In this document: piece by piece, positions 1-64,000 of the stretch | Layout: each line of letters starts with the position of its first letter | Position numbering within the stretch: position 1 is the stretch's first letter | NCBI RefSeq assembly: GCF_030028105.1 | Contig: NC_092372.1 | Span: forward strand, 64,794,034-64,858,033 | Length of the DNA stretch: 64,000 bases | Direction of reading: 5' to 3' | DNA from: Mobula birostris | Lineage: Eukaryota | Notes under the pieces: generated by a model | What the model saw: only the letters and a program-made list of their open reading frames with translations | Told to the model about the DNA's origin: nothing | Database searches by the model: none | Translations under genes and position numbers: made by a program

Positions 1-1359
1 GATACAGATGTATCTGGATAGCAGAACTGACAACTGCAGAAATAGGGATGAGTTTTTACATCACAAATTATTTGAGCTAGCATAAACCTACCTTGCTCTT
101 GTGATAGTTTGCCATGCTCATCCCAATACCACCTTATTTTCTTTCTGTTGATCTTCTGTCTTGTTATGTTATCTATATTTCTGATTTCTTATAATAATTT
201 TAGATAATACCTCTTGATAGCTGTGTGACATTAACTAGTATGAATATAAATAACATGAAATTATTGAGTGCAGCATAATTAATACAGATTGATGGCATAA
301 AAACTTTAAATTAAATTATGGATATAAATGAGTTTTGGGTTTTTTCATTGTTATCATTTGCTGATATGCAACTAATCAGGAAGTAATATTCTTTATTCTA
401 AAAAAAACTTCATGATTAGAAACAGCAGACAACACATAGTAAAATCATATTGAATAGTGCTTGTTGATTAAATTAAAATTGAAAATTAGAATTTATTTCA
501 CCTTATCTTTTAAGATACATTAAAGATTATGTTAAAAGCATAAATTATAAAGTTATGATTAAATAATAATATTCTTACTGGCTCTATTGTCCTTCAAAAA
601 GTGTTAATCATTTCTTAGATATCTTCAATGCCAATAATTTTATTTCAGAGCAAAAATTATAACTTTAGCTCAACATGTTATGTTTACAAATTCAATTCCA
701 TTATGATTAATGTCTTTTGTCAGTCTGTGTTGGTACCTGTGGTTTTTTATTTAATATTTTATAAGAAATTGCTTTATTAACATCACAGTTTCATTGTCTT
801 TTTCATGTTTTGGAATGAACTATATAAATTTTGCTCAATAACACTGAAGCATGTCAATGGCTCTGATTACTGGTGCATTTTGATTGTAAGTGACAGCTTC
901 AATTTTTAATAAGATATAGAGGGAATAAATTTCAAAAACAGATGCTTGCTTCTGAGTTGTGTCTTGTGAGACAAACCTTTTTCCATTGCTGTGAAACCAC
1001 GTGGGTGAAATTAGACATTGTTCATGATGAACTGGCCATTTAATATCTTAACCTATATTTTTTAATTTGGAAGTCAATAAAGTACAATGTGCAATGGATA
1101 TAAGTTGGCATAAGACATGCTGCCAAGTTATTAAAATTTATTTTCCACTTTTCTGCAAAGCCAATTTCACCCTTACTTCTACATTTTAATTTTGGAGAAC
1201 AGAAGTCAATAATAGTTCAATTGTTACTCAGTCTTTATGAGCTCCTGGGGAGAAATTAATTAGTTAGGGAAGTCTGAATGAAGAGTGCTTGTCCCACTCT
1301 TGCAATAATACTTGAGACTCCTTCTGAAATCTGGTATTCGTAACCTACATACCACCATG

Positions 1360-1670
1360 ATGCAGATAAAGGCCATTCAGTCTATCAGGCCTATGCAAGC
1401 TCTGAGCAGAACAATCCTCTCAGTCCCATTCCACCACTTATTTCCCTGTAACCCATTCTCCGTCACATGTTCATTAATGGTCATTTTCATTCTCCTATGA
1501 CTGGTGGCAATTTACAATGGCTCATTAATTTATCAACGCATCTTTCGGATGTGCAAGGAAACTAGAGCTTGGTCAGGGAAAGAACATATGGACTTCATAC
1601 AGATGGCACTTGAGGATCAGATATCTTACCCAATATGATGGAATCACTTATTGCAGCACCATAGTGCCAC
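1360..1670 (-). mobile_element. Degenerate HE1/V-type tRNA-derived SINE with CR1-like tail
   Basis: Contains ggcaatttacaatggc...tctttcggatgtgcaaggaaactagagc...acagatggcacttgagg, resembling the reverse strand of the chondrichthyan V-SINE core; related to 52420-52744. Confidence 0.6.
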
Positions 1671-3033
1671 ACACAATGTTTAACATTTGTCTCCTCTCTG
1701 CTAGTGAGTAACTAATATGATCAAAGTTTGGACCAGTGTATTTGCCTCCAGATTATCTCTGGTTCCCCAGCAAATGACACAGTGGGAAAGAAGTGAAAAG
1801 GATGTATAATTGCAGTTATGATAGACTGACAGCTATTGTGCTAGAGAATGTTAGGAAGGGATATCTTGTTTGGAAATGGGGTCAAGTATACCCTTCAAGC
1901 CAAAAATTCAGTTTGTGTAAAAAACCTTAGCCGACTTCATAGATGACCTCCACTCACTTAGATGGACCTAGCAAACCTCCAAAGCTGAGGGTGTCAGCAC
2001 CAAGCAATTTTCAGACATCTGCTGTGAAGTGTTTATTAAATATCTACTATTTTTCTGGTCATTCTTTACAAATTGGTGATTCTCTTCTCCTTGAATCTCA
2101 TTTCACTTTCATAAATTTCCTTTACAGATATAGAAATAAAAATAAATAGTTTATTATTTTTTTAAATATCCTTTTACACTTCCTTGAGTTTTTTTTTCTT
2201 TTTTTTTGATACTCCTTCAGATTCTTCCAGGTATTGTTATTTGTCTAATTTGTATAGGCCTTGTACTTCAATTATAATTGGTGTCAAACCTTTTTTATTT
2301 TAGTTTGGATTCTAAAGCTATCCTTGGCTTTAATGTAGACTTCATCAGAAGCTTCTTAATTCCACTATTGCTCTACAGTTCTGAGAGTGCATTTTCACTT
2401 CTAATTTTACTCAGCTAGTTATTTCAAACATCTCTGAAAATGCCTAATCTAATTTCACAGTTTTATTCAGAATGTTATTATATTGAGTCAGATTTTAAGA
2501 CTTGGCCCTTTCCAATTGAATAGAGTACACTCACTCTTAACTGATCAATGTTATGTTATTCAGAACCTGATCAAGCAACATCCCTGCAGTAATGCATAAT
2601 TCTTTTCCAAATCAGTACAATCATTGTACATTGGAGATTACCTTGTTGTTACTGCCTACATTTTTGTCAGATTCCATTTTTCTTGGTGAGGATGACGATT
2701 GACAGACATTTTTTTAGCTCAGCAGGTTTGCAAGAAATAAGTAAAGCTATCAAAACAATAAAATTCAGATTTTTTTTTTGAAGATTTAAGAGTTTCCTTC
2801 TTTTAAAGATGTTGCTTCAGGAAAGGGATCTATTCACATTTTAAGTATTACCTTCCATTAGTCTGTAGATGTGTAACATCTTCCAAAACAATATTTTTTC
2901 TTCCTTTTCTCACTTAATTTACAGTGATGTGGTACTTGCTAGCAGTGGTGAAAAGCCACACTTGTCACTTCCCTACAAAATGGTCTGCAACTACCTGAGC
3001 AGATCTTCCGCTGGCAAATTCATGGACAAAGTC

Positions 3034-3103
3034 AGCTCCAGAGTGGACAATGAGCTCCAGAGTGGACAATGAGCTCCAGAGTGGACAATGAGCTCCAGAG
3101 TGG
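3034..3103. repeat. Perfect 19-bp tandem repeat (agctccagagtggacaatg) x3.7
   Basis: Identical units start at 3034, 3053 and 3072, plus a partial unit at 3091. Confidence 0.95.
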
Positions 3104-3319
3104 TGCAGGTACTCAGACACCTTGAGACAGGGGCAGAACAATGACTGATGACAGAAATGTGCTGATAGCCAGTTAAGCCATTCTATTCAGAATTCCATGG
3201 TAAAAGCAGTATGTAGCAAGCTCAAGGCAGTGTTCAGACATAGGCTGATAAATAGTGAGTCTGATCATCTGCCCTGACATGCAGTGAATCTGCTGCTAAC
3301 AACCAATGTAATGAAGGAT

Positions 3320-3675
3320 TGTTCCTATCCTGACAGTTCTCTCATCTCACCCCTCCCATCAGGCAGAAGATACAGAAGCATGGAAATGCATACCACCAGG
3401 CTCAAGGACAGCCTCTATCCTGCTGTTATCAGACAAACTCTGAATGGACTTCTTATGTGCTAAAACTGAGCTCTTGTTTTTGCAATCTATCTGTCATGGC
3501 CCAGCATTTTATTGTCTACCTGCTCCGCACTTTGTTTATAAATATTTACGATATCCTTCATTTTGCTTTTCATCTTTTTACTACTTACATATACTTAAGC
3601 ATTGGAATAACCTAACTGGATGGCATGTAAACAAAAGCTTTTTACATGTGATAAGCCAGTAACTAACAGCAATAA
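3320..3675 (+). mobile_element. Old Rex1/Babar-type LINE 3' fragment
   Basis: Translates to a degenerate ..SPLPSGRRYRSMEMHTTRLKDSLYPAVIR.. Rex1 C-terminal motif, followed by 3' UTR. Confidence 0.7.
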
Positions 3676-3839
3676 TACTGAGAGTTAGAATGACTCGTCT
3701 GCCTTTGCAAAGACTTTCCATTATTTACAAGGTATAAGAAGGGGGTTGAATGAATAAATAACTTTGTCTTGGATGGAATTAGAATTCTTGAATGTCACAG
3801 AGCCTTCCCACTTGTAACAGGGTGGGAAGAGGTATAGTC

Positions 3840-4422
3840 TATTTGGCCGTCAGAGTCCGTAGATTGGGAGATTGCTTCACTGCGCACCTACACTCTGTCT
3901 GCCAGAAAATGGGGGATCTCCCATCGGTCACACATTTTAATTCCACTTCCCATTCCCATTCCGATATGTCCATCCATAGCCTCCTCCACTGTCGCGATGA
4001 TGCCACACTTAGGTTGGAGGAACAACACCTCATATTCCGTTTGGGTAGCTTTCAGCCTGATGACATGAACATGAATTTCTCAAACTTCCAGTAATGGCCC
4101 CCAGACCACCTCTCCTTCACCATTTCTCATCCCCTTTTCCCTCTCTCACCTCATCTCCTTGCCTGCCCATCGCCTCCCTCTTTTCTTTCTTCCATGGTCT
4201 TCTATCTCTTTCACCAATGAACTTCCCAGCTCTTTACTTCATCCCTTCCCATTCATGTTTCACCTATCACCTTGTGTAGCTGTCTCCCCTCCCCCCACCT
4301 TATAAATCTGCTCCTTAGCTATTTTTCTCCCATCCTGCCAAAGGGTTCAGCCTGAAACATCGACTGTACTCTTTTCCATAGATGCTGCCTGGCTTTCTGA
4401 GTTCCTCCAACATTTTGTGTGA
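3840..4422 (+). mobile_element. Penelope-like element 3' fragment (GIY-YIG endonuclease C-terminus, pyrimidine-rich UTR, decayed hammerhead)
   Basis: ORF 3792..4094 RRLGDCFTAHLHSV...HFNSTSHSHSDM...RLEEQHLIFRLGSFQPDDMN matches the PLE GIY-YIG end; decayed ribozyme catcctgccaaagggttcagcctgaaacatcgactg at ~4331-4366. Confidence 0.85.
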
Positions 4423-4439
4423 AGTTGATTTATCTATTT

Positions 4440-4765
4440 ATCATGCTCAAGATTACTTCATCCACAACCGGAACACTAAGGCTGTAGTGTTTATGATCAA
4501 CAAAATATACTGCAGCAACTTGCCAACAGGAACTCCTGAGCACAAGGGTAGAAGCTATATCGAAACACAACCACTTGGAGTAACCCTCTAAGTCATACCG
4601 TACTTAGTTGGAAGTTTATCACTGGTCCTTCATTATCGTTGGAGGTATAGCCTTGAACTCCAGGAATGTAACTTCACCAGGGAGACCTTAGCAATCCAAG
4701 AAAGTTTCTAAGATCATTTTCTCAATGACATTTGGGAATTTGATGTTGTCCTTGGCAGTGATCAA
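4440..4765 (+). mobile_element. Highly decayed L2/CR1-group LINE 3' end
   Basis: Similar to 47960-48210 (tggaa...atcactg..cattcatt...gaactcc...caagaa..cattttctcaa). Confidence 0.4.
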
Positions 4766-5643
4766 CAGCACAACAGTGGCCAGATATTACCTTGAGCTCA
4801 AATGGCAGTTCAGACTATATCTAGGTTGCTTTTAAATATTAAAATATGGCAAGGGTTTATTTAACAAAAGAGGAAAGGCCATATTTGTAGAAATTCAACT
4901 GTCCATGTCTAAGAGATAATTTGATTGAAATTGGGATTTAGCACATCTTTGAAAATTCCAGTGCACCAGTATCTAGCAGCTCTATTTGTTTCTGCATAAA
5001 TACAGCAACTTCCCGGCCTTAGATTACTTTGAATGCTGATTTCATCAAAGAGAGCTTTTCTAGCTGAGCCTGTAAAATAGTAGGAAAGCAAGATACCTGT
5101 GCTTAACGCAACAAGAACTGACTCTGGAGACTGGTCCAATTTATTCCAGATTAACAGTGAGCCTTTATGACCTCATTATTTTCTTTACAAGATGTTGGTT
5201 AAGAGAATAACAGTGATTTCTCCAAAGTTGTAGTGAGGGAAATATAGTCAATTGGGAAGGAGATGAAAATCACTCTGCATTATGGCGGATTTCAAGGAAG
5301 CTACTGAAGTGAGTTTCACATACATGAGTTATATTTACTATTTTCTCTGGAAGACAGAGGCAGAACTTACTAAAAACAAATTCTTTTTCCATTTATTTGA
5401 ATCAATATTCAGAGCTTTCGAATGTGTATTTGTAATGTAATTTAAAGTAATAATACAGATTAAAGATAAAAAAAATACATAACATAAACAGTGGAAACCA
5501 AACAAAATAAACATTTAATTTCAACCTTCACACACACCACCAAGAAAAATAACTGGGGAGAAGTTAAGAACGATAATTACTTTTTTTCCAGTCTTTCCTA
5601 TTAATTTTCCTTACGAGGATCCTGCCAAACTTTAGTTGACTAG

Positions 5644-6589
5644 TCACAGTCATAGTCATAGTCATACTTTATTAATCCCGGGGGAAATTGGTTTTCGTTA
5701 CAGTTGTTCCATAAATAATAAATAGTAATACAACCATAAATAGTTAAATAGTAATATGTAAATTATGCCAGTAAATTATGAAATAAGTCCAGGACCAGCC
5801 TATTGGCTCAGGGTGTCTGACCCTCCAAGGGAGGAGTTGTAAAGTTTGATGGCCACAGGCAGGAATGACTTCCTATGACGCTCTGTGTTGCATCTCGGTG
5901 GAATGAGTCTCTGGCTGAATGTACTCCTGTGCCCACCCAGCACATTATGTAGTGGATGGGAGACATTGACCAAGATGGCATGCAACTTAGACAGCATCCT
6001 CTTTTCAGACACCACCGTCAGAGAGTCCAGCTCCATCCCCATAACATCACTGACCTTACGAATGAGTTTGTTGATTCTGTTGGTGTCTGCCACCCTCAGC
6101 CTGCTGCCCCAGCACACAACAGCAAACATGATAGCACTGGCCACCACAGACTCATAGAGCATCTTCAGCATCGTCCGGCAGATGTTAAAGGACCTCAGTC
6201 TCCTCAGGAAATAGGGACGGATCTGACCCTTCTTGTAGACAGCCTCAGTGTTCTTTGACCAGTCCAGTTTATTGTCAATTCGTATCCCCAGGTATTTGTA
6301 ATCCTCCACCATGTCCACACTGACCCCCTGGATGGAAACAGGAGTCACCGGTACCTTAGTTCTCCTCAGGTCTACCACCAGCTCCTTAGTCTTTTTCACA
6401 TTAAGCTGCAGATAATTCTGCTCACACCATGTGACAAAGTTTCCTATCGTAGCCCTGTACTCAGCCTCATCTCCCTTGCTGATGCATCCAACTATGGCAG
6501 AGTTATCTGAAAACTTCTGAAGATGACAAGACTCTCTGCTGTAGTTGAAGTCCGAGGTGTAAATGGTGAAGAGAAAGGGAGACAAGACA
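5644..6589 (-). mobile_element. 5'-truncated young Rex1/Babar LINE
   Basis: RT C-terminal ORF, AT-rich 3' UTR, (catagt)n tail at the left end, possible TSD gactag at 5638-5643 and 6590-6595. Confidence 0.92.
5800..6585 (-). pseudogene. Rex1/Babar reverse transcriptase C-terminal part (261 aa open frame)
   Basis: LSPFLFTIYTSD...KFSDN (catalytic xDD changed to DN)...LNVKKTKELVVD...YKYLG...TERHRKSFLPVAIKLYN. Confidence 0.9.
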
Positions 6590-7649
6590 GACTAGGTAAC
6601 GATCTTTGCAAAAAAAAAGCAGAAGAGCATGTGACCTGGGATATCTACATTCGACACATGAGGTAAAATGATTTCTTCCAGTAGTTTTGTTTCAGGTAGG
6701 CTTAACCTCCATTTCTTGTGAATTTTTGTCAGGAGCTAGAATCAATCCTTACATTATTTGTTCATCTAACAAAATTGTAGAGGCAATATTGACAGATGAG
6801 AACCATCGTCCCCACGGTTACCTTTATTTAGAACTCCAGTGAAGTCTGCCAAAGAGCAGATAAATGACAGATAAATAGCTACCCTGAATGGAGGTGCTTG
6901 GCACAGTTATGAGAAACCTAAAGTATTTTGTTGATAACATGAACTGCAGACAGCTGCTATACTGGAGAAACATCTCTATCATCTGTTCTTGTATTTGGTA
7001 ATCTCTTTATACTGAACTTTCAGTTAGCATGTTCAGAAACTTCTACAAGAGCGAATGATGCATAGCAATGAGGCTGATGAAAGTCTCTGCTGTGGCTATG
7101 TCACTCTGATTTCTAATTCTTATGGATCCAGACAAAACAGATTGTTAAAGATTGGAGCCAGCTATCTCCAGGCCCCAGTGAACACATTAACAATGGAAAC
7201 TCTGCCTGAGATTAGGACAGAAGCCAAGGCAGTGGAATGGGGCTGTTCTACTACAGGCTTACCATCACAACTTGCAATACATCAGACAGTTGGGCAGATC
7301 GTTGCTTTCTCCAAAGGTATCCCCAAATGATACACACTGCTTCGTTGAGCCTCAATTGACAGAATGAATGCAATGACTACTGATGCTTGGCTAACAAGCT
7401 ATGTTTATAGAATTGCCTGCAAGGTCTGAACTCCTGCGTTTACCAGCTGCTGACTGTCTGTCCAGCATAATGGAGTTCCTTCAAATCCACAAACTGATTA
7501 TAAAAACTTTGACTTAATTGCAACATCACATAAAATCTTCTTTGATCAGTTCTCACATATTTATATAAAATCCAATAATTTGTGTTCTTAGCTTATTATG
7601 TGGCGAGTATTGCACCTATTCCACTGAACTAGCATTCTTCGAGTATGAA

Positions 7650-7905
7650 TGCACACCAAAACGCACAAAACTTTGAAGGAACTCAGTAAGTCAGACAGCA
7701 TCTATGGAAGGGAATAAGCAGTCAACATTTTGGGTTGTGAGCCTTCATCAGGACTGAAAAGGAAGGGATCAGAAGCCAGGATCATAAGTCAGGATCATGT
7801 TGACCATTTATTTCCCTCCATAATTGCTGTCTGACTTGCTGAGTTCCTCCAGCATTTAGTGTGTGTTGCTCAAGATTTCCAGCACCTTCAGAATTTCTTG
7901 TATTT
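7650..7905. mobile_element. Penelope-derived fold-back element with decayed hammerhead (minus strand, 7719-7756)
   Basis: Inverted arms ~7661-7727 and ~7797-7866; reverse complement of 7719-7756 is cagtcCTGATGAaggctcacaacccAAAATgttgactg. Confidence 0.8.
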
Positions 7906-8129
7906 ATGGGTTCCATGCCAAGATCAGACTCCCATAACTTCAAGGCTCCACTGAAAATTTTAGAACAAATCACTTGTGGGTTCAAGATCTGCTCTAAGTA
8001 TCTAATAACAAAATATAGGCTAACGTTTCAGTTCAGCTCACTGATATTGGCTTATATTCTGTTTGGATAGCCTCAAACCTAATGGTATGAACATCGATTT
8101 CTCAAACATCTGATAATACCCCCCCCCTC

Positions 8130-8420
8130 CATTTGGAGAGCAAACTCATGTCCATTCAGCGGTCTACCCCTCCTCATGCAGCTGATGAATCCAAAGGAAC
8201 AGTGGAGACTAATACAAATTGGCACTAACCGTGTCGCAGGCGTTATTGGTTAGCATTGCACTCAATGTAGGACTGCCTTAGGGACTCCAGCTCCAGACCT
8301 TTCCTCGGAGTTTACTCCCAAAGCCTTCCCCATGAGTGGATATGGCAACAAAGCAGCGGATATTTGAGATCAGAGTTTTCCTTCTTGCCAACCATGGCGG
8401 ATAAGCCCTGTCTACCTGAT
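8130..8420 (-). mobile_element. Fragment of the non-coding repeat at 40845-41400 (probably RTE/BovB-related)
   Basis: Reverse-complement match to ~41040-41300 (gctgatgaatccaaaggaacag, tagggactccag, tttactc, ccatgagtgg). Confidence 0.7.
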
Positions 8421-8704
8421 CCTGTAATTAGGTTAGTGTTTAATAGGTGGCGTGCTGGGTGGTGCGGCACCTTGGGCGGGAAGGGCCTGTCCTACACTGT
8501 GTCTCTGAATAAAATAAACTCTTCTAGGTAGCAGCTGGATAGATGATAGATGAAGGAGAGTGACTGTCTCAGTGTAGGTATGAGGTGTAGAGTGTTTAAG
8601 TGTAAAGTGACAGTGCATAGGAGGAGTAAAGTGTGCTGAGGGGCTGCGGAGAGGAGTGATTGATGTGGATGTGGTGGTGGTGCTGATAATGCTGATTATT
8701 AAGG

Positions 8705-8990
8705 ATTCCACCCACTCTGCTTATGAACTGTTTGTCCCACTCCATTAGGTTAGAGGCTAGACAGCATCAATACAAGGACCAACAGAATCAAAAACAGTTA
8801 TTTTCCCCAAGTCAGTCTGATCAAATTCAATTCACTCCATCACCAGTACATACTGTACACATCAGTCACTCCTCTTCACAGCCCCTCAGCACCGTTCAAC
8901 CCACCCCCCATGAATTATCACTTTATACTTACGCTCCACACCTCATGCCTTCACTGACAGTCAATGTTCTACTGTGCTTTCATGTTGGAT
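8705..8990 (+). mobile_element. Old Rex1-type LINE 3' fragment
   Basis: cacccactc..ctgtttgtcccact..caaggaccaacagaatcaaaaacagttattttcccc corresponds to the HP..LF.PL....RTNRIKNSYFP motif. Confidence 0.5.
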
Positions 8991-10165
8991 GTGGAGGCCC
9001 TATCAGATTTATGCCTTTTGTCCTAATCATCCATTGATCACCCTCCTTGCATTCAAAATTAACATTTCCCTCTCTTTCCCAGTTCTGGCAATGGATCACC
9101 ACCAACCAGAATATATTTCTCCTTCTACTGATGTTGCCTTACTTGTTGAGTGTTCTCATGTCATAGAGAACCATAGAACCACACAACACAGAAACATGTT
9201 CTTCAACCCAAAATGTTCATAAACTTATTAATGCTAGACCCAAGTGAGACCATGGAAAGAATCTGGCCCAGGTGGAGGCCCCAAACACATCCTTACATCC
9301 TGCACAGATCAGCTGATGGGGGGGGGAGAGTGTATTTGCAGATATTTTTAAACTCTCCTTACTCTAATTTGAGGTTCTTACCTGCATTAAGAATATTATT
9401 ATCATTTTGATACCTCAGAAAAAAAATAAGGTAATGCACCTTAATGACTACCACCATGAAGTGCTTTGAAAGGTAGGTCTTGGTACACATGAACTCCAGC
9501 CTCCCAAACAACTTCAACTCCCTGCAACTCACCTATATTGAAAGCGTTCTACGTGGATTCCATCCTCTTGGATATACACTCGTTACAGGAGCACATGGAT
9601 AATAAGGGCACCTAAGTTGGACTATAGTTTATTGATTACAGCTCTGCGTTCAATATTACAATTCCAAGCAAACTCCTCTCCAAGCTCCTTGGCCTTCGAC
9701 TCAACATCTCCCTTTGCAACTGTATCATAGAACATAGAACAGTACAGCAATGGACAGGTCATTTGACACATGATGTTCCGTCAGTCTTGATGCCAATTTA
9801 GTCTAAATATCCTCCTCTATACCATCCATAACACTCCATTCCCTTCATATTCATGTGGCTATCTAAAGTCATCTAAACTTTACCAAACTGCCTTCTTCCA
9901 CAACTCCCCCTAGTAACCCATTCTAGGTTCCTACTACCCTCTGCATAATACAAAATATTTGCCCTCACATTGCCTTTAAACTCCCCCCCACCAACCATAA
10001 AAGAATACCTTCTGGTGTTTGGCATTTCAACACTGGGTTGAATATATGACTGTTCATCCTGTCTATCTTCCTCTTAATTTTAAAATCAGATCTCCCCGCA
10101 GCCTTAATGCTCTAGGGAGAACAACTTCAGTTTGTCAATCTTTCTTTATAGCTCTATCCTCTATT

Positions 10166-10851
10166 GAGAGGAGAAGATGGCGATGCGATGCAGCTCGCAG
10201 CGGCCACTCCGGTGGTGATGTCTTATTTGTCAAGTAGGGTGCCGTGCACAATCCTGATTTGATGGAGACGGATATGAGAGCACAGAGGAATATCTGGTGA
10301 AACTTCTGAAATGCCTGCTTCGCTACTGCTGCTACTGTGTGGTCCAGAATCTCCGGAGGGGAAGGCCCCAAATCCTTGGCTTTGCTTGTTGCTCGGCGGC
10401 CGGGGTGGGGTCGAAGCGCTCGGCAGAGGATGGTGCTCGGACAGGCTGTGTCGAAGGGCTGGTTGGAGACTCGAAGTTTTCAGACGGACTCAGAGTCCAC
10501 TGCGGTCGGGTGCTTCCAATGGTGCTGCATCAGCAAGTTTGCGGCGCTTGGAGGTTCATAGCTGGAAGAGTTCCTCTCTTCTGCCGCCTGCGTGAGACGA
10601 TGAGTCTATCGGGACTTTGAGACTTTTTTTTCCCGTGCCCATGGTCTGCTCTTTATCAAATTATGGTATTGCTTTGCACTGTTGTAACTATATGTTATAA
10701 TTATGTGGTTTTGTCAGTTTTAGTCTTGGTTTGTCCTGTGTTTCTTGTGATATCACTCTGGAGGAACATTATATCATTTTTTAAAGCATGCATTTCTAAA
10801 TGACAACAAATGAGGACTGAGTGTCCTCATAATCTAATCTAATCTAATCTA
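10166..10851 (+). mobile_element. Non-coding ~690-bp retroelement (AAGATGGCG head, 3' hairpin, (TAATC)n tail), copy 1
   Basis: 10-bp TSD atcctctatt at 10156-10165 and 10852-10861; hairpin atgaggac-tgagt-gtcctcat at 10810-10830; three further copies in the window. Confidence 0.9.
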
Positions 10852-11137
10852 ATCCTCTATTCCAGACACCCCAGTAAGCATCTCCTGAACCCTATCCAGT
10901 CGCCAGGGGCAATCAGAAACACACACAGTACTACAAGTATGGTCTGACTGCACTTTTATATAGCGACAGCCTGACTTCCTCAGTCTTACACTCATCATGC
11001 CAATTAAATCAGGCATTTTTTATGTTTTCTTTACTACCTTATCCATACATAGCCACTTTCAGTGAACTATGGACCTGAATCTCAAGATCCTTCTGTATAT
11101 CGGTGCTATTAAGGAGCCTATCATTAACTGTCAACTG

Positions 11138-11270
11138 AACACAAAAGATTCTACAGTTGCTGGAAATCTTGAGCAACACGCAAAATGCTGGAGAAACTCA
11201 GCAAGTCGGTCAGTATCTAGGGAGGGGAATAAATAGTTGACTTTCTGGGCTGAGATATTTAACAGTACTC
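11138..11270 (-). mobile_element. Single arm of the Penelope-derived fold-back family
   Basis: acacaaaagattctacagttgctggaaatcttgagcaacacgcaaaatgctggagaaactcagc matches the arms at 55165 and 58621. Confidence 0.75.
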
Positions 11271-12064
11271 ATATAAATGTATACTTTCTATTTTCATTTG
11301 ACCTCCCACAATGTAATACATCACACTTTACTGGATTAAACTCCATCTGCCACTGCACTGCCCATATCTTTAATTGATCTATATCTGTTGACTTCCTGAC
11401 TAACAGATCACAATCAGTGAGTTTCGGCAGCAACACTTCTACAATTACCCACATCACTGGTGCCCCATAAGATTGTGTCCTCAGTCCCCTACTCTACTCC
11501 ATATACACTCACTGCTGATAAATAGCCAGATTTTGCTCTAAATCCATGTACAAGTTTGCAGATGACTCGACCAAATCTCAAATAACAATGAATTACTGTA
11601 CAGGATTGAGATAGAGAGCTTAGTGGCATGGTGCCATGACAATTTTCCCTACAGTCCAGCACAACAAAGAGCTGATCATTGACATTAAGGAGGGGGACTA
11701 TACGCACTCCTGTTTATGTCACCATTGCCGAGCTTCAAGTTCCTAGGAGAGCACATCACCAATAGCCTGTCCTGATCTAACCATGTAGCCACCATGGTTA
11801 ACAAATTTCACCAGTGCCTCTACTTCTTCAGGAGGATGAAGAAATTTAACATGCACTCTTTGACTTCCACCATTTTTAATCAATACATCATAGTAAGCAC
11901 CCCATCTGGATGCATCATGTCTTGAATTGTGTGGAAGAAAATTAAAACAAAATTAAATTTTGTTGTCATGCTCAGCAAGACAAGTATTGCTCAAGACTTG
12001 GGTCATGAGGGTGACAGGATAAGATGCAGAAGCAGCCTTGCTAATGGGAGCTAAAAATGGCTAG

Positions 12065-12988
12065 CACTAGGTCATGCCAGTGAAGAGGTATTGTTAATCT
12101 TTGTCCAAGACTGTCTGGCTAATAGAGGAACTGACTGTAGACACGTAATTCTAATTTTATGTATCGCATGGGAACATTGGTAGACTTGCTGATACCTAAG
12201 AAGTGCTTCTTGAAGTTGCTGACGAAGTATGTGTGACTGTCGGATATTACCCAAAATTTACTGTATAAATTTAAGATGTAACCTGACATTGGTGGAGTCA
12301 TAAGACAATGGCTTCCTGTGGTCATTTATTAAAGGGTTAATCTTATACTGAGGTCTCTGTCTCAATTTCTGTTTGTAATTGCATAACAGAGCTGGTGCAT
12401 TGCAATAGTTCAACTGGGTTAAAAATGATTTGTTGATCATTTTTCTTTTTAGTCAATGTCTGAGCCTTCTTACTTAAGTGTCATCAGCCAGCTTTGATAG
12501 ATTTCAGTTGCCCTGATATCGTTTCTCCATGACCGCAATATTCTGGTGAATCCTTTCACCATGTTCATCACTGACAGTGCCAAGACTTGCAGAGATGTCT
12601 AAATAGGAATGCAGAAAATTAATCTTCAGTGAAACGTTGCACTTCATGGTTTTGTATGCTTGATGCATACAAATGATGTCAACCAATTGCACATAGTGCC
12701 AAGAAAATTTTCAACCACATCCTTGAATGCCTTCCATGCAGTTTACTCTGGTCCCAATAGAAGTTCTTCAAGTTGCCTGCCATTGATGACCCGTTTGATT
12801 TGTGGACCAACAAAAATGCCCTCGTTGATCTTGGCATCAATTATTCTGACTTGAATTATGAATTGAAATAACGAATATAGGTGATATAAAAATGATGGAA
12901 CTTTCATGGTGATTTCCATGATGAGCAGCACAAAATCCATAAGATACACCCTAAGGTATTCAGGATGCAAAATCTTTGTTGTCCAGTG
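12065..12988 (-). mobile_element. Internally deleted CMC/Chapaev3-like DNA transposon
   Basis: Transposase C-terminal motifs DAKINEGIFVGPQIK and CNVSLKINFLHSYLD..LGTVSDEHGERIHQNIAVMEKRYQGN; termini CACTAGG (12065) and CCAGTG (12988), flanked by tag and taa. Confidence 0.75.
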
Positions 12989-13287
12989 TAATCAATTGAT
13001 TGACTATGTTCTATTTTAACTCTTACCTAAATCTACGATAGTAGCCTTTCAGGTGCGGAACATTTGCAAGGTATCAGAAAACATGTTGGGAATTAAATTC
13101 AGTGAAAACTTCAACTCTGCTTCTGCTGCAAGTTCACAGGGCTACAGAACCTCTGAAAAACAATGTTATTTAGACAGTTTTTCTCAAATTCTCCACCTAT
13201 CCTTGAATGCCTGACCTCATAGTAATTACAGAACTTGGTATATTCACATGGTATATAATTTTCAAAAGGACGAAACAGGTTATTTTA

Positions 13288-13485
13288 TCATAAGACTATA
13301 AGACCAAGGAGCAGAATTAGGCCATTTGACCCATCGAATCTGCTCCGTCTTTCCATCATGGCTGATTTATTATTCCTTTCAACTCCATTTTAAGCCTTCT
13401 CCCCATAACCTTAAATATAGCCATTGACTTGGCCTGCACGACTGTCTGTGGCAATGAATTACACAGATTCACCATCCTTTGGCTC
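13288..13485 (-). mobile_element. CR1 LINE 3' tail
   Basis: cataagactataagacc..ggagcagaattaggccat..tctgctccg..catcatggctgat; reverse complement of the CR1 ends at 36450-36535 and 61460-61517. Confidence 0.8.
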
Positions 13486-14984
13486 CTTCTAATATATTTC
13501 TGACAGGCATTACTTGGTTTATTTTCAGAGTGGTATTCTTTAATTTTGCACTTAATAAAATAAATCTATTATTTAGCCTGTTATTGATGCAGGACTAATT
13601 AGTTTGTAGTTGCCTTCTTCTGTTTTATTAACTTACTTGAAAGTAAGTACCATATTGGTTTTCTTGCATTCAAATAACTGCAGGCTACTAGTGTCTTTCC
13701 CAAGAATGCTGCTGGAAGGTAATCAAATAATGGGTGAACTGTTTTCAATTTATCTCAGGACTTCAAATCTATTTTGCAGGGAGCTCCACTCTTTGCTCAT
13801 AATGCTGTCATAAACTGTGCTCATTTCTTGATCCTTCTATTAATGCAAGTCTCTTTTTCAAGGTTTTGGTAATCACTTTATCTTTGCCACCAAAAATTTT
13901 GTCAAGTTTGTGTTTCGTATTATAGCATCTGCAATTTAAAAATCAAATATGAATTGATTAGACACAACACAAGAATTTTTTTCTCTCTATTTTACATGAT
14001 ATAATCTTATTTGGGTGTCAGGATCCTTTATTCTGTAATCTAATAACCCTTGGTAAATATTTATTATGTATGTTCAGTTGCAGGTACCTGCATTCTTTCA
14101 TTTCTTCCCTATCAACATTTTCTTATTGGAAATAATGTTTTTTCCCACATTTATGGTACAGTTATTGCTTCTATGGCAAATAGAAGTGAATTAAAGGAGA
14201 AAATCTCATATTACTTCCCCGCTATTCAAGTGCTAATCTGGGTACCATGATTACCCTTATTCTGCACCAGTTCCCTCACAGCAGTGTATACCTTTCCCTT
14301 CCTCTTAATCTATTCAAACTCATCACAAGTTATTTTACTAGTACACATTACATTTCCTTGCTGACTCTTTAATATTATACAAGTACTGACTTGCACATTT
14401 ATTGAATATCACTAACTACCAAATTTCATCTTAGTTTCTCCACAATATGCTGTGTGAGTCACGTTCTTGTTACTGGCCTCACGTGGTATCCCTAGAACAT
14501 GGTATCAGAATGTGTTCTTGCAGTGAACTTACTGCCTCATATTCTGGACCTCTTCGTAACTTCCAGTTTACTTTTTTTGCTACATATCCCCATTATTGCG
14601 ATCCTACACTTCACTTACGTGTAATACATCAGTTTGTTTCTTTTCCTTTCGGACGATGTATATTAGAAGAACTCCTTGAATTGTATTTGTTGTCCTGCCA
14701 CAGGATATGTCCAGGTAGCTTCTTTGTTTTTCTCAGGCTATAAATGGTTCCAAAGCCAATGGAGGAAATTGAACTGTTTTCTTGGTATAATCCAGATCAA
14801 CCGGATCCTCATAAGTATAATCCTCATACTTTTCTGGAGGTATGGTGGTGTGGATGGTCAATTTAAGGTCAATTTAATGGCCAATTTCAGTCATATTGTG
14901 ATATCATAAAGTCAATACAATACAGAGGAGAGTCATGTTGCTCCACCGAGTCTCTGCTAGTTCGTTATAGAATGATCCTACATT

Positions 14985-15174
14985 CCACTTTCCACTATTC
15001 ATGCCTTGTGGCGCATTGGGCAGCACTTTTGCCGTTTCCGTAGTATTTGACTGTTTTTTACGAGGGCAAATTGCTAGCGCAATGCTCAACACAGTACGCA
15101 AGGGGCTGGCCAGATTCGAATTCAGGACCATTTGCCTCCAAGTCTGTGCTGATACCACTACACCACTGCCTGGC
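14985..15174 (-). mobile_element. tRNA-derived SINE (probably RTE-type tail)
   Basis: Minus strand has an A-box-like TGGTGTAGTGG and a B-box-like GAATTCGAATC; tail cccaatgcgccacaaggc is shared with 57180-57307. Confidence 0.75.
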
Positions 15175-18069
15175 TTTTTCCCATTATACTCTTATTGAAT
15201 TGTGTCTTGCCTTGCATATCCTTTGACAATCTGTGAAAACTCTTGGTGAAAGGCCACTTTGAAGCTAGAATAGATTATTTTTGAATGACTTCCCCTTTCT
15301 GAGCTTGAGATGGCTCTAATTCAGAAATATCAGTGGCTTAATGAATGATTTTGGTTCTGAAGTAGACTGGCCCTGAGCCTCTTTATCTGACACATTAGAC
15401 ATAGATTTAGACATAGCTAGTCTACTACAGGGAGCTTGCTGGTTATTACCTCATGAATGTTATACCACGGCACCAGCCTGCTAATAGGTCTTAGAGAGAG
15501 GAGCATTTCGGAACTGAAAAATGAGAATTAAAATAGATTGGTTTGGAGTCAGTTAATGGAAGGTAGGGTTAGTGCTTGCCAGACACAACTTATGTTGGAT
15601 TAGGGATATCTCATTTTTATCCCCATTCTGAATTCTGAAGATTCTGTTTTGAAAATTCAGCTTATTGGACAAGGCATGCAGTGTTCTATTTCTGAGTGTT
15701 TATGCACTTCCTGGAAGCTTGACTCCAGACTGATTGGCATGGTTTTCATTTGCTAAGACACTTTTTTCCAGTTCAGAACTCCCTCAAAAAGACATCAACA
15801 GATGAAAAATTTGTGTCTGATTTGATTTCCAATCACACTAGTTGAAGGAACAGCAGTTCTCATTTACCCAGATATCCATTGGCTCTCATTCATTGAAGAG
15901 CCAACACTGTTTCCATTGCTGTTGCTGAGATCAACGAATGTGTCAACAAATGTCACCTCACTCTTGTTCCTTAACTGTTTTGCTTGTTGAGTTTAAATTC
16001 ACAGGCACTCTCAGTTCTGCAGACTCTGGATTATTTGAGCTTGTCAGCTTTTGCAGTCTGTGTGCTCAAGGAGAGAGAAGGTCAGCTAGATTTCCTTCAG
16101 CCTACAGGTGCATGTAAACCAAGGATGGAGAATTTCCTGTACTGTAGGTTTCTCCAAAATGCAAGCATTCATCTACTTACATCCACCTCTCAGACATCTT
16201 ATTGCTCAGTCTGTTTTAATGGTCCTAGTGGATCTCTGTGTTCACTTTGCATAAAGAGGGGCTGTTCTGCATAAGACTACCCCGGACTTTCTGATGCCTC
16301 TGGAAAGATCATCTGTTATTACAGCAGATATTCATTCCGTTGCAACACTCTCCAGAATTGGAAGAGTGCTGCTTACATTGTTACACATTGTTATATACAC
16401 CTTTAGGAGCGGGCTGCAGAAATGAAGCCTGTGAGGGGCAGTTGTGAGAACTTGATAGAGATCAACACAGGACAATATGCTGTCACTGGCAAGTTATGCT
16501 TAATGCATTATTATACATGAAAGCCAGACAGCACTGTTCTGCAAAACCCAGAATCCTGTTGTCACAAACAACTCGGTGTGATCCACCATGCTGTTTTAAT
16601 GTTATTAATGCCATATTGGTTTTTCCCTTTTGGAAATTCAAAGAGCATTCGTTCATGGATAATAGCCATAGCACTTTACAACTATCTCCTTTATTTATGA
16701 AATAATTTCTCAGTACCCTGGAGATTTCCACTCTATTCACTTTATATAGATTTTTTACTTTATTTATATGAGCCCCAATGCTCGCATGGTGTGCATTTGA
16801 TAATGTATTGTTTGTGTTATCTCTTTTTTAAATCTGAGAAAACTAGCTAAATAATATACTACCTGTGCTTATCCCCTCATTCAATAGTAAATAGGTCTCT
16901 AAGGTTTTTAAAAGCTCTATAACTATTGACTCACTGCTAATGTATAGGAAGAATTTTCTGACATTGTGTTTAGTTGAAGCCCAAGAAAATCAGCATTGAA
17001 AGGGATAGAAATGCCACTTTTGCCATTTCTCCAGTGTTTTCACTGATAGTGCAAAACTTCAGAGTAGTATCCATCAGCCAATGTGATAGAACATCCACGT
17101 CAGGGTGCAACTATAGAAGAGTGTTCTGCTGGTGCAGTTCATATGGAAGTCCATTCATAGTTCAGTATTTCCATGGGATTTCCATATCTTACTGTTTCAG
17201 AAGCAAAGTAAGTTTGAATCATGGAATGTTGGGAAAGAGCAGGTAAAAGATAGGTGTGGCATCTCCTGCAGTTGCCAGGACATAGACAGAGGGTATTGTG
17301 GGAGTATCAAGCAGAACATTCCAGAGGGCAGAGTCTTTAAAGAGACTGTAAAGGGGGGGGGGGGGGTTGTAACTAATGGTGATCCATTGAAAAAGTTCAT
17401 GGAAATTGTGAGGATGATCCATTGAATAATGATAGCAGTCACAAATGATATTCACTTCCTGGGCTTCTTGCTCTTTTTTTTTTTGCAAAGCTGGCTTTCT
17501 AAATACAGCAGCTGTTATTTATAAGATCAGAAACAGATGTCAGTAAACTTCCAACTAATATTGCTTTGTTTAATTTCTGGTCAGAATTGAGAGTTGGTCT
17601 TCATTTCCTAAAATGTAAGTGGAAAGCATTAATCAGCTTGAAGTTTAAAAGCACTGTTTTCTAAATAAGCTCTGTATATAGCAGGTATCTGTCTGTAGAA
17701 AACAGATGCTAGATCACTGCATCAGATTGTTGCTCAGGAGTGCAGAATACACCAATGTGTTGTTTAATTTGGCATGTTTCAAAACAGACAACGGAAGCTT
17801 GCAAGCCAGAGAAATAATATAACTTAGCATATCAATAAATGATCTATTAATGCTGGGCTTTCTATGTCCTCAAAGAATTAATGGTGGGTAGCTGAGAAAC
17901 ACCTATGTTTTGGGAATCCTTTGAGTTTTGGAAATGCCTTATGTTTTAGAAATGGTTTGTAATTTAGAAGTTTTCTATAAGTAATCCTCTGTGAGTTTAA
18001 ATTTGTTTTAAGAATATTGTTTGGATTTAAACATGTCTCAATGAAATAAATGAACTGTGTTTTAAACTA

Positions 18070-19485
18070 CTTTGGCAGTTTGAATGGGGCACAACTGTGC
18101 AAACGCGTGAAGGTCGGCCTCTGGGAGAGTTTAAAAACGAGCAGATTAACAGAGCGGGCGATGGAGTAGTGGGAGACAGAGTAGGAAGGCTTTGGCTTGA
18201 GAGGCTTCGTTGAGTAGAGGCTGAGCACGAGTTTGCTCCCAGTGAGGTAAGGCCGGGTAAGTTCCTTTAATTAATCAAATTAACTTAGAAGTAGGTAATG
18301 GAGGCAGTTAAATGCTCCGTTTGCAGTATGTGGGAAGTCAGGGTGAGCATAATCGTCTCTGATGACTACACCTGTAAAAGGTGCATCCAGCTGCAGCTCC
18401 TGACAAACCAAGTTAGGGAACTGAAGCTGGAGCTGGATGAACTTCACATCATTCGTGACGCAGAGGCAGAAATAGACAGGAGTTTCATGGAGACAGTCAT
18501 CCCTAAAAGTCAGGAGGAAGCTTAGTGACTGTCACGAGAGGGAAGGGGAATAGACAAAATGAGCAGAGCACCCCTGTAGCCATTCCCATCAATAATAAAT
18601 ATACTGTTGGTGAGGATGACCTACCAGGAACAAGTTGCAGTGGTCGCGTCTCTGGCACCGAGACTAGACCCTCCCCTCAGAAGGGAAGGAGGGAAAAGAG
18701 GAGAGCAGTAGTGATAGGGGATTCAATAGTTAGGGGGATAGTTGTGGGAGAGATATAGAATTCCGGATGGTCTGTTGCCTCCCTGGTGCCAGGGTCTGCG
18801 ATATCTCGGATCGAGTTCTCAGTATTCTCAGGAGGGAGGGTGAGCAGCCAGATGTCGTGTCCATGTAGGGACCAATGACATGTATAGGAAGAAGGAGGAG
18901 GTCCTGCAAAGAGAGTTTAGGGAGTTAGGTGCAAAGTTGAAAGACAGGACCTCCAAGGTTGCAATCTCAGGACTGCTACCCGTGCCACATGCTAGTGAGG
19001 CTAGAAATAGGAAGATAATGCACTAAAGGAGTTGCACAAAGGAGTTGGTGCAGGAGGGAGGGCTTCATGTTTCTGGACAATTGGTCCTTGTTCCAGGGAA
19101 GGTGGGACCTGTTCCGACGGGTTGCACCTGAACTGGAGGGGGACTAACATCATGCTGGAACGTTTGCTAGTGCTGCTCCAGGGGGGTTTAAACTAGATTT
19201 GCAGGGGGAGGGGAACCAGAGTGTTAGAGCAGATGGTGAGGTGGAGGAGGATAAAGGTCATGTGAGAACTGCAAGTATAGTGAATGGAGTAAAGCCAGAT
19301 CTAACACATAAAGAGGCTTTGAGGAAAGAGAAGCAGAATAAAGGGTGTAAAGGTAGTAAGGTAGAAGGGTTAAAGTGCATATACTTCAATGCAAGAAGCA
19401 TCAGGAACAAAGGTGATGAATGGAGAACTTGGATACATACATGGAATTATGATGTAGTGGCCATTACAGGGACTTGGCTGGCTCT
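18070..19485 (+). mobile_element. 5' part of a CR1 LINE: 5' UTR, frameshifted ORF1 (Cys finger, leucine zipper, SGNH/GDSL esterase) and start of the ORF2 APE endonuclease
   Basis: CSVCSMWE..DDYTCKRCIQLQLL..LELDEL (18298); AVVIGDSIVRG (~18700); LKCIYFNARSIRNK..NYDVVAITGTWL (~19370-19480). Confidence 0.9.
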
Positions 19486-20128
19486 TTAGTGAGAGTTCCC
19501 GTGGTTATCTATATTGGATACGGCTTAAGGTATCAGCTTGAATTTAGAAATTTACGGTCAGCAAACCCAATGTCATCACACAGGGAGGTGGGAAATGAGA
19601 ACAGGAGGTACCATATTCTTTTTTCAAGTCTGTTCCATTTCATAGAGGTGATGAAATTAAACAAAATTCTCTTTAAGAGCAGGTAGTGCCACTGATGTAA
19701 TAATCAATCAAAAGAGGAGATTTGGAGTATCTGACGGAAACAAAGAGACAGTTCCCATAATTCCAGCACTTACTTTGAAGTGAGTGGCGAAGGAGTTAGA
19801 GGAGATGTTGTTCAACTGGAGACCAAGTTCAGATAGACAAAGACATATAGTGATAGAGTTGAGGTGGAAGTTGGGGGGGGTTGCGTGGGGGGTGGAGTGG
19901 AAGATTCATTGGCTATCAAGGGAGAGATGAAAGATTTTCAGACTACTATGGATTAGAATTACAAGTTAGTAAATTTGTGCTTTACCTGAAGAGAGGCTTT
20001 GAGGTCTATTTGCCAGCCACATTAATAATTCCATCTATTCCACTCAAAATCTGTTTTCAAACTCTAAATTGCTCAAAGCTCAGCCTAAGCTTCAGAAACA
20101 GCCCCATGTCTTCTGACAAAGGACAACA

Positions 20129-20970
20129 GAGCTTAATGTGAAAAAAACTAAGGAGCTGGTGGTAGACCTGAGGAGAGCTAAGGTACCGGTGACCCCTGTT
20201 TCCATCCAGGGGGTCAGTGTGGACATGGTGGAGGATTACAAATACCTGGGGGTACGAATTGACAATAAACTGGACTGGTCTAAGAACACTGAGGCTGTCT
20301 ACAAGAAGGGTCAGAGCCGTCTCTATTTCTTGAAGAGACTGAGGTCCTTTAACATCTGCCGGACGATGCTGAGGATGTTCTGCGAGTCTGTGGTGGCCAG
20401 TGCTATTATGTTTGCTGTTGTGTGTTGGGGCAGCAGGCAGAGGGTGGCAAACACCAACAGAATCAACAAGCTCATTCGCAAGGCCAGTGATGTTGTGGGG
20501 ATGGAACTGGACTCTCTGATGGCGGTGTCTGAAAAGAGGATGCTGTCTAAGTTGCATGCCATCTTGGTCAATGTCTCCCATCCACTACATAATGTACTGG
20601 GTGGGCACAGGAGTACATTCAGCCAGAGACTCATTCCTCTGAGATGCAGCACAGAGCGTCATAGGAAGTCATTCCTACCTGTGGCCATCAAACTTTACAA
20701 CTCCTCCCTTGGAGGGTCAGACATCCTGAGCCGATAGGCTGGTCCTGGACTTATTTCATAATTTACTGACATAATTTAAATATTACTATTTAACTATTTA
20801 TTACTATTTTTCTATTACTATTCTATTACTATTTATTATCTCCATGACTATTACTATTTACTAATAGTAGTATTACTATTACTATTTCTATTACTATTTA
20901 TTATTTATGGTGCAACTGTAATGAAAACCAATTTCCCCTGGGATCAGTAAAGTATGACTGTGACTATGAC
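20129..20970 (+). mobile_element. 5'-truncated young Rex1/Babar LINE, same family as 5644-6589
   Basis: ORF 20138..20737 differs from the 5800..6585 product at about 18 of ~199 residues by my count; expanded (tattactatt)-like UTR; (tatgac)n tail. Confidence 0.92.
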
Positions 20971-21165
20971 AAACTCAATACTAAATTCAACACATTTGGA
21001 TAATCAGCTATTCCTGCTTTACATCTCACATATCCAGTATTTTTGTAGTTTCTGTATCATTGCTTCAGGCTGTTGTAAAAAAATACTTCTTATAACGATG
21101 ATTAGTGAGGTGCAGAGAGATCTGTATTTACTGACAAGTACCTTTATTGTTTAAACTAACAAGTA

Positions 21166-21615
21166 TGTGAATTTATACTCTAAATACTTTGTGGGCACAC
21201 CCGCTAAGTATCCCTGACTCTCCTGAATAGTCAAAGAATAGCAAAGGTTTTACCTGGGCAAAGGAGTTTACACTGGCCAGGCTTTCCTCGTTGTCTCTAT
21301 TCATTCGCCACGTGTTTCATACAGGGTTGCTCACGCTTGTGTCTGCGATGGTTATCCTTCGAAGTTACCGCTGCCAGCACACGTGAAGCATCCACTTTTA
21401 TATCCATTCCTTATCAATTCAAATATCGCATTCCAGTGTCATTGGCCGCAGGTCATGTGTCTGTCATTTAATACCTTGTTATTGGCTCTGCTCCAAGCCA
21501 GCATCCACTAGTTACCCTCTTCTCATTAAGTGACAGTTGATACGTTGTGGCTCTTTGTTCTCAATTAGCAATGAGCTCAGATTACTCCAGGCAGACACCA
21601 ACCCCAACATTCACA
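21166..21615 (-). mobile_element. Candidate solo LTR (450 bp)
   Basis: TGTGAAT...ATTCACA inverted termini, CpG-richer than the flanks, two CCAAT boxes upstream of TATAAAA on the minus strand; no matching TSD. Confidence 0.45.
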
Positions 21616-22704
21616 AACCTGCAAGTTATAGCCAACCAAAGGACATCTCATAAGTAACCTCCCATTTGGAAATGATTTCCAGTCCAGCAGATTACCCGAA
21701 GTATCATTGTGTTTTCTTCAAAACATTGATCAAGCTCACAAAATGGAAAATAGAGTGTCTTCACAAAAAGGCAGCCTCCACCCCCAAGAACAAAGCCAAT
21801 TAGACTATCTGCTTCCATTGTCCTTGATTCATTTGAATTCTCTGATTGTAGACTGTCATTCCTTCTGGCCAACAGGGCAACACAATAGTTTATTCATTTC
21901 CAACCTGCACCTCTGTTGGATATTTATTTAGATATTCCTCAATGTCTATCACAGTTTTTCAGTCCTCCCTACCACCACTTTTTTTCAATTTATCTTTCCT
22001 AGCTCCATTCAATTAGAGACCTTCCCCGTCATTTCTCATCACCCCTCCACTACCCCCACATTTGTTATGCTTATTTTATGCATCTTGTTTTTTGTTTTAT
22101 CTTTAAGTTTTTGGTGAGAGTTTATTAACCTGAAATATTAACTATATTTTTCTTTTCTTTGATGATAATTGCTTACTGCAGCATATTTTTTTTACCTGTA
22201 GATCAGTCTTGTATGGACCTGAATACTTAAAAACTGCTAAAAAGTTTCAGTCCTTGTTTCGGGTATGGAAATCTGCCCTGATTTTTATCCAATAACAATA
22301 TAACAGGTGGGCAGTAATTGTCTTACTAATGATAAGTATGTTTTTCATGTTTGCTAAATTTGATTGAATCCCTAGGATGGAGTTTAAGGTAGATTTTAAA
22401 ATAAGGTAATAGAGAAAATCATATCTGAAACAGATACATTTCAGACAAGGATCTTTTTTATTCCACAAACTTAAATAAATAGATATTTGAGATGTACTAA
22501 TCAGAATTTTCCAGACTCTAGTTTCAGAAACTATGCCTTCAGATAGGAATATCATTTATTATTGCTTCTTTATTTACTACAAGAGTAGTAAGACAACAGG
22601 TAACTACAAGCATACACTTTGGGCTGCTCAGCAGGAACAAAAGAAAGAATTGGATCAAACACAATTTTTGCTAGCAAAGTAGAGAATTTCCTGGAGGATG
22701 TCAG

Positions 22705-23395
22705 GAGTATCATTGGCATATGTTGTGAAATATAAATAAGTAGAACAAAAAGAGAGGAAAAGTTACCGAAGTAGCATTCATGGGTTCATTGTCTATTGAG
22801 AACTCTGATGGAGGAGTGGTTGAAGCTGTTCCTGAAACACTGAGCATGTGTCTTCTGGCTTATGAACCTCCTCCTTGATGGTAGCAATGAGAAGAAGGTA
22901 TATCCTAGATGATGGGACTCATTAATGATAAATACCACCTTTTTGAGGGATCACTATTTGAAGATGTCCTGGGTACTGGGGGTGTGGGGTGAGAGGCGAT
23001 TAGCGTCCATAATGGAGCTGGCAGAGTTTACAACTTTCTACAGGTTTTTCTGATCATGTGCAGTGTCCCTTGCTTACCAGAAAGTGATGCAACCTGTTAG
23101 AACGCTCTCCACACTATATTTGTAGAAATTTGTGAGTATGTTTGGTGACATACCAATTCTCCCCAAACTCCTAATGAAATATCGCCGCTGTCATGCCTTC
23201 TTTATAATTGCATCAATATGTTGGGCCCAGAATAGATTCTCAGAGATGTTGAAGCACAGTAACTTGAAACTGCTCACCCTTCCCACCTTCTGATTCTTCA
23301 ATGAGGACAGTTGTGTGTTTCCTTGACTTCCCCTTCCTGAAGTCCACAGTCAATTCCTTGGTCTTACTGACATAGAGTGCAAGGTTGTTACTGCC
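22705..23395 (-). mobile_element. Old Rex1/Babar LINE 3' fragment
   Basis: Reverse complement resembles 56490-57180 (..FKLLCFNISENLFWAQHIDAIIKKA..; HHLGYTFFSLLPSRRRF..). Confidence 0.75.
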
Positions 23396-26333
23396 TTGGG
23401 AGGTATACAACTAAACTTCATGCAACAAACACTAAACTTCATTCTTACAGAAAAGAGCTGGCCCAAAATTCAGGAAAGTTATCGATGGACTTCATCTACT
23501 GTTAATATCAAACATGGGATTATGACTACAATCTCTCATAGGGAATAGAATGACCTAGCACATTTGACAAAACCAGCTGATAGAAATCAATTGGAAAAAT
23601 TGAGATGAGTAAGTCACTAATGAATAAACTGACCAGATTTGTTGAAAAATTTATCAGTTTTTGTTCTCTAGAATGAGGCACATATTTGTAAGGTGAGTAG
23701 TCAGGCATTTAAGGTTTATGATTAGAAGAATTTATCTACTATAATCTTTACTAAGAAGGTTGTAAACTTTTGGGATTTTGGAACTCTGGATTCTCAGAGA
23801 ATATTCAAGAAGGGATTGGTAGACTTTGGATACCTAAGAAACGATGTATCATGCAGCTATGTGATTTCAACTGGATCTTAATGAATTATAGAGCAGATTC
23901 GGGGATGGGGGAGTGGGGAGTGATCACATGCCCAGTTCTACTTAAATTTCTAATGAATTTGTGTTTATATAAGGTTATCTATAAGGCATTGACATTGAAA
24001 TCAGTGGAACCAAGTGAATAAAGGCAGGTGCAACAGCCATTCAATCCTAATGCCCATTGACCAAAAGTTAATTTCTCCATGAAAATAATATAAACAATAG
24101 CACAGAAACTTTTGCGATTTGTGGTTATATCATGATGCAATATATTTTAGATTCTAAATTTGTAGGTCTATTAGGAGCCAGAAGCTGCTGGGAAATGGTT
24201 ACAATTCTGTGCCAACTCGTGGGCTTTCTCCAAAATAAATGTGACCAACATCCATATTCCCACATGGACATGGAAACCTTCAAATTGCGGGCTGTTTTTG
24301 ACAATTTCAATTTCATATTAAACTGAACACTTCAAAGAGTCTAACAACGCATGCTTCTCTTATGATTCCCCAGCACCCACACTGGTGAAATCACTCACTG
24401 AAACTAAGACAGAAAAATGGCTTTGAGGAAGAAGTATATGTATTGGCTGATTTAGATGTTTTTGGTTATATCAGTTCAATTAAGTGCCTTTAAATTTGTT
24501 CTACTGTTGTACGTGTTTTTAATTTTAATAGTTTTTAAATGTTTAAATGATAATTAAAATTACATATTGAATCTTTCTGAATGTCTTGGACTGCTTCTAT
24601 TGACATCAACTGCCATTATCATTAGCTCCATAGATATAAAGAGCCCAGGCACATAAATAATGTTAGCTGACATACTACTTTTCAAATGTCAAGAGATATC
24701 CCAAAGATGAATGGAAGTTGGAAGCTGGAACCCACTTAAACTATCCATACTGAAATCTACTTTAATTATGGATGGGTTGTAATATGGCTGCTTTTTAAAA
24801 ATGATAACCAAAACAGCAACTCATATGTTGAGGATTCTAGTACCAGCATTAAAAAATAACATCAGTAACGTCGGTTTAAGGAATCTATTAAATAAAATCT
24901 GATAAATGTTAGCACTGTGCATCTCTCAGAGATGCATGGTGGTTTTAAAGGTATAGTTTGCAAGATTTTAAATTTTGAATGTCTGTGAACAAGACTCCAA
25001 CATATCTTCCAGGTATTAAACTGCAAATCATTGCTTATAAAGGCACTTTTGAGTATGTCCCACCCCCTCCTTTGCACCTTCCGCCGCTGTTGAATACAAT
25101 GGAAAATGGTGGGGAAGCAAAATATTGACACTTGTATTTGATTAAATATTCAGGGCCAGCTGTGCTGCATGTAGCAGGACTGGGAATTGAGAAGCACAAG
25201 AACCAAACTGACTGACTTAAATGTCTTCTTAGTGCTTTAACTATGGGTTTTTAAGGTAGACCAAAAATGATGGAGGATTAATATCCAGACCTCAGTCCCA
25301 TTTCCCAATATGCTATTAATTAGTAATGCTAATTTCTGAATCTGCAGGTGTTAGGGGGCAATGAGGTGATGGGGAAAGGTAGTTGGGGTGGGGCCTGGCA
25401 GGAAATATGGAAAGATGATGATTTGTGTGATTGATCATTGATCATTGGACCATAGCCAAATTGTAGTGTAGGAGGATAGCATCAGTCAATGAATTGGGGA
25501 GATAGATTGTGTGGGTGTGGTGATTGATGCTCTTAGGTTAGGTTCTCTTGTGTAAGCACAATGTTGGTGAATTTTTATATACTGGATAAAATATATAGAT
25601 ATCTGGAGGATTTATCATAGTTTATGTTTAGGTGTGCACTTTTGTCCTGAGTCCACCAGCATCTAGTTCTTTTCACAACTGCAGATAAAAATGAAATAAG
25701 AGGTTACAAATAAATAAGTCATTGCTCCAACAAGCATATCACCTGTGGTAGCTGTTCTGTATCTCAGAAGACATGGGAAAGGCATTCATGAACCATTCTA
25801 AAGGTCATTAAATTGGTGCATTGAACCAGAAGATGAAGTGATTGCTCAATACAAAAGAAGGAAACAAAACTCTGCTGAATTTTTCTGTAGGTTAGTAAAT
25901 CTGTCACAGATTGAACATCCATGGGTTTTGTTGTTCTGATTGTTTCTGAAGTTAGAAACTTCAGCTGAAGAGTTACTTTTGATGAAAGCTATTTGTTTCT
26001 GATTTGCCTAGTATTTCAAATTCAACAACAAACTATTGAAAATCTTTTGTTCAATTTTAACCCAACCCTTCAAAAGAACATGATAATTACAATAAATTAG
26101 CATCGCTGCAATTAACTGCCAGTAGTAGGCGTACAGTTGATTTATCAACTAGAATTATTAGGTTTGTTTACAAATATAGTGGGTATAGAGGGTGTTTCAA
26201 TAGTGTTATTCAGACAATGTCAATTCAGCAACCTATTAGCTAACTTGCCTGATTTCTATTATCATTGATGCCAGTGTGCCAGTGGAAATAAAAAAGCTGG
26301 GGAAGTGTTTAATGTGTCACCAATAGGTCTTGT

Positions 26334-26547
26334 NNNNNNNNNNNNNNNNNNNNNNNNNNNNNNNNNNNNNNNNNNNNNNNNNNNNNNNNNNNNNNNNNNN
26401 NNNNNNNNNNNNNNNNNNNNNNNNNNNNNNNNNNNNNNNNNNNNNNNNNNNNNNNNNNNNNNNNNNNNNNNNNNNNNNNNNNNNNNNNNNNNNNNNNNNN
26501 NNNNNNNNNNNNNNNNNNNNNNNNNNNNNNNNNNNNNNNNNNNNNNN
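26334..26547. other. Assembly gap (214 N)
   Basis: Run of n characters. Confidence 1.
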
Positions 26548-27319
26548 GAATGATTTGCGATCTTTAACTAAGTATATTGACAGACACTACGTGATTTATT
26601 TTGTGGAGTGTTACAGCTAAGTGATGTGGCTACTTGAAAAACAAATGAATAAGGAACTTAACTATCCAATTGCAATCTATCAATATAGGCAGTGTTTCAC
26701 AGCCTTCTTGTTGTTTACCTAAAAAAAAAATGCTGATCTTGGTCTATAACTTTGAAATGACGGAAGAAGAGATGTTTATTCTCCAAGCAGCTCCCTTGAT
26801 GAACTTCATGTTATTTAATGATGAAAAGTATTACTGTGGCAGCTCACCTCTGTCTATCGCTCCTGAATTGAGACTTCCTATTATCAGCTTTTTACAGTAT
26901 TGACTCCATTGTTATCTGTGGACTCAATTTATTTTGATCCACTCTGGTAGGCACAAGTGGTTGAATTGGGCGTACAGCCATTAATTGGCCGAAGGTTTCA
27001 GCAGTAGGCAGAAGGGGCAGCACTTAAGGGCCATCTGCCAGTAACATACTTACTCAGGTTAATTGCATCTAATGGCAGGTAGGGAATGTCACATCTTGCT
27101 TACTTTTTCACTTCTTAAATAAAACAAATATTGAAATATTCATTTGGCTGGACAATATCAATAGACAGTTGGTGACATTTCATAAACTCCAGATTAGAAA
27201 ATAGGCATCTCACAAACAGACTTCCTAACATCATTTCAGAAATGGGCTTGCTTGCACATATTTCAGCTACATTTGCAAGCTATCAGATCATGTAGAAGCA
27301 CTTGCACACAAGCAGAATT

Positions 27320-27545
27320 ACTCTGATGATATGCAGGTTTGGGCTCGTGTAAGTCAAGCAACATTTGTGCGACACAAGTCCAAGGCAGTGAGCATCTCCA
27401 AGCAAAAAGAGCCTGGAGGCCTCCACTTGACATGGCTCAACACCACTCAACCAATATTCCTGGTGTTGAAGTTAATGACAATTTCAAACCAATCAGACAC
27501 ACAAGTTTTACTGGTTACCTTTGCAGGTCAGAGGCGAAACACCAA
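27320..27545 (+). mobile_element. Ancient L2/CR1-group LINE RT fragment
   Basis: QVWA..SQATFVRHKSKAVSISKQKE resembles the W...WQVTFAPHKCQAMTIS motif of L2/CR1-group RTs. Confidence 0.5.
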
Positions 27546-28089
27546 CCGTTACAAAATAACGCCTAGAGCAGCCTTTTCCAAGGTTGGCTCGTCCTCCAAA
27601 TTAGTTTTACTGATCTAAGTTGAATAGTCTATTTAGTGTATGAACTTGCTATGGTTTCGAATTACCTTTCCAATGATCCCCTCATTGCTCTTGATCAATT
27701 TTCTCTCTAAAGTTTCTCAACAGTTAGGGCAAAGCTCCTACTAGGCTTTGTCCTTGTCCTTTATCAATTCTATTCTCTGTTCTTCTGTGCCCAGATCCTT
27801 CCTCACTACAATCCCTGTCATCTCTTTTTATCAGTATTAATATTTCTTTCTTGCTCAATAGGTTATTCTTTAGAACCCCAAATATGCTGGAACACTTAAT
27901 TCTCAATGTTGGCCATCTAACAAGCATAGCCCTATAACGATTAAGTGATTATTTCAGCTGCTACATTGTGCATTTTACAGTTTGATAGTAAATCAGCTGG
28001 TCACTAATTGCCTTCAATAGCTTTATAAGCATAAAGTTCAAACATCAGGTTTATTTCAAAATTGCTCTGAAGAACAAGTAGCATCAACA

Positions 28090-28722
28090 GGCGGGAGGAG
28101 AAGATAGCAGCGCGCCACGCACACGTAGCTCTCCAGTGAAAATGATATTGTATTTGTTAAATAGGGGCCGTGGACAATTCTGATTTGAAGGAGACAGACA
28201 TGAAAGCACAGAGGAATATCTGGAGAAACTTCTGAAACACCGGTTCGCTGCCGCTGTTACTGGGTGATCATGAATCTTCCGGAGGGAAGGCCCCAATATC
28301 CCCGGCTTTACCTGCTGCTGGTGACCGAGATTGAGGTCGAATTGTTCTGAGAGAGATGGCGCTCGGTACTGGGCGTCGGAGGGCTGATCGGAGGCTTGAA
28401 GTTTTCGGATGACTCAGAGTCGGACTGTGGTTGGGCATGGCAGGGAGAGTTTTCTTCCTTCTCCCCTCTGCTTGAGATGTGGGACATTCGAGAGACTTTG
28501 AACTTTTTATTGTGCCATGGACTGTTCTTCATCAAGTTATGGTATTGTTGCACTGTTGTAACTATATGTTATAATTATGTGGTTTTGTTAGTTTTTTCAG
28601 TCTTGGTCTGTCCTATGTTTTGTGATATCACACCGGGGGAATATTGTATCATTTCTTAATGCATGCATTACTAAATGACAATAAAAGAGGACTGCGTGTC
28701 CTCATAATCTAATCTAATCTAA
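28090..28722 (+). mobile_element. AAGATGGCG/(TAATC)n non-coding retroelement, copy 2
   Basis: Colinear with 10166-10851; ends gaggactgcgtgtcctcat(aatct)3. Confidence 0.9.
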
Positions 28723-29099
28723 TTTTAGGGAAAGGATCTATGTCCTTATAATCCTGTTTCAAATGTTAGATAATAACTGTATGTTGCAACTCCATTTATC
28801 CAGCTTTTCCCTGTATTTTTACTGCATTTGGTTAGCAAAAATCTCAGCTTTATTACCAACAATCAGCCGAGTATTATCTACTGTTTGCAAAAGGGAATTT
28901 CAAACTTCTATAACGCTCTGAACATGAAAACATTTTTTAAACGTTATTCCTGAAAGTTCAGGCCCTAACTTTCAGACAGTATTTCTGAGTCCTAAATTCC
29001 CCAGGAATGGTTTCTGTTTATCAATTTTTTTTGTTCATAATCTCTTCAGAGTTTCAATAAACCGTCCCGTAGTCCTTTAAATTCAATGGAACACAAATA

Positions 29100-29270
29100 T
29101 GGTCTGTGAAATGGAAACAGCTAAATCTACAGATACTGAAATTCTCTCACCCTCTCCATTTGCTCCCCTAATTTCAGGAAGGGTCTCTGAGGTAAAACGT
29201 TAATTGATTTATCTTTCCACAGATGAGGCTTGACTGGTTGAATTTTTCCAGCATACCTGTTTTCGTTTCT
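29100..29270. mobile_element. Strongly decayed Penelope-derived fold-back/tail remnant
   Basis: tctacagatactgaaatt..gaagggtctctgaggtaaaacgttaattg..ccacagatg..ttttccagcat. Confidence 0.45.
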
Positions 29271-29349
29271 TCCTTGATCTCTGTAACCTACCACTGTAAC
29301 TCAATCTCTTATGGTTAATCTGCAATGCATTCTCTTATAGACCAAGACA

Positions 29350-29790
29350 TCATTTTCAGTGCAGGGTAGCCTCTTGCAGCTGACCAGGGGAGGAGAGGCC
29401 ATGGCAGTGTGGGAGAGCCTCTGTGGACCGCATTGGAATCTGTAGGGGTTAGGGGCTTGTCTCTCCCATTGGTGCTGCCCTCCAGTGTTCACTCAGTGCT
29501 TTCCTCTGGTGTTCACTCAGTGGAAGAACAAGCTGGACCAGGACAACTTACCATCAATTCTACAGACACATTACTCAAGGACTTAGGCTACCTATTGGCT
29601 TTTTTACTTTGTGACTGTATGTTATTTTTTCAGAAATTGTGAACATGTGTGCTATGGGTGTTGTGTGCTATGTGCAGTATACCGTGGGCTGTTGGTAATG
29701 TGTTTTGCACCTTGGACCCCTGGAGGAACACTGTTTCATTTGGCTATATTCATGTATGGTTGAATGACAATTAAACTTAAATTTGAACAT
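29350..29790 (+). mobile_element. Older non-autonomous retroelement with a related 3' end
   Basis: ..ctggaggaacactgtttcattt..aatgacaattaaacttaaatttgaa resembles the 3' region of the AAGATGGCG family but has a different tail. Confidence 0.4.
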
Positions 29791-32700
29791 GAAAATTGCT
29801 CACATTAAAAATTCACTGTGTTATTTAACTGAAGCAGTACAGTTTTGGCATGCCTTGTTTCAACCATCTCAGTACTTTGTGGCTTGCACATCAGTGTTTA
29901 TAATTTGATCATTCTTCTTATTTTTTTATTTTACTCAGCATCTGGAATTGATGAATGGAATCTAGTGAAGATTATTGCAACACTTCACAGAGGATACTTC
30001 AGTCAGTGGAAACACTAACACATTTAATTTCACAATTATTCTAATCCTAGAGGATGAAAATAGTAATGTATTCAGGACTCAGGAATTTGTGTAGGATTCA
30101 TTCAGAGGATAATTTTAATGGTGATGCATTTAGCTCTGTGATGTTTTGCCCCCAATCTGATTTTCAGTGTATATTCTGTTGGGGTCATAGAAGGACAGAG
30201 ATTATCCTTCAGCAGTAGCACATAAACAATTGATAACAAATTGTCAGGCAATTTTATATTATGTGCATTTTTTTCCCCAGTGATCACAGGGTGTCAATTC
30301 ATTATCATCCACTTTGTGCTCACCTTAACTGAAATTCTGCCCTGGAGTTAGTTAATTTTTCAAGGACTGAGTACTTCATAACCAAAATATTCAAGTCAGT
30401 CTATACTTCTGATTGATTTTCCTCTTCAGCTAAAATACTGGAGGAGTCTTTGATAAATTGTGATTTCCTGATCAAATAAAATTATGACTTCTGTGGGTGC
30501 CATGGGCATTAGGCATGAGCATTAGCACTGGGGTGGCACTGTGGTGCAGATAAAGATATACTGGTTAAACATGGCACTGGTGAGACACGATGCTGCTTTG
30601 GGGGCACAAACAAAACCACTCAGCAAACAAAATTACACTTCTTCAGGACTACAATCACTGCAATTTGCAGCCTGTAATTTTCCTTTGGGATTTGTGCATT
30701 TTAACTGTCTGTACGACCTGGTATTTTTGAGGTAACCTGAAGGATTGGGCGAACTAGACTCTCGAGAATGCAGGTACGGCCATGGTTGCCATTGTTGGAG
30801 TGGGCTTCAGGGCAGATTGAGGTGGCCAGAGAACAAAAAATGAGCCAATGTTTAGCCAGTTTTAGTGCTGAGTCAGGTTAAAAAGGTCAAGGCATTGAGG
30901 CCGACAGAGAAACCAGAGAACAATATTGGGATGTTTAGTTGTAACAACCCCTACAAAAGAAAAGCATGAAATCAGCCAAAATCAGCAAAATAATGCTTCT
31001 GTAGATTGTAACCAGAAAGAAACATTAAAATGGGACTGTGTGACCCTTGATGGGAGCTCAGCCAATTCCATGCCTCTCCCAGCAAACTGCTGTGCAAGAT
31101 TCAGAGATGTGTGTCCACTGTCTAGATACACACCTCAGACATCTCAACACCAGCAATAAATTCTATGGTTGCCATGGAGGATACAGAGGTTTGTGGAAAG
31201 GGGACCTACATTAAATTAAAAGGTGAGTCCAGGATTAATGAGAGATATGCCCTGAAATGGTCCTGGTGAAGCCAAAGTGGGAACTGCAGATTCTCAGCTG
31301 AGCCAGGCAGTTGGATTGCTTCACTGATTCACTGATTCGTGGAGGGTTTTGGTGTGCTTTCAAAGCATGGAATTAATGTTCTCAATGCATCCCAATTGCT
31401 CCTTCTCCACTTTCCATGGGGAACTAAGGATTTTCGGTGGTCGGAGGACATATGGGACACATCCTAAGAAGAAGCTGGCTGCAAGTGTCTATTATAGTCT
31501 CCTGCAGGTTTGAGAACCCCTGCAAAATAGAACAATGCAGAAAGGATTTTCATGATCATAGTGATCTGCACACCAATATTTGAATGTCCAGACTGGAGAT
31601 TCTCTCAGAAGATAACTCTCTGCTATGTTTTGTGTTCTTTCAGAGAAGGGTCACATCAGGAAATAATGAGAAGTTGTAATATGCTACTAAAATGACTGAT
31701 GCAAAGATTTATTTATTCCTTCATGCATGCATTATATTCAGTGGATGTGGACCCACACAGGTGAATGTGAGAAGATTGTATGAATTACCTCAGCACCTTT
31801 TGCTGATTGCAACTTCGCAATGTTGTTGTTAATGATCATGATGGTAATGTGAGGTGTGCCACTTAGTTTGCAGTAACGACTATGATTTTGCAAACTTCTT
31901 AAGCAAATTGTCTGTCTATTAGAAAATTCTTTATACTCTGTGCAGCCAATGTCTGTCTCATCTGCTCAGATGTGAGATGAGGCTTTGGATGCTAAACAAA
32001 GGCACTTCCTCTGTGTCCTGCCCTATTTGCTCCTGATGTCTCATGGCCCTCATGCTTCAGGGTTCTATGTTGTTTTCCCTTGCCACAGTGGCTGCTGACT
32101 TAAATTTGTGAGTATGCAGAGTGCAGCAGACAATGACTTCCTTACTTCTGTTTGACTGATATGAACTAAAATACATTCCTGGACTGATACAAGCAGCAAC
32201 ATGATTCAGCCTGGGTAAAGTCAGCTTCTGAGAAATGAACACCAATGAAGCAATAGCTATTGATAACTTGACTTGAGAGCAGATAATCAGAACTCTAACT
32301 GTTCAGAATGTCTGAATGTTAGAAGATTAGAAGGAGGTGGTGGGTTCTTCCCATCCTAATCACAACCATAGGAATTAGTAAGTTTGTCAATTTCACTTCA
32401 CAATTTGTCTGATTGTCCTGATTGCCCCAGTGTCCCACTACCAGAATATAATCTGATACTATACTGAATATAATCAACAATGAAGTTCAAGATTACTGAA
32501 GATTCATGGCTGTTCAAATGAAATTGGATGGATTTTCTTCCACGGATAATGTCTTCGACTCCAGACCAGTCATCCAGCAAACTGCCAGCATGCATCCGAT
32601 CCCACTAGGGGTCCAAATATCTTCATCCATTGCTACACAACTGCCAAAGACTTCTACTGAGCTACTCAACCTTATCAATCTTGGCAAATTGGATCACCAG

Positions 32701-32894
32701 GCTGTGTTCCTTCCCCCGCATAAAAAAAATCTGAAATGTGAGGATCCAGTACAGAAAGTGCTGGTCTGAGGAAATAGATGAGCTTCTACACAACTACTTT
32801 AAGTTGGTAGGCTAGCTCATGCCCAAAGACCCAGCAGCCAACCCAGATGAATATGTCACCACCAACATGGACTTCATCAGCAAGTGTGGTTAAA

Positions 32895-33548
32895 CAGGAG
32901 GAGAAGATGGCGGCGTGACGGCAGCGCGCGCGGCCTCTCTGGTGAATGATATCTGTAATCTGTCAAGTAGGGGACCGTGCACAATTCTGATTTGATGGAG
33001 ACGGACGTGAGAATACGGAGGAACATCTGGAAAACTTCTGAAATGCCCACTTCGCTGCTGCTGCTACTGTGTGGAAACCAGACTCTCCAGAGCAGAAGGC
33101 CCCGAATCCTCGGCTTTGCTTGTTTCAGCAGCCGAGGAGAGGTCGAAGGCGCTCGGGAGGCTGTATCAGAGGGGCTGATCGGAGGCTCGAAGTTTTCGGA
33201 TGGATGGACTCAGTGTCGGCTGTTGTCGGCTGCTTCCAAGGCATCGGCAAGTTGACGGTGCCTGGAGGTTTATGGCAGGGAGTTTCTCCCTTTTGCCGCC
33301 TGCTATCGGGGACTCGGGAGTCAATCAACTCGGGGACTTTGAGACTTTTTTTTATCATGCCCGTAGCTCGTTCTTCATCAAATTATGGTATTGTTTTGCA
33401 CTGCTGTAACTATATGTTATAGCTATGTGGTTCTGTCAGTGTTAGTCTTTGGTTTGTCCTGTTTTCTGGAGAAACATTGTATCATTTCTTAATGCATGTA
33501 TGCATTTCTAAATGACAATAAAAGAGGACTGAGTGTTCTCATAATCTA
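32895..33548 (+). mobile_element. AAGATGGCG/(TAATC)n non-coding retroelement, copy 3
   Basis: Colinear with copies 1 and 2; probable TSD aagtgtg at 32882-32888 and 33552-33558. Confidence 0.9.
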
Positions 33549-33928
33549 AAAAAGTGTGTTGAAGCTAACAAAATGGTATGCCATTAGCTGGTGTGCTGAG
33601 ATTAACACCTGAAATCAGGCAACAAGAAATCAAGATATGACCACCGTAAAACTGTCAGGGTTGTCAAAAAAGTAATACCAGTCCAGAATTGAGTCCAAGA
33701 CCAGCCATCATTTGTGGTATGATTACACGTTGTAACAGGTTAAAAGACAAAGTCAGGCAGTGCTGTTGACAACAGCACTTGACTCCTGATGAGTATAATG
33801 CCTTCTGTGCACACGTTGAACTGAAGGGGATTGGAATGTCACCACCCACCCAGGCAGCCTCCAATGTACCTGAATTCACAGTCACTATTGCAGATGTAAG
33901 GTCAGTCTACTGGAGAGTGAACCTGCAA

Positions 33929-34384
33929 ATAGATAGATAGGTAGATAGATAGATAGATAGATATACTTTATTAATCTCGAGGGAAATTTGGTTTCGTTAC
34001 AGCCGCACCAACCAAGAAGAGAGCGTAAATATAGCAATACCAAAAAACCCCAACAATCAAACAACAAAATGCCAACTATGCCAGATGGAAAATAAGTCCA
34101 GGACCAGTCTATTGGCTCAGGGTGTCTGACTCTCCACGGGAGGAGCTGCACATTCGATGGCCACAGGCAGGAATGACCTCCCGTGCCGCCAGTGTTGTAT
34201 CACGGTGGAATGAGGCCGAAGTCCAACAGTAAAAAGTTCAATATCCAGTCTGCAAACACGTTCCTTGATCGTAATATACCCCGTATTGCACCATCCATTG
34301 TTAACCAGATCAGTAAGCACGAAACTCCTTTATGCTTACCGCTCTCAGTGAACTTCCGGTCAGCTGGAACGGTATTACCCACCG
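33929..34384 (-). mobile_element. Internally deleted Rex1 derivative (endonuclease fragment fused to the 3' end, (GATA)n tail)
   Basis: Minus strand reads ADRKFTESGKHKG..VNNGWCN..ITIKERVCRLDIELFTVGLRP directly followed by RHGRSFLPVAI and a 3' UTR shared with 5644-5890. Confidence 0.8.
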
Positions 34385-34895
34385 AAATGGCATCTGTCCT
34401 GGATGGCGTCCCTGGCTATGTCCTTAGATCCTGCACAGATCAGCTGGTGGAGATACAGGGGATACCAGTAGCTGTGACAGACACCATCATCACAGTCATG
34501 GAGCACTACAGCACAGAAATACACCCCTTGGCCCATCTAGTCCATGCTGACCCAATCTTCTGCCTAGACCCATCTTGCTGCACCTGGGCTATAGCTCTAA
34601 ACAATCTCTGCCACTTGTGTACTTATCAAATCTATTCTTAAATGGACAATTGAACACACATTTACCATTTCTGTTGGAATCTTGATCAACACTTTTTTAC
34701 CCATTAAATATTTAATCTTTCATCCTAAATCAATAACCTCTAGTTCTATTTTTATTGAACCTGAGAAGAAAAAGCCTGTATACATTCACCCTATCCATGC
34801 CCTACATAATTTTCTATACCTTAGCATGTCCCAGATTCTCCTGGGCCCCAGGGAATAAAGTCCCAAACTTCCCACATAACTCAGGTTGTCAGGTC

Positions 34896-35930
34896 ATAGA
34901 AACATAGAAAAGCTGCAGCACAATATAGGCCATTCGGCCCAAAATGCTGTGCCGAACATGTACTTACTTCAGAAATTACCTGGGGTTACTCATAGCCCTC
35001 TATTTTTCTAAGCTCCATGTACCTATCCAGGAGTCTCTTAAAAGACCCTATCGTATCTGTCTCCACCCCTGTGTCTGGCAGCCCATTCCACACACGCACC
35101 ACTTTCTGCGTAAAAAACTTATCCCTGACATCTCTGTACCTATTTCCAAGCACCTTAAAACTGTGCCCTCTTGTGTTAGCCTGGGAAAAAGATTCTGACT
35201 ATCCACATGATCAATGCCTCTCATCATCTAATACACCCCTACCTCTCTCATCCTCTGCTGCTCCAAGGAGAAAAGGCCAAGTTAACTCAACCTATTCTCA
35301 TAAGGCATGCTCTGCAATTCAGGCAACATCCTTGTAAATCTCCTCTGCACCCTTTATATAGTTTCCACATCCTTCCTGTAGTGAGGTGACCAGAACTGAG
35401 CACAGTACTCCTAGTGGGGTCTGACCAGGGTCCTACATAGTTGTAATATTACCTCTCAGCTCTTGAACTCAATCCCACGATTGATGAAGGCCAATGCTCC
35501 GTATGCCTTCTTAACCACAGAGTCAACCTGTGTAGCAACTTTGAGTGTCCAATGTACTTGGACCCCAAGATCTCTCTGATCCCCCACACTACCAAGAGTC
35601 TTACCATTAATACTATATTCTACCATCATATTTGACCTACCAAAATGAACCACCTCACACTTATCTGGGTTGAACTCCATCTGCCACTTCTCAGCCCAGT
35701 TTTGCATCATATCGATGTCCCGCTATAACCTCTGACAGCTCTCCACACTATCCACAACACCCCCAAGCTTTGTGTTGTCAACAAATTTACTAACCCTTCC
35801 CTCCACTTCCTCATCCAGATCATTTATAAAAATCACAAAGAGAAGGTGTGCCAGAACAGATCCCTGAGGCACATCACTGCTCACTGAACTCCATGCAGAA
35901 TATGAGCCCTCTGCATCCACTCTTTGCCAG
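34896..35930 (-). mobile_element. CR1 LINE 3' ~1 kb (RT C-terminus)
   Basis: SDVPQGSVLAHLLFVIFINDLDEEVEGRVSKFVDNTKLGG and WAEKWQMEFNPDKCEVVHFGRSN; catagaaacatagaaa tail. Confidence 0.9.
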
Positions 35931-36206
35931 GAACACCTCTGTGAACTTTCTCTGCACTCCTTCAAGCCTATTGATATCCCTACTGTAAGAAGGAGATCAA
36001 AGCAATACTCTAACCAATGTGGTGTACAACTTCAACACAATATCTCAACCCCTTCAGTCAGTGCCTTGACTTATGAAAGCCAGTATTGCAAAAGCTCACC
36101 TGCGAACCCTTTCTACCTGTGATGCCAGTTTTAAGGAATTATAGATCTGTATTCCAAGAATCCTTTGTCTTACCACATATCTCAGAGCCTTACCTTTCGC
36201 TGTGTA

Positions 36207-36535
36207 AATCTTATGATGGGGGAGTCTAGTACGAGAGGGCACGACTTAAGGTTTGAAGGGCGCCCATTCAGAACAGAAATGCGAAGAAATTTTTTTAGCC
36301 AGAGGGTGGTGAATCTATGGAATTTGTTGCCACGGGTGGCAGTGGAGGCCAAGTCATTGGGTGTATTTAAGGCAGAGATTGATAGGTATCTGAGTAGCCA
36401 GGGCATCAAAGGTTATGTTGAGAGGATGGGGGAGTGGGACTAAATGGGAGAATGGATCAGCTTATGATAAAATGGCGGAGCAGACTCGATGGGCCGAATG
36501 GCTGACTTCTGCTCATTTATCTTATGGTCTTATAC
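36207..36535 (+). mobile_element. Short young CR1 3' end
   Basis: GESSTRGHDLR..FRTEMRRNFFSQRVVNLWNLLP..FKAEIDRYL; tail tcttatggtcttat. Confidence 0.9.
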
Positions 36536-38062
36536 CCTGTTTTGTCCTCCCAGGGAGCAACACCTCATACTTGAATGCATTAAATTCCATTTGGCATTTT
36601 TCAGCCTATTTTCCCATCTGGTCAGGATCATACTGATAGCTTGGATAGATTCCTCACTGTTCACTTCATCCTCGACATTAGTGTCATCCACAAATTTACT
36701 GATCCAGTTCACTACATTATCACCTAAATCATATACAACAATGGATTCAGCTCCGATCCCTGTGGCACACCATTAGTCACAGGACATGAAGCGCTTCATG
36801 AAATCCTTTGAGAGGCTGGTTATGGCATGTATTATCTGAAACTTCCCAAAGAACTGACCGCAATTCACCTACTACTGAATCTGGTCTATACAAACACCAT
36901 CTCCCTGCCCCTACAATCATACTTGGAGCTTCTGTAGAGTAAAGCCACTTATATTAGTCTGTTGTTTATAGATTATTGCTCTGCACACCATACTGTAATC
37001 TCAAGAAAACTCCAAACTCCTGGACATCAGACTCAACGTTTGTCTGTACAACTGGCTGAGGACATAAAAGCCTGAGAACTCTTACAACCAGGTTCAGGGA
37101 CAGCTTCTATTCTGCTGCTATAAGGCTATATTGAACAGTCCAAGATGGACTCTTGATCTCACTGTCTACCCTGTTATGGCCTTGCACTTTATTGTCTTAC
37201 GTGCCTTCTCTGTAACTGTAACAGTTTAGTTTGCACTTTGTTATTGTTTTACCTCATACTACCCCAATGTGCTATTGATTTGTATGAATGATATGCAAGA
37301 CAAGTTTTTCACTGTACCCTAGTACATATGACAATAATAAGTCATTTTACCAACTTATAAAGTTAATCAAAGTAACCTCTCTGCATCTATGTGGTCTAGA
37401 CCCTGAATCATTTTATGCATTTTTATGTTTTCCTCATTCTGTTAAATTTCAGAATATGTAAGAAAATGTTTTTATCTGGATCAAATAGGCCAAGATTTTG
37501 GCATTACAGAGCCAAAATGTTGAAATATTGAAATATATTATATAATGATCATTGTGCAATCATTCAGCACAATTTCTCTTTTTGATTATTTATTTAATAC
37601 CTTCTATTTATGTCATTAAGTAATGTCATTTTCTACCCAAACCTACACCACAGGATTTAATGCAACATGCCATCTTTAGAAATGCTGTGATTATATTCTT
37701 AAGAAACTATCTGATAACTTTAAGATGAATGTAAAAGCTTTACAGTCAGAAATATGCTGATATTCACTCTGCTTTCTTCAATTTCAGAAACATGACCAAA
37801 GAATCATTTCTTTTTTTTAGGAGCAGGCTTCAATCATTCTGCTGCTGGCATTGCCTTCTTATCATCCTTCTCACATGCTGATAGAATTCTAGCAGCAACA
37901 GCAAGCTAATCAGAATGCATATAGACAGGGATATATTTTACTGTATCGATTGCTTTTGTGACCGAATTATCCATTACCATGGAGCCACTGAACAAGTATC
38001 AAATCCTTAAATTTTCCTTCCAGCAAAGTCCCATTGTATGCATGAGAAAGTGTTACATTAAT

Positions 38063-38395
38063 AAAACCATAAGACATGGCAATAGAATTAGGCCTTTCAG
38101 CCCTTTGAGTCTGCTCCGCTATTCCATCATGGCTGATTTATTAGCTCTCTTCCATCCCATTGTCCTCCTCTTCCCCTGTAACCTTTGACACCCTGGCTAA
38201 TCATGTACCTATCAACCTCCGCTATAAAAATATACTCCACAGCTGACTGTGGCAACGAACTCCAGAGATTCAGCATCCTCTGGCTGAAGAACTACCTCCT
38301 AACCTGCTATAAATGGATGTACCTCTATTCTGAGTCTGTATCCCCTGGTCCTAGACTCACCCACTATAGGAAATATTCTCTCCACGTCCACCTTT
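38063..38395 (-). mobile_element. CR1 3' end
   Basis: accataagacat..gaattaggcc..tctgctccg..catcatggctgat; same family as 13288-13485. Confidence 0.8.
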
Positions 38396-39239
38396 ATGGA
38401 GCTTTACCTGGTTGCTAGCTCTTTTTAGGAGTTACATATTCATGTAAAAAGGAAAACAAAGGTGCTAGAGGTCAATTTTCTCTGATATCTACTGACCCTA
38501 TTAATCACCTCACTCCTTCCTACTCTCGAATAAAATAAAATGAAGTTGAAAAGACCTTAGTATCACATACTGTTTGGATTTAAAACAGAGTGACATTTCC
38601 TTAATGATAATGGGAACATTCCTGAAATTAAGTAGTTCATGGACTTCGATATCAAACATGGACAAAGATGATGCAATCAAATAAAGGAGGGATTAATGAA
38701 CAGATTCGTTGAGTACAGACAAAGCTGTAGAGTCATTCATTCCACGTATCATTATCATGTAATTTAATTGCAGGTCTCAGATATATTGAATTATAGTGAG
38801 GCAAGTGTGAGGTCAACCTGCAGACAGAAAACTCAGTTCAAATTGAGTTGTTCTAATATCAAGGTCAGGCTGATAGGATATTTTGGATAGGCTGATAGGA
38901 CATTTGGGAATCAACAGCACAATTTACAACTTGTAGATAAGTTGATGCAAGTGTGAGTGGAGAATATTAAGAGAAAATGCAGAGACAACTACAATGGACA
39001 GTAGAGCTTGTGTCCTTAACAGAAAATAACTCTAAGTTATGAAGGCATTACAGTAAAAAAGGAGTGACCTGCTTAATCACCAGAAATCATATGTTATCCA
39101 GTAACTGGTGAGGTAACAGTTGAGACAGCTGTGACTATCTGGGGTTAGGATCATAACATTAAGAGAAAATGTGTTGCCGGTTGCAGTGTCAACCATAGTG
39201 TTTGGGCTCACATGTTAAGTAAAGGTAGATCAACACAGA

Positions 39240-39560
39240 ATCATCTCTCTCTCTCACCCTTTCTCCTCTTTTCTCCTGCCTGTCGCCTCCCTTTGTTGCT
39301 CCTCATCTCTTTCTCCCATGGTTCAATGTCCTCTCCTATCAGATTCCTTTTTCTTTAGCCCTTGAACTCTTTGACCTATCACCTGCCAGCTTCTTACTTC
39401 ATCCCCTCTTCTCCTTCATCTACTTTCACAAGCCACCTGCTGGCTTGTACATTCCCCCCTCCCCCATCTTCTTACTCTGGTTTCTGCCCCTTCCTTTTCA
39501 GTCCTGATAATTAGTATTGGTCCAAAACATTGACTGTTTATACTCCTCCAGAGAGGTTGC
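39240..39560 (+). mobile_element. Penelope-like 3' UTR with decayed hammerhead (39499-39536)
   Basis: Pyrimidine-rich UTR like 4100-4330 and 50830-51120; cagtcCTGATAAttagtattggtccAAAACattgactg keeps the cagtc/gactg stem I. Confidence 0.75.
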
Positions 39561-40844
39561 CTCCAGGAGGTTGTGATGCTTCGAATACAGAATTCAGTTT
39601 GCTATCAGTTAACTCAGAGGTAATTCATCTAAATACAGAGGTAGTTCAACCCCATCCATATTGAATATAAACAAATGTAGCAGAGAAATCTTTAAATGTT
39701 TAAGAGTATTGTTTAGTCCATAGCTTAGTAATGTTACCTCTAAATTTGAGCACCACAATGCTTTTTTACTAGCCATCCTGCCTTCACTTGTTATGAGTTT
39801 AAGCCCTTCAAAACTAGTTGCCTTTAAATAATCATGCATAAAATTGTGATTACCCATCATGCCTCTCACTGGCAACCATGCCTCAGATTAAAATGCTGAC
39901 ACTTCTTTTTAAATATTATCTTGTCTTTGATTCTCTCAACCTCTTCAGGAATTCACTGTACTTCACTTTCCCCTGACCCTTCTGGATTGTATAAAATCTT
40001 TCATGTATGCTCTACAACCTAAAGAGGTCTCCTTGAGTTCCTCCTTAAATCCTTCCATTATTCTCTCTTAGTGTGAAGGGAATTTTACACTGTAAGTTTT
40101 CCAATTCACCTACTTTAAAATAATTTTATGTCTATATTCCCAATAAATAAATAACTAAAAGGGCTGACACCAAGAATTTATTGACCTGTGCCTTTAATGT
40201 ATGCCAGGAAAAGTGCGAATTGGAAAACTGCTCCCAATCTCAATAACTGAATAAATTAAACAAAGTAGAAATTATAACTAAGAAAATCTTCAGTCTTATA
40301 GTTGTAATAGTTCAATTAACCTTTGATATGTTTTATCTAAATATCCTTCTCTGTTTGCTATCAATTGCTCTTTAGTGTTTTTTTTATCTTATACATTATG
40401 ATTGCAAGCCTGGTTCATATCTTTTCATTCAGCTGTTATAACTAATTTGTATGATCATTATTCCTTTCATAATCATATTAATGCAATAAATGAATAATAT
40501 TTTTGCACCATTCTAATTTAAGTAATTGTGAGCACTATGATTAAGATTTCAAACTATATGCTGTAGTTCGAGCCGTGTTATCCAAAAGAAATGATGTCAT
40601 AAGTTCAATATCCTTGGACTAGTACAGTTGCCCTGATGCAACAGCTGTACTTAATAAGTGTATAAATAATCTTCATCATTAATTTTTTCTTGTTCTCTTA
40701 AGCAACTAAAAATACTATGAATTGATTTGTTTATGTATTTCATCACCTGAAACATATATAAAACAACCCAATTTCAGTATCTGTTCTTGAAGCTGTAATG
40801 GTGGAGGAGGTTCCTTAATGTTGTTATAGCCAAGCATGGTAATG

Positions 40845-41400
40845 GGAATAAGTTCCCTCTACCTATTAAATGCTTCCAATGATTTGCCTCTCAAATAGCC
40901 TCTGACAACCAAGTCCAGCTCTTGACCTTCACGTTTGGGTTAGCAACTAAGCTGAATAACACCATTTCTACTGACAGGAGAAAGGGCTAAGGCAGGTTAC
41001 TGGTGCCTTAAAACTAGTCACTTTGAGCGATGGAGATTTGTCAGCTGTGGTTGGCAGCACATCTAGGAGAAGGAGAACTCTAATCTCAAAACTCTGCTAC
41101 CATGTGGCTATACCCACTCATGGGAAAGACTTAGAGAGTAAATCCTGAGGAAAAATCCAGAAAACTGGAGTCCCTAATACAGTCCTACATTAAGTTCAAT
41201 GCTAAATGTAGCTCCTGCAATGATGCTGATGCCAAACTGTATTGATATCTGCTGTTCCTTTGGATTCATCAGCTAAGTGGAAAGGGAGAGATTGTTTCAT
41301 GGGCAACAGCTTGCTGTCCATATCGTACTGCCTTGGCTTACGTATCATGTAATCAGCTAGGATGCGCCATCCATGGTTGATCTTGACCTATAGAGGGCCT
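40845..41400 (+). mobile_element. ~550-bp non-coding interspersed repeat, probably an RTE/BovB 5'UTR-derived non-autonomous element
   Basis: Second copy at 8130-8420 (-); family assignment is from recall only. Confidence 0.6.
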
Positions 41401-44010
41401 CTTCATAGGAATGTTGTAGGTGAAATTGGTAGTCGTGAATCATGAAATGTAGAATGGGAAATCTTCAGCTCCTTTTCTATTAATGGCCTGTTTTTTTTTT
41501 TGCCGTTGCATCCTTGAGAAGGAAAATCCGTTTTTGTGAGAAAGAGGTTGTCATTTGCTACTGAAAATTTGAAAAAGTACCTTAAGTGTTGAAAATCTAA
41601 AATGGTTGGGAGAATAATAGGTCAGCATTTTTGAAGCATCCAATTCTCCCTTCTACTCTTTCAATCTATTAGTTTAAATCTAGTTCACTTGGTTAATGTA
41701 CCTATAGTAAAACTGTTCCTGTTTACCTGTCCCAATCCTTTCACAGTTATACACATCTCAATTCAACCTCCCCTTTGGCTTCAGCTCAGTCCTGCTCCAG
41801 GTGAGCAGAGCAATTGCTGAATCAGCATGTACCTGTTTTCATTGATGCTTCAAAGCTGTCCCCAGGCAGCTAATCAACAAGGTGAAAGTAAGCAGACCCT
41901 AAAGCACAATAGCGTCTTCCTACCAGGTGTCAGGGATCAAGAGAGAATGTGATGTACCCACATCAGGGAAGATGTAAGCACTTCTAAAAGACCCCGGGAA
42001 ATAACCCCACTCTTCCAAGTCCTACATAGAAAGTTTAACAAAAAGGACCCGAGTCATGCTTTTTTGGGTCTCCAGTAGTAAATCTAATGTCACTTTTCAA
42101 TCGTGTTCTCACGCTAAACTTGCAGTCAGATTTCAAAGATGTCATACAAACCTAACATGGTAACTGCTAATCAGAACTGCACCATGTTTGATCAGGTGTC
42201 CATTCCACTGGCTAAAACAAAGATGAAAATCACACCCATTTGACTCACAGTAATACCAACGTGAATAAACTATCTTTTTCATTGTCCATGTGTATCATGT
42301 GCGAAATTAGTCTCAAAGACATATTGGATCTTACATGTTAGGAATTGATGTGTTACTGGATTCAAATTTCAACTGCTTTCACTTTGGTATACAGGGATTT
42401 GAAATAAAGTACATACTGTTCAAAGACTTCCAAATGAAAGCTATTAGGTTTCCCATAGGGCAGCAGAGCTTTAATCAACCAAGGTAAGCTTTCTTCCTTG
42501 CTTATGTTATTTAGTGGTTGGCTGTGCAAAAGATTCTTCAGAACAGTGAAGAACAAGTAAAGAATCATACTCTCTGACTGATGCTACACTATTTCTCTTG
42601 AAGTGTAATAAAGAGAAGATAGGATTGTCCCATGGGTTTTAATTTCAAATTCGGATTGATCATGACAGCAAAGTGAGTTGCTGGCTAAAGGCGCCATAAT
42701 AGTTAATGACTAAAAGAATTGCTGTAGAACGTCCTTTGGTCATGAAATTCTACAAGAATTGCTTCTCTGTTTCTGAGTAATGGCTCTATTGAATAGTCAC
42801 TTAATAAAGTATCCAATATTTATGGAGTATAGTAGAGCCTGATAAATATATCAAAATATCAATTTTTATTTCCAACATATTGATAGTATAATTATATTTA
42901 GTAAATTAGCTTTTGCAGTCCTCAAGCAAACCAGATCTTAATGGATTACATTAACATTTAGCATGAAAAAGACTCAGCTCTATATTATAATTACATCATA
43001 ATTATTCTTGGAAAGGCAAGGCAGTAATTACTACTTATCTTGAGTCCTAACAGTCAACTACTGTGATGGATTGACAGTTCCATCTGTCACTGCTGTGCCT
43101 ACTTCACTAACTCATCACCATCATCCTGTATTCTACAACTACCTTGTTTGCTATCAGCAACACTATCCATATTCAAGTCACTTAAAACCTTGCTAATTAT
43201 AGCTGATATATCCTTATTAAAACCGTTAAGGTATTTAACAAAGAGAAAGTGTCCCAGACTAATTTCTGGGTACACCACTGGTCAAGGACTTCCAATCACT
43301 AAATAACCCTTGACTCATGCCTTCTGTTACCAAGCCAAGTTTGAATCCAATTTTCCAATATGTGCTGGATCCCATGAGCTCTCACCTTCTGGACCAATCT
43401 TCCAAGTGGAATTTGTCAAAGGTCTGATTGAAATCTACAGAGACTACATTGCCATAGTGCCTTCATCAATACTACTTGTTATCTCTCAAAAAAATCAATT
43501 TGATCAAATTTTCTTCGATTAGTCCCTGCCTTTCCTTTCCACTTTCTATACCCTTGAAGGGCCTCAAGTGTTTACAGCTCTCTACCTGCTATAGACTTCC
43601 ATTTCTTTATCCAAACCTTGACATCTAGGATTCCTTGGAATTTTCATCTTGCTGGGAATATTTTGATGCTGAACTTTCATTTTTGAAGGATTTCCAGGCA
43701 AATAAAAAGATTGATGATGACAAGTGATATATGTTCATTAAATGGATTTTAGTAAGTCATTTAACAAGGTCCTCATGATAGAATGGTCCAGAGTTTAAGG
43801 CTCATGGGATGAATTCAAAATTGGCTTGGTAATAGGAGACGGATAATAGGGGAAGGATGCTTTTTCTAATTCAAAGTCTGTGACTACTTGTGTCCCACAG
43901 AGACTGTTGTTTGTGACTTAGATGTAAATATTGGTGGTATGATTAGTAAGTTTGTGGATAACATAAAAATTAGTGGTGATATTGGTGAGGAAGGTGGTGA
44001 AGCTTGTTTA

Positions 44011-44513
44011 AATGCTGATTTATACTTCTGCGTCAAGTCGACGCCGTTGGTATGGCGTCGCCATGAACCCTACGCGATCTCTATGCCGTAGCCTGACGCG
44101 CACCTCTCCCAAAATGTAACTACATGTCGCTGAGTGCAGACTGCATCAACTGTGATTGGTCCACTTGGTAGCTTCGCATTTCCTTCTATGCTGCAATAGC
44201 TTCCCATTGGGTGACTGAAGGGCAGGGAAGGAACTCTGGCTGCAATGCTTTTCATAAAGCTTTACACACATCCGAAATTATGGAGGACACATTTCGCTTT
44301 TACGAAAAAAGGTGCTCACTTTAAACTTGTTTACCCCGAGAAAGACTACCATGACCATGAAGCGTTGCACGGGCAGGTGTGTGCGCATGTGCGATGTGCC
44401 TGAATTGCAAAGCGACACATACACACCAACGCACAAGCATAAATGCTCACAATGCGCGTAGCCTACTTGTGTAGGTTACAGCGTCCAATTGATGCACAAG
44501 TATAAATCAGCCT
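44011..44513. mobile_element. PIF/Harbinger-type MITE (~500 bp)
   Basis: TIRs atgctgatttatacttctgcgtcaa and ttgatgcacaagtataaatcagcct; TTA at 44008-44010 and 44514-44516; interrupts a CR1; CpG-rich and non-coding. Confidence 0.85.
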
Positions 44514-44931
44514 TTAGACTACAGCAGATATGAATCAGGTGGAAAGTTGTGGTTGATCGTTGGCAGATGGAATTTAATCCTGACAGATGTGAGGTGTCAC
44601 ATTGTGGAAAGTCAAATGGGGCATAACATATACAGTAAATGATAAAGTGCCAAAGAATGTGAATGTGCAAACAGACCTTGGGGTTCAAGTCCATGATTCC
44701 CCAAAAGAAACAACACAGGTAGAATAGGCGCTGAACATACTTATAGTATGTTCACCTTCATAAAATGGGGCTAAGAATACAGTATAAAAGTTGGTGTGCT
44801 GGAGAGAATGCAGAGATTTATTGAGCTGTTGTCTGAATAGGGTGTGTTAGTTGTAAGGGGAGATTGGATTGTTTGCATTCTTTAGAGTGTAGAAGAATTA
44901 GGAGTAGCCATGTATGACATTGTAAAGGCAA

Positions 44932-45620
44932 AGATTAGATTAGATTAGATTAGATTATGAGGACACGCAGTCCTCTTTTATTGTCATTTAGTAATGTATG
45001 CATTAAGAAATGATAAAATGTTCCTCCAGAATGATATCACAGAAACACAAGACAAACAAGACTGAAAAACTGACAAAGACCACATAATTATAACATATAG
45101 TTACAACAGTGCAATGCAATACCGTAATTTGATAAGAACAGACCATGGGCATGGTAAGAAAAAGTCTCAAAGTCTCTCGAAAGTCCCATCATCTCACGCA
45201 GATGGAGAAGGAAAAAAAACTCTCCCTGCCATGAGCTTACAGCGCTGCAAACTTGCCGATGCAGCATCTTGGAAGCACCCGACCACAGCCGACTCTTGAG
45301 TCCGTCCAAAAACTTTGAGCCTCCGACCAGCCCTCCGACACCGAGCACCGAGCACCATCTCTGCTGAGCGCTTCGACCCTGGCCCCAGCAACAGGCAATA
45401 GGCAAAGCCGAGGATTTGGGGCCTACCCCTCTGGAGATTCTCGATCGCACAGTAGCAGCGGCAGCAAAGTGGGTATTTCAGAAGTTTCTCCAGATGTTCC
45501 TCCGTGCTTCTCACGCCTGTCTCCATCAAATCAGGATTGTGTATGGCATCCTACTTACAAATACGATATCATTTCGGAGCGGCCGTGTGCGCTGTGTTGC
45601 GTCACCATCTTCTTCTCCCC
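44932..45620 (-). mobile_element. AAGATGGCG/(TAATC)n non-coding retroelement, copy 4
   Basis: (agatt)5 followed by atgaggacacgcagtcctc; ends ccatcttcttctcc; reverse complement of copies 1-3. Confidence 0.9.
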
Positions 45621-47239
45621 TCCATTTTATAAGTAAATAGAAACTTTTTTCCCTTAGTAAAAGGATCAAATACAAGAGATCATAGGTTTAAATTAAGAAG
45701 AAGAGGTTTTAGAGGGAATTTGTGGGAAAGTTTTTTATTACTGAATATTTGATACTTGTAGCTCACTGACAGAGAACATGTTGGAGACTACTACAATTAC
45801 TATGCATTAGAGGCATTGATACTGGCACCTGTATAGCATGGTATTAAATAATATGTACCCACTGCATCTAGTAAGTAATGGTGTGAGTAAAAAGGTTGGT
45901 CTGGATGTGAGCCCCAAGGCCTATTTCTTTGTGTATGACCCAATGATCCCATGACTGTATGACTCTTATTTCTCTGAAGTGGATCTAACTTCAAGTAACT
46001 GAATCTAGTCTAGTTTTCCCAGGTCCTATGAACTGAAATCAAAATTTAAAATAAAGATCAGATTAAATCTGTTCTCCCACAGAGATGTAGAAACAGGGTC
46101 TTGTATATGTTTAAGTCAAAGGTAGATACTTGAGTACAGGGGGAAAGGTTATCATGTGCAGACTGAAATGATGACCTGAGGGTAAAATCAGATCAACCAC
46201 GAACTTCTTAAATGGTGGAACAAGCTTGACTTATCTGTTGGCTTACTCTAAATTCTAATTTGTATATTCATATGCATGTAAACAATGCATTCCTGTCCTA
46301 AAGAATAATTTCAAGGTCTATCTTAAGATAGTAGGAGTGCACTTACTTTCTGTAAGCAAGAAAACTTTCACACCTCTAGCAAGAAGGCTTTAACTGAGAA
46401 AGAACATAAATATTATTTACCTGCCACAGGTATTCTTTAATTAAGGGGATACTTCAGCAGACAATAAAGTGAGAAACAATTCATTAGCCAAACACCATGT
46501 TATCTTCATCACTTGACAGTAACAGTTTGAAAATAGAGCCTATGATGTATGATTGACTTTTTTTTAACCGAATTGGCATTTTTCTTTTGTTTGTTCTTTA
46601 TCAAAGTTTGGTTGCTAATTGGTTATACTGAGCTGTCAGGTTATGGGATAAGGTATTCATCCTTGGTTATATGCATTCATTGTTTAAGAAAGTGGAACAG
46701 AAATGTTGTGCTCTGCATCTGAAGCTTGTTTACTTTGACTTCATCTTACTCCATTGTCTCCTACCAATTCGTCACACTTCAGTTTCATCTTACTTGCCCC
46801 GATCTTTTCCGTCAGTTTTTGTCTGATGCAGATAGGCACATTCTGCACTGTTTCCATGACTGATGCTCTTTCTCATCCTCTATCATCCTTCCCATGCAAT
46901 CAATCCAAATTTCCCTTCTGTGTGTTTATATGCTTCTTTTGGCTGTTGAGTCGCACTCTCTTTTTTGTACACTTTTTGACCATCTCTTGCTTCCTCTTCT
47001 TCCTGTCACCAAATCATCCCACTTGTCATATCCTCCACCTGGATAATCTTCTCCTCCTTTGCACTTCCTTCCCTATTCCAGTCCATTTCTTTCATTCTTT
47101 CTATCTTTAATTCTACTTATTCGTATACCAAGTAGCCCTTACATCACCCACCTCATTCAATCTGCTCTAGCTGGTGTGTTCTTCACTGCTAAGCAGGACC
47201 TTCATTTGAGGAATTCATTCTACCTCAACTTCAAAGATT

Positions 47240-47500
47240 CTGAAGTGAATGGGGAAAAAACATATCTATCCAGGACAAGCCCTGTTTTGCAATACTACCA
47301 CTGGGGACAAGGTACAGGAACCTGAAGACCCATACTCAATGTTTCAAGAACAGCTTCTTCCCCTCAGCCATCAGATTTCTGAATGGTCCATGAATCTATA
47401 ATTGTTTTGTAGCTAAGAGTAATATCTGATGTCTTGCACTGTACTGCTGCAAAATAACAAATTTCACAATATATATCAGTGATAATAAACCTGATTCTAA
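47240..47500 (+). mobile_element. Rex1-type LINE 3' end
   Basis: LPLGTRYRNLKTHTQCFKNSFFPSAIRFLN, followed by the aataaacctgattct tail. Confidence 0.8.
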
Positions 47501-47619
47501 TTCAAACTCTGCTTACCATTTCAATGTTACTTCAGGTGGAAGGCAGCTTTAAATGGAGGTCTGTAAAATGCATTGGATCATTTCTCTAGTGCACACTAAA
47601 TGCAGCGGAACTGATGGTG

Positions 47620-47940
47620 AATCTAATGTTTATTAATGGTGAGAAACTTACAGTAGTTAGCTTCACTAAAGAGAATGCACTGAAATTGACCAATCTCCAG
47701 CATCTAATGGTCTGCATTGCAGATTGCCAAAATAAGAATGTAGAGATAGTAGAGATAGTACTTGCAGTAGTTACCAACTTCCAGAATTCTTTACATCCTG
47801 GAATAGTCCCACCAGACTCCAAGGTCAAAAAGTTAATACTGCTTTTCAAGCAAAGTAAGAGAGATGAAACAGGGAATTTAAAAGTTAGCCTGAAGTCAGT
47901 TGCCCACAAGGTGTTCAGAACCATGTTTGAAGATGCGGTA
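47620..47940 (+). mobile_element. Old CR1 ORF2 internal fragment
   Basis: FQNSLHPGIVPPDSKVKKLILLFKQSKRDETGNLKVSL corresponds to the CR1 motif FQ.SL..G.VP.DWK.ANV.PLFKKG......NYRPVSL. Confidence 0.65.
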
Positions 47941-49054
47941 TTGTGAATTCCCTGATCTTATCTTTACATCCTTGTATTACTACCCCAGCATCATGTTAGT
48001 GGAACAGACTGTCACACACCATTGCGAACTGGAAATATATCACTGCCATTCATTGGTGTTGCTTTTACATCTTGGAACTTCCTACCCAATGGCATAGTGG
48101 AACAGCTTCATCGGAAGGTAGCACCAGTTCAATAAGGTGGTTCAACATAACCTTGTTAAGGGCATTTAGTGAGAGGCAACACAGTCTGCTTTTGCCACTG
48201 ATGGTATCCCTCTGAAAAATCAATAAATGAAGAAAAATTCTGCCCTTGTGATATCTCCGAATTTCTAGCCTTGCTTAGAGGACTGCTAGTAAAAAGGATC
48301 ATTTACATGAGCGTTCTAAAATTTATTAATTGTTCCATGTCAAATGCATCTTTTGGCACAATTAATCTGATTAAAATTGTTTTTATGTCATAAAACTCTG
48401 TCATAAATTTGTCAAACGAAATTAACAAACTGACATGTTGAGTAATTGTGGAAAATATTAAAGACATGCATAAATTGCAGGATATTACAGATCAGATACT
48501 ATTAATCAACAGAATATGAGTGAAGATTTCAGGATACATTTTCATCCAGGTGTCAGCAGAAAGTGTAAATGCCAGTTGGCAGATTGAAATTTATTTTTGT
48601 TTATTAATTAATTTCCAGAGTCTTCCCGACAAGGAGGCTAGTAAAAATTAAGGCAAGAAGAGTATAATAAAGCTGAGATTACAATTAATCTTATTCTATT
48701 AAATCTTTAACAAGTAAAGCTTTCCTGTACATTGCACCTGAGTATCAGCAACAAAATAACCTTCATGGCAAAATGCTTGGAGAAAACATCAAAAACGCTT
48801 GACAAAGAGGTAAGTTCCGATAAGTAATGAGAGAATGGCAGAGATGCAGCATGGTTTAGGGAAGGAATTCCTGAACCTTGGGTCCTGACGTCTGAAGGCA
48901 CAACTTTCATTAGTGGAGTTATTAAGTTTGTAAATCAGATCAGAATCAGGTTTAATATCACCAGCATATGTTGTGAAATCTGTTGTCTGCAAAACATAAT
49001 AACAGAAAATAAAACTGTGAATTACAGTAAGTAAATATAAATATATATATGTAT

Positions 49055-49305
49055 TGTAGTCGCGTGGAAATCCGCTACTAAAGAAACATACGGAGGCAGA
49101 GAGAGCTGAACTCAGAATGCCTTTATTGATTCAACATCATGTGCTTAAATCTCCCCTCCCATGGGTCCCTGTGATCCGCGGGGCGGACGTGACATCAGAC
49201 TGTCCCAGGAAGGTCCACCCCGAGCGGGTAGCTCCAAACGCGCTACCGCGTGTCTGCCCGCGGCTCCCAATGGCGTTTCAAGTCCCATGTGTGCGGGCCG
49301 CAACA
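49055..49305 (-). mobile_element. 3' LTR (251 bp) of a Ty3/Gypsy element
   Basis: TG...CA ends (tgtag/caaca), AATAAA on the minus strand at 49123-49128, adjacent polypurine tract at 49306-49319. Confidence 0.85.
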
Positions 49306-50390
49306 CCATCCACTCCCCTCAGAAACGTGCATCGGGGGAGTGGAGCCCCCAGTCTGTGTGGCTTGCCTGGGTGGCCAGCCTCGCCCGCATGGTGCGGGTA
49401 CCCTCACTGGTTGCTCAATGTCCAAGCGCGCCAGTTTGAGACGGTCCACTGTAAAAGTCTCTTCCCGGCCACCCACCTCCACGACACACGTGGTTCCATT
49501 ATGCCGGATCACCTTGAAGGGTCCCTCGTACGGCCGCTGTAGAGGTGACCTGTGCATGCCCCTGCGAATAAAAACATACTCACAGTCTCGGAGGTCTTTA
49601 GGGGTGAAGGATGGTGTGGGACCATGCCTGGAGGTCGGGACCGGTGCCAGGGTCCCTACCTTGTCCCGCAGCCTCGTTAGCACCGTTGCTGGAGTTTCTT
49701 CCGAACCTTGGGCCTCTGGTACGAACTCGCCTGGGACCGTCAGGGAGGTGCCGTAGACCAGTTCCGCCAAGGAGGTGTCCAGGTCCTCCTTGGGGGCTGT
49801 GCGGATGCCCAGTAGGACCCAGGGAAGCTCATCTGTCCAGTTGGGGATGCTGAGGCGCGCCATCAGGGCCGACGAGATGCCGGTGAAATCGCTCCACCAA
49901 ACCATTGGACTGGGGATGGTATGCTGTGGTGTGATGCAGCTGGGTGCCCAGGAGCTGCGCCAGTGCTGTCCACAAACCAGATGTGAACTGCTCCCCTCTG
50001 TCGGAGGTGACGTCCGTTGGGAGGTCGAACCTGGTGATCCAGTTTGCAATGAGCGTCCTGTCACAGGACTCAGTGGATGTGTCTGCAAGCAGTACGGCTT
50101 CCGACCATCTGGTGAACCTGTCTACCATGTTAAAGGTATACCTGGCAGGGGGCCGATGATGTCCATGTGGATGTATTGGAACCTCCTGTGCATCGGCTGG
50201 AACTGCTGGAGGGGAGCCTTCATGTGCTGCTGGGCTTTGGCGGTCTGGCAGTGTACACAGGTCCTGGCCCAGTGTTCGACCTGTTTGCACAAATCGTGCC
50301 AGATGAATCTGTCCACTACCAGCTTGATGGACACCCGGATGGATGGGTGGGCCAGGTCCTGCAGCGTGTCGAACACCCGGCGCTTCCATG
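49306..50390 (-). pseudogene. Ty3/Gypsy integrase (frameshifted, 5' truncated)
   Basis: Zinc-binding AHPSIR..WARTCVHCQTAK; core MVDRFTRWSEA..TSDRGEQFTS..TTAYHPQSNGLVERFHR; C-terminal LQRPYEGPFKVI (GPF), spread over three frames. Confidence 0.92.
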
Positions 50391-51130
50391 CAGATTGCTC
50401 CTTCTGTAATTCCCTTGCCTATTCACCCTTCCCCACTCATCTCCCTGCTGGCGCTTATCCCTGCATGTGAAAGAAGTGCATTAACCTCCTCCCTCACCTC
50501 CATTCAGGGCACCAAACAGTACTTAATGGTGAGACAACCTGTAAACTTTGTTCAGGTCAAATTCTGTATCCAATGCTCCTGATGTGGCCTCCTCTATATT
50601 GGTGAGACCCGACATAGATTGTGGGACCACACCTTCGCTCTATCCACATAAAGCAGGATTTCCCAGTGGCCAACCACTTTAATTTCAATCCTCATTCCCA
50701 TTCCAACATGTCAGTCCATCGACTCCACTGCTGCCATGACGTGCCACTCTTAGTTTGGAGGAGCAACACCTCATATTCCACTTGATTAGACTACAACCTG
50801 ATAGCATGAACAACAATTTCTACAACTTCTGGTAATTTTTCCCCCTTCCCATTCACTTTTCTTCAACTTCCCACTCTGACCCCATTCTTACCTCTTCTCG
50901 TCTCCTCTCCTGCTATCACCTTCCCCTGGTGCTCCTCCTCCATTCCTTTATCTGATGGTCCACTCTCCTGTACTATCAGATTCCTTCTTTTCCAGCCCTT
51001 TACTTATTCCACCTATCACCTCTCAGCTTCTCACTTCATTCTTCCCGTCCACCAACCCGGATTCTCCTTCTAGCTTGTTCCCCTTCCATTCCGCCCACCT
51101 TTGTATTCTGGCTTCTTCCCCTGATGAAGG
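50390..51130 (+). mobile_element. Penelope-like element 3' fragment (GIY-YIG domain and UTR, ending in the hammerhead half CTGATGAAGG)
   Basis: FCIQCS*CGLLYIGETRHRL; HFNFNPHSHSNM; LEEQHLIF; homologous to 3840-4422. Confidence 0.85.
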
Positions 51131-51134
51131 ATGT

Positions 51135-51640
51135 GAATACAGGGATTTATATAAAAGTTATGTTGTTATGTTGCAACTTTAAAAAAACTTGTTGGACCAC
51201 ACTTTATACACAATTATGCTTTCTACGCTATAGGGAAGATGCAGTTTCAATGAAGAGAGTGCAGAAGATATTCAACAGGATGTTGCCCTGATTGCAGGAC
51301 TTTCAGCATGGAACAATACTTGATAGGTTGTGTTTATTTTCCCTGGCGTTAAAGGAGGTTAAATGGAGATCAGATAGAGATATATAATAAGTATAAGAGG
51401 CATACGTTGGGTAGATAGTCAGAATCTTTTCTCATGGCAGTCATATTTTTAAAAATCTAGAGGGCATAAATGAAAAATGATAAGGAATTTTAAAAGAAGT
51501 TTGAAGAGTGGTAGATGCCTGGAACAGAGGAAATGGAGACTATTCTTAAACAGCATCTAGGCAAGCCCTTCAATAGCTCAACATAGAAGAATACGGACTT
51601 GTGAAGGCAAATGGGATTAGTGCCTCTGGTACAGCTGTCA
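51135..51640 (+). mobile_element. Old CR1 3' fragment
   Basis: ..LVGPH..KRVQKIFNRMLP..SRGHK.. degenerate CR1 C-terminus. Confidence 0.65.
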
Positions 51641-52419
51641 CAGGCGTAGGATCCTGCATTCTGTACTGTAGAATGATATGACCCAATGACATAAAGTGAT
51701 AGTGGGAATGCTGCCTGATTGACATATGTCAGGAAACCCACAATACCCGGCAATGGTGCCAACTCCTTGTTGAAGAAAAATACAAAGCTGTTTCAGGGAT
51801 TTCACACAGTGAACCAAATGGCAAACCCCTACAATGTGCCTGCTTTCAAACACATTCATTCAATAAATGAACAGTAAGCAAACAAATTCCTTTGGAATAA
51901 TAGAGCATTACACAATCACTAGATATGCATTCCACTGGTATGGTTACGTTTGACTGATTTGAACGATGAATACAAATGTAAAAGCATTAAAGCATATTAA
52001 CAGTGCAGCAGAATGGATTATTCACTCTTGCCCTTAGCTTTGCAATTGCCTGCTTATTATGCTCTGTCTGCTTGCAGCCAGAGTGTTGGGTGGACTGCAG
52101 GTGACCACAAATGGTGACGGTGAAGCAGCTCTGGCTCTGGCGGTGTTCACTGGTGACTGAGGAAACTATCTTCTAGGGTAACAAGTCATGGAGCACAAGC
52201 ATGAACTCTGATTGAGAACCAGTCGGTAAAAAAAGGATGCTGGCATCCTAAGTGATCACTGAAGCCCTCCCATGCCTGTGGAATGCTCTTGGGATTGGAC
52301 AGGCTATATGGTCTAGCAGCTTGATCTGCCATCCACCTCCAACTTGGAACCACTTCCCCATAATCAAGAACTTTCAAAAATATTATCTACTTCATCATTA
52401 AATGTTGCAAGTTTAGTTA

Positions 52420-52744
52420 GTTAAAGATAAAGAAAAGCTCTATTTGTCATGTGTACATCAAAACACAATATGAAATCTATGACAAATACAGCCTGTGGAT
52501 TGGGCTGGTGGCAGCCTGCTGGTGTTGCCACCCTTCCAGCGCCAACATGGCATGCCACAACTCACTAACCCTGACACTAACTCTTTGGAATGTGGGAGGA
52601 AACCAGAGCGCCCAGATGGAACACAAACAGTCACGAGGAGAACATGTAGACTCCTTACAGACAGAGACAGAAATTAAATCCCTCTCAGTGACTGACAGTG
52701 CTGTAAAACGATTGTATTAACCTGGTACACTGCCATGCTGCCCT
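52420..52744 (-). mobile_element. V-type tRNA-derived SINE
   Basis: Core tctttggaatgtgggaggaaaccagagcgccc..cagtcacgaggagaacatgtagactccttacagac; ends ..catgctgcccc. Confidence 0.75.
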
Positions 52745-53471
52745 TTATTAATGTCACATCTGTCTAGACTGATAATTGTTAAAGTAACAACTCATCCAAG
52801 TTGAGCATTAGACCAGAATCATCAAAGTGATAAGAATACGATCTCTGTTTTACAAGGCCTTGCAGTGGTATTGAGGCTTAGAGGAGGTAAGCCCTTAAGG
52901 GCTGGAACCATGACATCAATTAGCATGAGAAGAGCTCAGTAGGTGCATGATAATGGTTGGTACCTGAGCATTTAAAAGTTAAAAGCACATTCAAGACAGG
53001 CTTAGAATTTTCATTCTGATCAACAGCAAATACCCCATTTCTACAGTAACTTTACTGTGTAGATAATCTGTGTAGCATGAAGATTTACAGGTTAATCAGG
53101 GTGCTGTTTTGGAGAAGTCCAGTTCTTTGAAAAATCTGTTAAGAGTGTTGTTAGTATACCAAAGGAAGAAATTTTGCTTCTGTTCAATAATATGGACAGC
53201 ATATTGTTGGCTGATCCAAAGGCAATCATTGGATTACAATATTTGAATGGAAACAAGTGCTGAAATTGCAGACATACACTGTAAATCTGGGAAGTACTGA
53301 GTAATTGTCATGGTCCGGTCCGTGAAGTCCGCATTCCGGTTCAAGCTCCAGTCCATCGATCCGTATTCCAAGTTTTCCATTGTCCTGTTGTGTGCCTTAA
53401 TTGAGACACATGATTCTCATTTTGGGCTGGCTATTAAATAGCTCTTGGGTTCAGCTTTATTTGCCGGACTG

Positions 53472-53640
53472 TCCCCTTCCCCCCTCCCCCCTCCCCCTTC
53501 CCCCTTCCCCCTCCCCTTTCCCCCCTTTCCCCCCTCCCCTTACCCCTCCCCTTCCCCTTCTCCCTCTCCCTCCCCTTCCCCCTCTCCCTCTCCATCCCCT
53601 TCCCCCTTCCCTCCCCCACTCCCTCCCCTTTCCCCTTCCA
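53472..53640. repeat. C/T-rich low-complexity tract ((cccctt/ccctct)n)
   Basis: About 170 nt almost purely pyrimidine. Confidence 0.95.
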
Positions 53641-54069
53641 TCGGAAGCCTTTCCCTGAAGCCTTTGCCTGCAACGTCACCTGCGTCTTCGCCTGTATCGC
53701 TGTCAAGTTCTACCGCCAGAGCAAGCCTTGCTGTGTCTAGATAAGAAATTGTCTATCGTTGTTTGGAACTGTCTCTGTGTCCACGCCTTCGGTAGGTAGG
53801 TCTGGCCATTTGCCGCTACCTTGTGTTGGGAAACATCTCGTCGTGTTCAGCATTCTGTGTATGAGTCCCGGCTCTACATCCTGTTCCCAAGGAGTTGTCC
53901 CGGCTCTGTGCCTGTGTATGATTCCTGGCCCTACGTCCTGCACCCAAGGAGGGGTCCAGGCTCTGTGTTCCATGTTCCTGTCGCTCAAGTTCAAGGCTCC
54001 GTGTTCCCATGCTCTCGACCAAGGCTCTGAGTGTCCAGTCCTCGTCCAAGGCTCCAAGGTTCCTGTCTC

Positions 54070-54202
54070 CCAGGACCACAGCTCTGTGTTCCACTGCTGC
54101 CAAGACCACAGCTCTGTGTTCTGGTGCTCCCAAGACCAAATCTCTGTATTCTGGTGCTGCCAAGACCAAGTCTCTGAGTTCCTGTTCTCCCAAGACCAAG
54201 TC
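54070..54202. repeat. 30-bp minisatellite x4.4 inside the solo LTR
   Basis: ccaagaccacagctctgtgttctggtgctc-like units at 54070, 54100, 54130, 54160 and 54190. Confidence 0.9.
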
Positions 54203-55164
54203 AAGGCCCTGTGTTCTCACCCAGCCCAGGAGTACCTCGTCCTGCCCAGGAAAGCCTTTAAAAGTCCAAGGCTCGTCCAGTCCTGTAGCCACGCCTCGAA
54301 GAACTCAAGTCATGCCCAGTCCTATTGCCACGTTATGTCCTCGCCTAGTTCCGAGGTCCAAGGCCGAGTCAAGTCCTGGGTTCTGGGTCCTTGTCCAGTC
54401 TCTGGCTGGGAGTCCTAGCCCAGGCTCTGTATCCTGGTCTCATCCAAGGCCTGTGTCAATGTCCAGTATCATTTCTTCCCCACTTCCCTTGCTTTCTTGA
54501 CACTCCAAGTCTTGTTCCTAGTACTTCAGTGTCTGCGTCTTGCATTTGGGTCCTCTCCCAATGCCCCCCTTATGACAGGAATAGATATTTCCCACCTGTT
54601 GCAACAGTCCATTGCTGGACTCCATATGAATTCCATCTGAATCTATTTCTGGGATTCATTTACATTAATGGTGAATAACCACTGAGGTCGTGCACTAAGT
54701 CAGAACCAGCACTGGGATTGGATTGCTTCCGTTTTAATAACATTTTACATATGCAACTTTGAAGATAATAGAAAAGGTAAATTAAATTTTTATTTGCTTA
54801 TTCGAACGTTTTATTCCAAAATGGTTTTGTATTTTGAATTTACTTTTTTAATATAAATTTGTATACATTTTTTATAGTTATTAAAATAGTTTTTATAGTT
54901 TTATAGTTTTATAGTTCTTGGAGTGGGAGCTCTGCAGCTCAGGCATAGTTACCACTGTTACATCACCTTGATGATTGCTGATGATCTTCAAGACCAGCCG
55001 CCTGAATCTGGCCCCAGACAGTTCAGGTGAGCAGGCTAAGATGTGGGTAGGGGTTCTCTGTGCTGAGCCAGATCTAGCACAATCCAGCTTGAGCATTACC
55101 AGAAAATGAAGGCAAGGTCTGGTTTCAACATTATCCAAAGGAGAAGAAATATGCAGACAAGCAT

Positions 55165-55368
55165 AAACACAGGAGATTCTGCGGAAGCTAGAACTCCAGA
55201 GCTGCACACACAGAATGCTGGAGGAATTCAACAGCATCTATTGAAATCAATAAACAGTTGATGTTTCATGCTAAGTCCTGATGAAGGGCCTCAGCCCGAA
55301 ACGTTGACTGTTTATTCATTTCCATAGATGCTGCCTGACGTGCTGAGTTCCTTCAACATTTTGTGTGT
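55165..55368. mobile_element. Penelope-derived fold-back element
   Basis: Arms acacacagaatgctggaggaattca..gcatctattgaaatcaataaacagttgatgtttc and gaaacgttgactgtttattcatttccatagatgc..tgagttccttcaacattttgtgtgt. Confidence 0.85.
55274..55309 (+). ncRNA. Minimal type I hammerhead ribozyme motif
   Basis: AGTC-CTGATGA-A-GGGC(CTCA)GCCC-GAA-ACGT-T-GACT: stem I AGTC/GACT, intact core, 4-bp stem II, loopless palindromic stem III, GUU cleavage triplet. Confidence 0.8.
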
Positions 55369-56489
55369 CATGTTCTAAGGTAAGCATGTAGCATCTATAG
55401 CAAATGATGAAAATATTTTGTTTGGTGTGTTTGTCCTTTTCAAATAAACTTATTTAAGTGTTGTAATGCAAAATCTTGATTCCATTAACACAAACTAGAT
55501 AGGAAATCAGCATGGCTGCTACATCACACCACCACTGATCCATTTTCTAATAACAACAGATAGACTTTCCTTCAGAATTCTTTAGGAGTTCTTATAATGC
55601 TGATTCAATTTTCTTTATCCTGCTAAAGCATTGCAATTGCTAAGCCAATGCAATGAATTTTACTCAGATGCATAAGATAGTTGTTGACCTATGCAGATGA
55701 TGATTCATAGATACTGCATTCCAAATTAAAATGATTGCAACGGTCGGAAATCTTCTGATTTATTAGAAATGATCTTGAAAAAAAATTGATTTCAATAAAT
55801 GCATGTAGAAAAATATCACTACTTCTCCTTCATCCATCATGAACTCAGCCTCCAAATACTTCAGAATCGGTTCTTTTTATATAAAGGTATATTTTGATTC
55901 CTGAGGCTTTCTCGGTCTCGCCGACTTAAGCAACACATCTTCTGTTGCCTGGCAACAATACCTAATTTTGCTAAGGGGAAACTGCATACTTGTTCTATTA
56001 ATATGTTCATGGCTCAATTCCAATTAAAGATTACTATTATGTTTTCTGTGACCTTACAATTTGTGCTTACTTGAGTCATTCCTTAAAAAAAGACTACTGA
56101 GTACACAAGCCAATAGTGAACCTTAAGCACAAAATATCACTGATCACGTAATAACATCATAGGAAGAGTGTCATTACTGACGTCATTTATACCAAATCAG
56201 TAAGTAAACTCTACAGAATACACATGGTACAAAAATGAAACTGAATGTTAATACAGATCGACAGACTAATATAGTAGGTACTAACTTGGGAGAACGGGTT
56301 AAAATCTATGCTTCATAATATGAAAAAAATATACTTTTCTGTGATATTATGCCAACTAAAAAACTCCTTTGATTAAAATGAACCGAGTTTCCTCCTCAGA
56401 TTTGACCTCTCAATTAACTACTTTGAAAATTAGTATCTTTCCCTGGGATCAAGAATATCGTACAGGATGCGATGTTATTATAACAACAA

Positions 56490-57180
56490 CTGTGCATTCA
56501 ACAACAATTAGACCACGGAATTGACAGAGGACTTCAGGAAAGGGAAGCTGGGCAAACACATACCAGTTCTCATTGAGGGGTCGACAGTGGAAAGGATGAG
56601 AAGCTTCAAGTTCCTGGGTATCAACATCTCAGAGAATCAGTTATTATCCTGATAGATCCCAGAGGATCTATCCTGAGCCAAACAAATTGATGCTGTCATG
56701 AAGAAGTTATGCTGGTGGCTATACTTCAGTCAGAGTTTGGGAGATTTGATATGTCACCAAGGACTCTAGCAAATTTCTAGAAATGTATTGTGGAAAGCAT
56801 CTTGACTGGATTCATCACTACCACTTATGGATGCTCCAACGCCAGGACTGTAAGAGACTGAAGAGGGTCATGGGCTCAGTCAGATTCATCATGAACACAA
56901 GCATCCCCATCAACGAGGACATCATCAGAAGGCAGTGCATCAAAAAGGCCGCATCCATCATTAAGGATGTTCACCATCCAGGACATTGTCTCTTCTCATT
57001 ATTAACATGGAGGAGCTTAAAAACACACACTCTATTTTATGAACAGCTTTTCCCTCTCTGCCATCAGATTTCCGAATGGTCCATGAATCCACAAATGCTA
57101 CCTCACTATTCCACATTTATATTATTTACTTATTTATTATAGTAGATTAATAGTAATTTTTTTTGTCTTGCACTATATTG
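56490..57180 (+). mobile_element. Old Rex1/Babar LINE 3' part (tail resumes at ~57972-57995)
   Basis: SFKFLGINISE..; CIKKAASIIKDVHHPGHCLFSLL in ORF 56783..57142. Confidence 0.8.
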
Positions 57181-57307
57181 CATGCTTTCCATCCGTGCTG
57201 GGTTGAGCATCAAGCTAGCAACTTGGCCTCACTAAAAACAGCTAAGTGCTAAAGATAAAGCAAGGTTTCCGTCCAATGCGCCACAAGGCGTGGAAAGGAA
57301 CAACAAC
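57180..57307 (+). mobile_element. 5'-truncated SINE, same family as 14985-15174
   Basis: gttgagcat..gctagcaacttggcctc..ccaatgcgccacaaggcgtggaaagg(aac)3. Confidence 0.7.
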
Positions 57308-57315
57308 TGTGTCTA

Positions 57316-57972
57316 GAGTCAATACTGCATTTATAGCGAGAGGATTTGAGTACAGGAGCAGGGAGGTACTACTGCAGTTGTACATGGCCTTGGTGAGACC
57401 ACACCTGGAGTATTGTGTACAGTTTTGGTCCCCTAATCTGAGGAAAGGCATCCTTGCCATAGAGGGAGTACAAAGAAGGTTCACCAGATTGATTCCTGGG
57501 ACGGCAGGACTTTCATATGAAGAAAGACTGGATGAACTGGGCCTGTACTCGTTGGAATTTAGAAGATTGAGGGGGGATCTGATTGAAACGTATAAAATCC
57601 TAAAGGGATTGGACAGGCTAGATGCAGGAAGATTGTTCCCGATGTTGGGGAAGTCCAGAACAAGGGGTCACAGTTTGAGGATAAAGGGGAAGCCTTTTAG
57701 GACCGAGATTAGGAAAAACTTCTTCACACAGAGAGTGGTGAATCTGTGGAATTCTCTGCCACAGGAAACAGTTGAGGCCAGTTCATTGGCTATATTTAAG
57801 AGGGAGTTAGATATGGCCCTTGTGGCTACGGGGATCAGGGGGTATGGAGGGAAGGCTGAGGCGGGATTCTGAGTTGGATGATCAGCCATGATCATAATAA
57901 ATGGCGGTGCAGGCTCAAAGGGCTGAATGGCCTACTCCTGCACCTATTTTCTATGTTTTCTATGTTTCTATG
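57316..57972 (+). mobile_element. Young 5'-truncated CR1 (open ORF2 C-terminus)
   Basis: ORF 57246..57872 LLQLYMALVRPHLEYCVQFWSP..RRLRGDLIETYKI..RTRGHSL..FFTQRVVNLWNSLP; (ttctatgt)n tail. Confidence 0.93.
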
Positions 57973-57994
57973 TAAAACAAAGCTCATGACATTT

Positions 57995-58095
57995 GCAACA
58001 CACACAGAATGCTGGAGGAACTCAGCAAGTCAGGCAGCATCTATAGAAATGAATAGGCAGTCAAAGTTTTGAACTAAGACTGTTTATCAGGACGT
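57995..58095 (-). mobile_element. Single arm of the Penelope-derived fold-back family with decayed hammerhead
   Basis: acacacagaatgctggaggaactcagcaagtcaggcagcatctat..cagtcaaagttttg..ttatcaggac. Confidence 0.75.
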
Positions 58096-58370
58096 GATGA
58101 CCCATTGCACCTGCAAGTTAATTTTTTGTGATTCATGCACAAGCACTGTCAAGTCTCTCTGCACAGCAGCATGTTGCTGCAATCTTGCACCATTTAAAGT
58201 GGATGGCCTTGCACTTGCCAATGTTGTGTTCCATCAGCCAGAGCCTTTCCCACTTACTTAGTCCATCGATATCACTCTGAAAACTGTATAATTTGCTTTT
58301 CACTCAAGACAGTGAATTTAGCAGACTTAGATATGTTACACTCAGTCCCCTCATCCAAATTTTCAATATA

Positions 58371-59048
58371 CCTCCAGTGGCCACTTACTAGGTTAGATGT
58401 GTTTCTCTTCTGAACACCGCTGTCGTAAAGCAGACCACTGTTAATTGAGTTACTGTTGCCTTTCTGTCAGCTTGAACCTGTCTAGCTATTCTCCTCTAAC
58501 CTCCCTCATTAACAAGGTGTTTTTGCCCACAGAACTCCCATTCACTGGATGTTATTTTGTTTTTCGCACTGTTCTCTGAAAACTCTAGAGACTGTTATGT
58601 GTGAAAACCCCAGGAGATCATAAACAAGAAAATAACTACAGATGCTGGAAATCTGAACAACACACACAAAGTGCTGGAGGAGCTCAGCAGGCCAGGCAGC
58701 ATCAATGGAAAAATGTACAGCTGATGTTGAAATGTCGGCTGTGCTTTTTTCCATAGCTGCTGCCTGGCCTGTTGACTTCCTCCAGCATATTGTACGTGTT
58801 ACCTCAGGAGATCAGCAGTTTCTGAGATAACTCAAACTATCCCATCTGTCACCAGTAATCATTCCACAGTCAAAATTACTGAGATCACATTTCTTCCCCA
58901 TTCTGATGTCTGGTCCAAACAACAACTGAATTTCTTCACCATGTCTGCATGCTTTTATGCACTGAGTTGCTGCCACATGATTAGCTGATAAGATGTTTGC
59001 ATTAACGAGCAGGTTTACAGGTGTACCTAATAAAGTAGCCACTGGGTG
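58371..59048 (-). mobile_element. Internally deleted Tc1 transposon
   Basis: Imperfect TIRs cctccagtggccacttactaggt and acctaataaagtagccactgggtg; transposase N-terminus MGKKCDLSNFDCGMI.. then DLLGFSHITVSRVFREQCEKQ, split by an insertion. Confidence 0.85.
58621..58804. mobile_element. Penelope-derived fold-back element inserted in Tc1
   Basis: Near-perfect hairpin centred at ~58728; 10-bp TSD caggagatca at 58611-58620 and 58805-58814. Confidence 0.9.
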
Positions 59049-59559
59049 TTTCTTGTGAACAGTTTTCTCTTTTCATTGACTCCTGTGAAACTTTATTCAC
59101 CACTGAGTGGCAACAAGAAACACACATTTATCCCATCTCTCTGCCTTCTATTGGTTAACCGATCCTCCATCCATGCTAATGCATGTACATCTGAGTTCAA
59201 TTGGATTATATTCCTCTTGCTAACGCCAATCATGTGGTTCTGGATTCAGAACCAAAGCTCTTCACTGCCAAGTTTTAGGCAGTGCAAATCCTTGCTATTT
59301 TTGAGTTGTGTTATTGCCTTCTGAACTTCTTGTTGGTCATGGTAGGCAGGGAAGCTTTACTTTGGGCTGTGACTCTGTTTTCAATCAGGACACCTCTTCT
59401 TGGTCTTCAGAGAGTTGGAGTCATGGATGTAGGTAGATTATACATCATTGGATAAGGGTAACATATTACATTATTAATAACTGTACAAAAGCAGATGTCA
59501 TAATTAGAATTTTCTGCTGGTCCTGCAGTATAGGCAGAGACTGAAGATTGCAGCACCAG

Positions 59560-61885
59560 TAGTGAGGACCAAGAGGGTATGGACAAGGGAGGCACAGGAG
59601 CGCTTACAGGAATGCTTTGAATCAGTGGACTAGACTGCATTCAGGAATTCATCTTCGAGTCTGGATGAGTATGCCACAGCTGTCACTGACTTCATTAAAA
59701 CCATGTGGATAAGTGTGTGTCTACGAGAACGTACCGTATATACCCACATCAACAGCCATGGATGAACCAGAAGGTTCATAGTCTGCTGAAGGCTCTATCT
59801 GGGGCATTGAAGTCCTGCAATCCAGGACTATACAAGAAAATCAGGTATAACTTACGGAGGGCTATCTCAAGAGAAAAGGAACTATTCTGGACAAGGTTGG
59901 AGGCAGAATTAGATGCACTTCAGCTTCAGGCAGGGTTTGCAGGCTATTACTTCCTACAAAACCTAGCATCACAAATGGCTGTGATGATTCACTCCCAGAT
60001 GACCGCAATGCCTTCTATGCACACTAAAATTAAAGCTATGAGGACCCCTGAAGCATTCGGTGATGCTGTGATCACTTGATTCTGGCATGGTCCCGGAGGA
60101 CTAAAATATTGCAAACGTCACTCCACTCTTTAGGAAGGGATGAAGGCAACAAAAAGGCAATTTTAGTCCAGTTAGCCTAACATCAGCAGTTGGGAAAGTG
60201 TTGGAGTCTATTATTAAGGATGAGGTTTCAGGGTACTTGGAGATGAATGATAAAATAAGTCAAGGTCAGCATAAAGGGAAATTTTGCATGACAAATCTGT
60301 TGGAGTTCTTTGAGGAAGTAACAAGCAGGGTGGGCAAAGGAGAGCCAGTGGATGTCATTTACTTGGATTTTCAGAAGGCATTTGATAAAGTGCCACACAT
60401 GAGGCTGCTTAGCAAGATGAAATCCTATGGTGTCACAGGAAAGACATTGACGTGGATAGAGGAATTGTTGACAGGCAGGAGGCAGCGAGTGGGAATAACA
60501 GGAGCCTTTCCTGGTTAGCTGCCAATGGTGTTCCTTAGGGGTCAGTATTGGGATTGCTACTTTTCATATTGTTTGTCAATGATTAAGATAATGGAATTGA
60601 TGGCTCTGTGGCAAAGTTTGCAGATGATACAAAGATATGTAGAGGGGTAGGTAGTGCTGAGGAAGCAATGTGATTGCAGTAGAACTTAGATAAATTGGAA
60701 GAATGGACAAAAAAAGTGCAGATGGAATATAGTTTTAGGAAATGTACGATAATGTATTTTGGTAAAAGGAGCAATGGTGTGGACTATTATCTAAATGCGG
60801 AGAAGTTTCAAACAGCAGAGGTGCAGAGGAGCTTGGGAATCCTCGTGCAAGACTCCCAGAAGGTTAAATGAAGGTTAAAGTCTGTGGTAAAGAAGGTAAA
60901 TGCAATGTTAGCATTTATTTCAAGGGGAATAAGATATGAAACAAGGCAGTAGTCAGGCCGCACTTGAAGTACTGTCAACAGTTTTGGGCCCCATATCTCA
61001 GAAATAATGTGTTGTCATTGGAAAGACTCTAGAGGAGGTTCATGAGGATGATTTTGGGAATGAAGGGGTTAACATATGAGGAGTATCTGGCAGCTTTGGG
61101 CCTGTACTCACTGGAATCTAGAAGAATGTGGGGGGTGGGGTGGGATCTCATTGAAACCTACCGAATGTTGGAAGGACTAGATAGGGTGGATGCGGAGAGG
61201 ATGTTTCCTATGGTGGGGGTATCTGGAACTAGAGGGCACAGCCTCAAAATTTAGGGGTGACCTTTTAGAATGGATGCAAGAAGGAATTTTTTTAGCCAGG
61301 GAGTAGTAAATCTCTGGAATGCTCTGCCACAGACTGCAATGGAGGCCAAGTCCGTGGGTATATTTAAGGCGGAAGTTGATAGTTTCCTGATCAGTCAGGA
61401 CATCAAAGGATATGGCAAGAAGGCAGGTGTATGGGGTTGAGTGGGATCCGGGACCAGCCATGATGGAATGGCGAAGCGGACTCGATTTCCTAATTCTGCT
61501 CCTATGTCTTATGGTCTTTGTCTCGGAGGCCAGTATTAGACTGTCTTTCAAGAGGCTGAACCCTCGCAAGGTGACAGGCCTTGATGAAGTATCTGGTAGG
61601 GCTCTGAAAACCATCAGGAAGGAGGGACAGGAGCCTGAAGGCACACACTCAATGATTCAGGAACAGTTTCTTCTGCTCTGCCATCAGATTTCTGAATGGA
61701 CATTGAACCCATGAACACTTCCTCATTACTTTTATTTATATTTTTATTTTTGCACCATTTATTTAATTTAACTATAGATGGATATGTAAATATATATTTA
61801 CTGTAATTCACAGCTTTCTTTTCTATTATTATGTATTACATGAGATATGCCGCTGATATTAGTCCTGATTCTGTTTCTGATTCTA
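59560..61885 (+). mobile_element. Internally deleted Rex1/Babar remnant (59560-60075 and 61517-61885) split by a CR1
   Basis: LQECFESVD*TAF..DFIKT..YPHQQPWMNQKV; resumes VSEASIRLSFKRLNPRKVTGLDEVSGRALK, then jumps to the 3' end and (tgattc)n tail. Confidence 0.75.
60076..61517 (+). mobile_element. CR1 ORF2 RT region and 3' end (disrupted)
   Basis: CMTNLLEFFEEVTSRVGKGEPVDVIYLDFQKAFDKVPH; VAKFADDTKI; tail tatgtcttatggtct. Confidence 0.92.
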
Positions 61886-62899
61886 CTTTATAAATGAGAG
61901 ATATTATTAAAATAATATTTTATTAGTTATTTTATTAACAACACTGAGGTACATATTACAACTGAGTCGAGATTTCTATACAACATTGCCAAATCTTGAT
62001 CCCCATCATAGCTAAGACCGTTGCAATCAGGGATTTATTTCCTAAGGTATTAGAATTCTAAGTCATGTATGCTGCTGGCATATTTTACCTGTGGAACAAA
62101 TGAAATCAAATACATCTGCTCACGGCTATTTCTTGGAAGTGCATTATTCTCTGCATCAACCTTTCTGACTAATTGGTGAAAGAAGCAGGCAGGCAACTAT
62201 GAGCAATGAATAAATTTCCATTCTTAAAAGATGTATTAAAATTGTTTCACCTCATTGCGTACTGGTTACAGACTCAGATTACACCAAGATTAATATATTT
62301 TCTGTTAAAAATGTGGAAAGGACTAGCTTACTCTATAACTGGATTAACTTCTGACCTGACAATTAGAAGGTGACATATACACCCTCAGAGTGACAGGCAA
62401 TTATCATGTCGAACAAGAGAAACTTCATTCTGACCTTCGATGGCACGATCAATTCCAAATCACCCATTAATATCGACTCGGTCTGCCAAGTTAACAGGTC
62501 AGCGAGTAGAGCAGTCTCTGATTATGCACAAGAACTACTGAATAATCTTGCACCCCTTTGCAAAACGTCTTCATCATCTATAACATTGAAGTCATCAGTA
62601 TACTGCAGTGACCATCAACTTGGAGCTGCAGAAATATTTAGAAGCTCAATACTATCCATGAATGTTCATCTTTAGAGATTTCAGTGCCAGGTCCTTTGCA
62701 TAAGATCCCTATCAGTTTGGCATTAAGATTTTCAAGCCCTCTGAAAGAAATACAAAACCTAATTATGTCATAGATTGTTTCTTTTTCTTCAATTTGTTCA
62801 GTATTGTAAAAATCCTGTGGTATAGGTTCGTAAGTAGAACATTTTTTAAAAATCACCGAACAAATGCTGGGCCATGAGCATTTGAAACAAGCAGAGAAT

Positions 62900-63200
62900 A
62901 CAACTACATGCCTATGAAGTTCAATAGGACTACCAATGCAAAGTCCCTCTATTGTCTTTATCCTTATCCAAAAACTGAACTAATCAAGCCATGTAATGGT
63001 AGCAACAAAATCAAGTTATCTCCTCTCACCCAAAACATTTTCACATATTGCAATGAACAGGTTAGGATGGAATATTCAGCATTTGCATGAATGAGCACAG
63101 GTCTAAGAAGTTCTACAGCGTTCAGGATAAAGCAATACACTTGACTGGCACTCTATCCATAGCCTAAGTGTCTTCTATTTCCATCATGAGTGCACCTTGC
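62900..63200 (+). mobile_element. Ancient L2/CR1-group LINE fragment
   Basis: ..YCNEQVRMEYSAFA* and IQDKA-like caggataaagca..cttgactggcac. Confidence 0.4.
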
Positions 63201-64000
63201 GTTCATCTGTTTCTTCCACAAAACATTATGTATTAGACTGAAATGCTGCCACAAAACAGCATCTTTAGAGATTTCAGTGCCGGGGAGGAAAGGAAGGCTT
63301 CAAAGGAAAGGCTTTAGCAGTTCAAGAACACAACTCAACTGTCCTTTCTCAAAGATGATTCAACATGGGCAGAGACTGGTGGTCCACCAATTATTAATGA
63401 CCTGAAGGAAGTAAAGAGTGAGAACCAAAGTCTTTGAGCTGAGAGGTTAGCAACTAAGAAACACAGATTTAAATTCATTGGTGGAGGGATTAGAAGGGTG
63501 TTGAGAAATCATTATTTCACGCACCTACAGTGAGGTTAGGAACATGGGCCAGGAACTGACCTTTCTCTCCTTCAAAAAAAAAGGGGACACTTGCTATCAT
63601 TCCCGTGATCTTAGAAATTAATCAAAAATAAAGTGATTAGGCTGCTCAAGAAGTTTAAAGCATCACTGTTGCTGGATATCAGATTTTACTTGGCCCTACC
63701 CCTAACGTCGATAGTTGGGTGTCAGGAGAGGTGAAATCTGTAGTATAGAGGCTGCTAAATATATGTGGGCAGCTTTTATCAAGGCCAGCAACAAAGGAAA
63801 CGCAAGAGACTACAGATGTTGGAACCCAAAGTGTTGAAGGTCTGTTTCCCTCTACAGATACTGCCTGAGAAGCAAAGCTCATTGTTTTGACACTGACTGT
63901 AAAATCCAGGCCAGTAAATTTTATTCATGACATGTACAACTGGCATAAGGTGAAGGTTTAAAACAATATCAATTTATAACAGCAGTTATAAAAGAATGAA

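Follow-up and report, generated by a model that had tools for sequence, protein, structure and literature searches.

Head-to-head stubs of a Penelope-like element in a ray genome, each probably formed at its own insertion

Three palindromes in the analysed window (the whole stretch of DNA examined, 64 kb) each consist of two short terminus copies of a Neptune/Nematis-type Penelope-like element (PLE), set head to head. They were found at 7657-7905, 55162/5-55368 and 58621-58804, with arm complementarity of 79%, about 75% and 82%, respectively. Each is likely the product of its own insertion event; the probable route is reverse transcription of RNA left uncut by the ribozyme, with each of the two cut DNA ends acting as a primer in its own right, a mechanism drawn from five inverted copies readable in full, all in the window. 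The PLE family makes up 4.6% of the window and occupies 12 loci, which are given below with the intact ribozyme and the target-site duplication (TSD).

3813..4421, + strand: 5'-truncated PLE with the C-terminal part of GIY-YIG, pyrimidine-rich 3' UTR, decayed ribozyme and short end
7657..7905, both strands: head-to-head PLE stub, left arm antisense, right arm sense
8051..8124, + strand: small piece from the end of the PLE ORF (E 0.002-0.004), 146 bp to the right of the preceding palindrome
9072..9151, + strand: weak, strongly decayed arm, absent from the preliminary description of this DNA
11138..11269, - strand: single arm with long tail, start about -31, uncertain (decayed)
29111..29262, both strands: decayed inverted copy in which the antisense part is just tail (29111-29145), joined to a sense arm
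39252..39562, + strand: PLE 3' UTR with decayed ribozyme, stopping at about +31
50384..51133, + strand: PLE fragment with linker zinc-finger remnant, frameshifted GIY-YIG and UTR, ending inside ribozyme stem II
55162..55368, both strands: head-to-head PLE stub, left arm antisense, right arm sense
55274..55310, + strand: minimal type I hammerhead, the sole intact one in the window (regex scan and folding)
57995..58093, - strand: single arm with short end, start -30
58611..58620, + strand: left-hand TSD repeat flanking the 58621 stub, exact over 10 bp
58621..58804, both strands: head-to-head PLE stub, arms meeting at the GAAAC box
58805..58814, + strand: right-hand TSD repeat flanking the 58621 stub, exact over 10 bp
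63795..63868, both strands: decayed inverted copy, antisense tail plus short sense piece, junction ambiguous

Arm positions were numbered from the predicted ribozyme cut after 55305, and junctions were read by eye from alignments. In each palindrome one arm is long (ending at about +103) and the other short (about +63 to +68). The antisense left arm of the 7657 stub has the short 3' end, extends into the UTR to about -55 and carries a mutated core G12; its sense right arm starts at about -4 and has the long tail, and a 13-bp tandem duplication (7766-7798) lies within the junction. In the 55165 stub, the antisense left arm has a long tail and a 9-bp deletion and reaches -15 (loop II); the sense right arm runs from -31 to a short end, and the two overlap by 2 nt (AG, 55274-55275). 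The arms of the 58621 stub start at -5 (long-tailed) and -7 (short). The 58621 junction sits on a near-palindrome centred on the CG before GAAA. The three palindromes, which the preliminary description had placed at 7650, 55165 and 58621, were thus recovered, as was the meeting of the 58621 arms at the GAAAC core box.

Two further loci, previously taken for single arms at 29100 and about 63790, turned out to be decayed inverted copies. The antisense piece of the 29111 copy starts at about +73 and its sense arm upstream of the ribozyme core; the antisense tail-like piece of the 63795 copy starts at +45 or +75. The nhmmer profile was built from ten of the window's own arms, and the E values of these ten (1e-24 to 1e-39) are inflated because the profile was built from them. 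Copies outside the profile gave E values of 2.7e-5 (29178, sense arm), 0.003 (9072) and 0.01 (63824, sense piece); the tail pieces alone were weak (E 6 at the 29111 copy and E 5 at the 63795 copy). The single arms reported at 11138 and 57995 are indeed single. They are of the same size as the palindrome arms and fall within a graded series of 5' truncations in the window. No hidden inverted arms were found beside the longer fragments in the eight stretches searched.

The predicted source is an endonuclease-bearing (EN+) PLE of Neptune/Nematis type, a label that takes two clades together. Within the window, the terminus runs on without a break from UTR and GIY-YIG sequence, which bears out the Penelope origin proposed for the arms: the arm sequence does form the tail of the GIY-YIG fragment at 3813-4421 and of the UTR fragment at 39252-39562, and the GIY-YIG fragment said to be cut short near 51130 stops inside the ribozyme. 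A GIY-YIG domain with CxxC between GIY and YIG and a downstream His is present, the window fragments aligning to proteins P0001 and P0002 (tblastn E 2e-35 for 3813-4421 against P0001). Against Pfam GIY-YIG, P0001 and P0002 gave E values of 5e-4 and 2e-3, under the gathering score, and the six window frames alone gave no GIY-YIG match. The CX2-5CxxC zinc finger of the RT-EN linker, a feature of EN+ PLEs (PMC8557442), was found in both homologs and as a frameshifted remnant near 50460-50480. The telomerase-related RT that precedes the endonuclease in such elements is absent from the window's fragments, and the homologs cover only YIDD and the later part. A minimal hammerhead lies in the terminus (intact at 55274-55310, decayed in other arms), and the five inverted copies, each with one end at about +103, have the layout of an inverted 5'-truncated copy with a one-sided tail. 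In contigs of run X1, what most often lies upstream of 55274 is PLE UTR (2,211 contigs, agreement 0.47). The claim of high copy number also held, with tens of thousands of matching contigs per run. Exact-pattern scans returned no match in metagenome contigs, prokaryote genomes or viral contigs.

The intact hammerhead, which confirms the suggested ribozyme in the Penelope terminus, has stem I AGTC/GACT, the CUGAUGA box, an extra A, a 4-bp stem II, GAAA, and a loopless palindromic stem III (ACGU). The 5' edge of stem I comes after a pyrimidine tract and AG, which is splice-acceptor-like. Folding predicts this core to be shut (16 kcal/mol). It is the only intact core among the six palindrome arms, the ribozyme being dead or missing in the other five; the 58621 stub lacks the CUGAUGA box and therefore has no ribozyme. 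An Rfam search of the window gave no hammerhead match. Three miRNA-family matches and one snoRNA match from Rfam, all far below gathering scores, were rejected as hairpin or chance matches.

The 10-bp TSD of the 58621 stub extends to 14 bp with one mismatch when counted from 58607, and none of 500 random pairs scored as high. No TSD was found for the 7657 stub, and the candidate at the 55165 stub was not significant (p 0.12). A TSD was clear in one of the ten copies tested; the others are about 15-30% diverged from each other.

The junctions differ among all three palindromes. The two arms within one palindrome appear to share subfamily marks: the true pairing of arms ranks first of 15 possible pairings, both in shared states (15, next 13) and in mean identity (0.804, next 0.792), a rank that corresponds to p of about 0.07 and to which the 55165 pair adds only one shared state. 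A 2-nt-shorter form is common to both 58621 arms and the ORF-bearing copy at 4330. Public contigs from four runs (56,000-67,000 contigs per DNA-like run) contain no dominant junction form. Of 184 joint forms, the best 15 were carried by 1-8 contigs per run each, in a comparison that is insensitive (252 of 61,690 X1 contigs fit two places) and whose joints often fall at alignment breaks. Joints at 55233/55234, 55274 and 55319-55321 do not count here as junction positions, since they fall on a reference deletion, the reference arm edge and a subfamily-variable stretch, respectively. With the ORF-to-tail copy as reference, no strand change occurred among the best 15 of 292 joints, all 15 being skips. 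Summed X1 contig depth, not taken as copy number, was about 2,200 at 55273 (about half of that carrying ordinary-arm letters) against about 509,000 at 55278-85. Seven of 32 listed pieces (X1 2, X5 3, X13 2) cross the 55165 junction by 21-27 letters with 11-18 differences. Junctions resembling it are therefore present at a few other loci.

Based on these observations, a sequence of events can be proposed. The GIY-YIG domain would make a staggered cut (10-14 bp); one DNA end would prime at the distal start site and the other at a point some 37-40 nt closer. After early termination of both cDNAs, repair would fuse them head to head, in some cases through a short overlap, and the resulting insert would be dead on arrival and would then decay. 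The ribozyme would be carried along passively in the terminus, its helices at most favouring the sites where copying stops. In vitro work on a lizard Poseidon PLE has shown that both strands are cut and extended and that two RT start sites bound the tail (PMC11167929). In the 7657, 55165 and 29111 copies each arm has something that its partner does not: upstream sequence is missing from the long-tailed arm, and the tail from the arm that extends further upstream. Since neither encompasses its partner, simple copying of one arm into the other does not account for them. In all five inverted copies the start of the long-tailed arm coincides with that of its partner or lies downstream of it (by only 2 nt at 58621, and ambiguously at 63795). 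A long tail on the more truncated arm would fit separate priming from both cut DNA ends. Joining of templates, which the preliminary description had entertained as a cause of the inversion, was rightly named as a possibility.

It is unlikely that the arms arose by self-priming, in which one nascent copy would fold back on a short palindrome, for instance that centred on the CG before GAAA, and serve as its own template. The 58621 junction does lie on that near-palindrome, palindromes at inverted junctions have been interpreted as self-priming (PMC3846280), and marks shared between arms are compatible with it as well. The arms of the 7657, 55165 and 29111 copies, however, each hold sequence absent from the partner, so that one cDNA would need a further template jump; self-priming on antisense RNA escapes this argument. 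Quite improbable is a collapse, in which a full inverted-pLTR/pLTR-ORF-pLTR insertion lost its middle by recombination between direct pLTRs and left the palindrome in the original TSD. Repeats of about 100 bp are short for recombination, which counts against such a loss, as does the graded truncation series, which includes single arms of the same size. The layout of Pen2a_Av, with solo pLTRs attributed to recombination or deletion, would nevertheless yield this product (PMC3846280).

The two readings of the preliminary description fared worse. Its proposal that ribozyme self-cleavage creates the RNA ends where arms begin or invert is very improbable: five of six palindrome arm starts do lie in or beside the ribozyme, but none of the arms has its start at +1 or its end at the cut, and the 11 arms that clearly extend that far all continue across it. 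In the lizard Poseidon element, which belongs to another clade, hammerhead mutants did not alter insertion in vitro, and RNA-seq showed no read ends at the cleavage position (PMC11167929). The slightest probability attaches to the palindrome as a MITE- or retrozyme-like element that lacks autonomy but is transcribed and multiplied as one unit. In its favour are the three palindromes of comparable size within 64 kb, one with its own TSD, together with the few contigs whose junction is like that at 55165 and a go-back joint of 95 nt (tandem arms), seen in 4, 2 and 1 contigs. Against it stand the differing junctions, the pairing of arms by subfamily within each copy, the lack of a dominant joint in the contigs, and the absence of tandem ribozyme units among the 22 tandem-repeat rows of the window. 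Copies are not alike in structure and junction, as MITE copies are; nor does the window contain the head-to-tail tandem units with at least two complete hammerheads that mark a retrozyme, its only intact core being that at 55274-55310. The proposed ribozyme dependence likewise finds no support, with five of six arms dead or missing the core and the sixth predicted shut.

What stands of the inversion point in or beside the ribozyme is that five of the six palindrome arm starts fall within it or at most 5 nt away; the left arm at 7657, at about -55, does not. This enrichment is weak and hinges on the range of starts allowed: if starts are confined to -60..+20, where so small a palindrome would catch the eye, p = 0.22; with -100..+30 it is 0.028, and with -200..+30 it is 0.002. 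Arm starts form two clusters (-31, -31, -30 and -7, -5, -4; simulated p 0.017, the clusters having been picked post hoc). A more tentative extension of double priming, which we consider doubtful, is that the stubs are a very large natural record of PLE integration with fixed polarity: two cut ends, two RNA priming sites, a distal-primed (long-tailed) arm that is always the more truncated, and copying that stops preferentially at the ribozyme borders (stem I 5' edge and GAAAC box). If so, insertions would be shaped without self-cleavage, by the fold of the uncut ribozyme or by a splicing event immediately upstream of it. The value of the stubs is mainly mechanistic, as junction statistics of so abundant a family could decide between double priming, fold-back and collapse. 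Such hairpins can also be mistaken for MITEs, microRNA precursors or ribozyme elements.

Among the literature matches listed, a scope outside which subscription journals fell, no ray or shark PLE palindromes and no PLE twin priming were found. Minimal hammerheads of metazoan PLEs, as described in PMC4209133, share with the 55274-55310 motif a short helix I, an extra nucleotide before stem II, G10.1-C11.1 and a palindromic, loopless helix III. That paper also describes pairs of hammerhead motifs on opposite strands, separated by 100-700 bp, as well as numerous solitary motifs derived from truncated PLEs, and in the parts consulted names no chondrichthyan; by comparison, stem II here has 4 bp and one motif in the window is intact. 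Like non-LTR retrozymes (PMC7229834; bioRxiv 10.64898/2026.07.22.740005), which were found in the one chondrichthyan genome surveyed (bioRxiv 10.64898/2026.07.22.740005), the stubs are non-coding, related to PLE pLTRs, hammerhead-bearing and of similar size. A retrozyme is made up of tandem units arranged head to tail, each with its own ribozyme, whereas the stubs are head-to-head, dispersed and mostly without a working core. With MITEs (PMC8969392) they share shortness, lack of an ORF, terminal inverted sequence and many copies; unlike MITEs, they have arms with unequal ends that are retroelement termini, and junction and length vary between copies. The closest likeness is to PLE insertions themselves, in which an inverted 5'-truncated copy and a one-sided 30-40 bp tail have been observed (PMC8557442), as in Pen2a_Av with its inverted pLTR, 31-bp tail and 9-bp TSD (PMC3846280). 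The head-to-head arrangement, the tail at one end, the single TSD (58621 stub) and the short junction overlaps are common to both. In contrast to those insertions, the main copy here is reduced to the terminus, giving an ORF-less insert of 180-250 bp, and the tail lies on the more truncated arm in the five inverted copies (63795 ambiguous). The stubs belong to a ray lineage within an established class of retrotransposons and have the insertion layout published for that class.

Three palindromes made of head-to-head copies of the Penelope-like element (PLE) terminus, named here by their starts (7650, 55165 and 58621), are present in the window as the preliminary description had reported, with ~75-82% complementarity between arms. 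The shared terminal sequence (100-140 bp) also occurs, as described there, in single arms and at the ends of longer fragments. Two loci previously taken for single arms (29111 and 63795) are instead decayed inverted copies; their tail pieces are weak alone (E 5-6) and were recognised by alignment. The family totals 12 loci and 2,918 bp, or 4.6% of the 64-kb window.

Copies of the PLE terminus and the ribozyme in the window
7657-7905, palindrome with inverted arms
55162/5-55368, palindrome with inverted arms
58621-58804, palindrome with inverted arms
29111-29262, decayed inverted copy, antisense tail abutting sense arm
63795-63868, decayed inverted copy, antisense tail abutting sense arm
11138-11269, single arm
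57995-58093, single arm
3813-4421, longer fragment ending in the shared terminus
39252-39562, longer fragment ending in the shared terminus
50384-51133, fragment stopping within the ribozyme
55274-55310, minimal type I hammerhead in the right arm of the 55165 copy (core-pattern scan)

An additional, strongly decayed arm (9072-9151, E 0.003) possibly represents an older subfamily, like the 29111 copy. Other repeats include a young 687-nt repeat in two opposite-orientation copies (5721-6407 and 20130-20816, 94% complementary) and a ~600-bp repeat in four copies (10238-10854, 28164-28723, 32971-33560 and 44933-45508), two of which end in 5-bp microsatellite tails. Degenerate 30/60-bp and 57-bp tandem arrays (53855-54216) adjoin a C/T-rich tract (53472-53636), and an assembly gap of 214 N lies at 26334-26547.

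In the long fragments, the coding sequence is that of the end of a GIY-YIG endonuclease. Of three candidates in a search with the stop-free frame 3864-4091, two proteins were returned, both from rays (72 and 68% identity). Both have the YIDD region of a reverse transcriptase as well as a CX4CX2C linker; their GIY-YIG domain contains CxxC and scores below the Pfam gathering threshold. Aligned back to the window, they match 3813-4259, 50384-50808 and 8051-8110. Directly upstream of the fragment at 50384, a frameshifted minus-strand stretch (50000-50330) reads like what we take to be a Gypsy-type integrase. The linker finger, by the definition given in PMC8557442 a mark of Neptune/Nematis-type PLEs, marks the element as a putative member of this type, an assignment by definition.

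Arm starts were read from alignments by eye and counted from the predicted hammerhead cut after 55305. They lie at ~-55 and -4 (7650 copy), -31 and -15 (55165), -7 and -5 (58621), upstream of -22 and at ~+73 (29111), and, ambiguously, at -10 or +8 and +75 or +45 (63795). The proposal that the inversion point falls in or beside the ribozyme holds for five of the six arms originally considered, and for five or six of ten once the decayed copies are included. The chance of five in six is 0.22, 0.028 or 0.002 for an allowed range of 81, 131 or 231 nt, as scored on alignment columns with the left arm of 55165 cut at 55265; the first range is the fairest, because only small palindromes had been picked. 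Starts form two small clusters, at the stem I 5' edge (-31, -31, -30) and at the GAAAC box (-7, -5, -4), with a simulated p of 0.017 for a pattern chosen post hoc. The stem I edge is the start of three arms (55274-55276, 58093 and 11269), and a pyrimidine tract plus AG, resembling a splice acceptor, directly precedes these points. In Drosophila virilis Penelope, an intron is described as ending at helix I (PMC4209133).

Self-cleavage by the ribozyme is not what determines the ends, contrary to what had been suggested. A cleaved template should yield arms starting at +1; none was found among the window copies, and all 11 arms clearly reaching the cut site run through it, as the ambiguous 63825 piece may. 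According to PMC11167929, hammerhead mutations leave insertion in vitro unaltered and unprocessed RNA is the main insertion substrate. The core is intact in one of six palindrome arms. The core pattern has six matches in the window, of which only 55274-55310 falls within a family copy; an Rfam scan of the window did not detect it. As in the hammerheads of PMC4209133, its helix I is short, its stem II is preceded by an extra base, and its helix III is palindromic and loopless. Forcing the ribozyme fold carries a predicted penalty of 16.2 kcal/mol within the 55165 palindrome (-94.1 vs -77.9) and 6.5 kcal/mol in the arm alone. In sequencing contigs over 55297-55306, the core varies family-wide at CpG (C>T or G>A in ~9-28% of depth), which fits methylation-driven decay.

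Both arms of a palindrome are alike in subfamily marks. The true pairing ranks first among the 15 pairings of six arms (p ~0.07), with 15 shared states (next 13) and an identity of 0.804 (next 0.792), the 55165 pair supplying one state only. A target-site duplication (TSD) flanks the 58621 copy (10 bp exact, 14 bp with one mismatch; matched by none of 500 random pairs), and none was found in nine other copies. On 55150-55385, 61,690, 67,388, 55,745 and 2,959 public contigs from four runs were placed at 80% likeness. The 55165 locus itself was found without differences in run X1, which may derive from the same source as the window, and a counterpart with three differences and two gaps in run X5, from another organism; these matches extend 27-28 letters beyond the junction, just below the 31-letter rule, and support a genuine junction short of formal proof. 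Summed contig depth there is <1% of that immediately to its right, and the element's UTR is the commonest sequence continuing upstream of the ribozyme. As to whether junctions are shared or unique, joint detection was insensitive, and counts cover the best 15 of 184 joint forms, with 1-8 contigs per run; these exclude one dominant junction and yield no distribution, since most forms lie outside those listed. A similar junction is nevertheless crossed by 21-27 letters in seven of 32 listed contig pieces, and a go-back joint (tandem arms) occurs in 4, 2 and 1 contigs; both count against a fully random picture. On reference 4000-4430, which includes the ORF end and UTR (50,271 and 58,891 contigs placed), none of the best 15 of 292 joints changes strand.

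One end is long (~+103) in every inverted copy; in the four where the opposite end is intact, it is a short one, which for the three main copies lies at ~+63 to +68. The intervening 37-40 nt match the PLE tail, mapped in PMC11167929 between two reverse transcriptase start sites; there, both DNA strands are cut and extended during insertion. In none of the five copies does the long-tailed arm start upstream of its partner (58621 marginal, 63795 ambiguous). The rival explanation of self-priming, as proposed in PMC3846280, finds its best fit among the junctions in that of 58621; in three copies, however, each arm holds sequence absent from its partner, which a single cDNA copied back on itself cannot explain and two separate primings can. 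Collapse of a longer insertion is a further rival. We favour priming from both cut ends, with the containment argument as its one test: each cut DNA end would prime separately, both copies would stop early, and repair would join them head-to-head.

The palindromes are a real feature of a known PLE kind, and the modest question remaining concerns the polarity and stop sites of inverted copies. Outside subscription journals, no literature on ray PLE palindromes or PLE twin priming was found. The retrozyme/MITE-like unit proposed earlier is not borne out: the definition of a retrozyme requires complete ribozymes in units arranged head-to-tail (PMC7229834; bioRxiv 10.64898/2026.07.22.740005), whereas the window holds no such array, no one junction dominates among the best joint forms in the contigs, and each copy's own arms pair best. 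Inverted 5'-truncated copies and one-sided tails are described as regular PLE features (PMC8557442, PMC8969392) and have been shown with TSDs (PMC3846280), and PMC4209133 had already noted that minimal hammerheads can occur in pairs on opposite strands, 100-700 bp from each other.

What the first reader, a model, noticed from the sequence alone, without database searches (positions are those of the whole stretch)
55274..55309. Near-intact minimal hammerhead ribozyme in a short non-coding mobile element
Seen: AGTC CTGATGA A GGGC-CTCA-GCCC GAA ACGT T GACT. All conserved core nucleotides are present (CUGAnGA, GAA, A15.1-U16.1, H17), with one extra A before a perfect 4-bp stem II and a closing stem I. 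Stem III is the loopless palindrome ACGU. Established: Penelope-like elements carry minimal type I hammerheads in their pLTRs, and short palindromic stem III forms cleave mainly as dimers. Inference: this copy could still self-cleave (GUU here; the copy at ~4360 keeps C at that position), and it could cut a host transcript if transcribed on the + strand.
Basis: partly seen in the sequence, partly recalled or inferred. Interest (0 to 1): 0.8.

Follow-up and report, generated by a model that had tools for sequence, protein, structure and literature searches.

The report
Fossil Penelope-type hammerhead in fold-back repeat
The hammerhead-ribozyme motif is really there, but it is an ordinary relic of a very abundant Penelope-type retroelement end, and in this copy it is locked inside a long hairpin and is unlikely to cut anything.

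Summary
The 36-nt motif at 55274-55309 reads exactly as described. It is the only match in the window to a minimal-hammerhead descriptor, and 0 to 5 of 200 shuffles give any match. It is not a free-standing element. It is the 5' end of the + arm of a 207-bp fold-back (55162-55368) made of two inverted, 5'-truncated copies of a repeat. That repeat piles up to roughly 10^4-10^5 copy-equivalents in contigs of two species.

The motif shows the features published for Penelope-like-element (PLE) minimal hammerheads: an extra nucleotide after A9, a G10.1-C11.1 pair, a palindromic loopless helix III and a 4-bp helix I. The insertions show PLE signatures: inverted truncated copies, and a ~43-bp tail on one arm only in 3 of 3 fold-backs.

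Activity of this copy is unlikely. The fold-back (-93.6 kcal/mol, z -9.45) leaves the ribozyme stems at probability 0.0001 or less. No partner hammerhead lies nearby. RNA-guess contigs do not cover the locus. No Rfam hammerhead model matches. Only 1 of 6 window copies keeps the full core.

First-stage notes already flag this kind on other pieces of the same genome. It is a known kind and of low interest.

The parts
55162..55368 (.). Whole fold-back insertion: two inverted, 5'-truncated copies of one retroelement end, joined head to head
   Evidence: Self-inverted blastn match 55206-55368. RNA fold -93.6 kcal/mol, z -9.45, 0 of 200 shuffles as good. Repeat depth rises within bin 55104-55170 and falls after 55371. 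Unique contigs of X1 and X5 abut or enter both sides (table 8).
55274..55309 (+). Minimal type I hammerhead motif (helix I 55274-55277/55306-55309; core 55278-55284; extra A 55285; helix II 55286-55289/55294-55297; GAA 55298-55300; ACGU 55301-55304; U17 55305). Predicted cut between 55305 and 55306.
   Evidence: Sequence; descriptor scan and shuffles.
55274..55368 (+). Right arm: + strand copy, 5'-truncated exactly at helix I, ending at the TGTGTGT run without the tail
   Evidence: 82-84% identical to other window copies. Family contigs run on unlike the window before 55274 (1963 loose ends in X1) and behind 55368 (2023 in X1) (table 7).
55206..55273 (-). Left arm: - strand copy of the same end, 5'-truncated around helix II/GAAAC, with a 9-nt deletion and no CUGAUGA box
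   Evidence: Arm-to-arm alignment: 55 identical, 9 transitions, 3 transversions, 9 gap columns.
55162..55205 (-). ~44-bp 3' extension ('tail') present on the left arm only
   Evidence: related tails on 7800+, 11250- and 58700-, absent from the five other copy ends. Family contigs continue past 55368 where this + arm stops. PLE tail described.
4333..4421 (+). Solo family copy with a longer 5' part (upstream C/T-rich sequence), decayed core (A6>C, G8>A), C17 at 4361, no tail
7658..7908 (.). Second fold-back of the family: the - arm 7658-7775 carries the hammerhead region (core intact but G12>A, helix II broken). The + arm, about 7780-7908, carries the tail.
11135..11270 (-). Solo family copy with tail and decayed core (A6>T, G8>A, G12>A, A13>G)
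39493..39562 (+). Partial family copy, decayed core (G8>A, G12>A)
58000..58099 (-). Solo family copy, no tail, decayed core (G8>A, G12>A)
58619..58793 (.). Third fold-back of the family. Both arms are truncated near GAAA, so there is no hammerhead box. The tail is on the - arm only (about 58619-58660).
   Evidence: Sub-threshold miRNA-like Rfam hits at 58692-58767.

Best explanation
The motif is a fossil of a Penelope-like-element (PLE) type minimal hammerhead. The parent is a very abundant retroelement, or a non-autonomous derivative moved by a PLE. Its RNA carries a dimer-dependent type I hammerhead about 63 nt upstream of the place where most copies end.

Reverse transcription from that end, followed by early stalling, leaves short 5'-truncated copies that still contain the hammerhead. 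PLE-style integration often adds a second, inverted truncated copy and a ~43-bp tail on one side only. The unit 55162-55368 is such a product: the - arm has the tail but no hammerhead box, and the + arm begins exactly at helix I.

The insertion is old. It is shared with a second species, and its arms have diverged. It is decaying neutrally, mainly by CpG transitions; the U at position 17 is one of these (CG to TG).

Shown here: the motif, the family, the fold-back, the asymmetric tail, the shared insertion and the decay of sister copies. Inferred: the PLE parentage, since no RT/GIY-YIG ORF is linked to any copy in this window; and the inactivity of this copy, because the hairpin sequesters helix I 3', G12-A14 and helix III, and no partner hammerhead is available.
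For: Motif and chance.

[quoted passage not shown] Helix I of 4-5 bp is also as described (PMC4209133, main text parts 1-2 read). That paper also reports pairs of minimal hammerheads on opposite strands 100-700 bp apart, and mostly single, truncated copies.

PLE insertion signatures: an inverted 5'-truncated copy and a 30-40-bp tail often at one end only (PMC8557442, passages). The tail is explained by two internal reverse-transcription start sites that, from the distances the paper gives, lie about 85-92 nt downstream of the hammerhead cut site (PMC11167929, passages). Here 3 of 3 fold-backs have the tail on one arm only. Copies end 63 nt (no tail) or about 107 nt (with tail) after the predicted cut.

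Abundance: summed contig depth is 9.8 million (55305-55371) and 1.6 million (55238-55304) against about 49 on the flanks in X1. Ratios are similar in X5.

Shared insertion: X5 contigs 31 (54891-55302, 6 other letters) and 32 (55345-56300, 17 other letters).

Decay: 1 of 6 copies keeps the full core. Window CpG observed/expected is 0.275.

Inactivity.
Against: - No PLE protein is linked to any copy. Pfam on 72 of the 78 ORFs of 80 aa or more gave RVT_1 (2 ORFs), rve/Integrase (LTR type) and PF09004 (LINE type), but no GIY-YIG. PLE parentage therefore rests on architecture alone.
- Helix II is 4 bp, shorter than the 6-8 bp described for Schistosoma and Drosophila PLE hammerheads.
- No covariation beyond chance among the 6 copies: 76.1% of cells paired against 72.8% in shuffles, and 26 of 500 shuffles were as high.
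- No Rfam hammerhead hit.
- Thermodynamic folding does not exclude a co-transcriptional or protein-assisted ribozyme fold.
- Contigs cannot show RNA ends, so cleavage in vivo is untested.
- 68 further difference rows were not shown, so family conservation of each core base cannot be read from that call.
Confidence: 0.82

Rival explanations
1. The copy is a working ribozyme. When transcribed on the + strand it self-cleaves after U17, alone or by pairing with another family transcript, and so cuts a host RNA.
For: All core nucleotides are present, H17 is not G, and helices I and II are perfect. Family copies are present in contigs of a run guessed to be RNA (X22). PLE hammerheads can cleave with protein help.
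Against: The fold-back out-competes the ribozyme fold by 16 kcal/mol, and helices I and II have probability 0.0001 or less. Even the 95-nt + arm alone does not fold into helices I and II at minimum energy. Helix III needs a second hammerhead, and none that is intact lies on the + strand in 64 kb. The double-hammerhead pairing is 5.7 kcal/mol above the dimer MFE. Depth is zero on the unique flanks in X21 and X22. Published activity of such motifs is low even as dimers. No RNA-seq ends were found at the cut site of the lizard Poseidon PLE (PAc).
Confidence: 0.05
2. The family is not PLE-derived. It would be a SINE or a fold-back DNA element (MITE) whose hammerhead-like string is an accident of its sequence.
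For: No PLE ORF lies next to any of the 10 copy arms in the window. The hairpin shape resembles MITEs and gives sub-threshold miRNA-precursor hits. There is no covariation.
Against: Solo, non-inverted copies with variable 5' truncation and a fixed 3' end (4333-4421, 11135-11270, 58000-58099) indicate retroposition, not cut-and-paste. The two arms are unequal, with a tail on one arm only. The motif carries three PLE-specific extras that a chance core would not need. I saw no target-site duplication at 55162/55368 on reading.
Confidence: 0.08
3. The functional unit is the hairpin, not the ribozyme. Transcribed fold-backs of this family would be processed into small RNAs (hairpin siRNA or miRNA-like).
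For: A very stable ~60-bp-arm hairpin, z -9.45. Rfam miRNA-precursor models align end to end at 37 and 32 bits.
Against: Those scores are far below gathering (140 and 51). No RNA evidence exists for the locus. The arms are decaying like neutral DNA, 82% identical with a 9-nt deletion. No small-RNA data were available.
Confidence: 0.04

Closest known systems
Minimal hammerheads (min-HHR) of metazoan Penelope-like elements (Cervera & de la Pena 2014, PMC4209133)
   Same: Type I topology, loopless palindromic helix III implying dimers, an unpaired nucleotide between A9 and G10.1, a G10.1-C11.1 pair, helix I of 4 bp. Mostly single truncated genomic copies, some as opposite-strand pairs. Massive copy number in non-mammalian vertebrates.
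   Different: Helix II here is 4 bp, against 6-8 bp in the Schistosoma and Drosophila examples. No pLTR-ORF-pLTR unit is linked to it in this window. Whether this particular family was ever catalogued could not be checked.
Poseidon PLE of Anolis carolinensis (PAc), hammerhead plus internal RT start sites and 'tail' (PMC11167929)
   Same: A hammerhead lies a short distance upstream of the element's insertion end. An optional ~30-40-bp tail lies between two alternative ends. Hammerhead activity is dispensable for insertion in vitro. This fits the finding that 4 of 5 decayed copies here share G8>A.
   Different: Distances differ: 63 and ~107 nt here, against about 85-92 nt in PAc as I compute it from the paper's figures. 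The end here is a TG run, not the described AC-rich stem-loop. No protein is available here.
Non-LTR retrozymes (tandem hammerhead repeats giving circRNAs; PMC7229834 seen in listing only; preprint 10.64898/2026.07.22.740005, abstract and Results part 1 read)
   Same: Type I hammerheads related to PLE terminal repeats. Found in one sampled cartilaginous fish and most non-mammalian, non-avian vertebrates. Rare head-to-tail joints of the 95-nt unit exist elsewhere in this genome (table 5).
   Different: This locus is an inverted pair, not a tandem, so it cannot yield a unit-length RNA by double cleavage.
Rfam Hammerhead families (type I, II, III, HH9, HH10)
   Same: Same catalytic core letters.
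   Different: No match at any threshold tried. Why the models miss it was not examined.

Membership tests
Hammerhead ribozyme (catalytic core) | C3 U4 G5 A6 N7 G8 A9 box | tested here: met
   CTGATGA at 55278-55284.
Hammerhead ribozyme (catalytic core) | G12 A13 A14, then an A15.1-U16.1 pair and H17 that is not G | tested here: met
   GAA 55298-55300, A 55301, T 55304, T 55305. That U17 is permitted is recalled knowledge (the NUH rule), not a call.
Hammerhead ribozyme (catalytic core) | Helices I and II flanking the core | tested here: met
   Both are 4 bp and perfect in isolation. In the fold-back context their pairing probability is 0.0001 or less.
Hammerhead ribozyme (catalytic core) | Helix III formed within one molecule | tested here: not met
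   ACGU has no loop and can pair only with a second copy.
Hammerhead ribozyme (catalytic core) | Self-cleavage at H17 | not testable with these tools
   All runs served were contigs, which cannot show RNA ends.
Rfam hammerhead models | Covariance-model score at or above gathering | tested here: not met
   0 matches at gathering. No hammerhead among 5 matches at E<=10 on 601 nt, nor among 4 at E<=1 on 64 kb.
PLE minimal hammerhead | Unpaired nucleotide between 9 and 10.1; G10.1-C11.1; palindromic 15.2-16.2; helix I of 4-5 bp | tested here: met
   A 55285; G 55286 with C 55297; C 55302 with G 55303; AGTC/GACT. Criteria taken.
PLE minimal hammerhead | Lies in the terminal repeat of an element encoding RT plus GIY-YIG endonuclease | tested here: inconclusive
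   No GIY-YIG among 72 of 78 ORFs of 80 aa or more. RVT_1 in 2 ORFs whose positions were not reported. Only truncated copies occur in 64 kb.
PLE minimal hammerhead | PLE insertion signatures: inverted 5'-truncated copy; 30-40-bp tail at one end only | tested here: met
   3 of 3 fold-backs have the tail on one arm only. Criteria taken.
PLE minimal hammerhead | Families show compensatory changes in the helices | tested here: inconclusive
   6 copies: 1 pair changed on both sides, and 240 of 500 shuffles do as well. The covariation score was reached by 76 of 500 shuffles.
Non-LTR retrozyme | Head-to-tail tandem of hammerhead-bearing units | tested here: not met
   This locus is an inverted pair. 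Tandem joints were seen only in 3 contigs from elsewhere.
miRNA precursor (MIR6140, mir-31) | Rfam gathering score | tested here: not met
   37.2 bits against 140; 32.1 against 51.

The most novel reading that the evidence does not exclude
PLE fold-backs may act as masked ribozymes or hairpin-RNA genes. The inverted arm would keep the hammerhead core exposed in the apical loop while sequestering its 3' half. The RNA would then be either a substrate for small-RNA processing that silences the ~10^5-copy family, or a switch that cleaves only when the hairpin is unwound, for example by the PLE protein. The recurrent break of the inverted arm near helix II/GAAAC in 3 of 3 fold-backs would then reflect a mechanism tied to the ribozyme, not chance.
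Probability: 0.05. Interest if true: 0.45.

Novelty: new member of a known kind. Interest (0 to 1): 0.15.

Why it matters
It matters little on its own. The finding is one more decayed copy of a class described in 2014. It has some use for annotation. The motif, the fixed 3' end at the TG run and the optional ~43-bp tail give a clean signature for masking a family that makes up a visible share of this genome. They also explain many hairpin-like and 'miRNA-like' false positives. The shared G8>A in 4 of 5 decayed copies hints that copies with a dead core still amplified. That agrees with the in vitro finding that the hammerhead is dispensable for PLE insertion.

Tried and rejected
**Rfam.** Three searches gave no hammerhead. 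I do not read this as evidence against the motif; why the models miss it was not examined.

**Alignment.** (A2) used wrong start coordinates for two copies and was discarded. (A3) replaces it.

**Covariation.** One search had only 6 copies and is uninformative. More copies could not be fetched, because no tool here serves this genome beyond the window, and read laying returns tables, not sequences.

**PLE protein.** Pfam covered 10 ORFs plus 62 ORFs, out of 78 ORFs of 80 aa or more.
- Left out: 2 ORFs that run across the N gap at 26334-26547.
- Left out: 4 overlapping ORFs (10311-10595, 49161-49439, 49611-49853, 50167-50409).
- No GIY-YIG was found.
- ORFs under 80 aa were not scanned, so a decayed PLE ORF could be missed.

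**Host gene and strand.** Not determined. The GC-rich block at 49.0-50.5 kb looked like a possible first exon, but it translates like an LTR-retroelement integrase C-terminus (the resemblance is recalled, and Pfam found nothing for that ORF). I ran no further search on it.

**Expression.**
- None of the 24 listed runs is on record as RNA.
- The two RNA-guess runs laid cover only the repeats, and one of them is marked 'probably DNA'.
- Absence of expression is therefore not shown.

**Taxon.** Not determined by any tool. From recall only, the repeat tail resembles abundant repeats of cartilaginous fishes. I did not use this.

**Literature.**
- combined hammerhead ribozyme and Penelope with four cartilaginous-fish words, with at least 3 of the 6 terms required. 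Its 15 listed papers all had 0 occurrences of 'hammerhead ribozyme', so I found no paper on such motifs in those fishes. 1,904 papers matched and only 15 were listed.
- Lunse et al. (RNA Biol) was seen only as a reference and in a summarising passage of PMC6765202. The paper itself is not held.
- Supplements of PMC4209133, which hold the vertebrate hammerhead alignments, were closed and may already contain this family.

**Family conservation from reads.** Table 3 lists only 55289 (C here, T in about 94% of depth) and 55340 inside the + arm. 68 rows were not shown, so I make no claim for the other positions.

Full report
**1.

One search shows 55274-55309 as AGTC CTGATGA A GGGC CTCA GCCC GAA ACGT T GACT.
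- helix I of 4 bp;
- the CUGAUGA box;
- one extra A;
- a perfect 4-bp helix II closed by CUCA;
- GAA;
- the loopless palindrome ACGU, which supplies A15.1 and U16.1;
- U at position 17;
- the closing strand of helix I.

The predicted scissile bond lies between 55305 and 55306. The sister copy near 4360 has C at that position (4361).

I wrote a minimal-hammerhead descriptor and ran it on both strands of the window. This locus is the only match under all three stringencies. Among 200 dinucleotide-preserving shuffles, a match appeared in 0 (strict), 2 (relaxed) or 5 (most relaxed). No Rfam hammerhead model matches at any threshold tried. Why the models miss it was not examined.

**2. What surrounds it**

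The Rfam run at a lax threshold aligned the whole of 55208-55366, on both strands, to a plant miRNA-precursor model far below its cut-off (37 bits against 140). That is a symptom of a long inverted repeat.

Self-blast confirms this. The stretch matches its own reverse complement, and it matches eight other places in the window.

Taken together, searches give ten copy arms of one repeat family in 64 kb:
- three head-to-head pairs (55162-55368, 7658-7908, 58619-58793);
- four solo copies (4333-4421 +, 11135-11270 -, 39493-39562 +, 58000-58099 -).

The hammerhead sits at the very 5' end of the + arm of the first pair. The - arm starts around helix II/GAAAC and has no CUGAUGA box. The arms are 82% identical in aligned columns (55 identical, 9 transitions, 3 transversions) and the left arm has a 9-nt deletion.

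**3. The family is huge and is shared by two species**

I laid contigs of four coded runs on 54300-56300 at 80% likeness.
- The unique flanks have a summed depth of about 49 (X1) and about 11 (X5).
- The bin 55305-55371 reaches 9.8 million (X1) and 2.7 million (X5).
- The hammerhead bin 55238-55304 reaches 1.6 million (X1) and 0.41 million (X5).

The tool warns that this is not a copy number. As an order of magnitude, it points to 10^4-10^5 copy-equivalents.

Family contigs run on unlike the window before 55274 (1963 loose ends in X1) and behind 55368 (2023). This copy is therefore truncated at both places relative to longer members.

Inside the + arm the table lists only two positions where most of the family differs: 55289 (C here, T in about 94% of depth, which turns a U.G into a C-G pair in helix II) and 55340. 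Sixty-eight rows were not shown, so nothing can be said about the other positions.

Contigs of the second species (X5 records 31 and 32) run from unique flank into both edges of the unit, with 6 other letters (54891-55302) and 17 other letters (55345-56300). The insertion therefore predates the split of the two species and changes at about the rate of its flanks.

**4. Why I read it as Penelope-type**

The 2014 survey of PLE hammerheads (PMC4209133, main text parts 1-2 read) lists features that emerged without being part of its search descriptor:
- a conserved G10.1-C11.1 pair;
- palindromic 15.2-16.2.

All three are present here. The 4-bp helix I also matches the short helix I (4-5 bp) that the paper describes for Schistosoma min-HHR families. 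The same paper reports that most genomic motifs are single and truncated, and that some lie as pairs on opposite strands 100-700 bp apart.

Craig et al. (PMC8557442, passages) describe PLE insertions as highly 5'-truncated. They often have an inverted truncated copy directly adjacent, and a 30-40-bp tail that is often present at one end only.

Frangieh et al. (PMC11167929, passages) explain the tail by two internal reverse-transcription start sites shortly downstream of the hammerhead.

In this window, 3 of 3 fold-backs carry a ~43-bp extension on one arm only. One solo copy has it and two solo copies lack it. Copies end 63 nt after the predicted cut without the tail, or about 107 nt after it with the tail.

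Solo copies have a fixed 3' end and a variable 5' end. This argues for retroposition rather than a cut-and-paste fold-back element.

**5. What is missing for membership**

No PLE protein is linked to any copy. Pfam on 72 of the 78 ORFs of 80 aa or more found:
- PF09004 in two ORFs (LINE type);
- RVT_1 in two ORFs;
- LTR-type integrase domains;
- no GIY-YIG.

Two ORFs across the N gap and four overlapping ones were left out, and shorter ORFs were not scanned. Parentage is therefore inferred from architecture. Helix II (4 bp) is shorter than in the published invertebrate examples.

**6. Will this copy cut?**

Probably not, for five reasons.
- As RNA, the unit folds into a hairpin of -93.6 kcal/mol (z -9.45, 0 of 200 shuffles as good).
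  - In that fold CUGAUGA lies in the apical loop.
  - GAAACGUUGACUG pairs with the left arm.
  - Enforcing helices I and II with an open core costs 16 kcal/mol (-84.0 to -67.8 for 55200-55375).
  - Their ensemble probability is 0.0001 or less, in 76-nt, 159-nt and 176-nt contexts.
- The 95-nt + arm alone also prefers another fold.
- Helix III needs a second hammerhead.
  - The other five copies that cover the region all have core changes.
  - For two isolated 36-mers, the double-hammerhead pairing scores -17.5 kcal/mol, against -23.2 for the dimer MFE and -20.4 for two separate monomers.
- Runs X21 and X22, guessed to be RNA, give zero depth on the unique flanks. They are small, one is probably DNA, and contigs cannot show ends, so this is weak evidence.
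- Published work reports very low activity for such motifs even as dimers. For the lizard Poseidon PLE (PAc), it reports cleavage only with the element's protein and no RNA-seq ends at the cut site.

**7. Decay**

Only 1 of the 6 copies covering the region has the full core.
- G12>A occurs in 4 copies. It sits in a CpG, and the window's CpG observed/expected ratio is 0.275.
- U17 in this copy is the CG-to-TG product of the C17-G1.1 step kept at 4361.
- G8>A occurs in 4 of the 5 decayed copies and is not at a CpG. This suggests a subfamily that spread with a dead core.

Pair counts on the six copies show no covariation beyond chance. With so few copies, this decides nothing.

**8. Comparison and novelty**

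The closest known thing is the metazoan PLE minimal hammerhead. The locus works like one and meets its motif-level and insertion-level criteria. Linkage to a PLE ORF is untested here.

It is not a retrozyme at this locus, because the copies are inverted, not tandem. Three contigs from elsewhere do show head-to-tail joints of the 95-nt unit.

A 2026 preprint (abstract and Results part 1 read) already reports hammerhead retrozymes and PLEs across non-mammalian, non-avian vertebrates, including one cartilaginous fish.

First-stage notes of this scan flag the same kind of hammerhead on other pieces of this genome. These notes are unchecked and do not count as support.

I could not check whether this exact family is catalogued, because supplements were closed and no repeat library was on hand.

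**Verdict**

This is a genuine but ordinary relic. It is a new member of a known kind and is of low interest.

Noticed in passing
window 55162-55205, about 7866-7908, about 58619-58660, about 11135-11176: A ~42-44-bp extension follows the TG-run end of the family. It is present on exactly one arm of each of the 3 fold-backs and on 1 of 3 solo copies whose 3' end I read. It looks like the PLE 'tail' signature.
   Followed up: partly
window 4333-4421, 11135-11270, 39493-39562, 58000-58099: 4 of 5 decayed hammerhead copies share G8>A at a non-CpG site. A subfamily with an inactive core may have amplified.
   Followed up: no
window 55274/55368 (joints in contigs from elsewhere in the genome): Joints that 'go back 95' (55368 to 55274, three letters between) occur in 2 contigs of X1 and 1 of X5. 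Several 'opposite strands' joints also occur. So tandem and further fold-back arrangements of the unit exist elsewhere (table 5).
   Followed up: no
window 54300-54580: A second very high-copy repeat, with summed contig depth up to 1.17 million in X1 and also present in X5, X21 and X22. Its identity was not examined.
   Followed up: no
window 53472-54199: A C/T-rich microsatellite (53472-53636) and minisatellites of period 57, 27 and 30/60 (53855-54199) lie in a GC-rich block.
   Followed up: no
window 49000-50500: A GC-rich block (55-61% GC) has long ORFs on both strands. ORF 49243-50088 (-) reads like the C-terminal part of an LTR-retroelement integrase (recalled resemblance; no Pfam hit for it). 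rve and Integrase_H2C2 hit one unidentified ORF of the window. I observed only.
   Followed up: partly
window 5800-6585 (-) and 20138-20737 (+): ORFs with PF09004 (E 5e-10 and 6e-9). From recall, this domain is typical of the region after the RT of CR1/jockey-type LINEs.
   Followed up: no
window 58692-58767: The hammerhead-less fold-back of the same family gives sub-threshold matches to mir-31 and mir-2131 precursor models (32.1 and 30.7 bits). This shows how these fold-backs mimic miRNA hairpins.
   Followed up: partly
window 55281-55307: The AUG inside CUGAUGA opens a short frame that stops at TGA 55305-55307, created by the C17-to-U change. In the lizard Poseidon PLE (PAc) the ORF starts at helix II of the hammerhead. 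The geometry is similar, but no long ORF follows here.
   Followed up: no
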